Assembly (NCBI GenBank): GCA_039177115.1
Contig: JBCDFZ010000011.1
Location: forward strand, 42,386 to 106,385
Source: Myxococcota bacterium
GTDB taxonomy: Bacteria > Myxococcota_A > Polyangia > Polyangiales > Houyiibacteriaceae
Direction of reading: 5' to 3'
DNA length: 64,000 nucleotides
Below are positions 1 to 64,000 of this stretch, piece by piece (the stretch's first letter is position 1; every line of letters begins with the position of its first letter). Both the position numbers and the translations under genes were made by a program. The notes under the pieces are model-generated. The model was not told where the DNA came from, searched no databases, and saw only the letters and a list, made by a program, of their open reading frames with translations.

Positions 1-630
1 ATGGACCTCGTGGCTCGGGACATCCACGGCCTGGTGGAAGCCATCACCGGTACTGACGAACGCGTGGATGTCGTGTCGCACGACTGGGGCACCACGGTGG
101 CCTGGCTGTACGTCATGCAGCACCAGAGTCGGGTGCGTCGGTTCGTCGCCCTCGCCGGTCCCGAACCCTGGTACATGTCCCGCAGCCTTCGCTGGACGCA
201 GTTCCGCAAACACCCCTACTTCTTCCTTTTCCAATACCGCTTCGCCGAGAAGCTATTCGCCCGAAACGATCACGCCGCGGTCCGCCAAGTCTTCACCGGC
301 GACGAGCGAACACCGGGCGCCTTCGAGCCGTCCGCCCTCGATCGCTACGTCGAGGCCTTCGCTCGACCGGGAGCCACGACTGCCGCTCTGAACTACTACC
401 GAGCGATCAAGCGCATCGATCCGAGCGAAGTCCGCGCGCTCCAGTCGCCACTCGCGATCCCCGTCATGCTTCTTCTGGCGGGGCACGACCGCTACGTGGA
501 TCTCTCCGGTGCCCACCCAGGGGAGGAATGGTGCAGGCCCCGAATCGAAACGATCGACGACTCGAGCCACTGGCTTCTCACCGACGCCGCCGCCCAGGTC
601 AACGAGCTCCTTCTCGATTTCCTTGGTTAG
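1..630 (+). CDS. alpha/beta-fold hydrolase, epoxide-hydrolase/dehalogenase type (5' end outside window)
   Basis: ORF is open at the window edge. It has the nucleophile elbow VSHDWG (Asp nucleophile) and DSSHW near the C-terminus. It is paralogous to the next ORF. Confidence 0.75.
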   Translation: MDLVARDIHGLVEAITGTDERVDVVSHDWGTTVAWLYVMQHQSRVRRFVALAGPEPWYMSRSLRWTQFRKHPYFFLFQYRFAEKLFARNDHAAVRQVFTGDERTPGAFEPSALDRYVEAFARPGATTAALNYYRAIKRIDPSEVRALQSPLAIPVMLLLAGHDRYVDLSGAHPGEEWCRPRIETIDDSSHWLLTDAAAQVNELLLDFLG

Positions 631-675
631 GATGGAGGCCCTTCGAGCCGGGTTCTATGCTAGCCAAGCGAAGAC

Positions 676-1716
676 ATGCATCGGACTGAAGAGCTGGTCG
701 CAGCGAACGGCATCCGCCTGCGCGTCTTCACCGAAGGACGAGGGCCTGCGGTGCTGCTTTGTCATGGCTTTCCGGGCCTCTGGTACTCGTGGCGCCACCA
801 GATTTCGACGCTCGCGGCTGCCGGGTACCGCGCGCTCGCGGTCGACATGCGCGGGTACGGCGGTTCCGATCGTCCGCTGGCTGCGAGCGACTACGACAAC
901 CACACGATCACGGCCGACCTCACGGGCGTGTTGGACGCGCTCGGCGAATCGACCGCCGTGTTGGTGGGCCACGACTTCGGGGCCCAAGCCGCGTGGTCCT
1001 CCGCGCTGAAAGCACCGGAGAGGTTTCCAGCGGTGGTGTCGCTGGCGGTGCCGTATGGGGTTGGGTTTTCGAAACGGACCGACCGCGCCTCGAAACGAGA
1101 TGAGCCGCGCGTCGATGATTCGCACCATCAGCCCGGCCCGAAGCCGAGCGGTGCTTTTGCCGCAATCGCACGCAAGCACTTCATCCACCTTCACTACTTC
1201 CAAGAGGTTGGGGTGGCGGAAGCGGAGCTTTGGGCGCACCCGAAGCGCTTCCTCGAACGAATCTACTGGGCGCTCAGCGGGTCTGGCAGCCTGCTCGACT
1301 TTCAGAAGTTCCCCTCCGAGGGGACGGGCTACCTGGACGTGCTCGCCGAGCCCTCGAAACCCTTGCCGTGGCCCTGGTTCACCGAGCACGACCTCGACTA
1401 CCTAGTGGGCGAGTACCTGCGCGGCGACGAGCGAACCGCCTTCATCGGCGGTCTGAACTCGTACCGCGCGATGGACATCAACTGGGCCAACGATCCCGAC
1501 TACGGTCGGAAGACGATCGAGTGCCCGGCACTGCTGATCTGCGGCGCCGAAGATCCCGCCCTGAAGATCATCGGAAAGCGTGGCCTCGAAACGATGCCCG
1601 AACGCGTATCGGACTTGAGAGGCATCGAAATCATTCCGAACGCGGGGCATTTCGTGCAGCAGGAGCAGCCGGAAGCGACGAATCGTGCGCTTCTAGGGTT
1701 TCTGGCGGGGCTTTAG
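676..1716 (+). CDS. epoxide-hydrolase-like alpha/beta hydrolase
   Basis: 346-aa ORF. Motifs: HGFPGLWYSWRHQ (HGxP oxyanion region), VGHDFGA elbow with Asp nucleophile, and NAGHFVQQEQPE catalytic His region. Confidence 0.85.
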   Translation: MHRTEELVAANGIRLRVFTEGRGPAVLLCHGFPGLWYSWRHQISTLAAAGYRALAVDMRGYGGSDRPLAASDYDNHTITADLTGVLDALGESTAVLVGHDFGAQAAWSSALKAPERFPAVVSLAVPYGVGFSKRTDRASKRDEPRVDDSHHQPGPKPSGAFAAIARKHFIHLHYFQEVGVAEAELWAHPKRFLERIYWALSGSGSLLDFQKFPSEGTGYLDVLAEPSKPLPWPWFTEHDLDYLVGEYLRGDERTAFIGGLNSYRAMDINWANDPDYGRKTIECPALLICGAEDPALKIIGKRGLETMPERVSDLRGIEIIPNAGHFVQQEQPEATNRALLGFLAGL

Positions 1717-2609
1717 CCAACACTCGACGGGTGATCCCACAACAAGCGCACATCTCGGACACGGTCGCCTCGGGGATCGAGCTCGGCGATGAACGCTCCG
1801 CTCCGCGGGACGCCTTCCCACTCGAGCGACAGCGGGCCGGATACGGTGGGCCCGGATGCGATGAGCTCGCCAACCCGGAGTCCTGACGACGCGTCGACGA
1901 ACTCGGAGGGCGAGACGCTTGGTTTGCCAGGGATCCGAATCGACACCTCGGGCTGGTCGCCCGGGGCCGCCGCCCATCGTTGCCACGTTTCCTTCCCTTG
2001 GCGACCGACACCTTGGGTAGAGGCTCTGAAGTATCGCGCCATCCATCGGGGGCCGAACGAACGCAGCATGAGTGTGTTGAGGCGCATGACCGTTCGAAGG
2101 CCTCGGGCGCCCTCGGAGAGCACGGCGCGACTCATTCGGTTCAACTCCCAGTGCGCGTGCATCTTGCGGATGCGAAGCCCATCGTCGGTTTGGGCGATCT
2201 CGTAGAGCAGGTTGGCAGGCACGTGCATCTCGAGGCCGGTTTTGAGATGTGTGGTGTGGATCGTGACGGCACGGAACACCGACATCTCGGAGACGAGTTC
2301 GAGATGCGGCTCCATGGCGATCGCGCTTGGCGCGATGAACGCCTCGTAGAACCGGCCAAGCTCGTCGCCCAAGGAGCCCTTGCGCCTTCCTACGTGAGAA
2401 GGGGGGGCGCCCACCGGGTCGGCCACGACGGCGTCGTCAGAGTAGAGGGCGAGCCAGCCGGCCTTGTCGTGGGCATCGGCAAGCTCTGGCGATGCTTTCG
2501 CGAGGCCGAGAAGCGCGTCTCGGAGCGTGGACGCTGCGATGAAGTCGGGGTCGTTGGGGATCTCAGGGGTCCGTGGCATGTCAGCTGTGCGACCATCGGG
2601 GAAACGCAA
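1713..2609 (-). CDS. SnoaL/NTF2-like domain protein (tentative)
   Basis: 298-aa ORF filling the gap. The N-terminal ~130 aa resemble ketosteroid-isomerase-like/SnoaL proteins by eye only. An alternative start at 2579 gives MPRTPEIP. Confidence 0.45.
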   Translation of the reverse strand: MRFPDGRTADMPRTPEIPNDPDFIAASTLRDALLGLAKASPELADAHDKAGWLALYSDDAVVADPVGAPPSHVGRRKGSLGDELGRFYEAFIAPSAIAMEPHLELVSEMSVFRAVTIHTTHLKTGLEMHVPANLLYEIAQTDDGLRIRKMHAHWELNRMSRAVLSEGARGLRTVMRLNTLMLRSFGPRWMARYFRASTQGVGRQGKETWQRWAAAPGDQPEVSIRIPGKPSVSPSEFVDASSGLRVGELIASGPTVSGPLSLEWEGVPRSGAFIAELDPRGDRVRDVRLLWDHPSSVG

Positions 2610-2913
2610 GCGAGACGACGGGGGAGGCCGGTGAAAGAGGGGGCGAGATCGACCAGGAAGCTCGTCGGCTCCACCGTCTCCGACGGTGACGCCATTTTGT
2701 AGGTTATGCGGTGACGACGATCCAGGTAAAACGTCGTACGGTGGCCGCCAACGCCGGCTGGACTCTCCAGGTTGGAGGCAAGAGTGCGCTGGCGGCCGTC
2801 CGTTGGCTCAGCCCCGGCGCTCTGCTGAGAAACTACCCCATGCACGAGCAAACACGTTTCATCAATCGAGGTCTCCGATGCATTCGACACGACGACACAG
2901 AGGGTGAGGACCG

Positions 2914-4164
2914 ATGTCGTTTCTAGATGCTTGGAAGCCGCCGGCGCGACCGGCATGGGTCGAACACCTCAACTCGATGGCCGATGCGGTCGGGGGTCCG
3001 GCACGCCTCGTTTCTCTCGACTCGGACGAGCTGATCGAGTCTGCGACCGACTCGACGGGCTACACGGACTTCGGCCCCGACACGTGGCGCCGGCACTACG
3101 ACATCCTGGTGGGGTCGATCAATGGGCAGGCCTCGCTTCACGCCGCCGGTCGGCTGCTGACTCGGTCCGAGATCGTTCGGTGTCTCCGAAACCGCTTGTT
3201 CGTGGAGGCGTACCTCGAGGCGCATCCCGAAGCGCTCGAAACGCCGGTCCGTGAGCCGGTGATGATTTGCGGCTACGGACGGAGCGGGACCTCCATCACG
3301 CAGGAGCTTTTTGGCTGCGATCCCAGTATGCGCGCTCCTCTGGCGACCGATCTCTTCAACGTGTCGCCGCTTGCAGAAGGGGAATCCCGGAGCGAACGGG
3401 TGCGTTTCGCCGACGGCGAGCAGCGCTATTACGACGACGTAGTTCCCGAGTACACGGCGATGCACGAGAACGGCGCGGAGCTGCCCGTCGAGTGCCTGAT
3501 GTTTCAGATGCACGAGTTTCTCAGCGCGAACTTCTTCGGCACGCTGGATGTCCCCGACTATCTGATGCACGCCATGACCACGGACTGGAGAAGCGCCTAT
3601 CGCTACCAGTACCGAATGCTCCAGGTGATGCAGCACCAGCGCCCAGGTCAGCGCTGGGTGCTCAAGGGGCCCACGCACCAGGACCGCCTCGAGGTTTTGT
3701 TCGAGGTCTTTCCCGACGCCAAGGTGGTGCAGCTGCATCGCGACCCCCGAAAGATGATTCCCTCGAGCTTCTCACTGCTCGGCACCCTCCGATGGATGCG
3801 ATCCGACCGGGTCGACCTGTCGGCGCTGGCGTTCGTCCCTGTGACCATGAAAACGACGCTCGAACGCGTGATCACACAGCGCGAGAACGCCGACATCCCA
3901 GGCGACCAAATCTATGACCTTCTCTATGCGGATCTGGTGAACGACCCGGCCGCCGCCGTTCGCCGCGCGTACGCGCACCACGGGCTCGACTTCGGAGCGG
4001 GGCAGGGTGGTCGGATCGTCGCGTACTTGAAAGCCAAGCCGAAGGGCAAACACGGTTCTCATCGATACACCCTCGAGGAGTTTGGGCTGGACTCCGACCA
4101 GCTCGGCGAGATGTTTCGCGACTACCAGACGCACTACGGCGTTCCTGAGGAGTCCGACCCATGA
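2914..4164 (+). CDS. sulfotransferase family protein
   Basis: PAPS 5'-phosphosulfate loop YGRSGTSITQELF and 3'-phosphate motif LHRDPRKMIPSS. The ATGA 4-bp overlap with the next gene suggests an operon. Confidence 0.8.
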   Translation: MSFLDAWKPPARPAWVEHLNSMADAVGGPARLVSLDSDELIESATDSTGYTDFGPDTWRRHYDILVGSINGQASLHAAGRLLTRSEIVRCLRNRLFVEAYLEAHPEALETPVREPVMICGYGRSGTSITQELFGCDPSMRAPLATDLFNVSPLAEGESRSERVRFADGEQRYYDDVVPEYTAMHENGAELPVECLMFQMHEFLSANFFGTLDVPDYLMHAMTTDWRSAYRYQYRMLQVMQHQRPGQRWVLKGPTHQDRLEVLFEVFPDAKVVQLHRDPRKMIPSSFSLLGTLRWMRSDRVDLSALAFVPVTMKTTLERVITQRENADIPGDQIYDLLYADLVNDPAAAVRRAYAHHGLDFGAGQGGRIVAYLKAKPKGKHGSHRYTLEEFGLDSDQLGEMFRDYQTHYGVPEESDP

Positions 4165-5345
4165 CCGACGGCGAAGCGCGAGAGAAGCTTCGCGCCACTT
4201 GGGCGGCGTTCTGTGACCGCATGAAGGCGCTGGGCGATCGAATCCTGGAAGACGATTTCCCCCAGGGAGACCTCGCAGCCGCCGAGGGATTTCGCCACCT
4301 GGCCCGCATGACGAACCTTGGGCTGACGCTGGCGTACGAGTACGACGACCCGGACTTCCCGCTCTTCCTTCGCAACAACGACGACGTCACGCAGTGGGGC
4401 GGCCCGAACGCCGACAACACCTATCTCTACGCGCGCGTCGACCCGTCCTCGGTGTATCGGGTGTACGGCAACGCCAAGAGCACGTCGGGGTTCATCGTGA
4501 CCGTTCGAGATGGCTTCATGCACACCGGACATGAAAAGGCGGAGGATTTGTCGTCGACCGAGATGCACATCGAGTACGACGGGTCGTTCGAGCTGACGAT
4601 CGGGGGACAAGAGCGCGACGGCAACTGGATGCCCATGATGCCCGACGCGCAACAGATCGGCGTGCGCATCTACTTCGATGACTGGGAGCACCAGAGCCCG
4701 CCCGAGTTTCACATCGTTCGCGTCGGTAGCGAAACGGAGGCGCCTCCGCTGCTCACGGTCGAGCGCTCTGCGCGAGCCATCGAACATGCCGCGACGTGGA
4801 TCGAAAAGAACCTGCTTTTCTGGAACGAGTGGTTGGCGTTCCGGATGCAGTTCCTTCCCGTCAACGGCATCTCGCCACCGATGGAAGTTCCTGGAGGCAG
4901 CAACGAGGTGATCACCTACGCGGGTGGGCGCTTCCAGTTGGAGGACGACGAGGCGCTGGTGCTGTCAATCTCGGGACTCACCGCCGACTACATCGGCCTG
5001 GTCTACTACACCGAGGGCTGGTTCGAGACCGGCAACATGACCAGCCGGACATCGAGCCTCAATCAGAATCAGATTCACGTCGACGACGACGGAGGCCGCC
5101 GAATCGTCGTGTGCGGATGCGACCCGGGGGTGATGAACTGGCTCGACACCGAGGGCCGTCCGACGGGACTAATCGCGATGCGCACGGTCAACGGCGACGC
5201 CATGCCCGAGGTCGCGCCTCGAGTGGTCCCGGTGAAGGACCTCGAGAGCGTACTCCCCCCGTCGACCAAGTGGATGAGCGTCGAGGACAGGGCCGTACAG
5301 CGTCGGATTCGCCGCGAGCACCTGGGCGACCGCTTTCATCGGTAG
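4161..5345 (+). CDS. DUF1214-like protein (paralog A)
   Basis: 394-aa ORF. The N-terminus (EGFRHLARMTNLGL ... PNADNTYLYARVDP ... YRVYGN) is clearly paralogous to the ORF at 7474..8574. The family name is recalled, not searched. Confidence 0.55.
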   Translation: MTDGEAREKLRATWAAFCDRMKALGDRILEDDFPQGDLAAAEGFRHLARMTNLGLTLAYEYDDPDFPLFLRNNDDVTQWGGPNADNTYLYARVDPSSVYRVYGNAKSTSGFIVTVRDGFMHTGHEKAEDLSSTEMHIEYDGSFELTIGGQERDGNWMPMMPDAQQIGVRIYFDDWEHQSPPEFHIVRVGSETEAPPLLTVERSARAIEHAATWIEKNLLFWNEWLAFRMQFLPVNGISPPMEVPGGSNEVITYAGGRFQLEDDEALVLSISGLTADYIGLVYYTEGWFETGNMTSRTSSLNQNQIHVDDDGGRRIVVCGCDPGVMNWLDTEGRPTGLIAMRTVNGDAMPEVAPRVVPVKDLESVLPPSTKWMSVEDRAVQRRIRREHLGDRFHR

Positions 5346-5386
5346 CAAGGGTTTCCTCGTGCTGCGAAGGCCCGTGAAACCGAAGC

Positions 5387-6001
5387 CTATTCGCTGTTTG
5401 CTTCGACGTGCTCGCGGACGAGGGGGCCCAGCCACGCGCGTAGCTTGGTACGCGCCCGTCGACCGGCGCCCATGAGCTCATCGCCTGTGCCGAGAACCAG
5501 GGCCGAGAGCCCTAAGCGCGTGGCCAGCTCCCACAGGGTGGTTTGCTGGCTTTTCGAAAGACCGGGAACCCGTTTTCGGTACTGAGTGAGGATCTCGCGT
5601 CCTGGAAAGATGAGTGGGGCGTCCTTCAGAGGGTCGCCGCTCAGCGAAGCGATCGCGTCTGCGCTGAGCGCTTGGGCCAGCACCGGGTCTTGGGGGATCT
5701 CGCGAAGCATGAAGATGATCCCCTCGATGACCACGTCGAGCGGGTCGTCGATGGGGTCGAGTCGCTTCACCATCGCGCGATTGAAGGCCTCGACGGACCG
5801 GGCGATGGTGGCTGCGATGACCTCGCTTCGGCCCCCAGGAAACAGGCGATAGGCCGTCGGTCGGCTGACGTCCGCTTCCGCCGCCACCTCCGCGAGGCCG
5901 GTCCCACGGAGGCCTGAGCGGCCGATACACCGTTCGGCGGCGTCCAAGATCCGCTCCCTCCCGTCCGCTATGGGTGGTCGACCTGCGCGTCCAGGACTCA
6001 T
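5387..6001 (-). CDS. TetR/AcrR family transcriptional regulator
   Basis: N-terminal HTH ILDAAERCIGRSGLRGTGLAEVAAEADVSRPTAYRLFPG. Divergent from the P450 gene. Confidence 0.85.
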   Translation of the reverse strand: MSPGRAGRPPIADGRERILDAAERCIGRSGLRGTGLAEVAAEADVSRPTAYRLFPGGRSEVIAATIARSVEAFNRAMVKRLDPIDDPLDVVIEGIIFMLREIPQDPVLAQALSADAIASLSGDPLKDAPLIFPGREILTQYRKRVPGLSKSQQTTLWELATRLGLSALVLGTGDELMGAGRRARTKLRAWLGPLVREHVEANSE

Positions 6002-6225
6002 CGCAGGCTGAGAGTGCGACGGATCGAAGAGCCTTGCAACGAGACAGTCATGCTGACTTTTTTTACATACAGCAGCCTCTGTTTCAAATTGTGCGATTAA
6101 GTTTATTTACACCTCGCAAGAGGTGTGTCAAAACCTTCGAGGTTCGTGGACGCGGCGGTGCGCATTGCACGCCGGCTTTCGCCCACACCTCCCCATCTTC
6201 CATTCACGGAAAGACGCACCGATCC
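6002..6225. promoter_or_regulatory. divergent TetR/P450 promoter-operator region with an AT-rich island
   Basis: Positions ~6050-6115 (ctgacttttttacatacagcagcctctgtttcaaattgtgcgattaagtttatttaca) are conspicuously AT-rich in an otherwise GC-rich window. TTTACA occurs twice. Confidence 0.5.
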
Positions 6226-7425
6226 ATGCAAAGCCAGTGCCCGGTCAAGTTCGAGAACGTCGATTTCTGCGACCCAAAGACCCACGACGACCCGTACGAG
6301 ATGTACGACTATTTTCTCGAGCACGAGCCGATCTACTTCGATGAGAAGAACGGCCTCTGGGAAGTGTTTCGCTACGACGACGTCGTGCGGATTCTGCGCG
6401 ACCCCGAGACGTTCATCAGCGGGGAGGGCATCCGGCCCAACATTCCGGGCGACCCCGGGATGATCTACCAGGATGGCGAGATTCACAATAAGCAGCGTGC
6501 ACTGGTCTCTTCGGCGTTTACGCCGCGACAGATGCGCAGGATGGAGGAGCGCGTTCGCGAGATTGTCGGTGAGCTCGTCGCCGCGATGCTCTCGAGCGAC
6601 GAGGTCGACATCGTGCGGGACCTTGCGGCACCGCTTCCGCTACGCCTCATCTCCGACATGCTCGGCACGCCGGAGGACAAGCGCGACATCGTCGGGCACT
6701 GGATCAACACCTTGGGTCAAGGCGGACAGGGGCCCGACTACGTCACTGACGAGGTCAACGACGCCTTCGACAGCTTCGTGATGATGCACGAGGAAATGTG
6801 CGTCGAGCGCCAGGCCGCTGGTTGCACCGGGAGCGATATCCTCACGATTTGGATGAACGCCGAGTTCGAGGGGGACAAGCTCGACGAATCGCAGCTGCTA
6901 TTCGAGCACGTGTTGGTCAACCTCGGCGGCGCGGAAACCACTCGAAACGCGATTGCCGGCGGTCTTTACGAACTCTCCAAAGACCCAGCTCAGTACGACG
7001 CGTTAGCAGCCGACCCCACGTTGATCCCGAACGCCGTGGAAGAATGCATCCGGTTCGTGTGCCCGTTCGTCAACATGTACCGCACGGCCACACGCGACTA
7101 CGAGATCCACGGAAAGGTGATCAAAGAAGGGGAGCAGGTTGGGCTCACGTTCCCCGCGGCCAACCGAGACCCTCGAAAGTTTGAAGACCCCCATCGTTTC
7201 AACATCCATCGAGACTTCACGAAAACGAAGCATCTGGCGTTCGGCCTCGGCCCCCATTTCTGCCTTGGCGCATCGCTCGCACGCCTCGAGGTCAGGCTTT
7301 CGCTCGAAGAGATGACCCGACGCGTGCAGGCCGTTCATGCCATTCCCGAGAAGGGCGTGACCTATCGCTCGTCCTCGTTCGTGCGGGGACTCGAGTCGTT
7401 TCCGGCGACGCTGGATCCGCGCTGA
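6226..7425 (+). CDS. cytochrome P450 monooxygenase
   Basis: Heme-thiolate loop FGLGPHFCLGASLAR, I-helix GGAETT and EXXR (ECIRF). I chose ATG 6226 (MQSQCPVKF) because the longer ORF from 5974 would overlap the TetR gene. Confidence 0.9.
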   Translation: MQSQCPVKFENVDFCDPKTHDDPYEMYDYFLEHEPIYFDEKNGLWEVFRYDDVVRILRDPETFISGEGIRPNIPGDPGMIYQDGEIHNKQRALVSSAFTPRQMRRMEERVREIVGELVAAMLSSDEVDIVRDLAAPLPLRLISDMLGTPEDKRDIVGHWINTLGQGGQGPDYVTDEVNDAFDSFVMMHEEMCVERQAAGCTGSDILTIWMNAEFEGDKLDESQLLFEHVLVNLGGAETTRNAIAGGLYELSKDPAQYDALAADPTLIPNAVEECIRFVCPFVNMYRTATRDYEIHGKVIKEGEQVGLTFPAANRDPRKFEDPHRFNIHRDFTKTKHLAFGLGPHFCLGASLARLEVRLSLEEMTRRVQAVHAIPEKGVTYRSSSFVRGLESFPATLDPR

Positions 7426-7473
7426 CTCCGACCGGCTTCTGGGGTAGCGCCAACTCCGGCGTGCCCCCCGTGG

Positions 7474-8574
7474 CTACCGAAGCTCGGCGAGCTTGACCAC
7501 CCGGGTCTTGGGCTGCGGGTGGTCGTCGGTGCGGACCCAGCGGAGCGCCATCGTGCCGTGGTGGTGGCCGGCGGTTTCGATCCAGTTGGGCATCCCTGGG
7601 TTTTCGTGCGCGACGATCAGGCGGAACGAGCCGTCATCGTTGTACTTCGCGGCGCCGCTGTTGATGTGAACGTTGTGGGTTTCGAAGTCGAGTGACTCGG
7701 CCCAAATGTTCCCGAGCTGGAAGTTCCAGTAGTCGCAGTCAGGTGGGGATGCGTCGATGACGAGGGCCTCGTCAGGCGCGAGCTTCCAGACCCCAAGCCA
7801 CATGCGAACGTTGGGGTCGCCGCCCATGACTCGGTGTTTCTCGATGTCGGGTAGATGGAACTCGTTGAGAGGCGCCAGCTCGTGGAACTCGCGGACCCAT
7901 TCGTAGAACCAGGTCGCGCAGCCGATGGCAAAGAAGGCGGAAACCATCAGGCGCCCAGGCATGGAGCTCGGGTCGAGAGGCGGGGCTGCACCCTCGGCGT
8001 CGAGGCATTCGATGTCGATGCTCACCGGCTTTTCTTTGTCGCGAAACAGGAACGTCTGGCGCAGCAGGATCTGCTTGGTGTCCGGCGCGAGTCGGAGCCA
8101 GTTGCCGGGATGCTCCTTCTGGCTTGCGATGATCTCGAAAGCGCCGTCGGGTCCGAGGTTGAGCTCGTCGTCGTTCAGGTGACCGGCGCCGCCCGTGATC
8201 TGCTTGGTGGCCGAGAAGTTCTGGTTCTGAGCCGCGAAGCTCATGTAGTGGACCGTGCCGCGCGTCCCGCGAATGCGATAATCGTACTTCGGGTCGATCG
8301 AGGCGCTGAGGTAAAAGTTGTCCGGGTTGTCGAGCCCCATCTTCACGCCGTCGGGCATCTGACCGAAGCGCGGGTGCTGCGGACCCCGGTCTTCGCCGAA
8401 CGCGAACAGCCCGGCGCGCACGAGGCGACCGAGGTAGCGAAGCCCCTCACCCTTGTCGAAGAGGCTCGGGTCGAGTTCATTTCTCAGGATCACGTCGCCC
8501 GCCTTCTTGAGCAGGTCGCAGTACTCGGTCCAGGCCGCAGCCGTCTCGACTTTCTCCGTGAGTGCATCGGTCAT
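7474..8574 (-). CDS. DUF1214-like protein (paralog B)
   Basis: 366-aa ORF. Its motifs EGLRYLGRLVRAGL ... NPDNFYLSASIDP ... YRIRGT align with the ORF at 4161..5345. Confidence 0.55.
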   Translation of the reverse strand: MTDALTEKVETAAAWTEYCDLLKKAGDVILRNELDPSLFDKGEGLRYLGRLVRAGLFAFGEDRGPQHPRFGQMPDGVKMGLDNPDNFYLSASIDPKYDYRIRGTRGTVHYMSFAAQNQNFSATKQITGGAGHLNDDELNLGPDGAFEIIASQKEHPGNWLRLAPDTKQILLRQTFLFRDKEKPVSIDIECLDAEGAAPPLDPSSMPGRLMVSAFFAIGCATWFYEWVREFHELAPLNEFHLPDIEKHRVMGGDPNVRMWLGVWKLAPDEALVIDASPPDCDYWNFQLGNIWAESLDFETHNVHINSGAAKYNDDGSFRLIVAHENPGMPNWIETAGHHHGTMALRWVRTDDHPQPKTRVVKLAELR

Positions 8575-8688
8575 TGCCGGATGGAATGCGCTGGTTGTGT
8601 TCGAGAGTCAACCGCGTACGCGCGGAACTCCGTCTCGCTTCCTCGTCGACAGAATCCAGAGTAGGGTCGCGCGGATTGGAGACGCACG

Positions 8689-9045
8689 ATGAACGGCAAG
8701 AAGATTGGTTTTTGGTTGACCACGGTGGTCGTAGCGCTCGTAGTCGCCGCAGGCGGCGTCGCTGACTTCCTGCTGATCGACGAGGTGAAGGCCGGCATGG
8801 ATCACCTCGGCTACCCATATTACTTCGCGCGCCTTCTCGGGACTTGGAAGGTATTGGGGGGCATCACGATTCTCGCGCCCGGGCTCCCGAAGCTCAAGGA
8901 GTGGGCCTACGCGGGCATCTTCTTCGATCTGAGCGGTGCGTTCGTTTCTCACCTTTCCGTGGGTGATGGGATCGACAAGCTTGCGCCGCCTGTGGTGCTG
9001 ATCGTCCTCTTGATTACGTCCTATGTCTTGAGGCCCGCTCGCTGA
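8689..9045 (+). CDS. DoxX-like small membrane protein
   Basis: 118 aa with four hydrophobic segments. GTWKVLGGITILAPGLPKLKEWAYAG is typical of the DoxX-like family. Confidence 0.6.
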   Translation: MNGKKIGFWLTTVVVALVVAAGGVADFLLIDEVKAGMDHLGYPYYFARLLGTWKVLGGITILAPGLPKLKEWAYAGIFFDLSGAFVSHLSVGDGIDKLAPPVVLIVLLITSYVLRPAR

Positions 9046-9047
9046 CT

Positions 9048-9536
9048 CTATCGTGTTCCTTTCCGCCATTCCCACGGCATGACGAACGTGCCTGACCAGA
9101 CGCCCCGGCCTGCCTCTTTGGCTACGCGCTCGTCAGGCACGTAGTCTTTCGAAGACGGTCGGTAGGCGACGGCCCACCCGCGGCGGACGAGCCACTGGTT
9201 GAGGTTGACGTCGCCCACGCGGCACACGGCGACGAGCCGGCCGTAGCGGTCGGATTTCTTGCCGGAGCACCGTATGTTTTGACGGTCGATCTTTTTAGAA
9301 AGCGCGAGCGCCGCCTTCTGTCCGCAGCGCCAGCGCTTGCCGCTCGGCGTGGTGCACTGCTGGGACGACTCGGGCGCATCGACGCCGTGGAGCCTCACTC
9401 GCTTCCCGCGAATCTCCAGCGTGTCCCCGTCGATTACGGTCGCCTGCCCTACCAGTGTGACTGCCGCTCCGGCGCCCACCGGCACGGAAAGAGCAAGAAG
9501 AAGCCCCAAGCCTACCCATCGCACGTGCATCGCCAA
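9048..9536 (-). CDS. secreted thermonuclease (SNase-like)
   Basis: Signal peptide MAMHVRWVGLGLLLALSVPVGAGA, followed by VIDGDTLEIRGKRVRLHGVDAPE ... DRYGRLVAVC ... LVRRGWA. Confidence 0.8.
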   Translation of the reverse strand: MAMHVRWVGLGLLLALSVPVGAGAAVTLVGQATVIDGDTLEIRGKRVRLHGVDAPESSQQCTTPSGKRWRCGQKAALALSKKIDRQNIRCSGKKSDRYGRLVAVCRVGDVNLNQWLVRRGWAVAYRPSSKDYVPDERVAKEAGRGVWSGTFVMPWEWRKGTR

Positions 9537-9621
9537 AGCCTTATGACAATCACGGCGCTACGCAATGCAGCGGTCGAAAGGCGGCCCCGGCGCGATACGT
9601 CAGTGCGCTGACTTTTCAATG

Positions 9622-9954
9622 TCAGTACCGTGTTTCGGATTCGCCGACGGGCACTACGACGCACTGTGCCTCGAGCTCCGAGCGATATTTGAGGCAGCCG
9701 TGGTCGTTTGACTGGACGCACGTTCGGGAACTCACTGGAAAGAGGTCGGCCGTTTCGTACCCCCACGCTTGGCATCGTCTCATCGCGTCTTGCTCGGCGG
9801 CGCTCCAGTCGACGATGTGCCTCGTTCGATGCCAGTACGTCAGCGTGACGGTTCCTCTCGCGAGGTGTCCTCCCGTGACGACGGGCGTGACCGTGGTTGC
9901 GGCGCATCCAGAGGCGAGCACCCCAACCATCGCGAACTGAAGGCATCTCCACAT
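9622..9954 (-). CDS. small lipoprotein (YecR-like, tentative)
   Basis: MWRCLQFAMVGVLASGC lipobox, and a C-terminal RCQAWGY...C...C pattern. The longer ORF to 10035 lacks a signal sequence. Confidence 0.45.
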   Translation of the reverse strand: MWRCLQFAMVGVLASGCAATTVTPVVTGGHLARGTVTLTYWHRTRHIVDWSAAEQDAMRRCQAWGYETADLFPVSSRTCVQSNDHGCLKYRSELEAQCVVVPVGESETRY

Positions 9955-10064
9955 GCCTGTTCCGACGGGCGACAGCGCGAAGCATTCAAACTGTTGGCTC
10001 CGTCTGGCCAGTAGAGAAGCACTCGGGGCTCCCAAGTGCTCATGAACGAAGCCGCAATACTAGC

Positions 10065-10526
10065 TCAGTTCTCGGCGGGCGGGAACCAAGTGAGCGACGA
10101 GTGGTGCAGCGAGATGAGCACGCGGCCGGTCAGCTTGTGATAGGCGAACGTGTAGTCGGCGCGGGTCGCGTTGCCGTCGCCGTCGATGAAGGTGTAGTGG
10201 CCCATGTCTTTGTAGCCGAGCCCGCCGGCCTTCAAAACCGGTCCTGCAGCGCTCTGAAACTCCACCCGTGTCCAGCCTCGGTTCAGAAAGCCGTGGTCGT
10301 GGGGATAGTCCGCATCGCCTCCCACGAAGTACGATCGGGCTCCCTGGCGGTCGAGTCGGATCACGTCGGCGAGGGTAGGCTTGAAGAGCAGGGGCTCGTC
10401 GGGCGTTCCGAAGTCGTAGAGCGCCAGAAGTTGGTCGACGTCGCGTTCGGTGACGTACCTCGCCCACGCGCGCTGCGCAGCGACGACTTCAGCTTTGGTC
10501 ATGGGCTCGAAAGTGCGCTCGGACAT
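10065..10526 (-). CDS. NTF2-like/DUF4440-type protein (tentative)
   Basis: 153-aa ORF with GC3-rich codon usage. The fold assignment is by eye only. Confidence 0.4.
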   Translation of the reverse strand: MSERTFEPMTKAEVVAAQRAWARYVTERDVDQLLALYDFGTPDEPLLFKPTLADVIRLDRQGARSYFVGGDADYPHDHGFLNRGWTRVEFQSAAGPVLKAGGLGYKDMGHYTFIDGDGNATRADYTFAYHKLTGRVLISLHHSSLTWFPPAEN

Positions 10527-10650
10527 ACTTCAGGCTCCTCGTTGTTGATTGGCCGCAATCGGAAGCCGCAGCATGCCATCGGCGCGGTCGGGCAGCAAAT
10601 CTCGTCGGAGGCTTGGTGCCTGACCTAACGGTCCGCTCTAAACTCGCGAC

Positions 10651-11886
10651 TCACGCGTCGCTAGAACCAAGTCGAAGCTCGGGGAATGGGTTCGGCATCC
10701 CTGCCCACGACCTGCTGTCGCCCAAGGCCAACCGTTCGTCGAGCAGGCAGGCGTCGAGGCGAGCGCGCGTCTGCTCCTCGTTCATGTTTTGGCCGATGAA
10801 AACTAGCTCCTGCGTGCGATCCCCGAAGCGAGGGTGCCAGCCCGGCTGTTGGTCAGGCCGCTGGCCCTCCGGGTGCTCCCAGTGCTTGCGCGGAATCGCC
10901 GCCCACCACATCCCCATCGGGTTGACGTTGCTGACGCCGCCGGCCTGTGCCCACTCGTACGCTACCCGATGGTCGGCGGCGACCCAGAAAAAGCCCTTCG
11001 ATCGGAGCACGCCGCGCCAGTTCTCGTCGTCGTGTAGGAATGCCCAGAGCTTCTCGGCGTTGAACGGCTGCGACGAGCGATACGTGAAGCTCGAGATGCC
11101 GTACTCTTCGGTTTCCGGTGTGTGCTCGCCTGCGAGCTCTTGGATCCAGCCTGCGGAGTTCGCCGCCTTATCGTAATCGAATAGCTTGGTGTCGAGCACG
11201 GACTCGAGTGGGACCTTCGCGTGTGTTGCCGGCATGATCTTCGCGCCGGGGTTTAGTGCCTTGACGATGGCCTCGACCTCGCGCGCCTGCTCGTCACTCA
11301 CGAGGTCGAGCTTGTTGAGTATGATGACGTCCGCGAACTCGATTTGATCGATGAGCAGGTCGGTCACGGTTCGTTCATCGTCTTCGCCAAGCGATTCGCC
11401 GCGGTCCTTGAGCGCCTCAGCCTGGTTGTAGTCTCGCAAGAAGCTCGCCGCGTCGACGACGGTGACCATCGTATCGAGGCGCGACACTTGGCTCAAGCTC
11501 ACGCCGTCTTCGTCTTCGAAGGTGAACGTCTGCGCGACCGGGATCGGCTCGGAGATGCCCGTGGATTCGATGAGCAGGTAGTCGAAGCGCCCCTCCTGCG
11601 CGAGCCGTGAAACCTCCGCGAGCAGATCGTCGCGGAGCGTGCAGCAGATGCAGCCGTTCGACATCTCAACCAGCTTCTCCTCGGTACGCGAGAGCTGGGC
11701 GCCGCCACGTTCGACCAGCGCCGCGTCGATGTTGACGTCGCTCATGTCGTTCACGATCACCGCAACGCGTCGACCCTCTCGGTTGTTGAGCACCTGGTTG
11801 AGGAGGGTGGTTTTGCCCGCGCCGAGGAACCCGGATAGAACGGTGACAGGAAGGCGGGTTGGGGCGGTATCGAGTGGTGTGTTCAT
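10651..11886 (-). CDS. zigA: COG0523-family zinc metallochaperone GTPase (ZigA/YeiR-like)
   Basis: Walker [16 protein letters not shown], metal motif GCICCTL, switch ESTGISEP and a long C-terminal CobW_C extension. Divergent from a Fur-family gene. Confidence 0.9.
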
Positions 11887-11944
11887 GGTCGGCGGCTCGA
11901 GTCGGCAGGCGAAAAGGGGAACGGATGGAGGACGGGCTTATACG

Positions 11945-11959
11945 TGCAAGCTGGTTGCT
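11945..11959. promoter_or_regulatory. operator-like palindrome, site a1 (TGCAAgctggTTGCT)
   Basis: Read directly in the zigA/zur intergenic region. One mismatch to TGCAA-N5-TTGCA. Confidence 0.6.
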
Positions 11960-11961
11960 TG

Positions 11962-11976
11962 TGCAAGTCGATGCGA
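11962..11976. promoter_or_regulatory. operator-like palindrome, site a2 (TGCAAgtcgaTGCGA, degenerate)
   Basis: Lies 3 bp after site a1. It shares TGCAAGTCGAT with site c at 17592. Confidence 0.4.
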
Positions 11977-11998
11977 TTACTTTCCGGGGGTCGAGCAT

Positions 11999-12448
11999 AT
12001 GGACAAAGAAGAGGTACGAAAGCTGCTCCGAGACCACGGGCTTCGGACGACGGCCCCACGCCTGGCTGTGCTCGGGCTGCTCGCGGAGGCGGACACGCCG
12101 CTCTCGCACAGCGAGGTGCTTGCACGTCTGGGCCACAACGACTGGGACCCGGCAACCATCTACCGCAATCTCGTGAAGCTCCGAGAGGCCGGCATCGCGC
12201 CGGTTGTCAGTCGGGTGGACGGCATTGACCGGTACGCCATGGCGGGTGCTCCCGGTGGCGGCCACGCGCATGCGCACTTCGTCTGCGACGACTGCGGTCG
12301 GGTCGCATGTCTGCCCGCCGAACTCACCCAGTCGATGTCGCTCCCGGGGCCGTGGGCAGACTCGATCGCGCAGGCGGTGGTTCAACTGCGCGGTCCGTGT
12401 CCGGACTGCCTCCGGCGAGGCGGTTCGGAGCGCACCGAAAGTCCGTGA
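11999..12448 (+). CDS. zur: Fur-family metalloregulator, Zur-like
   Basis: Winged-helix RLAVLGLL ... ATIYRNLVKLREAGI, plus two CxxC pairs (CDDCGRVAC and CPDC). Divergent from the COG0523 gene. Start ATG 11999 gives MDKEEV. Confidence 0.8.
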   Translation: MDKEEVRKLLRDHGLRTTAPRLAVLGLLAEADTPLSHSEVLARLGHNDWDPATIYRNLVKLREAGIAPVVSRVDGIDRYAMAGAPGGGHAHAHFVCDDCGRVACLPAELTQSMSLPGPWADSIAQAVVQLRGPCPDCLRRGGSERTESP

Positions 12449-12489
12449 GCTGAGAATTCGGGCGCATGGAGCGTCCTCTAAGGGCTATC

Positions 12490-12504
12490 TGCAAGCAATT
12501 TGCA
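12490..12504. promoter_or_regulatory. operator-like palindrome, site b (TGCAAgcaatTTGCA, perfect)
   Basis: Lies 38 bp upstream of the ATG at 12543. Confidence 0.6.
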
Positions 12505-12542
12505 AATGCGAGTTCACTGCGATAGCGGAATGACATCACGAC

Positions 12543-14921
12543 ATGGTGGATGAGCTTCGAAGAAAAGTCCTGCGGGTGCTTGCTGCCACGCCCCTGCTCT
12601 CAGGCGCCGCAGCCGGTTTGCTCGGCGGTTGCAACGCGAACTCGAAGGGGCAGGCCGTCGAGCCTGACCCCCTTTCCCCGGTCACGCCTCGGGAGGCACC
12701 TTGGGCGGGACGCCGCGCCGAGCGGAGCCTCGTCGACCAGCTCAATTTCGCGTCGCTGAAACGCGACGGGCTGCTCGTCGATTTCGGTTCGACCGACAGT
12801 TTCAAGTACACGTTTGGAGGCTGGCGTTCCGGCTGGGGCAAGCACCTCGAACGCGACGGCGTGGCCTATACCCATGCCACCAACCTGACGAGTCGCGTCA
12901 ACTTCCCATGGGACACCCAGGAGGCGCTGACCGTGCGCTTCAGGCTCCGTCGTGAGGCGAGCCGCTTCTTCTCCCTCTACATCAACAGCAAGCCGGTCGA
13001 GAAAGTCGACATCACGCGCGTCGACTGGACCACCTACGAGAGCGCCATCCCGGCGGAGCTGGTGAGGCCGGGAACCAATCACATGCTGCTTCGCTGGGAG
13101 AGGACCACGCGAGCGATGGGAGAAGATGTAGCGGCCGCAGTCGACTTCATCCACATCGCGCCCGCTGGCACGTCAGCGCCGAGCATGGAGGCGCTGCCGC
13201 GTCACGCCTCGCTCGTTCGTCAGATCGGGAGTGCGCCTTCGCTGCTGCTCGCGCCGGGGACCACGCTCTCCTACTGGATGGTCCCGCCAGAACAGGGTGA
13301 ACCGCTGTTGGGCTTCACCGCCGCCCCGGTTGCGGGCGAGGACGCTCCAGCCGCCGATGGCACTTCGGCCACGGGGATCCCGCTGAAGCTCGCGGTCACG
13401 GCGCACGTCGACGGTCGAGGCAAGAAAGAACTGCTCTCGGCTACGGTGAGCGACGGAACACCCCGGCCGCTCGCGGCCGCGCTGACGGGCTTCGCGGGAC
13501 AGGCGATCCGTCTCGACATCTCGGTCACCGGTGATCCCGGGAGCACCGGTGGCGTCGCGCTGGCCGAGCCCGCAGTCTACGTGAAGGGCAAGGACCCCGC
13601 CCCGCCGCCGTCCAAGCCTGCGAAGAACGCGATCGTCGTGATGATCGACACGCTTCGCGCAGACCACGTGAGCGCATACGCCAACACACGGGTGAAGGCG
13701 CCGGCTCTCGACGCGTTTGCGAGGGGTGGGGTCGTTTTCGAGCGCGACAGCGCCGTCGAGGACTGGACCAAGCCTTCGTGCGCCACGATGCTCACCGGCC
13801 TCTACCCGAACACGCACAAGACCCAGTCCGACTCGGGCAAGCTGCCCACCTCAGTGAAGATGGTGTCGGAGGAGATGAAGTCTCAGAACGTTTCCACCGG
13901 AGCGTTCATCGCGAACGGATACGTCTCCGGCAAGTTCGGTTTCGAAAAGGGCTGGGACGCCTACACGAACTACATCCGTGAGAACAAAAGGACCGAAGCC
14001 GAGCACGTCTTCACGGACGCCTTCGAGTGGATCGAACGGAAGGCGGAAGGGGGCGAACGCTTCTACGCGTACGTGCACACCATCGATCCACACGTGCCCT
14101 ACGATCCCCCCGACTCGTTCCTCGAGCTGTACGAGAAAGAGCCCTACCGGGGGAGCATCGCGCCGCGCAGCACAGCGCTCCTGCTCGAGGGCATCAAGAA
14201 GGGAACGTTCAAGCCAACCGCCGCCGACAAGCGACACATCCGCGCACTCTATGACGGCGAGATCAGCTACCACGACAAGTGGTTCGGCGACTTCATGGAC
14301 AAGCTCGGCAAGGCGGGCTTGCTCGAAGACACGGTGGTGATCGTCGTGTCAGATCACGGCGAAGAGTTTTGGGAGCACGGCAACGTGGGCCACGGCCACC
14401 AGATCCATCAGGAACTCATTCACGTGCCATTCATCATGAGTTGGAAGGGATCTCTGCCCGAAGGTGCGCGCGTCGCGGACAACCAGGACCACTGCAGCCT
14501 GGTGCCGACGCTCTTCGACGCGATGGGCCTGACGCGACCCGAGTACTTGGAGGGGAACTCCGTCCTCGGCATCGCCCGCGGCGAAGCGACTCCAGCCCCG
14601 GCGGCCGGCTTCTCCACTCACCAGGGAGAACGCGAGGCCGCCTGGTGCGGGCGATACAAGCTGCTGCAGCGCGGGCCCATTAGCACCTCGCTGTTCGACG
14701 TCGATGGCGATCCAGGGTGTCAGAACAACCTCAAGAACAGTCACCCGATTGCACTCACGACGATGCGCGCCGTGCTGGGGCAGTTCCAGGGTGCGCCCAA
14801 CAAGGCGCGCTGGCGTTCGCGAGACCTCGAGGAGGGCGTTGCCATGAACGTCGCGGCCGAGGACGTCGAGATGGACGCCACCACCAGCGAGCAGCTCAAG
14901 GCCCTCGGCTATTTCCGTTGA
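12543..14921 (+). CDS. sulfatase-like (alkaline-phosphatase superfamily) lipoprotein with a large unknown N-terminal domain
   Basis: Lipobox GLLGGC. From residue ~360: VVMIDTLRADH, PSCATMLTGLYPNTHK, VVSDHGEEFWEHG. Confidence 0.8.
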   Translation: MVDELRRKVLRVLAATPLLSGAAAGLLGGCNANSKGQAVEPDPLSPVTPREAPWAGRRAERSLVDQLNFASLKRDGLLVDFGSTDSFKYTFGGWRSGWGKHLERDGVAYTHATNLTSRVNFPWDTQEALTVRFRLRREASRFFSLYINSKPVEKVDITRVDWTTYESAIPAELVRPGTNHMLLRWERTTRAMGEDVAAAVDFIHIAPAGTSAPSMEALPRHASLVRQIGSAPSLLLAPGTTLSYWMVPPEQGEPLLGFTAAPVAGEDAPAADGTSATGIPLKLAVTAHVDGRGKKELLSATVSDGTPRPLAAALTGFAGQAIRLDISVTGDPGSTGGVALAEPAVYVKGKDPAPPPSKPAKNAIVVMIDTLRADHVSAYANTRVKAPALDAFARGGVVFERDSAVEDWTKPSCATMLTGLYPNTHKTQSDSGKLPTSVKMVSEEMKSQNVSTGAFIANGYVSGKFGFEKGWDAYTNYIRENKRTEAEHVFTDAFEWIERKAEGGERFYAYVHTIDPHVPYDPPDSFLELYEKEPYRGSIAPRSTALLLEGIKKGTFKPTAADKRHIRALYDGEISYHDKWFGDFMDKLGKAGLLEDTVVIVVSDHGEEFWEHGNVGHGHQIHQELIHVPFIMSWKGSLPEGARVADNQDHCSLVPTLFDAMGLTRPEYLEGNSVLGIARGEATPAPAAGFSTHQGEREAAWCGRYKLLQRGPISTSLFDVDGDPGCQNNLKNSHPIALTTMRAVLGQFQGAPNKARWRSRDLEEGVAMNVAAEDVEMDATTSEQLKALGYFR

Positions 14922-15340
14922 GCCAACGCCTGGAATGCGGTCGCGTATAGCTTCATCTGCTTGAGCATTGCAGATAGGCCGTTGGCACGGTTCTGAGAGA
15001 GGTGGGAGCCCAGACCGAGCTCATCGATGAAGCTCGGCGGTGCCGCGAGGATCGATTGCGGCGGCTCACCCGAGTAGAGTTCGAGGAGGATCGCGATGAG
15101 CCCGCGAACGATTGCCGCGTCCGAGTCGGCCAGGAACTCCACCCTGCCGTCCTCGAGCGCAGCGTGCATCCAGACCTGGCTTTGGCACCCCTTCACCTTG
15201 TTCCGCTCGGTGCGCTGGTCTTCCGGAAACTCAGGGAGCGAGCGGCCGAGCCGAATGATCTCGCTGTAGCGCTCCTCCCAGTCCTCAATCTTGCCGAAGC
15301 GCTCGACGAGGGCGGCCTGCCGTTCAGCAATCGTGGTCAT
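14909..15340 (-). CDS. sufE: cysteine desulfuration protein SufE
   Basis: 143 aa. KVKGCQSQVWM active-site Cys loop. 4-bp overlap with sufS. Confidence 0.85.
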   Translation of the reverse strand: MTTIAERQAALVERFGKIEDWEERYSEIIRLGRSLPEFPEDQRTERNKVKGCQSQVWMHAALEDGRVEFLADSDAAIVRGLIAILLELYSGEPPQSILAAPPSFIDELGLGSHLSQNRANGLSAMLKQMKLYATAFQALAQRK

Positions 15341-16599
15341 GCCATCATCCGCTGCACCTTGCGCAGCCCTTCGATGAACCCGTCGATGTCACCCTCGTTG
15401 TTGTATGGACCGAACGAAGCGCGCGCCGTAGCCGGTACCCCATAGTGACGCATCACTGGTTGCGCACAGTGGTGGCCTACGCGGATCGCGATGCCCTGCT
15501 CGTCCAACAGCGTCCCGATGTCGAAAGGATGAATGCCATCCAGCGTAAAGGCGAGAATACCGGCTTTCATAGGTGCGGTGCCCACGATTCGGACGCCAGG
15601 AAGCGCCTGGATTGCGCGAGTCGCGTACGCCAACAGCGCGTGCTCGTGGGCCGCGATCGACGGGCGGCCTAGCTCCTCGATCCAAGTCATCGCGGCACCG
15701 AGTCCGATCACCTGCGCGATCGGCGGCGTCCCCGCTTCGAAGCGGTGCGGGGGGTCGTCGAAGGTGGTTTCCTCGAAGGTGACTTTGTCGATCATCTCGC
15801 CGCCACCCATCCACGGGGGCATCGAGGCGAGGAGTTCTTTTCGGCCGTAGAGCAAGCCCACTCCCGTCGGCCCGAACATCTTGTGGCCGGAGCAGGCAAA
15901 AAAGTCCGCGCCGAGGGACTGAACGTCGAGGGGAATGTGCGGCGTGCTCTGCGCGCCATCCACGATCGCAACGGCTCCTTTCGCTCGGGCCATGCGTGTG
16001 ATCTCCGCAACCGGGTTCACGGTGCCTAGGGCGTTCGACACGTGCACCACAGACACGATCTTGGTGCGTTCGGTGATCTTCCGGCGGATCTCGTCGAGGT
16101 CGAGCTGGCCGCTATCGTCGAAGGACACGACCTTGATTGTCGCTTTCGTCTCTTTGCAGACGATTTGCCACGGAACGATATTGGCATGGTGCTCCATCTC
16201 GGTGATCAGCACTTCATCGCCGGGCCCGAGAACGCTTCGGCCGTAGCTGTACGCGACGAGGTTCATCGCCTCGGTCACGCCCCGAACGAATACAATCTCG
16301 TCGGGGTCCTCGGCGCCCAAGAATCTCGCGGCTTGCGCGCGCACACCCTCGTACCGCGCCGTGGCTTCCTGGCTGAGCGAGTAGACCCCGCGCCGAACGG
16401 TGGCGTACTCCTCCGCGTAGAACTTCGCGATCGTGTCGACAACCGCCTGAGGCTTGAGGCTCGTCGCCGCGCTGTCGAGAAAGATCAAGGGTCGGCCGTT
16501 CACCTCCCGCTGCAGGATCGGGAACTGCGCGCGGACCGCCTCGACGTCCAAGTGCTCGGGCTTCATCGATTCGGCCGTAACATATGGAGCGACGAGCAC
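15337..16599 (-). CDS. sufS: cysteine desulfurase SufS (class V aminotransferase)
   Basis: FLDSAATS, SGHKMFGPTGVG (PLP Lys) and RVGHHCAQP (active Cys). Start is GTG 16599 or ATG 16566. Confidence 0.9.
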   Translation of the reverse strand: MLVAPYVTAESMKPEHLDVEAVRAQFPILQREVNGRPLIFLDSAATSLKPQAVVDTIAKFYAEEYATVRRGVYSLSQEATARYEGVRAQAARFLGAEDPDEIVFVRGVTEAMNLVAYSYGRSVLGPGDEVLITEMEHHANIVPWQIVCKETKATIKVVSFDDSGQLDLDEIRRKITERTKIVSVVHVSNALGTVNPVAEITRMARAKGAVAIVDGAQSTPHIPLDVQSLGADFFACSGHKMFGPTGVGLLYGRKELLASMPPWMGGGEMIDKVTFEETTFDDPPHRFEAGTPPIAQVIGLGAAMTWIEELGRPSIAAHEHALLAYATRAIQALPGVRIVGTAPMKAGILAFTLDGIHPFDIGTLLDEQGIAIRVGHHCAQPVMRHYGVPATARASFGPYNNEGDIDGFIEGLRKVQRMMA

Positions 16600-16627
16600 A
16601 AGTGCGTGCCCCGCCAGGGCTGGCCGT

Positions 16628-17422
16628 TCAAGCCTCCTCGCCGCGGACCATGGCGTAGGCGGAGTGGTTGTGTATCGACTCGAGGTTTTCGACTTCGACT
16701 ATGTAATTGCCTACCAGCTCGTGAGCTCTGAGGGCGGCCGCGATGTCGCGGGCCATGTCCTCGACGAACTTGGGGTTCTCGTATGCGCGCTCGGTGACGA
16801 ACTTCTCATCGACGCGCTTGAGCACTCCATAGAGCTCGCTCGATGCCTGGGCCTCGACCAGATCGATGAGGTCTTCGATGTGCAAGCCGTTCGTCCATTC
16901 GGCGGCCACGGTGACGTGGGAGCGCTGGTTGTGCGCGCCGTACTCCGAGATCTCCTTCGAGCACGGGCAGAGGCTGGTGACAGGCACGACCACGACGAGC
17001 TGCGTCTTCAATGCGCCCTCAACGTAGTCACCGCGTAGCGTCACCTCGTAGTCGAGAGCGCTCGGAACGCCGCTCACCGGGGCGGCCTTCGTGACGAAGT
17101 AGGTGAAGCTCAACTCCACGTGCGCGCGCTCCGCATCCAGTCGATCGGCCACCGCGCGGATCAGTCCGCGGAAGCTCTCGATGTTGATCGGCGCGTCATG
17201 GCCGTTGATGATTTCGACGAAGCGGGACATGTGGGTGCCCTTGAGTTCCGGCGGCAAACCCACGTACATATTGAAACGCGCGACCGAGGCATGAACCTCG
17301 CCGCTGCGAGTGGCGACTCGGACCGGATGCCGGATGTCGCGAATGCCAACCCGATTGATCGCGATCTGCCGTGTATCGAGGATTCCCTGCACGTCGGGGA
17401 TCGACAGATGGTTCGTCGTCAC
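16628..17422 (-). CDS. folE2: GTP cyclohydrolase IB (FolE2, zinc-independent type)
   Basis: [12 protein letters not shown] ... GTHMSRF ... [12 protein letters not shown] start preceded by an AAGGAG ribosome-binding site. Confidence 0.85.
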
Positions 17423-17591
17423 TTGCTCTCCTTCATGTGCCCTTCGTCGGGGCGGCGTCGCTTCTACGTGGCGCTACGGGGGCGAGGCGCGCGCAGCAAG
17501 CGTGCCCTCGGACTCGGTAGGTCGAGGCCAATGCCCAGTGGCTGCACGCGCCTGCCGTCAAACCAGCCAAGTAGCGCAAGCAGATTGCTAC

Positions 17592-17606
17592 TGCAAGTCG
17601 ATTGCG
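17592..17606. promoter_or_regulatory. operator-like palindrome, site c (TGCAAgtcgaTTGCG)
   Basis: Lies between divergent folE2 and hisI, 18 bp upstream of the hisI ATG at 17624. Confidence 0.6.
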
Positions 17607-17623
17607 CTAGGTCTCGAGACCTC

Positions 17624-18100
17624 ATGCAGGAGTACCCCATGTTTGCGCCGCGACTCTCCGTTGAACAGGTCGAGGAAGGAAACGAGCTCGCGCCGAAGTT
17701 CGACGCGCAGGGCCTGATCCCCGTCGTGACCACATCCGTCGAGGACGGCGTCGTCCTGATGGTCGGGTACATGAACCGGGAGGCGCTGGCGAAAACCATC
17801 GAGACCGGGGAGGCTCACTACTTCAGCCGCAGTCGCCAAGCGCTCTGGCGAAAAGGGGCCACGAGCGGGCTCGTGCAGAAGGTAGTCGAGCTACGCGTCG
17901 ACGATGACCAGGACGCGCTGTGGCTTCGCGTGGACGTCGTGGGCGATGCCAGCTGCCACGTTGGCTACCGGTCCTGCTTCTATCGATCAGTCCCGGTGGG
18001 CAAGGCCGCGGGTCCGATTGAGCTAGCTTTCGAGGAGAAGGCGAAGGCTTTTGACCCGGTGGAGGTCTACGGCGACGCGCCCAACCCCACCAAGCTCTGA
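17624..18100 (+). CDS. hisI: phosphoribosyl-AMP cyclohydrolase (HisI paralog)
   Basis: [25 protein letters not shown] ... [16 protein letters not shown] ... [10 protein letters not shown]. Start is ATG 17624 or 17639. Confidence 0.85.
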
Positions 18101-18135
18101 ACGAAGCGCCGAGGCCTTTTCCCCGTACAGACGTC

Positions 18136-18990
18136 ATGAATGATTACTTTCACTGGGACGTCCATCGCGTCCTGTTCCACCTGGGCCCCCTCGAAATCCG
18201 ATACTACGGGTTGTTCTTTGCGGCCGGACTGCTCGTGAGCGTGCACATGATGGGACGCTCCTTTCGGGACCGCGGCCTGCCCGAGAAACACGCCGGCACC
18301 CTCAGCGTGCTCCTCCCCATCGGGATGCTCGTTGGCGCCCATCTGGTTCACCTCATCTTCTATGAGCCCCGCTCCATCATCGAGAACCCGATTCGCATCA
18401 TCGAGATCGGGAAGGGCCTCGCGAGCCACGGGGGAGGGCTGGGCGTGGTCCTGGCACTTCTCTGGTTCACGAGGCGACACGGGGTGAGTTGGCACCGCTA
18501 CGCAGACGCCGTCGTCATCGGCGCGGTCTGGATGATCCTCTTCGTCCGCATCGGCAACTTCTTCAACTCCGAGATCGTCGGGCGGGTGACGGATGTCCCC
18601 TGGGGCGTGGTTTTCGTGCAGCTCGGCGAGGACTTTCCCCGGCACCCCTCGCAGCTCTACGAAGCCATCTTGGGCATGGCCCTCATCGGCCTCGCGATGT
18701 TCATGCACGCAAAGCGCGACCGCCTTCGGGACGGCGCGACGCTGTACACGTTGATGGGCATCTACTTCGGCGTTCGCTTTTTTCTCGAGTACTTCAAGGA
18801 GTACCAGGCGGAGAGCCTGACGCCCGAGTTCCCCTTCACGATGGGACAGCTGCTGTCGGGCCCCGTTGCCCTTTTCTGCGGGTACATGGCCCTCTTTAGT
18901 CGTCGCTGCGGGCTGTTGTCTCAGCCGAAACCCCCGGCTTCAGACGAAGGCGAGAGCGATGAACGTGCCGCTACTCGCGCGAGAGGATGA
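18136..18990 (+). CDS. lgt: prolipoprotein diacylglyceryl transferase
   Basis: GPLEIRYYGLFFAAG, GLASHGG, RIGNFFNSEIVG and HPSQLYEA. Confidence 0.9.
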   Translation: MNDYFHWDVHRVLFHLGPLEIRYYGLFFAAGLLVSVHMMGRSFRDRGLPEKHAGTLSVLLPIGMLVGAHLVHLIFYEPRSIIENPIRIIEIGKGLASHGGGLGVVLALLWFTRRHGVSWHRYADAVVIGAVWMILFVRIGNFFNSEIVGRVTDVPWGVVFVQLGEDFPRHPSQLYEAILGMALIGLAMFMHAKRDRLRDGATLYTLMGIYFGVRFFLEYFKEYQAESLTPEFPFTMGQLLSGPVALFCGYMALFSRRCGLLSQPKPPASDEGESDERAATRARG

Positions 18991-19021
18991 TAGTTTAGCT
19001 AGGCGCAGTGCGAGGGGTGCG

Positions 19022-20629
19022 ATGACGACATGGACCCGACGTCGATTCTTGGAGTTTCTGCGTAGCTCGTCGCAGGCGCTCGCGGCCGTGAGCCTGGTGC
19101 CGGGGGCGACGGGGTGCACTCGGAAGCCGTCCTCGGCCCCGCTGCCGTCCCTCGCTCCGTCGCGGCTCGACGCCGTCAACCTCGTCGAAGGCCTGAGCTG
19201 GCGCGAGATGATCCGCTTCAACACGCCAATCAACGCGAATGGCGATCGGTTCGGAGTCAACAACGACTACCTCGAGTTGGTTCCAGCCCCGGGACGACCG
19301 CTGACCAAGAGCGCGCTCCTCTGGGTCAACCACGAATACCCGAGCATGCTCGAGCTGCACGGGAGCTACGTGCCGACCCGAACCCGGGAGCAGGTGGATC
19401 TCGAACGGAGAGCCGTGGGCGGCAGTATCCTTCGTATCGAGAACACCGACGCGGGCTGGCAGGTGGTTTACGACGATCCTTACAACCGGCGGGTCAGCGG
19501 CGAGACGCCGATTCCGATGGTGTCCCCCCGCCCGATCGCGGGCAGTGCGACGGCCATCGGCACACTCGCGAACTGTGCCGGGGGCAAGACGCCTTGGAAC
19601 ACGGTGCTCACCTGCGAAGAGAACTACGAGTCTTACTACGGCGAAGTCGAGTTCACCGGCGGCAAGCGCGCGCGACGCGACGGCCCGCTCGGCTGGAGCG
19701 CGCACTACGACCTGCCGCCGGAGCACTACGGCTGGGTGGTGGAGGTGGATCCGACCACCGGTGCATCCAAGAAGCTCACCGCGCTCGGCCGGTTCTCGCA
19801 CGAATGTGCCACCGTGCGCCCCGGCTCTGACGGTCGGTGCGTGGTGTACTCGAGCGACGACCGTCAGGGTGGCTCCCTCTACAAGTTCATCGCTGACCGC
19901 AGGGGCTCGCTCGAAACAGGGACGCTATACGTAGCCAACCTCGACGAAGGCCGGTGGGAGCCGCTCATTCTCGATCGTCCCGAGCTCGAGAACGTGTTCC
20001 GCGACGAGGTCGATCTGCTCGTACAGACCCGCCGAGCGGCGGCGCTCGTTGGCGCCACGCCGCTCGATCGGCCCGAAGACATCGAGATCGACCCTGCTAC
20101 TGGGAACGTGCTCGTCGCGCTCACCAACAACGTCTCGCGCGGCAACTTCCACGGGTCGATCCTCAAGCTGTCGGAGCGCAACGACGATCCTCTCGCGCTC
20201 GAGTTCACCCACGCCTCGCTGCTGATGGGGGGTGACGAAACTGGGCTCTCGTGCCCCGACAACCTCACCTTCGACAGACAGGGCAACCTCTGGATCACCA
20301 CCGACGTGTACGGCGGTTCCCAGCAGGAACCCGAATATGTGCGCTTCGGTCACAACGGTTTGTTCTATGTGCCGATGACTGGGCCCCAGGCCGGGGAGGT
20401 GTTCCGCGTGGCTACCGCCCCGGTGGCGGCGGAATTCACCGGACCCAAGTTCACACCCGACGGCCGAACGCTGCTGCTCGCGGTTCAGCACCCGGGCGAG
20501 ACCACGCGCAGCCCCGACCGCATCACGAGTCACTGGCCGGACGGGGGTGACGCGATGCCCGCGTGTGCGGTGATCGCGCTTTCAGGTCCGCTGCTCGACC
20601 GCCTGGTTGCGAGTGCTGCCAACGCGTGA
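19022..20629 (+). CDS. phoX: PhoX-like/DUF839 exported phosphatase
   Basis: Twin-arginine leader TRRRFLEFL. ANCAGGKTPWNTVLTCEEN and RFSHECA are motifs typical of PhoX/DUF839. Confidence 0.7.
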   Translation: MTTWTRRRFLEFLRSSSQALAAVSLVPGATGCTRKPSSAPLPSLAPSRLDAVNLVEGLSWREMIRFNTPINANGDRFGVNNDYLELVPAPGRPLTKSALLWVNHEYPSMLELHGSYVPTRTREQVDLERRAVGGSILRIENTDAGWQVVYDDPYNRRVSGETPIPMVSPRPIAGSATAIGTLANCAGGKTPWNTVLTCEENYESYYGEVEFTGGKRARRDGPLGWSAHYDLPPEHYGWVVEVDPTTGASKKLTALGRFSHECATVRPGSDGRCVVYSSDDRQGGSLYKFIADRRGSLETGTLYVANLDEGRWEPLILDRPELENVFRDEVDLLVQTRRAAALVGATPLDRPEDIEIDPATGNVLVALTNNVSRGNFHGSILKLSERNDDPLALEFTHASLLMGGDETGLSCPDNLTFDRQGNLWITTDVYGGSQQEPEYVRFGHNGLFYVPMTGPQAGEVFRVATAPVAAEFTGPKFTPDGRTLLLAVQHPGETTRSPDRITSHWPDGGDAMPACAVIALSGPLLDRLVASAANA

Positions 20630-20764
20630 CCGCGGGCCGCGTCGTTCCCCTCGGTGGCACGACTACGAGGCCCATCGCACGAGCCACGGACCGGACCCGC
20701 TTCGATTGACACGCCGCGGCTCCTATGGGAAGCGCCCCGTGGTTCCATTGACAACGACTATCTA

Positions 20765-20966
20765 AGGCAGCGGTTCCCTCGGAGACGAGGGTGAAACGGG
20801 AAGTTCGGGCGACCCTCCAGTGGTCTTGACCGACGCGGCCCCCGCCACTGTATGCGCGTTCTGCACCACACGATCGCCACTGGGAGTCATCCCGGGAAGG
20901 CGTGTGGTTCCGTGATTGGCAGACCTGAGACCTTCACAGCGCGCCAGCCAGGAGACCGGCCCTGCC
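20765..20966 (+). promoter_or_regulatory. cobalamin riboswitch 1
   Basis: ggttccc...gagggtgaaacgggaag...gcggcccccGCCACTGtatg (B12 box at 20844-20850)...gccactggga...cccgggaaggc...gccaggagaccggccctgcc. Lies directly upstream of the CobN-like gene. Confidence 0.8.
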
Positions 20967-21088
20967 TTCAAGATCGTTCTTCGGAGGGAAGACATGCGAT
21001 TTGAATCAGATCCAACCAGGCGTTCGGCCGCAACCCTCAGGCTGCCCGGATGTGTTGAAGGGTGGAAAGAAAGCCCTCGAGCGCCCGC

Positions 21089-24000
21089 ATGAAGGCGCTC
21101 GCTCTTCTGTCCGTCCCGCTGGTGGTGCTCGGTGTCTTCGCAGACGCGCGCGCGGACAAGATCGTCGGCGTGGTCTCCAACCGCTCGGCGTGGGAGACCG
21201 CCGCAGGGGCTGCGCTCTTCCTCGACGAGAACCCGGGCCATACGGTCCTGTTGCGCACGCCGGAGCAGCTCGCGGAGCTGTCGGATTCGCAGGTGCAGTC
21301 GCTCTGGGAAGACGCGGATGCGTTTCTGATGCTCGGTGTCTTCGGGGAGCTCGTCGTCCGCCTCGAGAAACTCCTCGAGGAGCGACCGCCACCACCTCGT
21401 GCCACCGTGTTGGCGCTGAGCGGCGATCCGCGCCTCACGCCGCTGGCACGCCTCGACGGGCAGCGCGTCTTCGAGGGGCTTTCGACTGCGGACCTGCGCG
21501 AGCTGACGTTCGACCTCTCCGCTTCGAAGAATCCTCGCGCGACGCGGCGCAAGCTGGTGACGCGTTTCCCTGCGGCGGCGGACTGGCTCGCGGCAAACGC
21601 CTATCGAGATGCGCGCGGTGTCGAAAACGTGGCCGGTCTCCTCGCTTGGACCGCCGCCCGACATGATGCCAGCGTGAGCGCTTCGCCGCCGCGTCCGCAG
21701 GCCTCCGTGCGCTTCATGGTCGATGGAGAGGTGCGCGCAGCCAATCGTCTCGGCCTCGATCCGGATCGCAAGGTCGTCGTCGTGCTCGACTACGATTCAG
21801 GTGACCGCGCCGGCGACCGCGACGTTCATGATGCGCTCTGCGAATCGCTCGCAGATCACGAACTGGCGTGCGTGAGCATCCTCGCTCGCTGGGGCGAGGC
21901 CAGCGTAGAGGCCCTCGAGTCACTCCCCCAGGCACTCGGACCGGCGACACTTTCGAGCCTGGTCGTACTCCAGGACTTCGTCATTGGAGGAGGGGAGGGA
22001 CGTCTAGCAGCAACCGACGCCCTCCACGCACTTGGGGTGCCGGTGTTCAAAGCGATTCGTATGTCGAACCGGCAGCGTGCCGTTTGGGAGCTGTCCTCCG
22101 ACGGGCTGCCCTGGGACAAGGTCCACAACCGGATCGCGATGCCCGAGCTGCAGGGTCAGAGTCAGCCGCACGTCGTCGCGTCCGCCGGAGCCGCTCGCAC
22201 CGACTCGCGCACGGGAGTTCGGCTCGTGAGCGTGACTCCGCTTCGCGAGGAGATCGATCGCTTCGCGGGTCGGCTGGCTCGCTGGCGCAGCCTCCAAGCG
22301 ATGGGCAACGAGGAAAAACGCGTTGCCGTCGTGTACTACAACCACCCTCCGGGGAGGCACAACATCGGGGCCGACAACCTCGACGTGCCGGAGACGCTGG
22401 TCGAGCTTCTCGGAGTGCTCGATTCCGCGGGCTATCAGATCGACGGGCTCCCTCGCGATGGAGAGGCACTGCTCGCCCAGCTGCAGCAAACGGCGGTCAA
22501 CCTGCCCAACGATGCGCGCGCCCTCGAAACCATGCACGAAACGGGGTTCACCCTTTCCGGTGAAGACTACGGTGCATGGTTCTCGACCTTGCCTGAAACG
22601 GTGCAACGTGACGTAACCTCTGGACCTCTGGCCCGGCTGCAAGCGACGGTCGAGAGCGCGCTCCGTGCTGGTGAAGTCGCGCTCGCCCGCGAGCGCGTGG
22701 ATGCAGCGCTGGGGGACCTCAAACACATGTTGGAGGGCCAACAGCATGAAGCCCGCGATCGCGCGATCGATCTCACCGGGCAGCTTGCAGTCGCTTACGA
22801 TGCGGTCCTATCGGGCGATACCTCGGGCCTCGAACAGGTGCGAGAGCTCACCACCGCGCTGACGCGGACCGGCATCGAGGGGCTTTCAGGTTGGGGAGCG
22901 GCGCCTGGAAACGTGATGTCTTGGGAAGGAGATCTGCTGGTTCCGGGCGTGACGCTCGGCAACGTCTTCCTCGGGCCCCAGCCTCCAAGGGGCTGGGAGG
23001 TGCAGGAAGAGCTTCTCCACGCGAACCTGACGTTTCCGCCGCACCATCAATACCTGGCCTGGTATCACTGGATCCGCGACGTATGGAAAGCAGACGTCGT
23101 GATTCACGTCGGCCGCCACAGCACGGCCGAGTTCCTTCCGGGGAAGCGCACCGGCCTTGGGGGTGACGACTACCCCCAGCTCGTGCTCGGCGACTTGCCC
23201 AACGCCTACCTCTACATCGTCGACGGCGTCGGCGAGGGTATTCAAGCTAAGCGACGCGGCGCGGCCGTGATCATCGATCACCTGACGCCGGCCCTCTCCA
23301 CGACACCGCTCTACGACGAACTCCTTGGGCTGCGTCAGCTCGTCGAGACGTATGAAGCTGCGGAGAACGGGCACAACGAGGTCGGGCAGCAGCGCGCGGT
23401 GGCCGAGATCCGAAAGCTGCTCGTCGAGTCCGGGATGCAAGCAGAGTTCGCGGAGACCTTGTCGGACGAGCTGAACGTTCGCGGTCTTTCGTTCGAAGAG
23501 GTCGATGACGAACTTCTCGTCCACGAGGTTGGGCACTACCTCACCAACCTCCAAGAACGGTTCATGCCGCTCGGCCTTCACGTGTTTGGGCGTGCCTGGA
23601 GCGAAGAGCAGGTCGACACCATGCTCGCAAGCATGTTTGGCGATCGCCCTGCCACCCGGAGTGCGCGCAGGCGCCTCGCGGCGAGTCCGAGGGCGGAAGC
23701 CGACGCGCTGGTGAGCGCGCTGGAAGGCCAGTTCGTGCCTCCGGGCAAGGGCAACGATCCGATTCGAAGCCCCGAAGTACTCCCGACCGGCCGCAATTTC
23801 CACGCGCTTGGTGGCGAGCAGACGCCCACCCGGCTTGCTTGGGGCCTCGGCGAACGGTTGGCGGCTCAAACGTCCGCCGAAGGTGTCAACTCCGACGACG
23901 CCGAAGCGATCGTTCTGTGGGCGAGTGACACCGTCCGCGACGAGGGTGCAATGATCGCGCTTGGGCTCTCTCTGCTCGGTGTGGAACCCGTATGGAACAG

Positions 24001-25351
24001 CCGCGGCGTCGTGCGTGGCATCACCCGCGCCCCCCGAGATGCGGAGCGACACCGTCGAGACGTGACGTTCGTGACGAGCGGCCTCTTCCGGGACCTCTAC
24101 CCGAACCAGCTCGTCTGGCTCGACCGCGCATGGCTGCTGGCACTCGACGCGAGCTCGATGACCATCCGCGACGAGTACCCCGCGCTCGAGGCATCGTTGA
24201 ACTCGGCGCTCTCGCGGTTGGGCGACGAGCTGCGCGCACCCGGCCACGAGCCAATCTCGGTGAACCAGGTGGCTGCCCACTGGGTTCGAGATACAAAGGA
24301 ATCGCTTGCCCGTGGCGAAGACGCGAAAGTAGCCGGGACGCAGGCGTCGCTCCGCGTTTTCGGCAACTCACCCGGTGGCTACGGAGCAGGGCTCAACCGG
24401 CTGGCAGAGCGCAGCGGGGCCTGGGAAACGCGCTCGGAGCTCGCGAAGGCCTGGGCCCGCCGGATGGGCCACGCCTACGGGGCCGGCTTCGACGGCATAC
24501 CCGCTCACGGCGCCTTCGACACGCGGCTTCGGCATACGGAGCACACCTATCTCGGGCGCGCGTCCAACCTTTACGGCCTCTTGGACAACAACGATGCGTT
24601 CGATTACCTCGGCGGGCTGTCGCTTGCCGTCGAACACGCGCGCGGCCGTCCGCCGTCGAGTCGCATCATCAGCCATGCGGATCCGACGGAGCCGAAGATG
24701 GCTCCCCTGCAGACCGAACTCCTCGCCGAACTTCGAGGCCGCGAGCTCAACCCAGCCTGGATCTCAGCGCTCATGGAGCACGGCTATGCCGGGGCGCGCA
24801 CCATGGGGAGCGAGTTCATGGAGAACCTCTGGGGGTGGCAGGTGACCAACCCCGAGATCGTCCGCCCCTGGGTGTGGGAGGAGGTCAAGCGAATCTACAT
24901 CGACGACGGCCACGACCTGGGGCTCGACGAGTTTCTCGAGGAGGGTCAGAACGCGCACGTGAAGGCCAACATGCTCGCCATTCTGTTGGTTGCCGTGCAG
25001 AAGGGCTTCTATGCACCCTCGCCGGAAGACCTGCGCGAACTCGCCACGCGGTTTGCGGAGCTCGTCGTCGAAAACGGCTTGCCCGGAAGCGGTCACACCC
25101 GCCCCGACCACCCCGTGATGGGTCTCGTCAGGTCCAACGTCGACCCGGCGCTGGCCGAAGCCCTCCAGACGACACTCGACGCGTCGCAGGTCGAGCCGGT
25201 CGCCGGCGAGGGCGGCGCCGACCCGACCATCATCGCCGAGGTCGAGGTCGACGCGGCGCCCGAGCGTTCTCCTCGCGAGGGTTGGATCGTGGGTCTCAGC
25301 GTACTTGCGCTGCTCGGCCTCGGCGCGTGGGTTGGCGGGAGGCGCACGTGA
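21089..25351 (+). CDS. CobN/ChlH/HmuS-family chelatase-like protein with signal peptide and C-terminal membrane anchor
   Basis: About 1420 aa. N-terminal MKALALLSVPLVVLGVFADARA. CobN-like core (VVYYNHPPGRHNIGADNLD, IIDHLTP, GKGNDPIRSPEVLPTGRNFH). C-terminal hydrophobic WIVGLSVLALLGLGAWVGG. An alternative GTG start is at 21062. Confidence 0.85.
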   Translation: MKALALLSVPLVVLGVFADARADKIVGVVSNRSAWETAAGAALFLDENPGHTVLLRTPEQLAELSDSQVQSLWEDADAFLMLGVFGELVVRLEKLLEERPPPPRATVLALSGDPRLTPLARLDGQRVFEGLSTADLRELTFDLSASKNPRATRRKLVTRFPAAADWLAANAYRDARGVENVAGLLAWTAARHDASVSASPPRPQASVRFMVDGEVRAANRLGLDPDRKVVVVLDYDSGDRAGDRDVHDALCESLADHELACVSILARWGEASVEALESLPQALGPATLSSLVVLQDFVIGGGEGRLAATDALHALGVPVFKAIRMSNRQRAVWELSSDGLPWDKVHNRIAMPELQGQSQPHVVASAGAARTDSRTGVRLVSVTPLREEIDRFAGRLARWRSLQAMGNEEKRVAVVYYNHPPGRHNIGADNLDVPETLVELLGVLDSAGYQIDGLPRDGEALLAQLQQTAVNLPNDARALETMHETGFTLSGEDYGAWFSTLPETVQRDVTSGPLARLQATVESALRAGEVALARERVDAALGDLKHMLEGQQHEARDRAIDLTGQLAVAYDAVLSGDTSGLEQVRELTTALTRTGIEGLSGWGAAPGNVMSWEGDLLVPGVTLGNVFLGPQPPRGWEVQEELLHANLTFPPHHQYLAWYHWIRDVWKADVVIHVGRHSTAEFLPGKRTGLGGDDYPQLVLGDLPNAYLYIVDGVGEGIQAKRRGAAVIIDHLTPALSTTPLYDELLGLRQLVETYEAAENGHNEVGQQRAVAEIRKLLVESGMQAEFAETLSDELNVRGLSFEEVDDELLVHEVGHYLTNLQERFMPLGLHVFGRAWSEEQVDTMLASMFGDRPATRSARRRLAASPRAEADALVSALEGQFVPPGKGNDPIRSPEVLPTGRNFHALGGEQTPTRLAWGLGERLAAQTSAEGVNSDDAEAIVLWASDTVRDEGAMIALGLSLLGVEPVWNSRGVVRGITRAPRDAERHRRDVTFVTSGLFRDLYPNQLVWLDRAWLLALDASSMTIRDEYPALEASLNSALSRLGDELRAPGHEPISVNQVAAHWVRDTKESLARGEDAKVAGTQASLRVFGNSPGGYGAGLNRLAERSGAWETRSELAKAWARRMGHAYGAGFDGIPAHGAFDTRLRHTEHTYLGRASNLYGLLDNNDAFDYLGGLSLAVEHARGRPPSSRIISHADPTEPKMAPLQTELLAELRGRELNPAWISALMEHGYAGARTMGSEFMENLWGWQVTNPEIVRPWVWEEVKRIYIDDGHDLGLDEFLEEGQNAHVKANMLAILLVAVQKGFYAPSPEDLRELATRFAELVVENGLPGSGHTRPDHPVMGLVRSNVDPALAEALQTTLDASQVEPVAGEGGADPTIIAEVEVDAAPERSPREGWIVGLSVLALLGLGAWVGGRRT

Positions 25352-25785
25352 GTGTCACGTCTCTCGTTCGCGTGTTCGTGGACACCCTGTGGACCCCGGT
25401 CCTGCTCGGTTTGGTGGCCACGCTGTTCGTCGCGTTGGTCGATACCGGGGTCGCCGTTGGTGAACGCGTCTGGGGGTTGGCCAAGCTCCGGAGTAGGGGA
25501 GATGCGGCGTACGCGGAGGCCCTCGCGCGGGTACGAATTGGTCGTGCCGACCTGCTCGCCCGGATTGGCCCGATGCTCGGGTTGATGGGCACGCTCATCC
25601 CGCTCGGGCCTGGCCTGGCCGCGTTGGGAGACGGAAACGTTGCCGTCCTTGCGCAGGCGGTGACGGTCGCTTTCGATACCACCGTCCTTGGCCTGCTGGT
25701 CGGCGTGCTTGCGTTCATCGTGAGTCGGCTTCGCCGTCGCTGGTACGAGGCGCTGCTCGACACGCTGGAGGCCGGTGATGCGTGA
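25348..25785 (+). CDS. MotA/TolQ/ExbB-family proton-channel protein
   Basis: GTGA overlap with the CobN-like stop. IGPMLGLMGTLIPLG is typical of ExbB/TolQ. Three TM segments. Confidence 0.8.
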   Translation: MSVTSLVRVFVDTLWTPVLLGLVATLFVALVDTGVAVGERVWGLAKLRSRGDAAYAEALARVRIGRADLLARIGPMLGLMGTLIPLGPGLAALGDGNVAVLAQAVTVAFDTTVLGLLVGVLAFIVSRLRRRWYEALLDTLEAGDA

Positions 25786-26065
25786 CCGCTTTCGCAGTCG
25801 CTTCGACCCCGACTCCGATCCGATGGCGGTCATGGGCAACCTGGTCGACGTCATGTTGGTGTTCGCCTGCGGCCTGATTGCCGCGCTCCTTGCAAGCAGC
25901 CCCGAGCTGACGCGCAGCCTCCATCCCGACGTTCAGGACATCACCAAGGGCCGCGAGCTGCCGCGTCTGCCCGACGCGGCGGAAGAAGGCGGCGCAGGCT
26001 TGGAGAGCGTTGGGCGAGTCTACCGAGACCCCGAGACGGGTAAGCTCATCTTGATCGGCGATTGA
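25775..26065 (+). CDS. DUF2149-like small membrane protein (ExbD-position partner)
   Basis: 96 aa with an 11-bp overlap with the ExbB-like gene. Single TM: MGNLVDVMLVFACGLIAALL. The family name is recalled, not searched. Confidence 0.5.
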   Translation: MMRDRFRSRFDPDSDPMAVMGNLVDVMLVFACGLIAALLASSPELTRSLHPDVQDITKGRELPRLPDAAEEGGAGLESVGRVYRDPETGKLILIGD

Positions 26066-26074
26066 CGTCTTCTT

Positions 26075-26236
26075 GGCTATCGTTCATGGTCGGCCGCGTT
26101 GGGATAGGGAAGTCGGTGAGACGCCGGCGCGGACCCGCCACGGTATGTGACTGAACGTTGCGTCGTTGTGCCACTGGGCTGAAATCGCCTGGGAAGGGGA
26201 CGGAACCTGGGGTCACGAGCCCGGAAACCTGCCCGA
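26075..26236 (+). promoter_or_regulatory. cobalamin riboswitch 2
   Basis: gggaagtcggtgagacgccggcgcggacccGCCACGGtatgtga...gccactgggc...cctgggaagg...gagcccggaaacctgccc. Upstream of the TonB-dependent receptor. Confidence 0.85.
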
Positions 26237-26284
26237 CGCAAATCGTGCCTATCACCTCGGGGATGGTGAGAGCCGCGCAGGAAA

Positions 26285-28372
26285 GTGTCTCGCGTTTCCC
26301 GCTCGTCCTTCCGTCCCTCGCCTCGGGACCTTCGTTTGGACAGAGCCAGCCACCGCGTCGAGTTGACACGTCGCGCAAGCCGCGCGCGGGTCGTCGCATT
26401 TGTGGTTCTTTGGCTGGCCGGCCTGGCGCCGGCAGCCGATGGTCTGGCTCAGTACGGGGCGGTCGCCACAGTGGAGCGTGAGATCCCCGCGACGAATACT
26501 CTCGACGCCACTGCGGCGGGAACGGAGGTCAAGGTTGCGGATCGAATCGTCGCGCAAACGATGAACGAGCTTCTTCAGCGGGCCGCAGGCACGCGCGTCG
26601 TACAGTCTGGAGCCCAGGGAGAGCCGTTCTGTTTGAGGCTGCGCGGCGCCCCGTGCGATCAGACGACGGTTCTTTTTGGCGACGCTCCGATTAGCAACCC
26701 GGACACCGGCGCCTTCGACTTGAGTTTGATCCCGCTCGAGGCGGTCGACGGCTTCCAGGTATTCCGCGGCGGTGCGCCCACGTGGATCAGTCAAGGCGCG
26801 ATCGGCGGCGTGCTTCGACTCCTTCCGAGAGAGGTCACCCACAACGTGCTCGGCGCGCGGGTGACTGCCGGGAGTTTCGGGAGCTGGAGAGCCAATCTGT
26901 ATGGAGGCTATGCGGGCGACCGTTTTCAGTTCTTCGGCACCGGCGGAGCGGCAGGCGCAAAGAACGACTTTCCTTTCCGATTCGACAACGGCACGGTTTT
27001 CGATCCAACCGACGATGAAGAAAGGCGACGGCAGAACGCCGATTTCCGCGAAGGGTTCGGTTCGAGCAACATGGTCGTCGAGACCAGCGACAAGAGCCAG
27101 CTTCGACTGGTGTTTCTGGGCGTAGGGCGCGAGCGAGGGCTCCCAGGCGCGGGAGCGCGGCTTGCGCTCCGGGCGAGAGATCAAACCACGCGGTTGATCG
27201 GGTCGGCTTCTTGGACGCAAGAAGACGACGGGGAGTTCCCCTACCGCCTGCAGCTCTTGACCAGCTACGACTACGGCCGGAACCGAGTCGACGACCGATT
27301 CGCGGAGATCGGAACCGGCGGCGGGAGGCTCACCGACGACCGAAACAACAGCATCTTCGCGCGCGCTGCGTCCGAGGTCGAAGTCCAGCGGTGGTTGGAG
27401 CTCACGGCGATCGCGTCCGCGCGCTACTTCTTTCGGAACCCCGACGACGAGCTCGCGAGCATGCCGGAGCGCGACTCCGACCGCCTGACCCTCAGCGGCA
27501 CGATCGAGGCCAACTTCAACGGCCGCATTGGAGATGTCCTGTTCGAGCTTCGGCCGAGCGTGTTGCTCTCCTGGACGCGCACCTTCGTGACCTTCATCGA
27601 TTTGGGCAATGAGCGAGAGAACCAGTCCTCCGACTTCCTGCCGACGTACCGAGTGGGAGGCGCGGTCGCGCCGCTCGAGTGGTTGAGCCTTCGTGGGTCG
27701 GTCAGCAGTGGGTTTCGCCTCCCCAACACGCTTCAGCTGTTCGGAAACCGAAGCACGATCTTGGCGAACCCGGAGCTTCGCCCCGAGAAGTCGCTCGCGT
27801 ACGACGCCGGGATCACGTTGAGAGGACACCGAGAACTGTTGAGCGGATACCTCGCGGTCGGCTACTTCCTCAGCAACGTCGACAATCAGATCCGGTTCCG
27901 CCGGACTTCGCAGTTCACGTTGATCGCGGAGAACATCGAGGGCGCGCGCAACCAGGGCGTCGAGGCCGAGGTCAGAGGGGGCATTTCGCCTCATTTTCTC
28001 ATCACGGGTGAGCTTACGTGGACTCAGGCCCGCGACGACAGCACCGGCAACCAGCTGCCCGGCCAACCCGAACTCGTTGCGTTCGTAAGCCCCGAGGGGC
28101 ATACGCTCGATCTGTCCGAGAGGGTCTCCGACCTGTTGGTGTTCGTGGAGGTCAATCACATCGGCCGGAGCTTTGCAGACCCCGCCAACCTGGTCGTGAT
28201 CGGTGCCCGAACGACCTTCGCCGTAGGTATCGGCGCGCTGTTTTTCGACGGAGCGCTGGGGTTGGGGTTCCGCGCGGATGACCTGTTTGACGTGCGCGGT
28301 CAGGACCTGCTCGGGTTCCCTCTCCCAGGCAGACGCTACAGCGGTCGCGTCACCTACGAGCGCAGTTGGTGA
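26285..28372 (+). CDS. btuB: TonB-dependent receptor, B12-riboswitch controlled (BtuB-like)
   Basis: Plug motifs LLQRAAGTRVVQSG, RLRGA and VFRGGAPTWISQGAIGGVLRLL. C-terminal ...RVTYERSW. The start is uncertain: GTG 26285, TTG 26336 or TTG 26363. Confidence 0.85.
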   Translation: MSRVSRSSFRPSPRDLRLDRASHRVELTRRASRARVVAFVVLWLAGLAPAADGLAQYGAVATVEREIPATNTLDATAAGTEVKVADRIVAQTMNELLQRAAGTRVVQSGAQGEPFCLRLRGAPCDQTTVLFGDAPISNPDTGAFDLSLIPLEAVDGFQVFRGGAPTWISQGAIGGVLRLLPREVTHNVLGARVTAGSFGSWRANLYGGYAGDRFQFFGTGGAAGAKNDFPFRFDNGTVFDPTDDEERRRQNADFREGFGSSNMVVETSDKSQLRLVFLGVGRERGLPGAGARLALRARDQTTRLIGSASWTQEDDGEFPYRLQLLTSYDYGRNRVDDRFAEIGTGGGRLTDDRNNSIFARAASEVEVQRWLELTAIASARYFFRNPDDELASMPERDSDRLTLSGTIEANFNGRIGDVLFELRPSVLLSWTRTFVTFIDLGNERENQSSDFLPTYRVGGAVAPLEWLSLRGSVSSGFRLPNTLQLFGNRSTILANPELRPEKSLAYDAGITLRGHRELLSGYLAVGYFLSNVDNQIRFRRTSQFTLIAENIEGARNQGVEAEVRGGISPHFLITGELTWTQARDDSTGNQLPGQPELVAFVSPEGHTLDLSERVSDLLVFVEVNHIGRSFADPANLVVIGARTTFAVGIGALFFDGALGLGFRADDLFDVRGQDLLGFPLPGRRYSGRVTYERSW

Positions 28373-28449
28373 CGCTTGACTTTGTGGGGCTGGGGCCTAC
28401 CCTCGGCCGGCAGCTTGGGTCGAAAGCCTTGGGGCATCCTGCCCGAAGC

Positions 28450-28615
28450 GCCGGAGATAGGCAGGTGGAAAAACCCCACCCGCTGAACGGGGAAGTCGGT
28501 GAGACGCCGACGCGGACCCGCCACGGTATGTGATCGAACGCTTCGCCACGATGCCACTGGGGTTTCCCTGGGAAGGCGGCGAAGCCTAGGGTCACGAGCC
28601 CGGAGACCTACCCAG
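28450..28615 (+). promoter_or_regulatory. cobalamin riboswitch 3
   Basis: gggaagtcggtgagacgccgacgcggacccGCCACGGtatgtga...gccactgggg...cctgggaaggc...gagcccggagacctaccc. The 43-nt core differs from riboswitch 2 at one position. Confidence 0.85.
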
Positions 28616-28712
28616 CGCTGTAGACACGAATCGCCTCGGGGATGGGCGGTGGATGCCGGTTTCGATCGAAAGCCGACGTTTCCGTTTCCGTACTTCCCTT
28701 AGGCAGGGAGAG

Positions 28713-30005
28713 ATGAAGATGAAACGGAATGACACATGCGCACTGGTCCTGTGCGGGATGCTTGCCGCTACGGGATGCGGCGACAGCGAGCCTCCGGGCA
28801 CCTCCGCGCTCGAACCGCTCTCTTTGGCGCCGCGCTTCGCGGTTGTGAGCTCGGATTTCTCTAGTTCCTCGATCGGAGTGTTCGACGCCGACTTTGAGCC
28901 GCTCGCCGAAAGCTGGATCAACTCTGGCACCAGCTTTCCCGGTTTGGTCGCCGCACTCTCAGGTGACGTCGTCTTGCCCAACCGACAGGCGGGGGACGGC
29001 ACGCTCGCCTTTCTCGACCGGCTTGGGACGGACGTCGCCTCGCGCTTCTTCGTCCCAAGCGGGAACCTCGACGGACAGGTGCGAACCCAGGGAGAGATCG
29101 GGGACGTGGGCTTCTCGTCGAACCCCCAGGACTTCGTCTTCGTCGATGAGACCAGCGCATGGGTAACCCGGTTTGGCGTGAACCAAGATCCGGACGCGTC
29201 GCCCGAGAACCAAGGGACAGACCTCCTGGAAATCGACCCGTCGACTATGATGCGGACGGGCGCAACGATTGATCTCTCGTCGCTCAACACGACCATCACG
29301 GTGATGACGGATGATGGGCCCTCGGAGGAGACGGTTTACGCACGGCCGAACCGCGCCGTTCTCGTGGGCACGACCTTGATCGTCGGCCTCGACCGCCTCA
29401 CCCTCGATTTCGTTGCCGGTCCCGGACTGTTCGCCGTGGTGGATCTTCTCACGCAGGACGTCGAGGGGATACCGCTCCCCGACGGGCTCGTGAACTGTGG
29501 CAACGCAACGCCGGTCCCTGACTCGCCGAACAGCGTCGTCATTGCCTGCCTCGGCCCGACCCGGAGCGAAGAGCCGGAGGTTCGAGCAGGCGCCGGAGTC
29601 GTGCTTTTGACGGTCGACGGGACCGAAGCCACGATCGGCACGACGTGGCGCGCCTCGACGGTGCCTACGTCGGGAATCGCGGTTAACCACCTGGTCGTCA
29701 TCGACGAGGATCGCGTTGCAGGGGTCGACTGGGGAGACTTCGATACCGGAGCGGGGGACGTGCTGTGGGTAACGACACTCAGCAGCGGCGCCCAGTTTGC
29801 CGTTCACGAGTCGTCGGGTGCCTTCAACATCGGAATTTCCGCGTATGACCCGAGCGGTCAGACTATCTTCGTACCCGACGCTTCCGAAGACGCGAACGCC
29901 GTATTCGAGTACGCTATCGAGAGCGACGCGGCGACTGAGATACGCACTATCGAGATCGCACCAAGCCTCGGTCTTCCGCCGCGGCGCGCCTACTATCTGG
30001 AGTAG
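28713..30005 (+). CDS. lipoprotein of unknown function, riboswitch-controlled (possible beta-propeller)
   Basis: GGGAG ribosome-binding site, then MKMKRNDTCALVLCGMLAATGC lipobox. Repeated beta-strand-like blocks: FVFVDE, LIVGLD, FAVVDL, VVLLTVDG, LVVIDED, VLWVTT, TIFVPD. Confidence 0.6.
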   Translation: MKMKRNDTCALVLCGMLAATGCGDSEPPGTSALEPLSLAPRFAVVSSDFSSSSIGVFDADFEPLAESWINSGTSFPGLVAALSGDVVLPNRQAGDGTLAFLDRLGTDVASRFFVPSGNLDGQVRTQGEIGDVGFSSNPQDFVFVDETSAWVTRFGVNQDPDASPENQGTDLLEIDPSTMMRTGATIDLSSLNTTITVMTDDGPSEETVYARPNRAVLVGTTLIVGLDRLTLDFVAGPGLFAVVDLLTQDVEGIPLPDGLVNCGNATPVPDSPNSVVIACLGPTRSEEPEVRAGAGVVLLTVDGTEATIGTTWRASTVPTSGIAVNHLVVIDEDRVAGVDWGDFDTGAGDVLWVTTLSSGAQFAVHESSGAFNIGISAYDPSGQTIFVPDASEDANAVFEYAIESDAATEIRTIEIAPSLGLPPRRAYYLE

Positions 30006-30017
30006 TTGGGAGTCGAG

Positions 30018-30155
30018 ATGGGTCGCATCGGGTTGGTTCGGGGAGGCGCACGTTCCGGAAAGAGCGCCTCCACCTTGGATGCGGCGACCCATCTCGGCGA
30101 TCGGCTTCTCACACCGGGGCCCTCGGAGGCGGTGGAGCCAGCGACATGGGGCTAG
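30018..30155 (+). pseudogene. possible 5' remnant of cobU/cobP (adenosylcobinamide kinase) P-loop
   Basis: 45-codon ORF MGRIGLVRGGARSGKSAS...WG*. GGARSGKS equals the CobU/CobP Walker-A context as recalled. The stop overlaps the cbiB start. The ORF is below the cutoff of the ORF track. Confidence 0.4.
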
Positions 30156-31063
30156 CCTTGGCGGCTGCGATCGCCATCGACCAGCTGTTCGGTGAGTGGC
30201 CCTCGCGCATCCATCCGGTCGTTTGGTTTGGGAAGGCTGCGAGCCTCGGAGAGCGGCTAGCGCCGCAGACGGGAAATCGTGCCCGACTCGTCTTCGGTGG
30301 GTTTCTGGCACTCGGGTTGCCATGTGCCGCTGCGCTGGTGACCTTCATCGCCTTGCGTTCGGTGTCAGAGTGGCCTTGGATCGAATTCGTGCTTGGCGTG
30401 TTTCTCTTGAAATCAACCTTTGCGCTTCGCGCGCTCGGCTGCGCCGCGAACAGCGTTGCCAACCCGTTGAGCGCTGCCGACCTCGATGCGGCACGCCGAG
30501 GATTGGCAAACCTCTGCAGCCGTGACCCCTCCGATCTCGGCGCTTCCGAGCTGGCTGGTGCCGCGGTGGAGTCCGTGGCGGAGAACACTTCGGACAGCTT
30601 GGTCGCGCCCGTTTTCTATGCCGCCTGCTTCGGGGTTCCTGGTGCAGTTTTCTACCGTGCAGTCAACACGCTCGACGCGATGTTCGGCTATCGCAACCCT
30701 ACTTACGAATACCTGGGCAAGGCGTCGGCGCGGCTCGACGACCTACTCAACTGGGTGCCGGCGCGTTTGACGGCGCTTCTCTTGCTCGTCGCGGGCGCGG
30801 CTCGCGGAGCCGCAGTGCCGAGCGGATGGCGAGTGCTTCGCGCGGACGGCTCGAAAACCGAGAGTCCGAACGCAGGTCGACCCATGGCCACGATGGCCGG
30901 GCTTCTCGGTGTCGAGCTCGAAAAGCGCGGAGAGTACGTCCTCGGAGCCCCCGGTGCGCCGCCGACCGGAAGCACGATTGATGATGCGTGGAAGATTGCG
31001 CGTCTCGGAGCCCTTGGTTTCGTACTCGTCGTTTGTCTCTCGTTGAGGCTTTTCCATGCATGA
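30146..31063 (+). CDS. cbiB: adenosylcobinamide-phosphate synthase CbiB/CobD
   Basis: IDQLFGEWPSRIHPVVWFG, AVESVAENTSDSLVAP, NTLDAMFGYRN and ARLDDLLNWVPARL. Confidence 0.9.
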   Translation: MGLALAAAIAIDQLFGEWPSRIHPVVWFGKAASLGERLAPQTGNRARLVFGGFLALGLPCAAALVTFIALRSVSEWPWIEFVLGVFLLKSTFALRALGCAANSVANPLSAADLDAARRGLANLCSRDPSDLGASELAGAAVESVAENTSDSLVAPVFYAACFGVPGAVFYRAVNTLDAMFGYRNPTYEYLGKASARLDDLLNWVPARLTALLLLVAGAARGAAVPSGWRVLRADGSKTESPNAGRPMATMAGLLGVELEKRGEYVLGAPGAPPTGSTIDDAWKIARLGALGFVLVVCLSLRLFHA

Positions 31064-32099
31064 CCATCGACACGGAGACGCGGCGGCCCGGCGCCTCGCG
31101 ACTTCCGTGGGAGTCGGTGCGATCGATTTCGCCGTGAGCGTCAATCCGTTCGGCCCCTGTCCCACGCTCGTGGAGGTCCTTCGCGAGGTGGACCCGTGGG
31201 CTTACCCGGATCCGCACTGCTGCGGTGCGCGCGATTCTCTCGGCGCCTACCTCGGGGTTGCTGCGGAGGGCCTCGTGCTGGGCAACGGGGCGTCGGAGCT
31301 GATCTGGACTTTTTCCAGCGTGCTGCAGGTCGGCGAGCGAAAACGGGCGCTCGTGATCGAGCCCGCGTTCAGCGAGGCGTCCGCTGCCGCAGAGGCCCAC
31401 GGCGAGCCGCCGCTCCGGTTTCGAGTCGACGATCCTGCGCTCGTCGATGCGGCAGCTTTGAAGACCGCTATCGAGCAGGCGAACCCCTCATACGTCTACC
31501 TCGCCAACCCGACGAGTCCCTGGGGGCGAACCTGGGATCCCGACCTTCTTACGGAGCTGATCGAGTCTACTCAGCCGGTATCCTGGATCGTCGACGAGTC
31601 GTTTCTGTCGCTGAGCTCCGCTCATCGAGACGGAAGCGAGCCGCTTCCGGCATCGGCAATCCGGTTGCGCTCTCTCGGTAAGGAGCTTGGGCTGGCGGGG
31701 GTGCGGGTTGCCTATGCCACGGTGGACCCTGCGCTCGGTAATCGGGTTCGAGCCTCTCGAGCACCCTGGACGGTGAACGCCTATGCGCTTGCTGTCGTCG
31801 ACGCGATTGGAGAGTCCCGCCAATGGGTCGACGACAGTCGCGACACGCTTCTCGGCCTGACTGAACGGCTTCGGCAGATGCTCGAATCCGAAGGCCTTCG
31901 TCTCGAGCTCTCGCAGGCCGTCTACGGTGTGGTGCGCGTCGGCGATGCCCGCTCAGTCGCCGACCGTCTCCTGTTTGGACACCAAATCGCGGTGCGCGAC
32001 TGCACTTCGTTCGGGATGCCGGAACACATTCGCGTCTGCGCACGACCCGAGGCAGACCTTGAGCGATTGGTCACGGCGGTCGCGGAGGTGTGTCGGTGA
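31056..32099 (+). CDS. cobD: threonine-phosphate decarboxylase (CobD/CobC; class I/II aminotransferase fold)
   Basis: IDFAVSVNPFGP, YLANPTSPWG and SLGKELGLAGVRVAY (PLP Lys). Overlaps cbiB and cobQ. Confidence 0.8.
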   Translation: MHDHRHGDAAARRLATSVGVGAIDFAVSVNPFGPCPTLVEVLREVDPWAYPDPHCCGARDSLGAYLGVAAEGLVLGNGASELIWTFSSVLQVGERKRALVIEPAFSEASAAAEAHGEPPLRFRVDDPALVDAAALKTAIEQANPSYVYLANPTSPWGRTWDPDLLTELIESTQPVSWIVDESFLSLSSAHRDGSEPLPASAIRLRSLGKELGLAGVRVAYATVDPALGNRVRASRAPWTVNAYALAVVDAIGESRQWVDDSRDTLLGLTERLRQMLESEGLRLELSQAVYGVVRVGDARSVADRLLFGHQIAVRDCTSFGMPEHIRVCARPEADLERLVTAVAEVCR

Positions 32100-33610
32100 C
32101 CGCGCGTACGCTGATGGTCCAAGGGACCGCCTCCTCCGTGGGGAAGAGCCTCATCGTGGCTGCGCTCTGCCGGATTTTTCGAGACCGTGGGTTTCGGGTC
32201 GCTCCTTTCAAATCCCAGAACATGGCGCTCAACTCCGCGGTGACGCCGGAGGGCCGGGAGATCGGTCGGGCGCAGGCCGTTCAGGCGCGCGCTGCGGGGA
32301 TCGCACCTTCGGTGCACATGAACCCGATCCTGCTCAAGCCCGAAACCGATATGCGGGCGCAGGTCGTCCTGCACGGAAAGCCAATCGGAAGCATGCGCTT
32401 CGGCGAATACCACCAACGCCGTCCGAGCCTCGTGACTGCGATCGAGGAGAGCCTGTCCGTGCTTCGGAGTGAGTACGACATCGTCGTGATCGAAGGGGCG
32501 GGCAGCCCGGCAGAGATCAATCTCAAGGACCGCGACATCGTCAATGGCTTCATTGCGGAGCTTGCGGACGCGCCTGTTCTCTTAGTGGGGGACATCGATC
32601 GCGGTGGCGTCTTCGCGTCGCTCTATGGGACGGTTGCCCTGCTCGACGAGGCGGAGCGCGCGCGGATTGCGGGTTTCGTCATCAACAAGTTCCGCGGCGA
32701 CTACGAGATTCTCGCGCCCGCGCTGCCCATGATCGAATCGAGGCTCGGTCTTCCCGTGCTCGGCGTGGTCCCCCTCATCCAGGACCTTCGGCTACCCGAG
32801 GAGGATGGGATGGCGTTGGCCGAATGGCGTTCGGCACGCTCCGAGTCCGACCGTCTCGAGATTGCGGTCGCCGCTTTCCCCCATCTCTCGAACTTCGACG
32901 ATTTTCTTCCGCTCCAGCGAGACCCGAGGATGCACGTGCGCTGGGTGGAAACACCTCGGGACATCCTCCGCGCGGACCTCGCGGTTCTCCCTGGCACGAA
33001 GTCGACGGTGAGCGACCTTCGCTGGCTTCGGGAGAAAGGGCTCGACCGGGCGATTGTCGCCCGCGCGGACGTCGGCATGCCGGTCCTCGGGATCTGCGGC
33101 GGGTGTCAGATGCTCGGGACGTCGATCGAAGACCCAAACCGGGTCGAAAGCGAGGCTACCCGCACTGAGGGTCTAGGCCTCCTCTCACTTCGAACTCGCT
33201 TCGACGAGGGCAAGGTGACCGAGCGGGTTCGAGCGATCAGCGCACCGTCGTTCCTCGCGCCCGCCGGGATCGAGGTCGACGGCTACTTCATCCACATGGG
33301 GCGCGTCTCCCGCGAGGCTGGCACGACAGCGTTCGAGCGGGACGGACGCGGCGAAGGGGCGGTGGCCGATTCGGGAGTCGTCCTCGGAACGATGATTCAT
33401 GGCCTCTTCGAGGCGCCACAGATGGTTGACTCGCTGGCTCGTTCGCTTCTCGAGGGGGCGGGACTCCAAGATTCCGCGCCTGCTCGCCCCGGGGCCGAAG
33501 AGGAGTACGATCGCCTTGCACGAACGGTCCGCGAATCAGTCGACATGGACCGAGTGATGGAAATCCTCGGGCCGGTGACGGGCCCACCCAGTGACAAAAC
33601 GAGGCATTGA
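32090..33610 (+). CDS. cobQ: cobyric acid synthase CobQ/CbiP
   Basis: MVQGTASSVGKSLIVAALCR, FKSQNMALNS, EGAGSPAEINL and the GATase part LGICGGCQMLG. Confidence 0.9.
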   Translation: MSVTARTLMVQGTASSVGKSLIVAALCRIFRDRGFRVAPFKSQNMALNSAVTPEGREIGRAQAVQARAAGIAPSVHMNPILLKPETDMRAQVVLHGKPIGSMRFGEYHQRRPSLVTAIEESLSVLRSEYDIVVIEGAGSPAEINLKDRDIVNGFIAELADAPVLLVGDIDRGGVFASLYGTVALLDEAERARIAGFVINKFRGDYEILAPALPMIESRLGLPVLGVVPLIQDLRLPEEDGMALAEWRSARSESDRLEIAVAAFPHLSNFDDFLPLQRDPRMHVRWVETPRDILRADLAVLPGTKSTVSDLRWLREKGLDRAIVARADVGMPVLGICGGCQMLGTSIEDPNRVESEATRTEGLGLLSLRTRFDEGKVTERVRAISAPSFLAPAGIEVDGYFIHMGRVSREAGTTAFERDGRGEGAVADSGVVLGTMIHGLFEAPQMVDSLARSLLEGAGLQDSAPARPGAEEEYDRLARTVRESVDMDRVMEILGPVTGPPSDKTRH

Positions 33611-34235
33611 CGTGACCACCGACGATGAAAAGAACGCAGCCCATCGAGAGCGCATGAAGGCCGTCAAAAAGGAGCAAGATGCCGAGGTGCGGTCCAAGGA
33701 GATCCGTCGCGGAATCGTTTTGGTGAACACGGGCGACGGAAAAGGGAAATCAACGGCTGCCTTCGGGCTTGCGATCCGCGCAGCGGGACACGGGCAGCGC
33801 GTTGGGTTGGTGCAGTTTATCAAGGGCACGTGGAAGACGGGCGAGAAACGAGCGCTGCAGCGGTTTCCGGAGATCGAGCACGTCGTCTCGGGGGACGGCT
33901 TCACCTGGAACACCCAGGACCGTGAAAAAGATATCGCGAGCGTTCGGCGCGGCTGGGAGGTCGCCCTCAAGATGATCGAGGAAAGTCGAGGGCCCGACCC
34001 GAAATACAGCGTCATCGTGCTCGACGAGCTCAACGTCGCGATCGGCATGGGCTACTTGCCGGTCGAGGAGGTCGTCGATGCGCTGGCGAACAAGCCCGAT
34101 GAGCTCACGATCTGCGTCACCGGGCGAGGAGCCAAGCCGGAGCTGATCGAGGTGGCGGACACCGTCTCGGAGATGCGCCCGATCAAGCATGCGTACCAGG
34201 CGGGGATCAAGGCGCGGCGCGGGGTCGAGTTCTGA
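33591..34235 (+). CDS. cobO: cob(I)yrinic acid a,c-diamide adenosyltransferase CobO/BtuR
   Basis: VNTGDGKGKSTAAFGLAIRAAGHG, VQFIKG, LDELN and ITGR-type VTGRGA. An alternative GTG start is at 33612. Confidence 0.9.
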   Translation: MTKRGIDVTTDDEKNAAHRERMKAVKKEQDAEVRSKEIRRGIVLVNTGDGKGKSTAAFGLAIRAAGHGQRVGLVQFIKGTWKTGEKRALQRFPEIEHVVSGDGFTWNTQDREKDIASVRRGWEVALKMIEESRGPDPKYSVIVLDELNVAIGMGYLPVEEVVDALANKPDELTICVTGRGAKPELIEVADTVSEMRPIKHAYQAGIKARRGVEF

Positions 34236-34266
34236 TCGGCTTCGTGGTTCTCACGCCGCACGAAGA

Positions 34267-34716
34267 CTAGTCACTCGCACAGGCTGCGCAACGGCCGCGC
34301 AACTGGATCTCTGCGACTTCGTTGCGGGTGGCCTCCGCTCGCAGGGCAACGGCACTTCTCGGGAGGCACGTGACCTCGCCGCAATCGTTGCACACGAAGT
34401 GTGGGTGGGCGTTGTGCTCACTCGACTCCGCGCTCGGGAGTTCGAAGCGCGAAACGTTGTCGCCGAGGTGCGTCCTCACGAGCAATCCTGCCTCGGTGAG
34501 GGAGAGGAGGTTACGATAGATAGTGGCTCGATCGAGTCCCGGCCCCGCGAGCCGCTCGGTCAGCTCGGGGTGGCTCGTTGGGATGCGCAGCTTGGAAAGC
34601 GCGTGGAGGATGGCGAGGCGCTGCCCCGTCACGCGGATGCCGTTGTCCACCAGCAGCTGGCGCAGGTCGTCCTGACGATGGCGAGGCTTGCGAGACATCT
34701 GAGCCACCATTTTCAC
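34267..34716 (-). CDS. second Fur-family metalloregulator (paralog of 11999..12448)
   Basis: QRLAILHAL ... ATIYRNLLSLTEAGL ... HFVCNDCGEVTC ... GRCAAC. Downstream of, and probably co-transcribed with, the DsrE-like gene. Confidence 0.8.
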   Translation of the reverse strand: MKMVAQMSRKPRHRQDDLRQLLVDNGIRVTGQRLAILHALSKLRIPTSHPELTERLAGPGLDRATIYRNLLSLTEAGLLVRTHLGDNVSRFELPSAESSEHNAHPHFVCNDCGEVTCLPRSAVALRAEATRNEVAEIQLRGRCAACASD

Positions 34717-34783
34717 GCGTCCCTCTCATCGCCGCAAGCATCTTCGCTGGTGGCGAGGAGGGGGCCGACGAACGGGTCGGCGG

Positions 34784-35161
34784 CTACAGCGTGATGACGA
34801 AGTCGGGAGGACTCGGGCCGAGCGCACCGTAGAGCTGCGGGAAGCAGCCCGCCGAGACTCCCTCGACCGTCCCCTTTGCCGCGACTTCCCCTTTGCCGCA
34901 CTGCTCGAGCGTCCCCTCGGCCAGGTTCCGGCGAACCGCGCACTGGTCGCACATCATCAGCAAGATTCCCTGCTCTTTCGCGACTTTCGCCAAGCGCTCC
35001 CCAACGGGGTCGCCCGCCCGAAGGACGAAGGTATTGTCGTCGAAGAAGAACATGCCCACGACCTCCGCGCCGTGGTTGCCCTCTTCCAGCTGCGGGAGAA
35101 TCATGGTCGCCAACTGGAACGTGGAAGCCATGTTCGAGCGGAATATATACGCAACCTTCAA
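34784..35161 (-). CDS. DsrE/TusD-like family protein
   Basis: I prefer the TTG start at 35161 because a strong AAGGAGG ribosome-binding site lies 5 nt upstream. The long ORF reaches 35212. VAYIFRS...GMFFFDDN...LMMCDQCAV resembles the DsrE-like fold. Confidence 0.55.
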   Translation of the reverse strand: MKVAYIFRSNMASTFQLATMILPQLEEGNHGAEVVGMFFFDDNTFVLRAGDPVGERLAKVAKEQGILLMMCDQCAVRRNLAEGTLEQCGKGEVAAKGTVEGVSAGCFPQLYGALGPSPPDFVITL

Positions 35162-35226
35162 GGTTTCCTCCTTACGTCTCTTTCTTGATTGAACCGGAGA
35201 CTTGGCTAGCATTCGGCGGTTCTACA

Positions 35227-35241
35227 TGCAATTCAGTTGCA
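35227..35241. promoter_or_regulatory. operator-like palindrome, site d (aTGCAAttcagTTGCAt, perfect)
   Basis: Lies between the divergent DsrE-like/fur2 operon and the MerC-like gene. Confidence 0.65.
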
Positions 35242-35351
35242 TCTGACGTTCTGCTTACGTCACCCCGAACGATTGCGATGTCGGAACGACACGTCACCAA
35301 ACACAAGCGAACAGGTTGCATGGCTGTGCGATGCTGGTTTGCGGAGGCCCC

Positions 35352-35852
35352 ATGCGTCTAAAGGTCGAACATCATGGTCATGCGTGCGACTGCACGGCTC
35401 ACCGCGCTTCCGAGGCGGCCACCGGTAAGGCGGGCCTATGGTCCGCGGTCCTGCCGGTGCTGGCCTGCGCTGTCTGCCCTGCATGTCTCACGATGTACGC
35501 AAAGCTGTTCTCAGTGCTCGGCGTGGGTGTCGGCCTCGACGATTTCCACCATCTAATGCTCCTCGTGGTCGCGATCGGTGCGTCGAACGGGCTGAGCGCA
35601 TGGATTTCGTGGCGGACACGGCGCGTTTGGCCGATCGCCATCGCGCTCACGGGCTCGGCCCTCGTCATGATCGGGCACTTCGGTGGCGACCTTCACGTCG
35701 TCGAGTGGGCGGGGTTCCTCATATTGCTCGGCGGTGGCCTTGGCGAGCACTTCCGACTGCGCCGGGCAGCTCGGCGGGCTTCGTCGTCGGCACCGCATCC
35801 GCATCCGCACGCCGCACCCGCGTCGCACGATGCGGTCTCTCCGCGTCTGTAA
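35352..35852 (+). CDS. MerC-like metal-transport membrane protein with His/Cys-rich termini
   Basis: GGAGG ribosome-binding site, then MRLKVEHHGHACDC. TM1 carries LACAVCPAC (compare MerC CAACFPA). About four TM segments. Tail HPHPHAAPASHD. Confidence 0.55.
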   Translation: MRLKVEHHGHACDCTAHRASEAATGKAGLWSAVLPVLACAVCPACLTMYAKLFSVLGVGVGLDDFHHLMLLVVAIGASNGLSAWISWRTRRVWPIAIALTGSALVMIGHFGGDLHVVEWAGFLILLGGGLGEHFRLRRAARRASSSAPHPHPHAAPASHDAVSPRL

Positions 35853-35890
35853 AGGACGCCCGGGTCGGCCGATCGGCACTTTGAACGCAA

Positions 35891-35905
35891 TGCAACTGAG
35901 TTGCA
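35891..35905. promoter_or_regulatory. operator-like palindrome, site e (aTGCAActgagTTGCAg, perfect)
   Basis: Lies 130 bp upstream of the metallophosphoesterase ATG at 36035. Confidence 0.6.
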
Positions 35906-36034
35906 GACCCTACCCAAACGGGGTAGGGACGCCTCGATGTGGGCCCAGCTTCTCCCTTCATCGTATTCGGCCGCCTGGCGCTTGCGGCTGAACACTGCCT
36001 CCGCAGGTGATCGCGTCGAGGAGGTGATCGCCCG

Positions 36035-36940
36035 ATGAGCGATCTCGACCAAGGTGTGGACCTTCGACCGTTTTCCACCCCTCTCGACAAGGCAGACCGT
36101 ATTGCGATCATCTCGTGTATCCACGGCAATCTCGAGGCGCTCGACACCGTGCTCGCCGACCTGCGTGCGCGCGAGATCGACAGCGTGCTGTGTCTCGGGG
36201 ACCTGGTTGGCTACGGACCGTTTCCCAATGAAACCGTCAATCGCATTCGAGACCTAGGCATCCCGACGGTGCTCGGCTGCTGGGACGAAGGGATTGCCCA
36301 GGAGAACGAAACCTGCGGGTGCACTTTCATCTCCGAGGAGGAGGGTCAGCTCGGCGCGATGGCGTTCTGGTGGACGACACTCAACGTCTCGGACGAGACC
36401 AAGAGCTACCTCGGGGCGCTTCCGATGGGGCTCGCTCTCGATCTTCCCTGCGGTCGCCTCGTGGCGTTCCACGGCAGCCCCAACAGCACGTCCGAGTACC
36501 TGACCGAGTCCACGCACGAGCTCGTGCTCTTCGAGCGCGCGGCACGCGCTGGCTGCGACATCCTCGTGTGTGGACACACGCACGTGCCCTACGTCAAACA
36601 GGTCGCGGGGACTCTCGAGGTTCGCGCGGAGACTTCCATCAAGGACCCGATCTACCGCGCGCGCTACGGCGAGGCGGAGACACCAAACCTGGTGACGCTC
36701 GCGCCGAAAACGATCGTCAACGCGGGCAGTGTAGGCGAGCCTCGCCATGGGGGGCTGGCCTCCACCTATGCCATCCTCGATACGGGCTCGGGTGACGTGG
36801 AGCTCTGTGAGGTGGAGTACGACGTCGAAAAGACCGTGCACGCCATGCGAGAACGCGACGTGCCGGAGACTTTCGCCGAGCGCTTGCTTGATGGGAACGA
36901 GCTCACCGGCAAGCACAAGGAAGTGTTCTGTGCCTGCTGA
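36035..36940 (+). CDS. metallophosphoesterase (calcineurin-like)
   Basis: IAIISCIHGN, CLGDLVGYGP, FHGSP, CGHTHVP and NAGSVGEPRHG. Confidence 0.8.
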   Translation: MSDLDQGVDLRPFSTPLDKADRIAIISCIHGNLEALDTVLADLRAREIDSVLCLGDLVGYGPFPNETVNRIRDLGIPTVLGCWDEGIAQENETCGCTFISEEEGQLGAMAFWWTTLNVSDETKSYLGALPMGLALDLPCGRLVAFHGSPNSTSEYLTESTHELVLFERAARAGCDILVCGHTHVPYVKQVAGTLEVRAETSIKDPIYRARYGEAETPNLVTLAPKTIVNAGSVGEPRHGGLASTYAILDTGSGDVELCEVEYDVEKTVHAMRERDVPETFAERLLDGNELTGKHKEVFCAC

Positions 36941-38570
36941 CGCGGCCGCGAGTGTAGTGCTCGTCGGCTTCGAATCCGTCGGCAAGTCCGCTCTCTTCCG
37001 CGGCCTCACCGGGCACGCCACTGGTGATGAGGCCAACTTTCGCGGCTCGACGGTGATCTGCCGCCGGTGCCACCTACAGGAGTGCGAGTGCGAGCTCGTC
37101 GATGTGCCTGGGATCCGGCTCGAGAGCGACAGCGCCACGACGGCGCTCGCGCTCGAGACTCTCGAAGACGCGGACACCGTGATGCTCGTGGTCCGTGCGC
37201 CGTTTCTGCTCGAGGAAGCGCGAGCGTTGCTCGAAACCGTTCGCTTGGGTGGAAGGCGCCTTGCCGTCGTCGTCACCTTCGCAGACAAAGTGTCGGCCGA
37301 CCTCTCAGCTGCCGTCAACAAGCTTCAGGCGCAGCTCGGCGTGCCCGTCGTCGCCCTCGACGCACGCGAGATGGGCGAGAGGCGCACCGACCTGTTCGAG
37401 GCGATTCGAGAAGCGCGCCCCCTCAACGACGCCAGCTTCGATACGCCTCTAGTTCAGCTCCGCGCCCGCCGGCCGCCTCGGACAGTCTTCGAGCACCCGA
37501 CGTGGGGGCCATGGGTGGCGCTCGTTGGCATCCTCGGGCTGCTCGCCGTTCCCGTGATGGGCGCGTTCTATCTCGCAGACTGGCTTCAGCCTACCGTCGA
37601 TGCCGTTGCGATCGTTCCCCTCACGGAAGCGCTCAGCGGAGTATGGCCTCCGCTCGCGGCCGTGTTGGTCGGCCCGTACGGCGTGCTGACGCTCGGATCG
37701 TACTCGTTCCTCTGGGCTTTCCCGGTCGTCCTTTTCTTGGGCGTGGCGAGCAGCGTGGCCGAGGAAACGGGCCTTCACGATCGAATCACCACCGCGCTCG
37801 ACCCTTGGCTTCGCCACGTCGGACTGTCGGGCCGCGATCTCGTCCCCGTGCTGACCGGCTTCGGGTGCAACGTCGTCGCCGTGCTCCATTCGCGCTCGTG
37901 CTCTTCTTGCTCGAGAAAGAACTGCGTCAGCCTCGTCGCGTTCGGTAGCGCGTGCAGCTACCAGATCGGCGCAAGCCTCTCGTTGTTTGGCTCGGCGGGG
38001 TACTCGTGGATGTTCGCACCGTATCTGCTGACCGTGTTCGTCGTCGGCCTCGTACACGTCCGCGTCTGGAACGGCTCACTCGCCGACCAGGCGGCGCCTC
38101 GGCTCGATGAGCGCGCCTACCTCCAGCCACCTTCGGCGAGGGCCGTGCTCTGGCGGATCAGCGTCGTGCTCAAGCAGTTTCTGCTCCAAGCGATGCCCAT
38201 CTTTCTCGTGCTCTGCGTCATCTCTGCGGTTATCGAACAAACAAACGCGATGGCTGCGTTGTCCAGTCTGCTCGGCCCCGGCCTGGGCTTCTTTCAGCTA
38301 CCCAGCGACATGGCGCTTCCCGTGCTCTTCAGCCTCCTTCGCAAGGACGGGATGTTGCTTCTGAACGCCGATAACGGCGCCTTGCTTGGGTCTCTGACAG
38401 GAGGACAGCTCTTCGTCGTGGTGTACCTCGCGAGCACGCTCGCGCCGTGTCTCGTCACACTCGCCGCGGTGGGACGGGAGCTTGGCTGGCGGACCGCGGG
38501 CGGCGTGGCGGGGCGTCAGGCGCTCACGAGCGTCGCGAGCGCGTGGCTGATTAGCCAGGTCGTATGGTGA
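36930..38570 (+). CDS. FeoB-like GTPase-permease (short form)
   Basis: The GTG start overlaps the preceding stop by 11 nt. G1 motif GFESVGKS, G3 motif DVPG, and membrane core LTGFGCNVVAV ... AFGSACSYQ as in FeoB. G4 is atypical (TFAD). Confidence 0.75.
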   Translation: MPADAAASVVLVGFESVGKSALFRGLTGHATGDEANFRGSTVICRRCHLQECECELVDVPGIRLESDSATTALALETLEDADTVMLVVRAPFLLEEARALLETVRLGGRRLAVVVTFADKVSADLSAAVNKLQAQLGVPVVALDAREMGERRTDLFEAIREARPLNDASFDTPLVQLRARRPPRTVFEHPTWGPWVALVGILGLLAVPVMGAFYLADWLQPTVDAVAIVPLTEALSGVWPPLAAVLVGPYGVLTLGSYSFLWAFPVVLFLGVASSVAEETGLHDRITTALDPWLRHVGLSGRDLVPVLTGFGCNVVAVLHSRSCSSCSRKNCVSLVAFGSACSYQIGASLSLFGSAGYSWMFAPYLLTVFVVGLVHVRVWNGSLADQAAPRLDERAYLQPPSARAVLWRISVVLKQFLLQAMPIFLVLCVISAVIEQTNAMAALSSLLGPGLGFFQLPSDMALPVLFSLLRKDGMLLLNADNGALLGSLTGGQLFVVVYLASTLAPCLVTLAAVGRELGWRTAGGVAGRQALTSVASAWLISQVVW

Positions 38571-38621
38571 TATCTCAGTTGATGAGCTAAGGGGCAATCA
38601 AGGAAAGACTAGGAGTGTTCA

Positions 38622-38864
38622 ATGTTTCGATGTGAGCTTTGCGAACGCGTGTCGCAGCCCGGGGAGAGTCAGATCAAGGTCATCGTAGAACGACGCCCCG
38701 CCGAATACCCAAGCCGTGGCAAGGCACAGCGTTCGCGCGTGGGTCGCCGGAGCAAGTTTGGCGATGACCCGGGTGGGGCAGGCTACGAGATCGTCAGGGA
38801 AAAGATCGCCTGCGTCGCGTGTATCGATGAGCACATCGAGCGCGAGCCCGTAGAAACGCTCTGA
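38622..38864 (+). CDS. small 4-Cys (CxxC...CxxC) protein, hypothetical
   Basis: AGGAG ribosome-binding site 6 nt upstream. MFRCELCE...IACVACI. I prefer it over the antisense ORF at 38619..38921 because of the RBS and GC3 bias. Confidence 0.4.
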
Positions 38865-38892
38865 CGCGAATGGGAGCGGCGACGAGGCATCG

Positions 38893-39462
38893 ATGATTCT
38901 GTCAGACTCCGACATTCTCAAGCGCCTGAACCAGGGAGACCTCGTCGTCGATCCTCTCCTGGATCGAGACCTTCAAGTCCAGCCAGCCAGTGTAGACCTT
39001 CGGCTATCGTCGGAGTTCATCGTCTATCGAGCGGCGCAGGTTGCGTTCCTCGATCCGCGTCGTCCCGAAACGCTGCAGTCCAACACGGAGCGGATCCACG
39101 TCGTCGACGACGAACCGTTCATCCTGCATCCCGGGCAGTTCGCGCTGGGGTCCACGCTCGAACGCGTCGAAATCCCGGCTGACCTCGTTGCCCGGGTCGA
39201 CGGCCGGAGCAGCCTCGGCCGGCTCGCGGTCGTGGTGCACGCTACTGCGGGTTTCATCGACCCTGGGTTTTCCGGGCAGATCACCCTCGAGCTATCGAAC
39301 ATTGGCCCCATCCCCGTCCGGCTCTATCCCGGCATGCGCGTCGCGCAAATCGTTTTGTACCGAATGACGTCGCCCGCGGAGCGGCCTTACGGGCGCGATC
39401 GAGGGAGCCGGTATCAAGATCAGGCCGGGCCCGTCACGAGCCGGATCGAACTCGATCCTTGA
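38893..39462 (+). CDS. dcd: dCTP deaminase
   Basis: [37 protein letters not shown] and LELSN. Confidence 0.9.
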
Positions 39463-39531
39463 TGCCGCCCACGTGAGCACGATTGACCAGCCGGCCGCGG
39501 TCAACGCTGCGCTCGAGGCGCACCTGCAAGG

Positions 39532-40356
39532 CTAGAGTTGAAACTGCATACCCTCCCGCGCAGTAAACGCGGACGGCCATGCACTCTTGGCCTCGGCTTC
39601 CAGCTGGTCCATGAACGCGTCGTCATGGTCGGGGTCGTGGTGGAAGATCGCCAAGCTTTTGGCGTTCGCCTCTTGGCAGAGGCGGACGCCTTCCTGCCAG
39701 GTGGAGTGCCCCCACCCGACGTGCGAAGGCAGCTCCGCATCGGTGTACGTCGAGTCGTAGATGACCAGGTCGGCCCCCTCGATGAGCGACAAGATGTGCT
39801 CGTCGAGCTTGCCGGGCGTATGTTCGGTGTCTGTGACGTAGCAGAGCGCCTTGCCGCCATACTCGAGCCGATAGCCTGTTGCACCGTCGGGGTGGTTTAG
39901 CTTTGCCGTCTTCACGTCGACCTTGTTCGACAGCGCGAAGCCGTCGCCCCTAGCGAAATCCTCGAACTCGAGGTCGGCGTGAAGCGCTTCGAGCGGCACC
40001 GGAAAGTTCGGAGCGGCCATCTGTCCTGAGAGCACTTCGCGGATGCCTCCGGTCGACTGGAGCCCGCCCGCCATGATTCGCATGGCGCAGGCCTCCGAGT
40101 ACACGGGCTGGAAGAACGGAAAGCCTGCCGTGTGATCCCAGTGCACGTGTGTGAGAAGGAGCGTGGTTCTGAGCTTGCCTCGTTCGAGAAGCTGGCGGCC
40201 GAGTCCTCGCATCCCGGTACCTGCGTCTAGGATTATCTGTTCTCCGCCGAGGTCGAGCTGTACGCAGCTGGTGTTGCCTCCGTAGCGAGCATACTCTCGT
40301 TCCGGGCAAGCGATGCTGCCGCGCACTCCCCAGAACCGCACCCCGAACGCAGGCAT
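39532..40356 (-). CDS. MBL-fold metallo-hydrolase
   Basis: LLLTHVHWDHTAGFPFF (HxHxDH) and a downstream HHDPDHDD. Lies 5 bp downstream of the PyrC-like gene. Confidence 0.8.
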   Translation of the reverse strand: MPAFGVRFWGVRGSIACPEREYARYGGNTSCVQLDLGGEQIILDAGTGMRGLGRQLLERGKLRTTLLLTHVHWDHTAGFPFFQPVYSEACAMRIMAGGLQSTGGIREVLSGQMAAPNFPVPLEALHADLEFEDFARGDGFALSNKVDVKTAKLNHPDGATGYRLEYGGKALCYVTDTEHTPGKLDEHILSLIEGADLVIYDSTYTDAELPSHVGWGHSTWQEGVRLCQEANAKSLAIFHHDPDHDDAFMDQLEAEAKSAWPSAFTAREGMQFQL

Positions 40357-40361
40357 CTGGC

Positions 40362-41768
40362 CTAGTCCGCCTCCAGGAAACGGATCATCTTTCCCCGGGC
40401 AGTGCCCACCAGTTGCTCATCGCGAACGATGATATCGCCGCGGATGATGGTGTGGATCGGCCAACCCGTGACCCGCTTGCCATCATAGGGCGTCCAGCCG
40501 GTTCGGCTCGCGATCCATTCGTTGCGGATCGTGCGCTCACCGGCGAGATCGACGACGGTCAGATCGGCGTCGTACCCACGCGCGATCCGACCCTTGCCTT
40601 CGATACCGAAGATACGCGCCGGGCCCGCGCTGGTTAGATCGACCACGCGTTGCAGACTGAGGCGGCCCGCGTGCGCGTGGTCGAGGAGCAGCGGCAACAG
40701 GGTCTGCACGCCCGTCATTCCACTCGGTGACTGAGGGAACGGGAGCGCCTTCTCCTCGAGCGTATGCGGTGCGTGATCACTGCCAACCACGTCGACCACA
40801 CCTTCATTGACGGCCTGCCAAAGCGCGTCTTGGTGTCGCTGTTCACGCACGGGCGGGTTCATTTGGGCGAGAGTCCCCAGGCGCTCGTAGCACTCTGGCG
40901 CATGCAGAGTGAGATGCTGTGGCGTGACCTCCACCGTCACGCGTTGCTTGTGCTTTGCCAAGAACGCGATCTCTTCGGCGGTGGTGATGTGCAGCAAGTG
41001 AAGACGACGGCCCGACTCGGCTGCGATGCCAACGATGCGACGCGTCGCCTTGAACGCGCTTTCTACGTCACGCCAATGGGGGTGTTGACTGACATCGCCA
41101 CTACCCTCGACCAGTGCCTTGCGCTCGCGGAGCCGCTCTTCGTCTTCCGCATGTATCGCCATGCGGCGGCGACCGTGGCGCACGATGCGGCGGAGCGTGG
41201 CGTCGTCGTCCGCGAGCAGGTCGCCGAAAGAGCTGCCCATGAATACCTTCACCCCCGCGCAGCCCGGCAGGCGTTCCAAAGACTCCAACTCCTCTGCGTT
41301 GACTCCCGAGCCGCCGATGTAGAATGCGTAGTCGCACCATGCGCGACCTGCCGCCGCCTCGAGCTTGGCGTTCAGGTCGTCGGCCCAAAGCGTCAGCGGG
41401 TTGGTGTTGGGCATCTCGAAAACGCCCGTCACGCCGCCGAGGACCGCGCCGCGAGTACCGGTTTCGAGGTCTTCTTTGTGAACCAGTCCGGGCTCACGGA
41501 AATGCACCTGGCTGTCGATGACGCCCGGAAGGACGTGCAGGTTCGAGACGTCGAGTGCGGTGTCTGCGCTCCAAGAGCCGCAGAGATCGCCGAGGGCCAC
41601 GATGCGGCCCGCAACGCAGGCCACGTCGATGCGTTCCGCGCCGTTGGGGGTCTGCACGATGCCGCCGTGCACCAGCAACTCGGCGTGGCGGCGAGCCCGC
41701 GCTTCTTCTTCGATGTCCACGCCAGCCATGGGAGCAGCCTCCGGGAGAGTTGGGTCACCCCGACCCAA
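40362..41768 (-). CDS. dihydroorotase/allantoinase-family amidohydrolase (PyrC-like paralog)
   Basis: GVIDSQVHFREPG, GVKVFMG, IHAEDE, LHLLHITT and GSDHAPH. An alternative start at 41729 gives MAGVDIEE. Confidence 0.8.
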   Translation of the reverse strand: MGRGDPTLPEAAPMAGVDIEEEARARRHAELLVHGGIVQTPNGAERIDVACVAGRIVALGDLCGSWSADTALDVSNLHVLPGVIDSQVHFREPGLVHKEDLETGTRGAVLGGVTGVFEMPNTNPLTLWADDLNAKLEAAAGRAWCDYAFYIGGSGVNAEELESLERLPGCAGVKVFMGSSFGDLLADDDATLRRIVRHGRRRMAIHAEDEERLRERKALVEGSGDVSQHPHWRDVESAFKATRRIVGIAAESGRRLHLLHITTAEEIAFLAKHKQRVTVEVTPQHLTLHAPECYERLGTLAQMNPPVREQRHQDALWQAVNEGVVDVVGSDHAPHTLEEKALPFPQSPSGMTGVQTLLPLLLDHAHAGRLSLQRVVDLTSAGPARIFGIEGKGRIARGYDADLTVVDLAGERTIRNEWIASRTGWTPYDGKRVTGWPIHTIIRGDIIVRDEQLVGTARGKMIRFLEAD

Positions 41769-41790
41769 CTCAATTGCAACTTATCCCAGA

Positions 41791-41805
41791 TGCAATCATA
41801 TTGCA
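41791..41805. promoter_or_regulatory. operator-like palindrome, site f (aTGCAAtcataTTGCAt, perfect)
   Basis: Lies 23 bp upstream of the PyrC-like start at 41768 and 58 bp upstream of the small ORF at 41863. Confidence 0.65.
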
Positions 41806-41862
41806 TCTGGCTGCCCCAGAGGGAGCAAAACGCTCGATGGCAACCGTTGCGTGAGGTGAAAC

Positions 41863-42078
41863 GTGGAGGGACTGTGCGAAACCTACGATGAGTGGAAGCA
41901 CTGCATCACCGTGAAGTGCAGAATCCCGCTCACCTCCGACTTCGTCGCGAAGCGTATCAAGGCGCTCAACGACGAACGAAACCCAACGACCGCACGCTTC
42001 ATCGCGCTCTACGGTGACTCGTACCGGTTGCGAACAATCGGATGGTTCGAGCAGGCTCGCAACGAACTCGGCGGCTGA
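41863..42078 (+). CDS. small hypothetical protein (71 aa)
   Basis: GTG start immediately after an in-frame stop, with a GAGGTG ribosome-binding site 4 nt upstream. Contains CETYDEWKHCITVKC. Confidence 0.4.
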   Translation: MEGLCETYDEWKHCITVKCRIPLTSDFVAKRIKALNDERNPTTARFIALYGDSYRLRTIGWFEQARNELGG

Positions 42079-42160
42079 GCTGGCCCACCTTCGGAGTCAT
42101 ACAGCGGCAGTGAAGTCTGACGGTTAGCGGCGCTCCCTCGCATGTGATAATTTTTCGTCC

Positions 42161-42652
42161 ATGGATGCCGTCGCGAAGATCTCAAAGGATTCCGTCGTCT
42201 CCATCGAATACACGCTCACCGATGAGGCGGGCGTCGTGGTCGGTAGGAGTCCAGGGAACGACCCTCTGTCGTACGTGCACGGCCGCGGCGGCGTGGTACC
42301 CGGTCTCGAGAGAGAACTAACCGGCAAGAGCGTCGGCGATCAGGTCTCCGTCACCCTCGAACCGAAGGATGGCTACGGCGTCTACGACGACACGCTGACC
42401 TTCGAGATGCCCCGGGCCAGGCTTCCTGCGACCGTCCAGCCTCAAAAAGGAATGGCGCTGGTCATGAACGGAGCCGGCGGACGCCAGTTCCCAGTGGTCA
42501 TCCTGGAAGTGAAGCCAGAGAGTGTCGTCATCGACAGAAACCATCCCTTCGCCGGCAAGACGCTGCGTTTCGACGTACGAGTGAAGGGGCTGCGCGAGGC
42601 GAGGCCAGAGGAACTGAACGACTGCTGTAGTTCGGGAACCTGTTCGGTCTAG
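42161..42652 (+). CDS. slyD: FKBP-type peptidyl-prolyl isomerase SlyD with Cys-rich tail
   Basis: VSIEYTLTDEAGVVV, YVHGRGGVVPGLERELTGK and NHPFAGKTLRFDV. Tail NDCCSSGTCSV. Confidence 0.85.
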   Translation: MDAVAKISKDSVVSIEYTLTDEAGVVVGRSPGNDPLSYVHGRGGVVPGLERELTGKSVGDQVSVTLEPKDGYGVYDDTLTFEMPRARLPATVQPQKGMALVMNGAGGRQFPVVILEVKPESVVIDRNHPFAGKTLRFDVRVKGLREARPEELNDCCSSGTCSV

Positions 42653-42678
42653 CCCGGGAGTTCTCCGACCTCAGCCCC

Positions 42679-43776
42679 CTACCAGATGGAGGGAGGCTCG
42701 GGCGGATACCGTGAATCGATCAAGCCTCGGCAGGCGAGGTCGGAAAACTGATCGGCGAACGTGGCCCGGGTAGGGCGGGGCTCGAAGCCCAGGATACTCT
42801 TCGCCTTGTCAGCGGAGTAGCTCATGTTCGCGAACATGAGACGAGCGCTGGCCTCCGACAGGGGCAGCGCGGCTCTCGGAGCAAACCAACGTTTCGCGTT
42901 GTCGAGCGCCTTCCCTACGAAGAGCACGAAGCCGGGTTTCAAGAGCCACATCCTCAGCTTGACGTCGGTCGACTGCTCGAACGCGTCGACGAATTCCTGG
43001 TGAGATGTATTGTTGGCCAGGATGAAGTCGTCGTGAACTTCATCCATGAAGGCGACCCAATGAACCTTTGCCGCGTCGCGCGCATCGACGTAGGCGAGCG
43101 ACATGCCCTCCGGGTAGAAGTAAGTTCGCGCACGCGCGTAGCGCACGATGAGCTGGTTGATCAACGCGTCGTCGCGACTTCGCGGCCCGATCGGCGACGG
43201 TAAGTACGAAACCGTGACGCGAAGGCCATCGGCCTGTGCCGCGAGGAGCTTTCGAGTCGCCTGTTTCTTGGCCAGCAGGTAGGGGAGTGTCGCGTACACC
43301 GCCTCCTCTTCGTCGCCGGAGACCTCGGTCCGCTCCGTGATGATCCCTTCCTTCGGGCATGGAATGCCCGCACTCGAGTGAGCTTTATGAAGCGTGAGCC
43401 CGAGTTCGCGTGCCACTCGGATCACGTTCTCGACTCCGCGTAGGTTGATCGCCTCGATTCGTCCGCTCTCGTCTCGAGCACTGAGGTCGATTCGAGTTAC
43501 CGAATCGAAGAGCAGCGACTGCGTGGTGAAGTCGCTGCAGGCGGCGCGAACGCTGTCCACGTCTCTGACGTCGCCCGGCCGGCAGACGACCCCTTGCGGA
43601 AAGTCTTTGGCCCGAGCCATGTCGCGAAGGAGCACGCGAAACTCGCAGTCGGGATAGAGGGCGAGACCCTGCTCGAGAAACACCCGTCCGATGTGCCCCG
43701 TCGCACCGATCACGAGCACCTTGTCGGGGGCGCGACCCGGTTCGAGCCGGGTCTCAGGTTCCGTGAATCGCGTCAC
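42679..43776 (-). CDS. NAD(P)-dependent epimerase/dehydratase-type SDR
   Basis: VLVIGATGHIGRVF Rossmann motif and YLLAK (YxxxK). The long ORF to 44301 overlaps the MerC-like gene and is His/Arg-rich junk. The GTG 43776 start is tentative. Confidence 0.65.
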   Translation of the reverse strand: MTRFTEPETRLEPGRAPDKVLVIGATGHIGRVFLEQGLALYPDCEFRVLLRDMARAKDFPQGVVCRPGDVRDVDSVRAACSDFTTQSLLFDSVTRIDLSARDESGRIEAINLRGVENVIRVARELGLTLHKAHSSAGIPCPKEGIITERTEVSGDEEEAVYATLPYLLAKKQATRKLLAAQADGLRVTVSYLPSPIGPRSRDDALINQLIVRYARARTYFYPEGMSLAYVDARDAAKVHWVAFMDEVHDDFILANNTSHQEFVDAFEQSTDVKLRMWLLKPGFVLFVGKALDNAKRWFAPRAALPLSEASARLMFANMSYSADKAKSILGFEPRPTRATFADQFSDLACRGLIDSRYPPEPPSIW

Positions 43777-43851
43777 GCGACGGAGAGATTCACCAAACCA
43801 CAAGCGCGCGCAAACGGATGCTTTCGCTGTCACTGCTTTATCGCAATCAGC

Positions 43852-43866
43852 TTGCAAGAGCAGGAT
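43852..43866. promoter_or_regulatory. operator-like palindrome, site g (CGCAAtcagcTTGCA)
   Basis: One mismatch. Lies 22 bp upstream of the MerC-like ATG at 43888 and is divergent to the SDR gene. Confidence 0.55.
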
Positions 43867-43887
43867 GGCTGAGATAAGCGATTCGCC

Positions 43888-44295
43888 GTGACCGACGGGG
43901 TGCCTGAGATCTCCTCGAACCGCATCGATCGAGCCGGTGTGGTGTCGAGCACCGTGTGCGCTGTGCACTGCGCCTCCGCCGCGGCTGCTCCGAGCGTCAT
44001 CGCTGCGCTCGGGCTCAGCGTGCTGGTGGGTCCGATGTTCGAGTGGGGGTTTACGGTGCTCGCGGTCCTTCTCGGCGCGTCGGCGCTCGTCATCGGATGG
44101 CGACGCCACCAGACGATGTCCGTGGCCCTGGTGCTCGGGGCGGGGATTCTGGGGCTCCTCCTTGGGCGCGTGCTCGAGATGAACGAGCTTCATGGCGCGG
44201 GTACCGTTGTGAGCGTCGTCGCGGGCGTTGCGCTCGTCGTGGGACACCTGAGTGGGATCCGCGCGAGTCGTGCGCAGGCGGAGGCCGGATCGTGA
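43888..44295 (+). CDS. MerC-domain membrane protein
   Basis: 135 aa with four TM segments. TM1 carries VCAVHCAS (CxxHC of MerC-domain proteins). Confidence 0.6.
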   Translation: MTDGVPEISSNRIDRAGVVSSTVCAVHCASAAAAPSVIAALGLSVLVGPMFEWGFTVLAVLLGASALVIGWRRHQTMSVALVLGAGILGLLLGRVLEMNELHGAGTVVSVVAGVALVVGHLSGIRASRAQAEAGS

Positions 44296-45473
44296 GTCCA
44301 TCCTGGATCATCGTCGGTGGAGGGATTCACGGGGTACACCTCGCTGCCCGTCTCATCGGCGAGGGAGGGTGTCACGCGGAGGAGATCCAGATTTTGGACC
44401 CTGCCGACGCGCTGCTCGAGCGCTGGCGTGCCTGCACGGCGGCCACCGGGATGACGCACCTGCGCTCCCCCTCGGTTCACCACCTCGACCTCGAGGCGTG
44501 GTCGCTCCAACGATTCGCAGGAAAGCGAAGGAATCGAAGCCCGGGGCTCTTTGCGGCCCCGTACGAAAGGCCGGCGCTCGACCTGTTTGATGCGCACTGC
44601 GACCGGGTGATCGAAACCTACGGCCTCGACGCGCTGCATGTTCGCGGACGAGCCGCAGCGTGCCAGGTGGACTGCGAAAGCGTTACCGTCGCGACCGACG
44701 ACGGGCAGGTCCTAGAGGCTGGCCAGGTCGTATTCGCGGTAGGCGTCGGCGACCAGCCGCAGTGGCCCGATTGGGTTCCCTCGGACGACTCACGCGTCGA
44801 GCACATTTTTGCGCGAGACTTCTCCTTCCCTGCGCCGGAGCCGGCGCAACGAATCGCGGTGGTAGGGGGCGGAATCTCGGCTGCTCAGGTTGGGCTTCGG
44901 CTCGCTGGAGCCGGGCACAGCGTCCATTTGATCTCTCGGCACCCGGTTCGCGAGCACCAGTTCGACTCCGACCCGGGCTGGCTCGGTCCCAAGTTCATGG
45001 ACCGGTTTGCCCGAGAGCCGTCCTTCGCGAAACGACGCACGACGATCACCGAGGCGAGACATCGCGGCTCGGTGCCACCCGATGTGCGGCATTCCCTTCG
45101 CTGTGCGGTGGAGGCGGGTCGCATTGCCTGGCACGAGGCCGACGTCCGAGATCTGGTGCACGAGCAAGGGTTGCGCCGTCTGGTACTCTCGACTGGACGT
45201 GAGGTCGAAGTGGCCCACGTGCTCTTGGCCACCGGTTTCGCCTCGGGGCGACCGGGGGGTACCCTGGTCGACGACCTGATTGAGAGCGCAGCTCTTCCCT
45301 GCGCCCAATGTGGATATCCGATCGTCGACAAGGCCCTTCGTTGGCACCCTCGAGTGTTCGTCTCGGGCGCGCTCGCTGAACTCGAGCTTGGGCCCAGTGC
45401 GAGAAACATCGCCGGAGCGAGGCGCGCCGGCGATCGTATCGTTCCGGCGGCGCGCTCGGTCGCAGCACGGTAG
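44292..45473 (+). CDS. FAD/NAD(P)-binding oxidoreductase (two dinucleotide folds)
   Basis: GTGA overlap with the MerC-like stop. WIIVGGGIHGVHLA and RIAVVGGGISAAQVG. Confidence 0.7.
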   Translation: MSPSWIIVGGGIHGVHLAARLIGEGGCHAEEIQILDPADALLERWRACTAATGMTHLRSPSVHHLDLEAWSLQRFAGKRRNRSPGLFAAPYERPALDLFDAHCDRVIETYGLDALHVRGRAAACQVDCESVTVATDDGQVLEAGQVVFAVGVGDQPQWPDWVPSDDSRVEHIFARDFSFPAPEPAQRIAVVGGGISAAQVGLRLAGAGHSVHLISRHPVREHQFDSDPGWLGPKFMDRFAREPSFAKRRTTITEARHRGSVPPDVRHSLRCAVEAGRIAWHEADVRDLVHEQGLRRLVLSTGREVEVAHVLLATGFASGRPGGTLVDDLIESAALPCAQCGYPIVDKALRWHPRVFVSGALAELELGPSARNIAGARRAGDRIVPAARSVAAR

Positions 45474-45701
45474 CGTTGAGATCCCAGCCAGGTGCTCGGT
45501 ATCCGTTCTAGCTTGCACCCGCGGTCTGTGACGTTGCACACGTTGGCGACGCACATCTCCCGTGGCGCGGACCGGCAGACTTCGCTCTTGCACCTGCAAA
45601 CTCGGGTCCGTATGGTGGGCGACGGTGGAACAACTGACGCGAGACGAGGCGAGAGAGCGGATTCGTGACGCTTGGCTGCGCGCGACCACAGCTGTAGAGC
45701 G

Positions 45702-46679
45702 ATGCATGAGAAAGAGCTAGAGCCCTGGCAGCACACCCACCTGTTTGGGGGGACCGAGGTGCATACGGGCGAACGGCGTACGCGCTGGGTGATTGCGCTG
45801 ACGCTCACGATGATGGTCGCCGAGCTCTACGCGGGTTTCGCCTACAACTCGATGGCTCTGCTCGCCGACGGTTGGCATATGGCGAGCCATGCTGCGGCTC
45901 TCCTCGTTGCAGCCTTCGCCTATGCGTTCGCACGCCGAAACGCGGGCAACCCTCGCTTCAGCTTTGGGACCGGCAAAGTTGGGGCGCTTGGCGGCTTCGC
46001 AAGCGGCGTGGGCCTCGCCATTGGGGCGATTTTGGTGTTCGTCGAGAGTGTCGAGCGGCTGCTCTCACCGGTGGAGATTCATTTCGACGAGGCGCTGCTA
46101 GTCGCAGGCATCGGTCTGGTGGTGAACCTGGTGAGCGCGGCGCTTCTTCATGACGACGGGCACCATCACCACGGCGCCGAGCACCACCACGACCACAACC
46201 TCCGCGGCGCCTACCTCCACGTGCTCGCGGACGCCCTGACGTCGCTTTTCGCCATCGGCGCGCTGCTCGCCGGAAAGTACTTCGGCTTGTCTTGGATGGA
46301 CGGGGCGACCGGGATGCTCGCCTCGTTGGTCGTGGCGCGGTGGTCCGTCGGGCTCCTCAGAGACACGGGCGCCGTGCTGCTCGACGCGGAGGTTTCGCCC
46401 GAACGAAGGCAGCAAGTGATCGAGGCCATCGAAGCCGAGGCGGACAACCGTGTGTGCGATCTTCACGTTTGGCGGGTCGGCCCGAAGCACTTCAGCGCAA
46501 TCGTGTCGATCGTGACGCATGAGCCCCGACCGCCAGAGCACTACAAGCAGCTCCTCCACGGCTTCTCGGACCTGGCTCACGTCACCGTCGAGGTGCACCG
46601 CTGTGGGGAGATGCCTCGGCACGGGAGCACACGCGTGTCCAAGAATCACTCGGTCGACAACGTTCACGGCGCCGCGTGA
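45702..46679 (+). CDS. cation diffusion facilitator (CDF) metal exporter with His-rich loop
   Basis: LLADGWHMASHAAAL, HVLADALTSL and the loop HDDGHHHHGAEHHHDHN. C-terminal dimerisation domain. Confidence 0.85.
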   Translation: MHEKELEPWQHTHLFGGTEVHTGERRTRWVIALTLTMMVAELYAGFAYNSMALLADGWHMASHAAALLVAAFAYAFARRNAGNPRFSFGTGKVGALGGFASGVGLAIGAILVFVESVERLLSPVEIHFDEALLVAGIGLVVNLVSAALLHDDGHHHHGAEHHHDHNLRGAYLHVLADALTSLFAIGALLAGKYFGLSWMDGATGMLASLVVARWSVGLLRDTGAVLLDAEVSPERRQQVIEAIEAEADNRVCDLHVWRVGPKHFSAIVSIVTHEPRPPEHYKQLLHGFSDLAHVTVEVHRCGEMPRHGSTRVSKNHSVDNVHGAA

Positions 46680-46766
46680 TCGGCCTGGACCGAACGGTTC
46701 AGGTCGAAAGCGCTTGACACCGCGTTGGTTCATAGGACGAACATGGCGCGCTGAGGAGAAGTAGCG

Positions 46767-49700
46767 ATGCGGTTCATCTTGATGATTGGCTTAGTTTTGT
46801 TGCTCGGTGCCCAAGGTTGCGGTGACGACTCGGGCACGACTGGGGGAACAGGCGGAGGTGGCACGGGCGGCGACGCCGCGGGCGGAACCGGCGGCGGAGG
46901 CGCAGGGGGCGACGGAGGGAGCTTCGATCCCTTCGGTGACTACGGCGTGTTCCTGAGCCTAGTCCCGCCCGGCTCAGCGGACGTAAACGGCGCCGTCGCC
47001 GACGATCCGAACTCCACGAACCAGTTGAGCATGTACGAGAACCTGGTGTTCAGCGACAGCTACCCCACGCCAGGGCAGCTGAGCGAGGACGACCTCGTTC
47101 CTGACTACTTCAAAGACGAAGCGCTGCTGCCGGAGAGTTCGTTCGATTCTCCGCGAACCGTTTCGGACGGAATGCTCACTGCACGAATCGGGCGGGACGA
47201 GTTTGGCGTGCCGCACGTTTTCGGCGACACGCGGCAGGACGTGTACTTCGGCACAGGGTACGCCACGGGTGAAGATCGCATGTTCCTCATCGACGTGGTT
47301 CGCCACATCGGCCGAGGGCGCATGTCGGACTTCATCGGCCCGTCGGCGGGCAACTACGGGTTCGATCGCAACCTTGGACGTTTCGGGGGGTACGACGAGC
47401 AGGAGCTACAGGCCCAGATCGACCAGCTCGCGGACCGCCTCGGCGTAGACGGCGAGCAGGCCACCGAGGACGTCATGGCGTACGTCGCGGGCATCAATCA
47501 GTACATTAGCGACATTCAAAGCGGTGCCCCAGGAGCCGAGGCGATCCCTGTCGAATATGCTCTCCTCGACGTCGAGCTGCTCCCGTTCACGGCGCGCGAC
47601 GTGATCTCGACCGTTACGCTGGTCTTTTCGCAGTTCGCCGTCGGCGGCGGGCGTGAAGATCAACAGTCACGGCTCATCACGGGCCTCGCCGACCTCTACC
47701 CAGGCGAGAGCGGTACAGCCTGTGGCCTCTGGCGTGACACTCGGCAGGCGGATGATCCGGAGAGGCCGAATACCACCGAGGTCGTTTTTGCGACCCAGTC
47801 GCCGCCGACCATCGACGAGGATGCGTGTCCACTCGCGGACGGCTTTGCCGACGAGTATCCGGGTGCCGTTCTGCTCGATGCAGGGAGCCAGGAGAACTTC
47901 GAGCTTCTCTTGATCGAAGACTGCGTCGCGCCAGAGATGGCGACCGGCGATGACGTCGAGTGCCCGAACTATCGCGAAGACGTCGTCGACGACGCGGTGG
48001 TGATGGCAAACGCGGCAGTGCCGGCTGGCGTCCTACAGGCGGCGTCGCTCAGCGCTCCCCGTGACTACGGCTCGACGGTGCTGACCTGTTCCGTCGACGC
48101 CCAAGAGCTCGAACGTGTCCGGGAGCACGCTCTCCAGCGCGTCGAAGGCATTGCGCTCGCTTTGGCTGAGGGCACCTTCCCGACCGCGATGTCGAACGCG
48201 ATCGTTGCCGCGGGGAGCGAAACGGAGTCGGGCTTTCCGATTGCCGTCTTCGGCCCACAAACCGGCTACACCGCTCCCCAGCTCCTGATGGAGCTCGCGC
48301 AGCACGGTGCGGGCGTTCACAACCGCGGGGTAACCTTCGCGGGTCTGCCGTACCCCATCATCGGACGCGGCGTCGATTTCGCGTTCAGCGCGACATCGGC
48401 GGGCAACGACATCATCGACGTCCGGGTGCTGAGGCTCTGCGAGCCCGACGACTCGGAACCCACCCGCGACTCGAGGCACTACCTCTACCAAGGCGAGTGT
48501 ACCCCTATGCTGGTTCGCACCGACGAATGGACGGCGGAAACCAACATCACGACGCCCGGGCCCGATCAGAAGGTGACGCGAAACATCGTTCGCGCAGACG
48601 ACTACGGGCCGGTGTTCGCGACGGCCACGGTCGACGGTGAGCCGGTCGCGCTCGCGATTCAGCGAACGACGTTCTTCGGCGAGGCCGACTCCGTCGGAGC
48701 GTTCGTCAAGGTGAGCCGAAACGAGGCAACCGACCCCGAGAGCTTCTTCGAGGTCTTCAACGAGATCACGGGCACGTTCAACTGGTTCTACCTCGATGCG
48801 GGCAACATCGCGTACTTCAACTCGGCGCTCTTACCGACCCGTGCCGCTGGCATTCACCCGGACCTCCCTCAGTGGGGCACAGGCGAGTTCGACTGGGCAC
48901 AAACCGGGACGGGCCGGGCCAACCCGGACTTCGCGTGGGACAACTTCCTCGCGTTTGACGCCCATCCGCGTGAGGCCAACCCCGCCTCGAACTACTTCAT
49001 CAACTGGAACAACGCGCAGGCGCCTGGGTTCTGGGCGTCGGACGGACAAACTTCCTACGGAGTCATCTATCGATCCGACATGCTGGAGACCCGCCTGGTC
49101 GCCCATCGCGCGCAGGACGGGAACCCCGGGCACGATCGAGCAAGCATGGTCGATGCGATGATGGACGCGGGGACGACCGATCTTCGCGCCGAGCAGGTGC
49201 TGCCAAAGGTGTTTGCCGTGCTCGACGACGTGAGCGACCTGACGGCCTTCGAGCAGGAGGTCATTCAGCTGATGAAAGACTGGGTTGAGAACGGGCCAAA
49301 CGACCTCGGGGCGATGCGACGCGATCGCGACGGGCCTCCACTGAATCCCGCGGGCCTCGAGTACGAAGACCGCGATGCCGTGGCCTTCATGGATGCATGG
49401 TGGGACCCCATGATTGATGCCGTGCTCCCACAGCTCACCGAGATGGAGGACGCGGGCATTGCGACCGGCGGACGCCATAATGCCCCTGGCGCCAACGGGT
49501 CGGCTTTCCAAGGCGGATACTACAGCTACATGCGTCGCGTGCTCGACATGGCCCTCGGCGAGACCACCGCGCCGTATCGGGAGCTCCAGTGCGCGGGTAC
49601 CGGAGAACTCGCCGACTGCCGCGCCGCGCTGGTCACGAGCATTCAAGACACAATCGCGGCTCTCGGCACCGACATGGATGCCTGGGACCCCACGCTCGAG

Positions 49701-49817
49701 GCGGACGATGCCATCAGCCACACGGCGTTCGGCCTGTCGGGCCCTGCCGACATTCACTGGCAAAACCGGCCGACCTGGCAACAGGTGATCGAACCTCAGG
49801 TCGACGTGTTGGAGTAG
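46767..49817 (+). CDS. penicillin-acylase-family Ntn hydrolase lipoprotein
   Basis: Lipobox LLGAQGC followed by a Gly-rich linker. FPTAMSNAIVAAGSETESGFPIAVFGPQTGY (the SNA nucleophile context). Confidence 0.8.
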   Translation: MRFILMIGLVLLLGAQGCGDDSGTTGGTGGGGTGGDAAGGTGGGGAGGDGGSFDPFGDYGVFLSLVPPGSADVNGAVADDPNSTNQLSMYENLVFSDSYPTPGQLSEDDLVPDYFKDEALLPESSFDSPRTVSDGMLTARIGRDEFGVPHVFGDTRQDVYFGTGYATGEDRMFLIDVVRHIGRGRMSDFIGPSAGNYGFDRNLGRFGGYDEQELQAQIDQLADRLGVDGEQATEDVMAYVAGINQYISDIQSGAPGAEAIPVEYALLDVELLPFTARDVISTVTLVFSQFAVGGGREDQQSRLITGLADLYPGESGTACGLWRDTRQADDPERPNTTEVVFATQSPPTIDEDACPLADGFADEYPGAVLLDAGSQENFELLLIEDCVAPEMATGDDVECPNYREDVVDDAVVMANAAVPAGVLQAASLSAPRDYGSTVLTCSVDAQELERVREHALQRVEGIALALAEGTFPTAMSNAIVAAGSETESGFPIAVFGPQTGYTAPQLLMELAQHGAGVHNRGVTFAGLPYPIIGRGVDFAFSATSAGNDIIDVRVLRLCEPDDSEPTRDSRHYLYQGECTPMLVRTDEWTAETNITTPGPDQKVTRNIVRADDYGPVFATATVDGEPVALAIQRTTFFGEADSVGAFVKVSRNEATDPESFFEVFNEITGTFNWFYLDAGNIAYFNSALLPTRAAGIHPDLPQWGTGEFDWAQTGTGRANPDFAWDNFLAFDAHPREANPASNYFINWNNAQAPGFWASDGQTSYGVIYRSDMLETRLVAHRAQDGNPGHDRASMVDAMMDAGTTDLRAEQVLPKVFAVLDDVSDLTAFEQEVIQLMKDWVENGPNDLGAMRRDRDGPPLNPAGLEYEDRDAVAFMDAWWDPMIDAVLPQLTEMEDAGIATGGRHNAPGANGSAFQGGYYSYMRRVLDMALGETTAPYRELQCAGTGELADCRAALVTSIQDTIAALGTDMDAWDPTLEADDAISHTAFGLSGPADIHWQNRPTWQQVIEPQVDVLE

Positions 49818-49906
49818 CGGCTCGCGGGCTGCCCCGCCTACTAGGCCTGCCCGACGAACGCCGGGTTCTTCGTGCTTCCGGTGAGCTTGGGTATCCTCTC
49901 CCAACA

Positions 49907-50500
49907 GTGCGTCGTCCAATCCTTGCAGTCTTGGTGGTCGCCGCCGTCCATGGTGGCCTGGCACCCACGCCGTCCGCGCGTGCGGATGCGTCGGATTCCC
50001 ACGTGGACCTCATCTTTCGGGTTGCGCCTGGCGGGATTCGCTTCGACATCAGCGGAGACGATGAACGGCTCGACGCCGACCCCTCCTTGGGAGGCGAGCT
50101 CCGGTTCGACATCCCGGTCGCCAAACGGATCTCGCTCGGGCCGGCGTTCAGCGTCTACACCGTGCGACCCAAGAACTCGGGAATCAAGCGTCAGCCGGTC
50201 TTCGACATCGATCCGTTTCTGAAGATTCGCGGCGTGCGAGGACGTCGAAAGAGGGTGGAGCTCTACGGGCTCGTTCACGGCGGGGTTTCCTTGGTGTTTC
50301 TACGCGAGGCGTATCGAGGGCCCGGAGACGACAAGTTCACCGCCGGTTGGAACATCGGCTTCATGCCCGGGGCCCGGCTCATCATGGGCCGCCGGTTCGG
50401 CCTGATTTTCGAGTTCGGATACATGCGAACCCAGTGGAAAACCAACTCGACGAGGCTGGCCTTCAACCAGGGCGTCTTTCGGGTCGGGCTTTCGTTTTAG
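49907..50500 (+). CDS. small outer-membrane beta-barrel protein (tentative)
   Basis: Signal peptide VRRPILAVLVVAAVHGG...ARA, alternating hydrophobic strands, and a C-terminal ...FRVGLSF. Confidence 0.5.
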   Translation: MRRPILAVLVVAAVHGGLAPTPSARADASDSHVDLIFRVAPGGIRFDISGDDERLDADPSLGGELRFDIPVAKRISLGPAFSVYTVRPKNSGIKRQPVFDIDPFLKIRGVRGRRKRVELYGLVHGGVSLVFLREAYRGPGDDKFTAGWNIGFMPGARLIMGRRFGLIFEFGYMRTQWKTNSTRLAFNQGVFRVGLSF

Positions 50501-50504
50501 AGGT

Positions 50505-51611
50505 TCAGTCGAGCGCCGCCATGGCGTCGATTTCCACGACAGACGCGAATAGCCGCGAAGCAATCGCGTGAAACAGCGCGTCGGAGCGTGTGCCCGGCTC
50601 CGGCGGGTCGGCGCAGAAATGTACGGGAATCGCAAGAACGGCAAGAGCGCCAAGCCGGAAGTCGAGGAGGGCATCGGCCCGGGTGTAGTCGTGCACCCCG
50701 GAGGCGACCAGCTCGTCGTGCCAGGCCCGGATCACCTCGAGCTGGTGCCCCTGACGCTCCCGCGTGGGCTCGCTTCCGCCGAGGAGCCGAGCCACGTCGT
50801 AGGCGCCGACGCTGCGGACGGCCACTGCCCAGTCGAAGATGATGGGCTCCTCTCCGTCGGGTCCATCGACGAACGCCATGTTGTCCGCGCGGAGGTCTTG
50901 GTGGACCAGCGTCTTTGGCCGCGACTCGATGCGGGACGCCACCTCCGGCATTTGGCTGCACAGCGCGTCTCCCACTCGACGACCTTCGTTGGACAGCTCC
51001 TTTCGATAAACATCGAGGAAATGCGGCCACTTGTCGGCGAAATCGAGATCGAAATGATCTTTGAACGGCATCCAGCTCAGCTGGTTGAGGGCCTCGTTGT
51101 CCCAGTATTGGCCCTGGAGGCGGGCGATCGCCCGAGCCCCGGCAATCACCTGGTCGGTGTGGATCCCCGCAACTTGATCGCCGAGGCGCGCAAAGCTCAG
51201 GTCCTCCATGACCAGCGCGATACGCTCCCCTGCCTCGGGGGTCGCGTAGACGCGCGGGACCCGGAGCGGCACGGTGGGCGCCACCTCTCGGTAGAACCGA
51301 ACCTCGCGGGTAAAGGCGTGTAGCTCGCTCTCCGCTTCGGCGTACTCCGCGACGTCGGGCTGCAGTTTGACCACCACGGACGTGGGTGCGCCGGGCTCGG
51401 CTCTGTCGTAGGTCAGCTGGCAGCGCCCTACCGTGCTCAGAAAACCGGCTTCTTCGCCGACGTGTTCGCGACTCACGGAGGTGACCGCGGCCCGGGCGAG
51501 GACCCCCTCGGCGCGAAGCACCGCCGTGAGCCACTCGGGTCCGATCTCCTCGACGTGAACAGGAAACGCCATGCCGCGCCTCGAGCGTAGAACGGCAGGC
51601 GGACCGCACAA
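50505..51611 (-). CDS. phosphotransferase (APH/choline-kinase-like) family protein
   Basis: Brenner motif LVHQDLRADNMAF and FDWAVA. An alternative start at 51572 gives MAFPVHV. Confidence 0.75.
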   Translation of the reverse strand: MCGPPAVLRSRRGMAFPVHVEEIGPEWLTAVLRAEGVLARAAVTSVSREHVGEEAGFLSTVGRCQLTYDRAEPGAPTSVVVKLQPDVAEYAEAESELHAFTREVRFYREVAPTVPLRVPRVYATPEAGERIALVMEDLSFARLGDQVAGIHTDQVIAGARAIARLQGQYWDNEALNQLSWMPFKDHFDLDFADKWPHFLDVYRKELSNEGRRVGDALCSQMPEVASRIESRPKTLVHQDLRADNMAFVDGPDGEEPIIFDWAVAVRSVGAYDVARLLGGSEPTRERQGHQLEVIRAWHDELVASGVHDYTRADALLDFRLGALAVLAIPVHFCADPPEPGTRSDALFHAIASRLFASVVEIDAMAALD

Positions 51612-51652
51612 GGGAAGAACCGGGCGCTCGCGAAGGGAGCTGCGGGCGAGAG

Positions 51653-53419
51653 GTGAAGCTGCGGAGGCTTGGCGGCTTGGCCCTTGATCTCGAGACTGGG
51701 TACCCTAGTGACGTGGGGGAGGCAACGGATTGCAACGGGGTGAGGTCGTCGCTGGTCGAGCTCTGCCTGGCCTCGCCCAAGCTGTTCGTGATTCCGGCCG
51801 AGCACCTCACGGCGTCAGGAATCACCTCCGCGTTCGCCAACCTCCTCGTCGGCCGACGAGGGGTCTCGGAGCTCTGGATCGGTCGCTTCAACACGGCGTT
51901 CGCCTGCTACTTCGAGCGGGCGTCGGAATTGGCCGACAAGGCGCCGGACTGCTGGCGTGCTCCTCGAGCGGCCAACGTTTGCATCGTTCAAAACCAGGAC
52001 GAGACGCGTCCGTACTACCTACCTTTCGTCAAGACGAGCTGGCTTCTTTACGAGAGTGACTTCGACGCCGAGCGATCGAACGTCGAGTTTGGCACCTATC
52101 AGTTCGCTCACGTCGAGCGCCTGGCGGCCACTGGCGATCCCGGGGTGACGTGGTTGCACAACCTCGGGTACTTCCTCGAGCGCACGCCCGAGGAGCGTTC
52201 CGCGTTCGCGCAAGGCTGTTCCGTTTCGACGCGTCCCGACGCGGAGGCCTTCCGCGCCCTCGGTGCGCTGATGCCAGAGCTCGACTCGTTCGCTCACGAT
52301 CAGCTCGGCAAGACGCGTTCGTCGAACGACCCCACGGCCCGAATTGCCTTTGCCGGCCTGGACGTTCCGGAAACCCACCAGGCGACCTGTCAAACGATCG
52401 CCAAGTCGTTCTTGGCGGAGGCCCACAACGCAACCTACCGGTACTTTCAGGGTCAGCAGTCGTCCTCCGGCCTCGACGTCGACGGTGTCCTCGCCTGGCT
52501 TGCCGATCACGCGCCGAAGCTCCTCGTGACCGATCAGTTTGGCGGGGCACTCTGGAACTCCGACGAGCCGGGCGACACGGCGAGTCTTCGCGCTGTGCTC
52601 GAGGGAGGAGCTCCTGCGGCGCTCGCGAGTCTGCGTGAGGATTGGACTGTCATCGACCGCCACTCGAAGGCGTTCCTGTCGGCGCTCGTCGACCCGAATA
52701 CACTCGTGTTTCCGGACGACGGCCTGGACCAGGGAGACGGGATCTTTCTGCACGCTGAGCATCGGAAGATCGCATACAGCCTCGTCCAGCCGGGCCTGCA
52801 AACCCTCGCCGAGGAGGCGCCTCCCTATCATCGACTGCTCGTCGGCGCGCGAACGGTTCACGAATGGGGTCACCTCGCAGCCGAAGCCGGGGTCGTCCAC
52901 GTGCCCGCCGAGCTCGAGGAGGCGCATGCGGAGCACCACCGGCGGCTAGTCGATGCGTTCGACGACCTGGTGGCAAACGCTCCCGAAGCGCTCCGGGCGA
53001 CCGCTGACCGTGAGGTGGGCCTTCTGATGGAGGACGGCTGCCACCTCGGAGACCTGCCCCTTCAGCGGGTGGGCGACTACCAAGCCAATCTCTTGGCGCG
53101 CGAGTTCCTTTCGGAGGCCGAGATGGAGACGTATGCCCGCGCGAACGTCCGCCCGCTAGTCGATGAAGAGGGCGTGGGTCCGTATCTGGCGCTCGCCCGT
53201 CACGCCTACGAGTACCAATACCTGCGGCTCACCGAGATGGCGAACCCTCTCGACTACTTTCTCGCCACAACCTGGTTCGCGGACACCTATTTCGAAGCTG
53301 GGATCGTGACCCTCTCGCAGACGCGACAGCTGTTCGACACGGTGTCGGCTCTCTTCGACTGCTACCGAATCGATACCGCGCAGATTCGTTTGCCTCGGGC
53401 CGGCGAACACGACTGGTGA
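51653..53419 (+). CDS. hypothetical protein with HExxH motif
   Basis: 588-aa ORF containing TVHEWGHLAAE. I recognised no other family. The start is uncertain. Confidence 0.5.
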   Translation: MKLRRLGGLALDLETGYPSDVGEATDCNGVRSSLVELCLASPKLFVIPAEHLTASGITSAFANLLVGRRGVSELWIGRFNTAFACYFERASELADKAPDCWRAPRAANVCIVQNQDETRPYYLPFVKTSWLLYESDFDAERSNVEFGTYQFAHVERLAATGDPGVTWLHNLGYFLERTPEERSAFAQGCSVSTRPDAEAFRALGALMPELDSFAHDQLGKTRSSNDPTARIAFAGLDVPETHQATCQTIAKSFLAEAHNATYRYFQGQQSSSGLDVDGVLAWLADHAPKLLVTDQFGGALWNSDEPGDTASLRAVLEGGAPAALASLREDWTVIDRHSKAFLSALVDPNTLVFPDDGLDQGDGIFLHAEHRKIAYSLVQPGLQTLAEEAPPYHRLLVGARTVHEWGHLAAEAGVVHVPAELEEAHAEHHRRLVDAFDDLVANAPEALRATADREVGLLMEDGCHLGDLPLQRVGDYQANLLAREFLSEAEMETYARANVRPLVDEEGVGPYLALARHAYEYQYLRLTEMANPLDYFLATTWFADTYFEAGIVTLSQTRQLFDTVSALFDCYRIDTAQIRLPRAGEHDW

Positions 53420-53549
53420 GGCCGCGCGAGCCCGACGCGCATCTAGTGCGCGAGCTGCCTGTCTGTCGTGGACAGCGTCAGTCGCGCAAATGCCGAACCG
53501 TCGCTTGCGACGACACGGCGGGCGGAGCAAGCATGTACACTGACGGCAA

Positions 53550-54098
53550 ATGAAACACCCAACGCTCCTACTTGCAGCACTCCTCGCGCTCGGCTGCGGC
53601 GATAGCAGCCCCACCACGGGCGCCGGGGGCTTGCAGAACCAGTGCGTCGCAGACCAGCTCGGGTTCGAACGGACGCTCCCAGACGGCAGTGAGTGCGGAA
53701 ACACGGGGTTCACCGACTGCGGTCTGGGGTTTGCGAGCGAGTGCATCGGCAGCTGCGCCAACGGCTTCTGCCAGCCCGAAGAGTGCGAGTCCGCGGAGGA
53801 CTGCGAGTCGTTCTTCCGGGCGCTTCCGGCGGGCGTGGGCTGGGAGTGCTCTACCCTCGAGATCAGTGACCGACCCTACGGCGACTGGTGTTCGATCGTG
53901 GAAGTCTGCGTGGAGGGCACGCTTGGGTGCCCGTGCGCTGCGGGCGACGTCTGCGGGCCCGACCCCTTCGGCACGGGAAACCTCTCGTGTGAAGAAGGTC
54001 GCTGCAACTCGTCGTGCCCATCGGCGTGCATCGTGGGGTCGGTGTGCTGCGGTGGGTCTTTCTGCGGTGGAGACTGCGTCGGCACACCCTGCTGCTGA
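53550..54098 (+). CDS. Cys-rich secreted lipoprotein
   Basis: Lipobox LLALGC. 25 Cys in 182 aa, ending ...CCGGSFCGGDCVGTPCC. Confidence 0.6.
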   Translation: MKHPTLLLAALLALGCGDSSPTTGAGGLQNQCVADQLGFERTLPDGSECGNTGFTDCGLGFASECIGSCANGFCQPEECESAEDCESFFRALPAGVGWECSTLEISDRPYGDWCSIVEVCVEGTLGCPCAAGDVCGPDPFGTGNLSCEEGRCNSSCPSACIVGSVCCGGSFCGGDCVGTPCC

Positions 54099-54111
54099 GT
54101 CGCCCGCCGGG

Positions 54112-55275
54112 TCACACCGCCAAGGAAGCCTGAGCGTCGCGCTCGTGAGCCGCCTGCTCCACGGCATCGGAGCGGAGCCGGTCGGCCCTGCGCTGTCTCT
54201 CGGGCGGGTCCCAAAGCGCCGGGCCGCCGCTTCGTTCGATCGCGAGAGCGAGCCTCGACACGATCTCGCGGGGCTCCCTGATCTCCACGCGAGGCAGGCG
54301 CACCTGTGGAAGCCTGGGATGCTGAAGAGCAATGGAGTCCGACAGCCGGTCTGCCGCCCGCCTTCGAGTGCGCTGCTCGTCACGAATCGTTGCAAGCGCG
54401 CTGCGAATCGCCTCCGTGCTTCTCTCGGTATTCTCAAGTCGTTCGATCCAGCCCGAATCCACGACGTAGGCAGAGTTGAGAATCACGGCGTTGGCGCGCA
54501 GCCGGAGGCCCCGCAGCTTCTTCACGAGGTAGTGAACGTCTTCTCGCGCCGCGGAGGTTGGGGCCGCCACCAAAAGATACTTGGTTTGGGGGCCGAAGAG
54601 CAGGCGGCCGGCCTGCTCGTTCAACTCGAGGAATCGGTCGCGTGCTTTAGCGAGCTCGGCAAAGAGGCCGGCCGCGTCGCGCACCGCGGGGCCTACCGCG
54701 TCGGTCAAAAGCCGCTCGACGCGACCCATTCGGTTGCGCGGAGCCGATTCTGCCCCTGACCCGATCCTTGCGAGCCAGCCTACAGCGCGGCTTCGAAGCA
54801 GCTTGGCGAGTCGTCGTGGGTAGTCGATGAAATCGATCGCATGGCGAGAAGGCGCCGTATCGATCACCACGGTGTCGATTTGAAGCTCGCCCACCGCCTG
54901 GAGCGCGACGTGCATCGTCACGAGTTCGTGTAGCCCCGGCACGGATTCATCGAGCGCGGCGTACACGCGGTTGCGCTTCAAGCGGTCGATTGCCGACAGG
55001 TCCTCGGCGAAGAGGATCGTCGCGAAAGCGGTCAGCGCGGTGTTGGGGTCGGGCATCAGCCCGAACAGCGCGCCGTCTCCAGAGTCGACGGTGAGTTCGG
55101 ACGGCTCACTGCCGAGTCGTACGCCGAGTGCGTCTCCGAGCCGTCTCGCCGGATCGAGGCTAATGACCAGAACCCTGGCGCCACTTCTCGCAACGGCCAA
55201 GGCCAGGGCAGCCGATGTGGTCGTCTTGCCTACGCCGCCGCCTCCGGCGCAGACGATGACCGTGGGGTCTTTCAA
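54112..55275 (-). CDS. ArsA/GET3-family ATPase
   Basis: VCAGGGGVGKTTTSAALA deviant Walker A and LVISLDPARRL. Confidence 0.8.
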   Translation of the reverse strand: MKDPTVIVCAGGGGVGKTTTSAALALAVARSGARVLVISLDPARRLGDALGVRLGSEPSELTVDSGDGALFGLMPDPNTALTAFATILFAEDLSAIDRLKRNRVYAALDESVPGLHELVTMHVALQAVGELQIDTVVIDTAPSRHAIDFIDYPRRLAKLLRSRAVGWLARIGSGAESAPRNRMGRVERLLTDAVGPAVRDAAGLFAELAKARDRFLELNEQAGRLLFGPQTKYLLVAAPTSAAREDVHYLVKKLRGLRLRANAVILNSAYVVDSGWIERLENTERSTEAIRSALATIRDEQRTRRRAADRLSDSIALQHPRLPQVRLPRVEIREPREIVSRLALAIERSGGPALWDPPERQRRADRLRSDAVEQAAHERDAQASLAV

Positions 55276-56198
55276 GCGGCCCTCCGATCCATCAGCTGGG
55301 TAGCGAGCGTCGGTACGTCGGGGTCGGACGCAGACAACGGAACAAACACGGGTGGCCTAGTTTCCGACCAGGATTCGGCGCCGCTTGCCGCCTCGCGGAC
55401 GATGGCGAGCGCGTCTTCTCGTGCCTCGAGGTCCGCGGCAAGCCGCTCCACGAGTTGAGCCGCCGCGGCGCCTTCGGGGCCGGGAAGCGCCGCCAAGCGT
55501 GCTGCGTCCGTCAGGGCCTGCTCGGATGGCGCGGGCGGGACCCGGTTGACGATGATCCGGTCAACCGGCAGGCCGACCTCGTCCTCCAGCGTGCGGTTCA
55601 GCAACAGTGTTTCGGAAAGTACGAGCCGCTCCGGCAGCGTGACGACCACCATGGAGGCCTTCGACGGCGACAGCAGTTGGTCCTCGAGCCTGGCGCAGAG
55701 TGAATGAAGGGGGCCGTGCGCGGCGAGTTTCCTGACTTGTCCGGGCGTCTTCAGCCACCCCACGCAGTGCCCCGACGCCGGCATGTCGAACACGACCGGT
55801 ACTCCTGGTCGGTTGACCACGACCTGGCGTGCGAGTTCGAGGACCCCAAGCTCGCGGAGAGCGGGAGCCGCCTTGATGAGCGGCTTCATCGCGAAATTGC
55901 CGAGCGCAAACCGCGCGATGCGCTTCGAACCGAAGAGCTCCTCGGCCGCTTTGAGGACGGCATCTCTCAAATCGAGCACCACGTGCTCCACATCCGACTC
56001 GCGCCTGATGCCCGCGCGGCGGCCGCTCTGGCCGTCGCTGAACTCGACGTAGACCGCCTGGCCGTGAACTCTAGCCGCGGCAGCTGCGAGAGCGGTTGCG
56101 AAAGTGGTCTTGCCAACGCCGCCCTTGCCAGTGACGAAAACGGTTCCCGGCGTGGGGCCGAGGACGGCGAAAGAGGGCCGTCGCACTCCTTCTCTCAT
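55272..56198 (-). CDS. ArsA-like P-loop ATPase (second, shorter)
   Basis: FVTGKGGVGKTTFATALA. 4-bp overlap with the downstream ArsA-like gene. Confidence 0.7.
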   Translation of the reverse strand: MREGVRRPSFAVLGPTPGTVFVTGKGGVGKTTFATALAAAAARVHGQAVYVEFSDGQSGRRAGIRRESDVEHVVLDLRDAVLKAAEELFGSKRIARFALGNFAMKPLIKAAPALRELGVLELARQVVVNRPGVPVVFDMPASGHCVGWLKTPGQVRKLAAHGPLHSLCARLEDQLLSPSKASMVVVTLPERLVLSETLLLNRTLEDEVGLPVDRIIVNRVPPAPSEQALTDAARLAALPGPEGAAAAQLVERLAADLEAREDALAIVREAASGAESWSETRPPVFVPLSASDPDVPTLATQLMDRRAA

Positions 56199-56330
56199 CG
56201 CAGCACCCGCGCGCTGTGGCGACCGAGCAGTCGCGCTGCCCCTTCCTTCCGCACCCGTAACCTAGACATAACCTGAACAGGGGTCATTTTCGCTCATCGT
56301 CAAGCCTCTTTTTCTGGACAAAATCTAGAC

Positions 56331-58580
56331 ATGCCGGCCAGAGGCCCTATGTCTCCGGCGATGAGACGGGTGAAAACCGCCCTCTGGGCGCTGCTGGCCA
56401 CGGCCGGCCTCGCGGCATTCGCGCTCTGGTTCGTGCTGGGACGGGGGGAGCCGCAGCAAGACGGCGAACCGACGCCGACGGCCCTCGACGACGCGCTACT
56501 CGAGCAGCGGGTCGCTGCCGAGCAGTCCGACCGGGGCCACATCCTGTTCGGGGACCTGCACGTTCACACCACGCTGTCGGTTGACGCGTTCCAGCAGAGC
56601 CTGCCGCTTCTCGGAGGGGAAGGTGTGCATCCTCCAGCGGACGCATGCGACTTCGCGAGGTTCTGCTCCCAGCTGGACTTCTACGCGCTCACCGACCACG
56701 CGGAGGCGCTGGTCCCGCGCACTTGGGACATGGTTCGAGAGTCGGTGCGCGAATGCAATCGGGTCGCCGACCCAGATCAACCCGATGTGGTCGCGTTTAC
56801 GGGATTTGAATGGTCGCAGGTTGGGCTCACGCCCGAAACCCACTACGGCCACAAGAACGTCATCTATCGAGGCGAAGACGACGCGCGGCTTCCGAGCCGT
56901 CCGATCTCTGCGCCCGGACTCGTCGATCGGAACTTTCGCAACTGGAAGACGCTGCTCATCAACATCCAGCTTCCGTTCTACGCCTTCCCGGACTTCGAGC
57001 CGTACAGCGACGTAATCGCGCATGTGCGCGAGGTGATGGGATTGCCCGCGTGCGACTCCGACGCTTCGTCGCCCGAGCTTCCGGTCGATTGCCGAGAGGT
57101 CGCGCCGACGCCGTCCGACCTGTTTCGAAAGCTGGACGAATGGGGCTTCCCGGCACTCGTGATTCCCCACGGAACGACCTGGGGCTTTTACACGCCGCGA
57201 GAGTACGTGTGGGACAAACAGCTGGCGCCTGAACAAGACGATCCGCGCCGACAGCGTCTCATCGAGGTGTTTTCGGGGCACGGGAACGCGGAGGAGTACC
57301 GAACCTACCGCCCTCTCGAGAGGGACGGCCAAACACTTCGCTGTCCTGCCCCCGACGAGGACTTCGAGGCCTGCTGCTGGCGTGCCGGCGAGATCGTTCG
57401 CTCGCGCTGCGAAGACCCGAACACCGCGGAGTGCGAGGTAGCCGTCGCGGATGCTCGGCTCAACTACCTGCAGGCGGGCACGGCGGGCCATGCGACGCTC
57501 CCCGGCACGACGCTTGCGGAATGGGGCAGCTGCGGGCAGTGCGAGGACTGCTTCAGCCCCGCCTTTCTCCACAGGCCTGGCGGCTCCGCGCAGTACATCT
57601 TGGCCAAAGGGCACTTCGATGAGGACGGGGAACCCCGCCACGCAACCCTTGGCTTCATGGCGTCGAGCGACAACCACGCGGCTCGACCGGGCACGGGGTA
57701 CAAGGAGTTCGCGCGCCATCGCATGACGGAGGCTCGCGGGACGATCAACGAGACGTGGCAGCGTCGAACGTTCGGCTTGCCCGATAAGACCCAAGAGTCC
57801 GTCCGACTCACGCCGGAAGACGTGGCCGCCATGCCTCCCTTCAAGACCATCTGGGTCGAGCGGCAGGCTTCGTTCTTCATGACCGGAGGGCTCGTGGCCG
57901 TGCATACTCCGACGCGAACGCGCGAGGGAATCTGGGATTCGCTGATGAGCCGTGAGGTGTACGGAACGTCCGGCGATCGAATCCTACTTTGGTTCGACCT
58001 GGTCGACGGCGGCCGACGCATGCCCATGGGGAGCGAAGTCTCCGTCGAGGGCAACCCGACGTTTTCCGTGCGAGCGGCAGGGGCGTTCGTGCAGAAGCCA
58101 GGGTGCCCCGACAGCGTCGTCGAGGCGCTCGGCGCGGACCGCATCGAGCACGTGTGCGCGGGTGAGTGCTACCACCCGTCTGACCTGCGCCGTCGGATTA
58201 CCAGAGTGGAGGTAGTTCGGATTCGCCGCCAACTCGAAGCCGAAGAGGCCGTCGACACGCTGATCGACGACCCCTGGCTGACGCTTCCCTGTCCCGCCGA
58301 GAGCGAGATTTGCGAAGTGAACTTCGAGGATCCGGAGTTCGCTCGAAGCGAACGCGAGGTGCTCTACTACGTGCGTGCGATTCAGGAGCCCACGGCAGCA
58401 GTCAACGCAGGTGGGCTTCGATGCGACTCGGAGGGACGCTGCGAACCCTGCTACGGCGGCTACCGCACCGAGTGGTCGGACGACTGCCTGAGCCTGACGG
58501 AAGAGCGCGCGTGGTCGTCGCCAATCTACGTCAGCAGCGTTGTCGCGGGCAGCGAAGGGAGCCCGAGCGATGCGCTCTGA
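56331..58580 (+). CDS. DUF3604-like (PHP-type metal-dependent) protein with N-terminal TM
   Basis: GDLHVHTTLSVDAF, FYALTDHAE, FEWS and PHGTTWG. The family name is recalled, not searched. Confidence 0.65.
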   Translation: MPARGPMSPAMRRVKTALWALLATAGLAAFALWFVLGRGEPQQDGEPTPTALDDALLEQRVAAEQSDRGHILFGDLHVHTTLSVDAFQQSLPLLGGEGVHPPADACDFARFCSQLDFYALTDHAEALVPRTWDMVRESVRECNRVADPDQPDVVAFTGFEWSQVGLTPETHYGHKNVIYRGEDDARLPSRPISAPGLVDRNFRNWKTLLINIQLPFYAFPDFEPYSDVIAHVREVMGLPACDSDASSPELPVDCREVAPTPSDLFRKLDEWGFPALVIPHGTTWGFYTPREYVWDKQLAPEQDDPRRQRLIEVFSGHGNAEEYRTYRPLERDGQTLRCPAPDEDFEACCWRAGEIVRSRCEDPNTAECEVAVADARLNYLQAGTAGHATLPGTTLAEWGSCGQCEDCFSPAFLHRPGGSAQYILAKGHFDEDGEPRHATLGFMASSDNHAARPGTGYKEFARHRMTEARGTINETWQRRTFGLPDKTQESVRLTPEDVAAMPPFKTIWVERQASFFMTGGLVAVHTPTRTREGIWDSLMSREVYGTSGDRILLWFDLVDGGRRMPMGSEVSVEGNPTFSVRAAGAFVQKPGCPDSVVEALGADRIEHVCAGECYHPSDLRRRITRVEVVRIRRQLEAEEAVDTLIDDPWLTLPCPAESEICEVNFEDPEFARSEREVLYYVRAIQEPTAAVNAGGLRCDSEGRCEPCYGGYRTEWSDDCLSLTEERAWSSPIYVSSVVAGSEGSPSDAL

Positions 58581-59958
58581 TGCGCGGAAGCGTGTTCTCG
58601 TGGTCGGCGGCGGGGCCGCGGGCACGGCCGCAGCATGGAGCCTCGCACGTCAGCCGGGCTTCCACGTGGAGCTCTGGGAAAGCGCGCCGCAGGCGGGTGG
58701 CGTCGCGACCAGTGAAACCGTTTCCATCGAGGGGCAGGGCGACATCTGGATCAACGACGGCGTGCAGGGGGGAAGTCCCACGTACCGAAACACGCTCTGG
58801 CTTCACGAGCAGGTTGGCATCGCGCCCCGCCCGGTCGATTTTCGTGTCTCTTTCGGGCAGGGCGCTACCGCGTGGAACAACAGCGCCGTCACCCCGCTCG
58901 TCGAGCGCCTGCACGCGGACATCCGCCGGTTCGGTGCGTTACTTCGCTGGATCGATCGCCTCGAACCGCTCTCGGCGCTTCTTCCGATTGGACTGGTGCT
59001 CAAGGCGGGTCGCTTCTCTCCAGACTTCCGCGACCACATGCTCTATCCGCTTGCGGCGCTCTTCTTCGGAACCGGAAACCAGACGAGCCGTGTGTCCGCA
59101 GCGCTGATCGCGCGCGTCTTTCACGACGAGAAGCTCCGGCTGTTCGACTTCGATCCGGAGCGACTGCTCGCGCAGCGGCCACCGATGTTCGCGTTTGATC
59201 AGCTGCGAGAGATCTACCGTCGGCTCGGCGAGTCCATCGAGGGGACAGGAAACGGCCGAGTCCACCTAGGCCGCGAGCTGGCCTCTGTTGAACGGCCTGA
59301 AGGCGGCGGTGTGAGGGTGCGGGACGCGCAAGGGCGAGAGGAGCGGTTCGACGCGCTCATCTTCGCGTGCCCTGCGAACGTTGCGCTGAGCGTGCTGCGG
59401 GATCCGAGCACACTCGAACGGTCTGTGCTCGGTGCAGTCCAGTACTTCTACGACATCACGGTCACGCACACCGACCGCACGTATATGAATCGGTACTACG
59501 AGCTCGACGACGCGCGTGGCGACCAGTACTTCATCCGCACCTATCCGGACGCGTCCGATCGAATCGAGATGTCTTTCGATCTTTCGCACTATCAGCCTCA
59601 GCTCGAGTCGCCCGTCTATCAGACGATATTCCTGGATCGGCACACCGACCGCGATCGATGGACGATCGACGAGATCGATCGGTCGAAGGTCCTCTTCGAG
59701 AAACCGTGGACGCAGTTCTCTCACACCTGGCAGCACTACGTGCGCGTGGTTCCGTGGCTACGCTTTCTGCAGGGCCGTTCAAATACCTACTATGCGGGCT
59801 CGTGGACGCTCGCCAACACGCATGAGGTGGCCACGATCTCGGGCTTCGCAGCGGCCCATCGACTGGGCGCTGAATACCCGCTCCAAGACGACGAGCTCGC
59901 GCAGGACCAGTTCGCGACCTATCTCAAGGTCGTGCACGGCGTGGACGCGAAGGTGTGA
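58570..59958 (+). CDS. FAD-dependent oxidoreductase (amine-oxidase-like)
   Basis: RVLVVGGGAAGTAAAWSLA ... ELWESAPQAGG. The start overlaps the DUF3604 stop by 11 nt. Confidence 0.75.
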   Translation: MRSDARKRVLVVGGGAAGTAAAWSLARQPGFHVELWESAPQAGGVATSETVSIEGQGDIWINDGVQGGSPTYRNTLWLHEQVGIAPRPVDFRVSFGQGATAWNNSAVTPLVERLHADIRRFGALLRWIDRLEPLSALLPIGLVLKAGRFSPDFRDHMLYPLAALFFGTGNQTSRVSAALIARVFHDEKLRLFDFDPERLLAQRPPMFAFDQLREIYRRLGESIEGTGNGRVHLGRELASVERPEGGGVRVRDAQGREERFDALIFACPANVALSVLRDPSTLERSVLGAVQYFYDITVTHTDRTYMNRYYELDDARGDQYFIRTYPDASDRIEMSFDLSHYQPQLESPVYQTIFLDRHTDRDRWTIDEIDRSKVLFEKPWTQFSHTWQHYVRVVPWLRFLQGRSNTYYAGSWTLANTHEVATISGFAAAHRLGAEYPLQDDELAQDQFATYLKVVHGVDAKV

Positions 59959-59980
59959 GCCGAGCCGTCCGTGGCCTGCG

Positions 59981-60802
59981 CTAGACACCCTGGCAGGCGG
60001 GGCACACGTAGAGTCGACGCGAGGCCACGGTCGTTTTCTCGATCGGTGAGCTGCATCGGTAGCAGGGGAGTCCGGCTCGGCCGAAGACCGCGTGTCGATA
60101 GCGGTGACGCTTGAGACCCTGCTTCTTGAGGCGGTTCACGAGACGCGGCGCGTTTGTGATGCCCCCGGTTTCGTAGGCGCGGTTTCCGATCACGAGCGTT
60201 TGCTCCGCGAGACGTCGCTGTTGGGCGGCGGTGAGCTGCGACGGTTTTTGGGAGGGGTGCACCCGGGCGGCGTAGAGAATCTCCGAGCGAAGGTAGTTTC
60301 CGATGCCGGCCACGAACGCCTGGTCGAGGTAAAGAGAGCCGGTGGAGCGGTTTCGAAAACGCGGGCTCCGGAGCTGCTCGAGGATGTCCGACCGCGATAC
60401 GTCCTCGTCCAAGATGTCCGGGCCGAGCTTGCTCAGAAACGGGTGCGCGGCGACTCCGGACCCGTCGAGCACTTCGATGTCGGACGCGCTGTAGAGTAGG
60501 GCGCTGCTTTCGGCGGTGTGGAGCGCAACGCGGAGCGAGCGGTTGGTTTTCGGATAGCTGTCGCGCGCCCGAACGTACCAGCGACCGTAGAGCTGGTTGT
60601 GCGAGTAGAGCGACAGCGCGTTCTCGAAGTGAATTAGCATCGCCTTGCCGCGCGTATCGATCTTCGTCACGCGCTGCCCGCTGAGTTCGCGCTCGAAGGG
60701 GCGAAGGCGAGGTAAGCCGAACGAAGCTTCCTCGATCACCCGATCCAGGAGCTTTCGCGCGATCTTGTCTGCTGCGCGCCTTATTTCCGGTCCTTCGGGC
60801 AA
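59981..60802 (-). CDS. nei: endonuclease VIII / Fpg-Nei family DNA glycosylase
   Basis: N-terminal MPEGPEIRR, H2TH GIGNYLRSEILY and a C-terminal zinc finger CYRC...CPAC. Confidence 0.85.
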   Translation of the reverse strand: MPEGPEIRRAADKIARKLLDRVIEEASFGLPRLRPFERELSGQRVTKIDTRGKAMLIHFENALSLYSHNQLYGRWYVRARDSYPKTNRSLRVALHTAESSALLYSASDIEVLDGSGVAAHPFLSKLGPDILDEDVSRSDILEQLRSPRFRNRSTGSLYLDQAFVAGIGNYLRSEILYAARVHPSQKPSQLTAAQQRRLAEQTLVIGNRAYETGGITNAPRLVNRLKKQGLKRHRYRHAVFGRAGLPCYRCSSPIEKTTVASRRLYVCPACQGV

Positions 60803-60853
60803 GCGATCTTGGTTCCTTCGGGACCCGTAGCGTGTCGCGAAGACTCGCGCCGC

Positions 60854-61609
60854 TCAAGGTCGCCGCACCCAGATCCAACCTTCGCGTTCAGCCAACTCGC
60901 GATCGTCTGGTTCGATCGTCTCACCTTCGAGAAAGTCGAAGGCCGCCACGGCGCAGAGTACCGCGTCGAGGACATGGTCGCTTTCTTCCATGCGCTCAAA
61001 CGTCGACGCCTCTGCGTGGACCTGCCCGCCGAGGCCGTCAATGATCGCGCGTCGGGCGGACGCGGCCTTCACAGTGGCCCCTTTGTAGCCGGACGATGGA
61101 AGGCCGCGCGCAGCCAGGGTGCCCGCGGGGTACACCTCGATTGCCGACACTCCCTCGGCGGTCCCTGCTTGCCACGCGAGCGGCACGGCAAGCCCCCTGG
61201 CTCCGCGGAGCCTCGTGAGGAAAGCGAGCGCCGCGTGCGCCGTGCGAGCGATGCGGTCCGCACCCACGTCGAGTGGCCGCTTCCCTAGGGCTTCCGCAAC
61301 GACATCGTCAGTCCTGCGCCGAAAAACGGCATTGGGCGTTCCCGGGAGGCCCTGTCCAGCGCGATGGTGGGCGAGCGCCGACGTCATGGTGGCCGGCCAT
61401 CCGAGCGGGGCGTCTAGAGCCACCAGCGCGCTGTCCTCGACGAACCGAGCGACTTCCTCGTCGATCTGTGCCCAGCTTTCGCCGAGGGCCACCGACTCGA
61501 CCACGACTTTCTTTGCGCTCGCCTGGCAGAGCGCGACTCCGACGTTTCGGGGCTGAGTCGCGACGTCCAGGCCGACGACGCGCGTGGGGCCTTCGGGTCC
61601 GCGAGACAC
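60854..61609 (-). CDS. DUF429-like (RNase-H-fold) protein, tentative
   Basis: VVGLDVATQPRNVGVAL N-terminus and C-terminal DHVLDAVLCAVAA. Family recalled by eye. Confidence 0.5.
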   Translation of the reverse strand: MSRGPEGPTRVVGLDVATQPRNVGVALCQASAKKVVVESVALGESWAQIDEEVARFVEDSALVALDAPLGWPATMTSALAHHRAGQGLPGTPNAVFRRRTDDVVAEALGKRPLDVGADRIARTAHAALAFLTRLRGARGLAVPLAWQAGTAEGVSAIEVYPAGTLAARGLPSSGYKGATVKAASARRAIIDGLGGQVHAEASTFERMEESDHVLDAVLCAVAAFDFLEGETIEPDDRELAEREGWIWVRRP

Positions 61610-61640
61610 CTCCGAAGGCTATCGCAGGACGGCCGAGCCG

Positions 61641-62777
61641 TCAGGTCGCCGCGCCGTTGTCTGACGCACCCACGGTCGGGCGCGAAGCCTCGGCGGCTCG
61701 GCCGTAGTGGCGCCGCATGATCGTCGGATAGCTCCGTTCGAAATAGTTCCAAAGCTGCTCGCCGTAAACGGAGGGCTTGTAGGCGGACGCCATGTCGCCA
61801 ATCCCGGCTTCCGTTTCGAATTTTCGCGCCATGAAACCCGCGCCGGAGTGCCTGGGGCTTGCAGCGACGGCCGTAAAGTACGAGCGATCGAGTGGTAGGA
61901 GCTCGTTGCGCATGTCCAGCGACGGGCCGTGAAAGTACGCCATCGAGTATCGCTCCTCGGTGGTGATCACCCGGTGTGCGGTTGCGACGAAGTACTTCCC
62001 CGTCATGCCCTGGAGCATCTCGCCGAGATTGATGATGAGGGACCCGTCGACGTGCTGTGCGGGAAACCAATGTCCCGCGGCGTTCTGGATCTCGAGTCCG
62101 GGGGTGGGTCCCGGGGCGAGCACAGTGAGGAACCCGGTGTCGTGATGGGCGTTGACCCCGGCTGCCCCGGGTGGGGTTGCCGGGTAGCGAATCAGCTTGG
62201 TCAGCGACATCGTTTCGTGTCCGAACAGGTCGTTGATGTAGCCGTCCGAGAGGCCGAGTCCTCGCGACATGACGCTGAGCAGGGTCGACGCGAGCGCACC
62301 TGCGCGGTCGAACCACTCCCGGCTGAGGCTCTCGAAGCCCGGGGCGATGTCGTCCGTCAGCCATTGGTTGGGTCCCAAGAGTCGCAGATACGGCGGTTCG
62401 ACATCTGCCGCCCGCGCGGGGTGTTCCGACCACAGGTCGACCTGCTCGCGCATGTCGGGGCGGTTGTTCGTGCGCTCGGCGCCGACCGCCTCCCATCCCC
62501 GAAAGTGACGCGACCGGTGTTTGTCTATCAGGCGCTTCTGCGGCTCGGGGAGGGCGAACAGCCGCGCCATCATGTCGAACATCGAAACGAGAAAGCGTGA
62601 GGGAATCCCGTGGTTCACCACCGCGAGAAAACCCACGTGATGACAAATGTCGCGCACTTCCCGGGCGAGCGCGTCTCGGTCCGCCGGAGAGCGTGACCAG
62701 CGATCGAGGTCGACGACCGGGATCTCGGACACGACATCCAACCGATGTTGAGCTTCTGCGCGCATCGCCAGGGCCAA
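61641..62777 (-). CDS. 2-oxoglutarate/Fe(II)-dependent oxygenase (IPNS-like)
   Basis: IPVVDL...GFLAVVNHGIP N-domain. HHDTGFLTVL (HxD) and ATAHRV (distal His/Arg). Confidence 0.8.
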   Translation of the reverse strand: MALAMRAEAQHRLDVVSEIPVVDLDRWSRSPADRDALAREVRDICHHVGFLAVVNHGIPSRFLVSMFDMMARLFALPEPQKRLIDKHRSRHFRGWEAVGAERTNNRPDMREQVDLWSEHPARAADVEPPYLRLLGPNQWLTDDIAPGFESLSREWFDRAGALASTLLSVMSRGLGLSDGYINDLFGHETMSLTKLIRYPATPPGAAGVNAHHDTGFLTVLAPGPTPGLEIQNAAGHWFPAQHVDGSLIINLGEMLQGMTGKYFVATAHRVITTEERYSMAYFHGPSLDMRNELLPLDRSYFTAVAASPRHSGAGFMARKFETEAGIGDMASAYKPSVYGEQLWNYFERSYPTIMRRHYGRAAEASRPTVGASDNGAAT

Positions 62778-62870
62778 GCCTACTCCTGTTCTCGAAGGTC
62801 TACCCGCGGAACCTGCTGGCGAGAGAACCTATTCCGAACCGCTGCGTAACGCTGCCGGCCGAGCCTCCGC

Positions 62871-64000
62871 TCAGCGAACCACGGGCGCGAGCAGATGCGA
62901 GTCGTACTCGCCGCCTGTGTAGATGGAGTGGGTGCCCTGGTTGACGTCGTCTGAATGATCGTGGGCAAGGGACGGATGCTCGAAGAGGTCCCGGCCCTGA
63001 ACGATCACCTGGAGCGACTCGCCCGCCCGGAAGAGCGTGCTGCTCGGCAGGATCTCGACCTCCACGGGGACGATTTCGTTCGGCGTGAGCGGCTGCGGGT
63101 TGTCGTGCGATAGCCACGGCTGCCACGGCGTGGAGCGCTCTTCATCGAGCGCGCGCTCCGAGACGCGGGGCCAGCCGAGCGCGGCAGGGGTCTCTGCAAA
63201 GCCGGCCTTGCCGTGGAAGTGAACCGGCTCCCCTTCGGCGTCGAGCTTCTCGATGCCGACGAAGAGGTCGATGTCGGTGCCTTCGGTCGTCGAGACCCAG
63301 AGCTTGAGCTTCATGTTTCCGGTGAGCTCGGTGTCTTCGTCGAACGTGATCGTGAATGTCGCGGATTCCGAGAGCGGGGCGTACTCCGCTTCCGCCTCGC
63401 TACCCGGGGCGTCTTCACTGAGCGTGCCGGAGTCGCCGTCGAGGTAGAGCGCCGTGTATTCGGTGCGCGCGACTGGCCACTCGTCCTCGTAGCGCACCTG
63501 ATGCTCATTGATGGTTTCCCGCACCTCGAGACGGACCGACCGCACGTCGTCCATGCCGTTGTCTTCGCCTTTCAGGAAATGGTCGAAGAACTGCTTCTGC
63601 GCGGCGATGGCTTCGTCGCTGTAGAAGACATCCCACTTCGCGCGGCCGTGGTTGAAGATCCACTTCTGGTCCGACGGGATCGTCTTGTAGGCTTCGAACG
63701 AGCCTCGCGTGTGGAGCCCGTGATCCGACCACGAGGCGCAAATCAACGCGGGGGCCGTGACCTGCTCCAGCCCAATGCCGAACGTGGGTAGGAAGGGGAG
63801 CAGTCTCGGCATGTCGGGGTGGAGGCTCAGCAGAAGGTCGGCCGGAAGAGGCGGCGTGTTGGCGAGCCCGTTTACGCGATTGATCCAGAAGTCGACGAAC
63901 GCGGTTTCGGGGACGCCGCCGTGGTAGAGCACCTCACGCACGGCGTCGGTCTGCCCTTCCCACGGTGCAATCGCTTTCAGGCTCGGCGGGTTTGTGGTTG
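62871..64000 (-). CDS. CocE/NonD-family hydrolase (5' end outside window)
   Basis: The reading frame stays open upstream of the listed GTG (..LKAIAPWEGQTDAVREVLYHGG). It carries a C-terminal beta-sandwich-like domain. Confidence 0.7.
   Translation of the reverse strand, partial: TTNPPSLKAIAPWEGQTDAVREVLYHGGVPETAFVDFWINRVNGLANTPPLPADLLLSLHPDMPRLLPFLPTFGIGLEQVTAPALICASWSDHGLHTRGSFEAYKTIPSDQKWIFNHGRAKWDVFYSDEAIAAQKQFFDHFLKGEDNGMDDVRSVRLEVRETINEHQVRYEDEWPVARTEYTALYLDGDSGTLSEDAPGSEAEAEYAPLSESATFTITFDEDTELTGNMKLKLWVSTTEGTDIDLFVGIEKLDAEGEPVHFHGKAGFAETPAALGWPRVSERALDEERSTPWQPWLSHDNPQPLTPNEIVPVEVEILPSSTLFRAGESLQVIVQGRDLFEHPSLAHDHSDDVNQGTHSIYTGGEYDSHLLAPVVR

Follow-up and report, generated by a model that had tools for sequence, protein, structure and literature searches.

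Candidate Zur-type operators and two Fur-family paralogs in a marine Myxococcota bacterium

Described Zur systems and the myxococcotal locus

In Desulfovibrio, the Zur_D box (ATGCAACnnnGTTGCAT) has been predicted upstream of znuABC-zur (Rodionov et al. 2004, Genome Biol 5:R90, PMC545781), as the initial annotation of the present DNA had correctly stated. We compared this box with the palindromes found in the window, i.e. the whole stretch of 64,000 nucleotides analysed here, whose host is an uncultured marine member of the Myxococcota with Enhygromyxa, Plesiocystis and related MAGs as closest relatives. Half-sites and spacing are the same. The near-exact match pointed out earlier at 35890-35906 (ATGCAACTGAGTTGCAG) was borne out, as only the last, flanking base differs from the D. 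desulfuricans site (ATGCAACtgaGTTGCAT) and the 15-nt core of the 35891 box is identical to that predicted site. In both organisms a Fur-family regulator gene adjoins its own box, the likeness being one of box and gene placement. However, only the znuABC-zur operon has been assigned in Desulfovibrio, whereas the window presents seven promoters and zinc-sparing genes, with neither znuABC genes nor ribosomal-protein paralogs within it. The Desulfovibrio consensus also lacks the G at position 6 that half of the window boxes possess.

The Zur regulons of Pseudomonas, Cupriavidus and Acinetobacter comprise COG0523 proteins (ZigA/YciC/CobW1-3), FolE2, PyrC2, HisI2 and DksA2 (Haas et al. 2009, PMC2770081; reviewed in PMC6103462). 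The window encodes the same zinc-sparing set, namely a ZigA-class COG0523 protein, FolE2, and paralogs of PyrC and HisI, of which the former lacks zinc ligands and the latter retains them, and the Zur-regulated paralogs listed in Haas 2009 (PMC2770081) support its genes as likely Zur targets. Window PyrC and HisI are 63-80% identical to the proteobacterial copies, but the operator sequence differs and the window regulator is merely about 25-30% identical. The window also differs in having two regulator paralogs and in its additional genes: those for MerC-like proteins, SaoD/DsrE, SufSE, the FeoB-like/metallophosphatase pair, lgt-phoX and a 71-aa protein.

On the znuABC operator, E. coli Zur assembles into a dimer of dimers (PDB 4MTD; Gilston et al. 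2014, PMC4219657). The winged-helix Fur fold, the alpha-4 recognition helix and the palindromic nature of the operators are shared with the window system, and the Tyr-Arg pair is conserved (Y55-R56 of the window regulator Fur-A aligns with Y64-R65). By analogy, the double sites offset by 17 bp that are described below suggest that two dimers may bind per operator. In contrast, the site-B ligands His77 and Cys88 of E. coli Zur are not conserved in the aligned window regulator, and the RNNNY-rich, AT-rich E. coli box is unrelated to the TGCAA motif. In Bacillus subtilis, the 7-1-7 boxes of Fur, PerR and Zur are reportedly set apart by one or two positions in each half-site. Fur-A and the second window regulator, Fur-B, would follow a similar model, one or two bases and a few recognition-helix residues separating nearly the same palindromes. 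The three B. subtilis paralogs respond to different signals, whereas both window lineages are linked to zinc genes; the split would therefore fall within one stimulus.

Palindromes and flanking genes

The initial annotation had reported a palindrome, TGCAA-N5-TTGCA, in seven promoter regions and had read it as the mark of a Zur-type zinc-starvation regulon. The palindrome is present far above chance: the exact form TGCAANNNNNTTGCA occurs four times (12490, 35227, 35891 and 41791) against 0.03 expected from dinucleotide shuffles of the window, and allowing one mismatch yields seven copies against 0.91 expected (adding 11945, 17592 and 43842), a number reached by none of 100 shuffles. A PWM trained only on external sites, located upstream of regulator orthologs in other genomes, was run over the window. 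Its top eight matches were the eight strong boxes (scores of 12.8 to 28.3), everything else scoring 9.9 or less. A whole-genome scan comparing intergenic with coding sequence had been suggested beforehand; within the window, the PWM placed the boxes on top. The original list of eight copies needed amendment. Most entries stand, but a better site at 17575-17589, 17 bp before 17592, and the weak partners at 12507 and 41764 had been omitted, the last site lies at 43842-43856 and not at 43852, and 11962 (TGCAAgtcgaTGCGA), with three core mismatches, is credible only as a weak 17-bp tandem partner.

All eight strong boxes are intergenic, as had been claimed, with the nearest start codon 14-152 nt away. 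This tally uses two trimmed ORFs (17120-18100, start set to 17624, and 42679-44301, start set to 43776), whose starts were chosen from Pfam domains and homolog lengths. Since about 10% of the window is non-coding, the probability that eight of eight strong boxes are non-coding is about 1e-8. Box flanks are unrelated (mean identity 28% over 50 nt), which rules out a repeat element as the origin of the boxes. Searches for sigma-70-like promoters near the boxes found none. The boxes do span the 32 kb initially proposed for the regulon, in what are really two clusters (10.6-20.6 kb and 34.3-45.5 kb). Between them lies a 13-kb cobalamin island that is controlled by three cobalamin (B12) riboswitches and not by a box.

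Features of the two clusters (window positions; LLR, A against B; scores given for the sites in the order listed)
Feature	Position	Strand	Description
zigA	10651..11886	-	COG0523 zinc metallochaperone GTPase; Pfam cobW + CobW_C
Double operator zigA/furA	11945..11976	.	Strong 11945-11959 (TGCAAGCTGGTTGCT) and weak 11962-11976, offset 17 bp; A-type; PWM 19.5 and 4.6; LLR +2.6 and +6.3
furA	11999..12448	+	Fur-family regulator, 149 aa, candidate Zur for A-type boxes; Pfam FUR
Box and weak partner	12490..12521	.	12490-12504 (TGCAAGCAATTTGCA, exact core) and 12507-12521; A-type; PWM 28.3 and 8.9; LLR +5.4
Sulfatase-domain gene	12543..14921	+	792-aa membrane protein, sulfatase/alkaline-phosphatase-superfamily domain; Pfam Sulfatase
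folE2, sufS-like, sufE	14909..17422	-	Putative operon: folE2 (16628-17422), cysteine desulfurase (15337-16599), sufE (14909-15340); Pfam GCHY-1 (304 bits), Aminotran_5, SufE
Double operator folE2(-)/hisI(+)	17575..17606	.	17575-17589 (CGCAAGCAGATTGCT) and 17592-17606 (TGCAAGTCGATTGCG), offset 17 bp; A-type; PWM 12.8 and 20.3; LLR +5.2 and +4.9
hisI paralog, lgt paralog, phoX	17624..20629	+	Putative operon: hisI (17624-18100), lgt (18136-18990), phoX (start 18959 or 19025, end 20629); Pfam PRA-CH, LGT, PhoX
saoD/dsrE, furB	34267..35212	-	Putative operon: SaoD/DsrE-family gene (34784-35212), furB (34267-34716, 149 aa, candidate regulator for B-type boxes); Pfam FUR
Box saoD/dsrE-furB(-)/merC1(+)	35227..35241	.	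TGCAATTCAGTTGCA; 17-bp form ATGCAAT-TCA-GTTGCAT; B-type; PWM 27.2; LLR -1.6
merC1	35352..35852	+	Weak MerC-like membrane protein, N-terminal His/Cys motif; Pfam MerC 26.1 bits
Box	35891..35905	.	TGCAACTGAGTTGCA; 129 nt upstream of metallophosphatase/FeoB-like operon; B-type; LLR -3.7
Metallophosphatase, FeoB-like, possibly dcd	36035..39462	+	36035-36940; GTPase/permease, about 36900-38570; 38893-39462; Pfam Metallophos_2, FeoB_N + Gate, DCD
pyrC2, metallo-beta-lactamase-fold gene	39532..41729	-	pyrC2 (40362-41729, ATG 41729); 39532-40356, Lactamase_B_2
Box and weak site, pyrC2(-)/71-aa gene-slyD(+)	41764..41805	.	41791-41805 (TGCAATCATATTGCA) and weak 41764-41778; B-type; PWM 21.0 and 9.9; LLR -3.1 (41791)
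71-aa protein gene, slyD	41863..42652	+	41863-42078; slyD-type FKBP isomerase, 42161-42652
Box NAD-epimerase gene(-)/merC2-FAD-oxidoreductase(+)	43842..43856	.	CGCAATCAGCTTGCA; one CTTGCA half; scores A-type; PWM 22.1; LLR +2.9
merC2, FAD/NAD(P) oxidoreductase	43888..45473	+	merC2 (43888-44295), Pfam MerC 62.8 bits; oxidoreductase (about 44300-45473), Pyr_redox_2 + NAD_binding_9

The genes initially named (COG0523/ZigA, FolE2, HisI, PyrC, two MerC-like proteins, a FeoB-like protein and SlyD) were confirmed, as were both Fur-family regulators adjoining sites. In the first cluster, the COG0523 protein passed the NCBIfam ZigA equivalog (634 bits, cut-off 600) and failed CobW (161 against 332); in seven related loci its orthologs (74-86% identity) precede furA on the opposite strand. 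The furA start is the ATG at 11999, 11990 being an in-frame GTC. The highest match of the window, at 12490, is 38 nt upstream of the sulfatase-domain gene, whose product passed no NCBIfam equivalog cut-off. In one related locus, L047, sufS-sufE directly follow furB and the lgt-phoX pair is seen again. In the window the phoX start overlaps or abuts lgt, and the phoX product has both a Tat motif and a lipobox.

In the second cluster, the SaoD/DsrE-family protein matched NCBIfam NF040913 (200.7 bits, cut-off 152), while the MerC score of merC1 was slightly below the cut-off of 27.6. In both L047 and L048 a merC1 ortholog (85%) is divergent to furB with an equivalent B-type box between them, and the metallophosphatase/FeoB-like pair is conserved together with its upstream box. 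The FeoB-like protein did not reach the NCBIfam FeoB equivalog cut-offs. PyrC2 matched the NCBIfam dihydroorotase PRK09060 (720 bits, cut-off 482) and has QVH where the HxH zinc ligands are expected, one zinc ligand being absent. It is 73-80% identical to proteobacterial pyrC2 products encoded in folE2/hisI2/COG0523 clusters, and Pandoraea pyrC2 genes carry upstream a box identical to the one at 35891 (TGCAACTGAGTTGCA). Family searches gave no match for the 71-aa protein; its homologs occur in zinc-sparing clusters of other phyla. In L002, L019 and L023, A-type boxes precede a FAD oxidoreductase ortholog that diverges from furA; in L016 and L022 the ortholog precedes furA on the opposite strand. 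The MerC-like proteins, SaoD/DsrE, SufSE and the oxidoreductase are targets without a known zinc role.

Box conservation and the two box types

In 25 of 28 related genomes the gene for the Fur-A ortholog is preceded, at 50-190 bp, by a box, and the position equivalent to the zigA/furA operator is conserved in 25 of 28 loci. In relatives the box is found in front of genes for ZnuA, COG0523 proteins and TonB receptors; in L007, the gene that diverges from furA and follows the A-type boxes encodes ZnuA with a His-rich loop. Fur-B relatives are accompanied by COG0523 paralogs, TonB receptors and a ZIP-like permease, and in proteobacteria pyrC2, hisI2, folE2 and COG0523 genes cluster together. Across 120 genomes with the exact Desulfovibrio-type 17-mer, a Fur homolog was found in 34 of the fetched loci (up to 8 kb) and a ZigA-like gene (at least 52% identity) in 17. 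Phylogenetic footprinting, the external PWM and gene identities all agree with the Zur-type reading, and the palindromes are probably operators for Zur-type repressors of the Fur family controlling a zinc-starvation regulon, with a probability of roughly 0.7. Judging from gene content, binding would depend on zinc, and the genes would be repressed in response to this metal specifically.

Fur-A and Fur-B are 41% identical and both carry two CxxC motifs; an HAHAH motif is visible in Fur-A. Their boxes are of two types. A-type boxes, with a TGCAAG/CTTGCA half and often in 17-bp tandems, lie at zigA/furA, the sulfatase-like gene, folE2/hisI and merC2; B-type boxes, TGCAA[C/T] as in Desulfovibrio, lie at saoD-furB/merC1, the metallophosphatase/FeoB-like pair and pyrC2/slyD. 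PWMs from external loci assigned 11945-17592 and 43842 to A (LLR +2.6 to +6.3) and 35227, 35891 and 41791 to B (-1.6 to -3.7). Position 6 of the half-site is G in 60 of 92 cases at Fur-A loci (65%) against 4 of 148 at Fur-B loci (3%; Fisher 7e-28, without phylogenetic correction), and only Fur-A loci show an excess of the +17-bp tandem (33%, background 0.2%). B-like sites do occur at some Fur-A loci (L010, L012, L023, L028). The Fur-A recognition helix (DPATIYRNLVKLR; D-P-ATIYRNLVKLR) is clade-specific and diverged at Pro51, Lys60 and Arg62, that of Fur-B being D-R-ATIYRNLLSLT. At residue 51, 27 of 28 Fur-A proteins have Pro, and the 110 other aligned proteins have Arg/Lys there with a single exception (22/22 Fur-B, 59/59 Fur-B-like and at least 29/29 distant homologs); the aligned residue in E. 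coli Zur is Pro60, where the recognition helix begins (PMC4219657).

These patterns point to two Zur-like paralogs that would each use their own operator version, a plausible refinement with about even odds. The correlation between box type and paralog is observed, and from it we infer the pairing of paralog and box. It is rather unlikely that a single paralog acts on all boxes of one zinc regulon, the other being redundant or answering a different signal and the G versus C/T at position 6/10 being tolerated lineage drift. This would fit the TGCAA/TTGCA core and ATIYRN helix motif common to both types and both paralogs, the hybrid nature of every A-type site in the window (one G half and one C/T/A half), the ZigA orthologs that bear either box type depending on the genome (B-type in L050) and the fact that the Pro51/G-type correlation comes from a single clade, i.e. 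one evolutionary event. However, the position-6 contrast persists despite freely varying spacer and flanks, the tandem layout is confined to Fur-A loci, and the three recognition-helix residues differ systematically. In L048 both box types are adjacent and sorted by target gene, zigA beside furB having an A-type box and merC1 and the metallophosphatase gene B-type boxes. Fur-A and Fur-B lineages are, moreover, each independently tied to zinc genes.

A putative zinc-starvation regulon

We consider it improbable that the boxes serve a Fur-family regulator of some other signal, whether Mn/Fe (Mur/Fur-like), Ni/Co (Nur-like) or peroxide (PerR-like), with something other than zinc as the effector of at least Fur-B. 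In favour of this are targets such as the FeoB-like transporter, SufS/SufE, a COG0523 gene near the cobalamin island and SlyD, which in E. coli is a chaperone that binds nickel; in relatives, genes for a NicO-like transporter (L060) and a CbiM-like protein (L013) are found close to boxes. The NCBIfam Fur, Zur and PerR models all give Fur-A and Fur-B 20-38 bits, far under their cut-offs (best 38 against 220; Zur 35 against 167) and with no separation, and for either protein the identity to solved Fur-family proteins is at most about 30%. Against such another signal, the COG0523 protein is the ZigA equivalog and not CobW, the cobalamin genes are under riboswitches without a box, and siderophore genes, sitABCD/mntH, catalase and ahpC are absent among the targets; ZnuA (behind the box in a relative), FolE2, PyrC2 and HisI2 belong to the hallmark Zur targets, and the Desulfovibrio znuABC-zur operon is preceded by the same box. 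Chance, a dispersed repeat or 5'-leader RNA hairpins are very improbable origins: every box can fold into a short hairpin and 41791 lies within a perfect 23-nt palindrome (-11.4 kcal/mol), but enrichment, intergenic placement and unrelated flanks argue otherwise, the remaining hairpins are weak (-3.8 to -5.6 kcal/mol, no better than shuffled sequence), an RNA element could act on just one of the two divergent genes that flank most boxes, half-site letters and not pairing are conserved, and the boxes accompany Fur-family genes across phyla.

For the Zur-type reading, a mechanism can be derived from established Zur protein behaviour. A zinc-loaded regulator dimer would sit on the palindrome, in or beside the promoter, and block transcription; upon zinc scarcity the repressor would leave the DNA and open seven divergent or single promoters. 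Derepression would provide ZigA as a zinc metallochaperone, zinc enzymes in zinc-independent or additional versions (FolE2, PyrC2 without its zinc ligand, HisI2 and, as a possible further case, PhoX, a Ca/Fe phosphatase), proteins of the membrane and of transport (the two MerC-like proteins and the FeoB-like protein with the metallophosphatase) and SlyD. The regulators would be among their own targets and thus autoregulated. Fur-A would recognize boxes with a TGCAAG/CTTGCA half-site, often double and offset by 17 bp, and control zigA/furA, the sulfatase-like gene, folE2-sufSE/hisI-lgt-phoX and merC2-oxidoreductase, while Fur-B would keep to the ancestral Desulfovibrio-type ATGCAA[C/T]-N3-[G/A]TTGCAT at saoD-furB/merC1, the metallophosphatase/FeoB-like operon and pyrC2/71-aa-slyD. 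The system would be of an ordinary type, now in a new lineage, and the split of the boxes that tracks two Fur paralogs seems to be its new element.

Recurrence and placement of the palindrome

The palindrome TGCAA-N5-TTGCA, proposed in the initial annotation as a recurrent candidate Zur-type operator, is indeed far more frequent than expected. The exact form TGCAANNNNNTTGCA occurs four times in the 64-kb window (12490, 35227, 35891 and 41791) against 0.03 expected from dinucleotide-preserving shuffles, and with at most one mismatch we counted seven copies (0.91 expected), a number reached in none of 100 shuffles. The box recurs in seven intergenic regions, a regulator's own among them. Once two over-long ORFs had been cut back to starts consistent with domain positions and with the lengths of homologs, all strong sites lay between genes, as had been claimed; because only about 10% of the window is non-coding, the probability of eight out of eight sites falling there is about 1e-8. 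Individual sites needed revision: the last one, placed at 43852, starts at 43842; with three core mismatches, the site at 11962 is believable only as the weak half of a tandem; and a better-matching site, which begins at 17575 and thus 17 bp ahead of 17592, had been overlooked. The flanks of the sites are unrelated (28% identity), so the box is not a dispersed repeat, and RNA hairpins other than the one at 41791 are weak. We exclude chance, repeats and RNA hairpins as explanations. Scans for sigma-70 promoters and terminators around every box gave no promoter-like site; myxobacterial promoters may not fit the consensus.

Genes were mapped by Pfam and NCBIfam searches, and putative operons are hisI-lgt-phoX, folE2-sufS-sufE and metallophosphatase-FeoB-like-dcd. 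The boxes had been taken to span a single 32-kb regulon. They do occur in both zinc clusters, but these flank a cobalamin island, marked as B12-controlled by three riboswitches and free of boxes in the window scan, so that the supposed regulon resolves into two clusters with an unrelated island between them.

Genes and riboswitches of the two zinc clusters and the intervening island
Feature	Position	Strand	Remark
Cluster 1: zigA	10651-11886	-	
Cluster 1: furA	11999-12448	+	ATG at 11999, not 11990
Cluster 1: sulfatase-domain membrane protein	12543-14921	+	
Cluster 1: sufE, sufS, folE2	14909-17422	-	sufS-sufE 14909-16599
Cluster 1: hisI, lgt, phoX	17624-20629	+	hisI (HisI2) 17624-18100; phoX within 18136-20629
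Island: cobN, TonB receptor, cobD, cobQ, cobO	20.7-34.2 kb		cobalamin genes
Cobalamin riboswitch	20753-20978		98 bits, ahead of cobN
Cobalamin riboswitch	26057-26250		79 bits, ahead of TonB-dependent receptor
Cobalamin riboswitch	28442-28629		84 bits, ahead of 450-aa protein without Pfam match (28653-30005)
Cluster 2: furB, saoD/dsrE-like	34267-35212	-	furB 34267-34716; saoD/dsrE-like 34784-35212
Cluster 2: merC1	35352-35852	+	
Cluster 2: metallophosphatase, FeoB-like, dcd	36035-39462	+	metallophosphatase/FeoB-like pair 36035-38570
Cluster 2: MBL-fold gene, pyrC2	39532-41729	-	pyrC2 40362-41729
Cluster 2: 71-aa ORF, slyD	41863-42652	+	71-aa ORF 41863-42078
Cluster 2: epimerase	42679-43776	-	
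Cluster 2: merC2, FAD oxidoreductase	43888-45473	+	

Zinc link of the neighbouring genes

A ZigA equivalog, FolE2, PyrC2 (QVH) and HisI2, all of the kind expected among Zur targets, are encoded in the window, and ZnuA, TonB receptors and COG0523 genes stand behind the same box in relatives; znuABC genes and ribosomal paralogs are absent from the window. The COG0523 protein reached 634.3 bits over its full length with the ZigA equivalog NF038288 (cut-off 600). We rejected its assignment as a CobW of the cobalamin island, since it scored 161 bits with the CobW equivalog TIGR02475 (cut-off 332) and the island lies 9 kb off under riboswitch control. FolE2 is a zinc-independent GTP cyclohydrolase. 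A metagenome scan with it yielded matches of 58-64% identity only, all in unrelated taxa, and served chiefly as a negative control; in 80 unrelated metagenomic folE2 loci, the exact TGCAA-N5-TTGCA motif turned up three times (L343 2433, L349 1137 and L367 2421), each time 65-80 bp upstream of folE2. The dihydroorotase passes PRK09060 and contains VIDSQVHFREPG, in which the initial His of the HxH metal motif is replaced by Gln. In this altered motif it matches the Zur-regulated PyrC paralog of Haas et al. 2009 (PMC2770081), where HisI likewise retains its cysteines, as in the window. A genome scan with PyrC gave mostly proteobacterial matches, the closest homologs (73-80% identity) being proteobacterial and clustered with homologs of hisI2, folE2, COG0523 and the 71-aa ORF, and TGCAACTGAGTTGCA lies upstream of pyrC2 in three Pandoraea genomes. 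At locus L007 the divergent neighbour of the furA ortholog, behind boxes, is ZnuA (249 bits, with a long His-rich loop); relatives of Fur-B have COG0523 paralogs, TonB-dependent receptors and a ZIP-like permease as neighbours. PyrC2 and HisI2 share 63-80% identity with gamma- and beta-proteobacterial copies (L247-L295) and the regulators across these phyla are far less similar (24-38%), which suggests that zinc-sparing genes spread horizontally while boxes were rewired locally.

The 71-aa ORF matches no family in Pfam or NCBIfam. Homologs with 38-53% identity occur, among the fetched loci, in those with zigA, pyrC2, hisI2 or Zur boxes, often directly adjoining, in Methylophilaceae (L136), Aureispira (L184), Sphingobacteriaceae (L196), Gilvimarinus (L250-252) and Marinobacter (L258) and at L247; the ORF is a conserved member of zinc-starvation clusters that lacks a family in either library. 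PhoX is a Ca/Fe-type alkaline phosphatase, unlike the zinc-dependent PhoA. The window copy combines a Tat motif (TRRRFLEF) with a lipobox, and its gene directly follows an Lgt paralog downstream of hisI, under putative control of the box. The close relative L047 also has the lgt-phoX pair, and in Balneolaceae (L161) two boxes are followed by an Lgt paralog; the pair may represent zinc-sparing phosphate acquisition. The sufS-sufE pair follows folE2 in the window and stands directly after furB in L047 (3947-5583); judged by gene order, it seems to shift between two putative regulons, always within zinc clusters. The SaoD/DsrE-family protein (NF040913, 200.7 bits) is apparently co-transcribed with furB, and a 66% identical homolog lies directly behind two Desulfovibrio-type boxes in Balneolaceae (L161 4598-4972). 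Viewed alongside both MerC-like proteins, SufSE and the FAD oxidoreductase, it hints at a theme of sulfur trafficking; a literature search on DsrE or MerC with zinc gave nothing relevant. The metallophosphatase gene overlaps that of a divergent FeoB-like GTPase/permease, which passes none of the FeoB equivalogs, and the pair is kept behind a B-type box (TGCAA[C/T] half-sites) in L047 and L048. Boxes also precede secreted proteins in Enhygromyxa (L001, ~2860-1970, minus strand) and in a Bradymonadales MAG (L022, ~4300-3450, minus strand). These proteins, with repeated CGGHGxxHxxHCHCDPG motifs, acidic His-rich stretches and only short EGF-like matches in Pfam, may be extracellular metal-binding proteins.

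Fur-family regulators and the spread of the candidate operator

Both paralogs belong to the FUR family (PF01475; Fur-A 46.2 bits and Fur-B 58.5 bits, cut-off 23.1), and among PDB entries they match Fur, Zur, PerR and Nur chains best. Translations and alignments revealed the two CxxC motifs of a predicted structural zinc site in each (CDDC...CPDC in Fur-A, CNDC...CAAC in Fur-B). They are 41% identical to one another and each only ~25-30% identical to any solved Fur-family protein. With 35 bits for Fur-A and 21.8 bits for Fur-B against the 167-bit cut-off of the enterobacterial Zur equivalog NF008646, they are not orthologs of E. coli Zur; because neither passes any curated Zur or Fur equivalog of NCBIfam, 'Zur' is used here as a functional label. 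Orthologs of Fur-A (56-74% identity) were found in Enhygromyxa salina, Plesiocystis pacifica, Haliangium-like and Nannocystales MAGs, Bradymonadia and some MAGs labelled Acidobacteriota. Their usual upstream neighbour on the opposite strand is an ortholog of zigA (74-86% identity) or of the FAD oxidoreductase, and 25 of the 28 loci have a box (one mismatch at most) 50-190 bp ahead of the regulator gene, an autoregulatory position also kept in many Fur-B loci. Enhygromyxa salina and Plesiocystis pacifica (L001, L019) are among those with the box ahead of furA. A 23-bp weight matrix built solely from the 37 external sites at these Fur-A ortholog loci was then run on the window. Its top eight positions (12490, 35227, 43842, 41791, 17592, 11945, 35891 and 17575) scored 12.8-28.3 and all others at most 9.9, which independently confirms the sites of the initial annotation as one class, accompanied by a Fur-family protein. 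A weak match at 14958, inside the 3' end of sufE, was treated as chance.

The Desulfovibrio box had been stated correctly: in two Desulfovibrio genomes, ATGCAACnnnGTTGCAT was predicted ahead of znuABC-zur by Rodionov et al. 2004 (PMC545781), and the D. desulfuricans site of that study, ATGCAACtgaGTTGCAT, has the same 15-nt core as the site at 35891. B-type sites agree with the 17-bp ATGCAACnnnGTTGCAT at 13 of 14 specified positions (35890-35906 and 35226-35242) or 12 of 14 (41790-41806); A-type sites of the window (TGCAAG/CTTGCA half-sites) differ from the Desulfovibrio Zur_D box at positions 6, 10 and the outer A/T. A search with the D. vulgaris 17-mer ATGCAACAGTGTTGCAT in one genome per species returned at least 120 loci (L127-L246). 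Among the matches listed, a Fur homolog is present in the fetched locus (≤8 kb) in 34, often directly beside the site, and a ZigA-like gene (≥52% identity) in 17; others hold hisI paralogs or the 71-aa ORF, and taxa include Bacteroidota, Methylophilaceae, Sulfuritalea and Balneolaceae. Fur homologs beside the 17-mer in other phyla are, among these matches, 24-38% identical to Fur-A or Fur-B; no Desulfovibrio record is among the matches listed. Since at least 120 species-representative genomes carry ATGCAACAGTGTTGCAT, often beside Fur homologs and ZigA-like genes, the Desulfovibrio-type box is probably a widespread Zur operator, not peculiar to this genome, and the type is much commoner than the 2004 prediction implied. 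The sites are frequently paired, 37-40 bp apart, among the matches listed. A literature search on GTTGCAT with Zur returned only noise. The alpha-proteobacterial Mur box, which may share TGCAA half-sites, was not used as evidence.

Two box types and two paralogs

Sites at Fur-A loci are mostly TGCAAG-N3-CTTGCA and those at Fur-B and Fur-B-like loci TGCAA[C/T]-N3-[G/A]TTGCA: position 6 is G in 60 of 92 half-sites at the former and in 4 of 148 at the latter (Fisher 7e-28, ignoring phylogeny). Matrices built solely from external loci assigned 11945, 11962, 12490, 17575, 17592 and 43842 to the A class (log-odds +2.6 to +6.3) and 35227, 35891 and 41791 to the B class (-1.6 to -3.7). Location agrees with type, A sites lying around furA and B sites around furB. 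The lone A-type site of cluster 2 precedes merC2 and its oxidoreductase, whose orthologs adjoin furA behind A-type boxes in other genomes. In the close relative L048, zigA adjoins furB yet its box is still of the A type; those of merC1 and the metallophosphatase gene are still of the B type. Tandem arrangement follows the same division: 33% of strong sites at Fur-A loci have a partner offset by 17 bp (0.2% background), no such enrichment was found at Fur-B loci, and the window has three pairs (11945/11962, 12490/12507 and 17575/17592). When 155 Fur homologs of the fetched loci were aligned, Pro was seen to precede ATIYRN in 27 of the 28 Fur-A proteins, and the corresponding residue was Arg or Lys in all but one of 110 non-Fur-A proteins (three compared groups); Lys60 and Arg62 of Fur-A correspond to Ser/Thr/Asp and Thr/Ala in the others. 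On E. coli Zur, Pro51, Lys60 and Arg62 of Fur-A fall in helix alpha-4, its recognition helix, with Pro51 aligned to Pro60 and Arg56 to the base-contacting Arg65. As the correlation between box type and paralog concerns one clade, it represents a single evolutionary event.

By analogy with the Zur proteins summarised in PMC6103462, zinc-loaded regulator dimers would occupy the palindromes and repress; under zinc shortage they would be released and the seven promoters would open, the regulators' own included. We tentatively favour, at a probability of roughly 0.45, two co-resident Zur-like paralogs, Fur-A acting at A-type and Fur-B at B-type boxes. Their operators would be distinguished solely by positions 6 and 10 and by architecture (17-bp double versus single sites), a difference to which the Pro/Arg switch where the recognition helix begins would correspond. 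In this way the response to zinc starvation would be split into two separately tunable tiers and would add families not so far tied to zinc: MerC-like, SaoD/DsrE and SufSE proteins, the FeoB-like/metallophosphatase pair, the lgt-phoX lipoprotein phosphatase module and the 71-aa protein. That one regulator serves all boxes is plausible, at clearly lower odds; the A-type sites of the window are all hybrids, with one G half each. A response to another metal or to peroxide is unlikely, given the presence of ZigA, ZnuA, FolE2 and PyrC2 and the cobalamin genes' own riboswitches.

A Zur regulon with a COG0523 gene, FolE2, PyrC2 and HisI2 is in itself textbook biology, which limits the claim, and its box type was predicted in 2004. 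What this window adds is a new lineage (marine Myxococcota), a wider membership and the hypothesis that two Zur-like paralogs with distinguishable operators coexist in one genome; our literature searches on Zur found no description of zinc regulation in Myxococcota. The window supplies a testable operator model, a cross-genome matrix and a candidate regulon for an unstudied group. Its gene list offers unexplored zinc-starvation candidates: the cross-phylum 71-aa protein, the MerC-like membrane proteins and the sulfur-trafficking set. PhoX may be zinc-controlled, a point relevant to the proposal that PhoX spares marine bacteria the zinc that PhoA would cost them. Should the division between two paralogs be real, two Fur-family regulators with a common stimulus would be insulated from one another by a single base pair in each half-site and a handful of helix residues.
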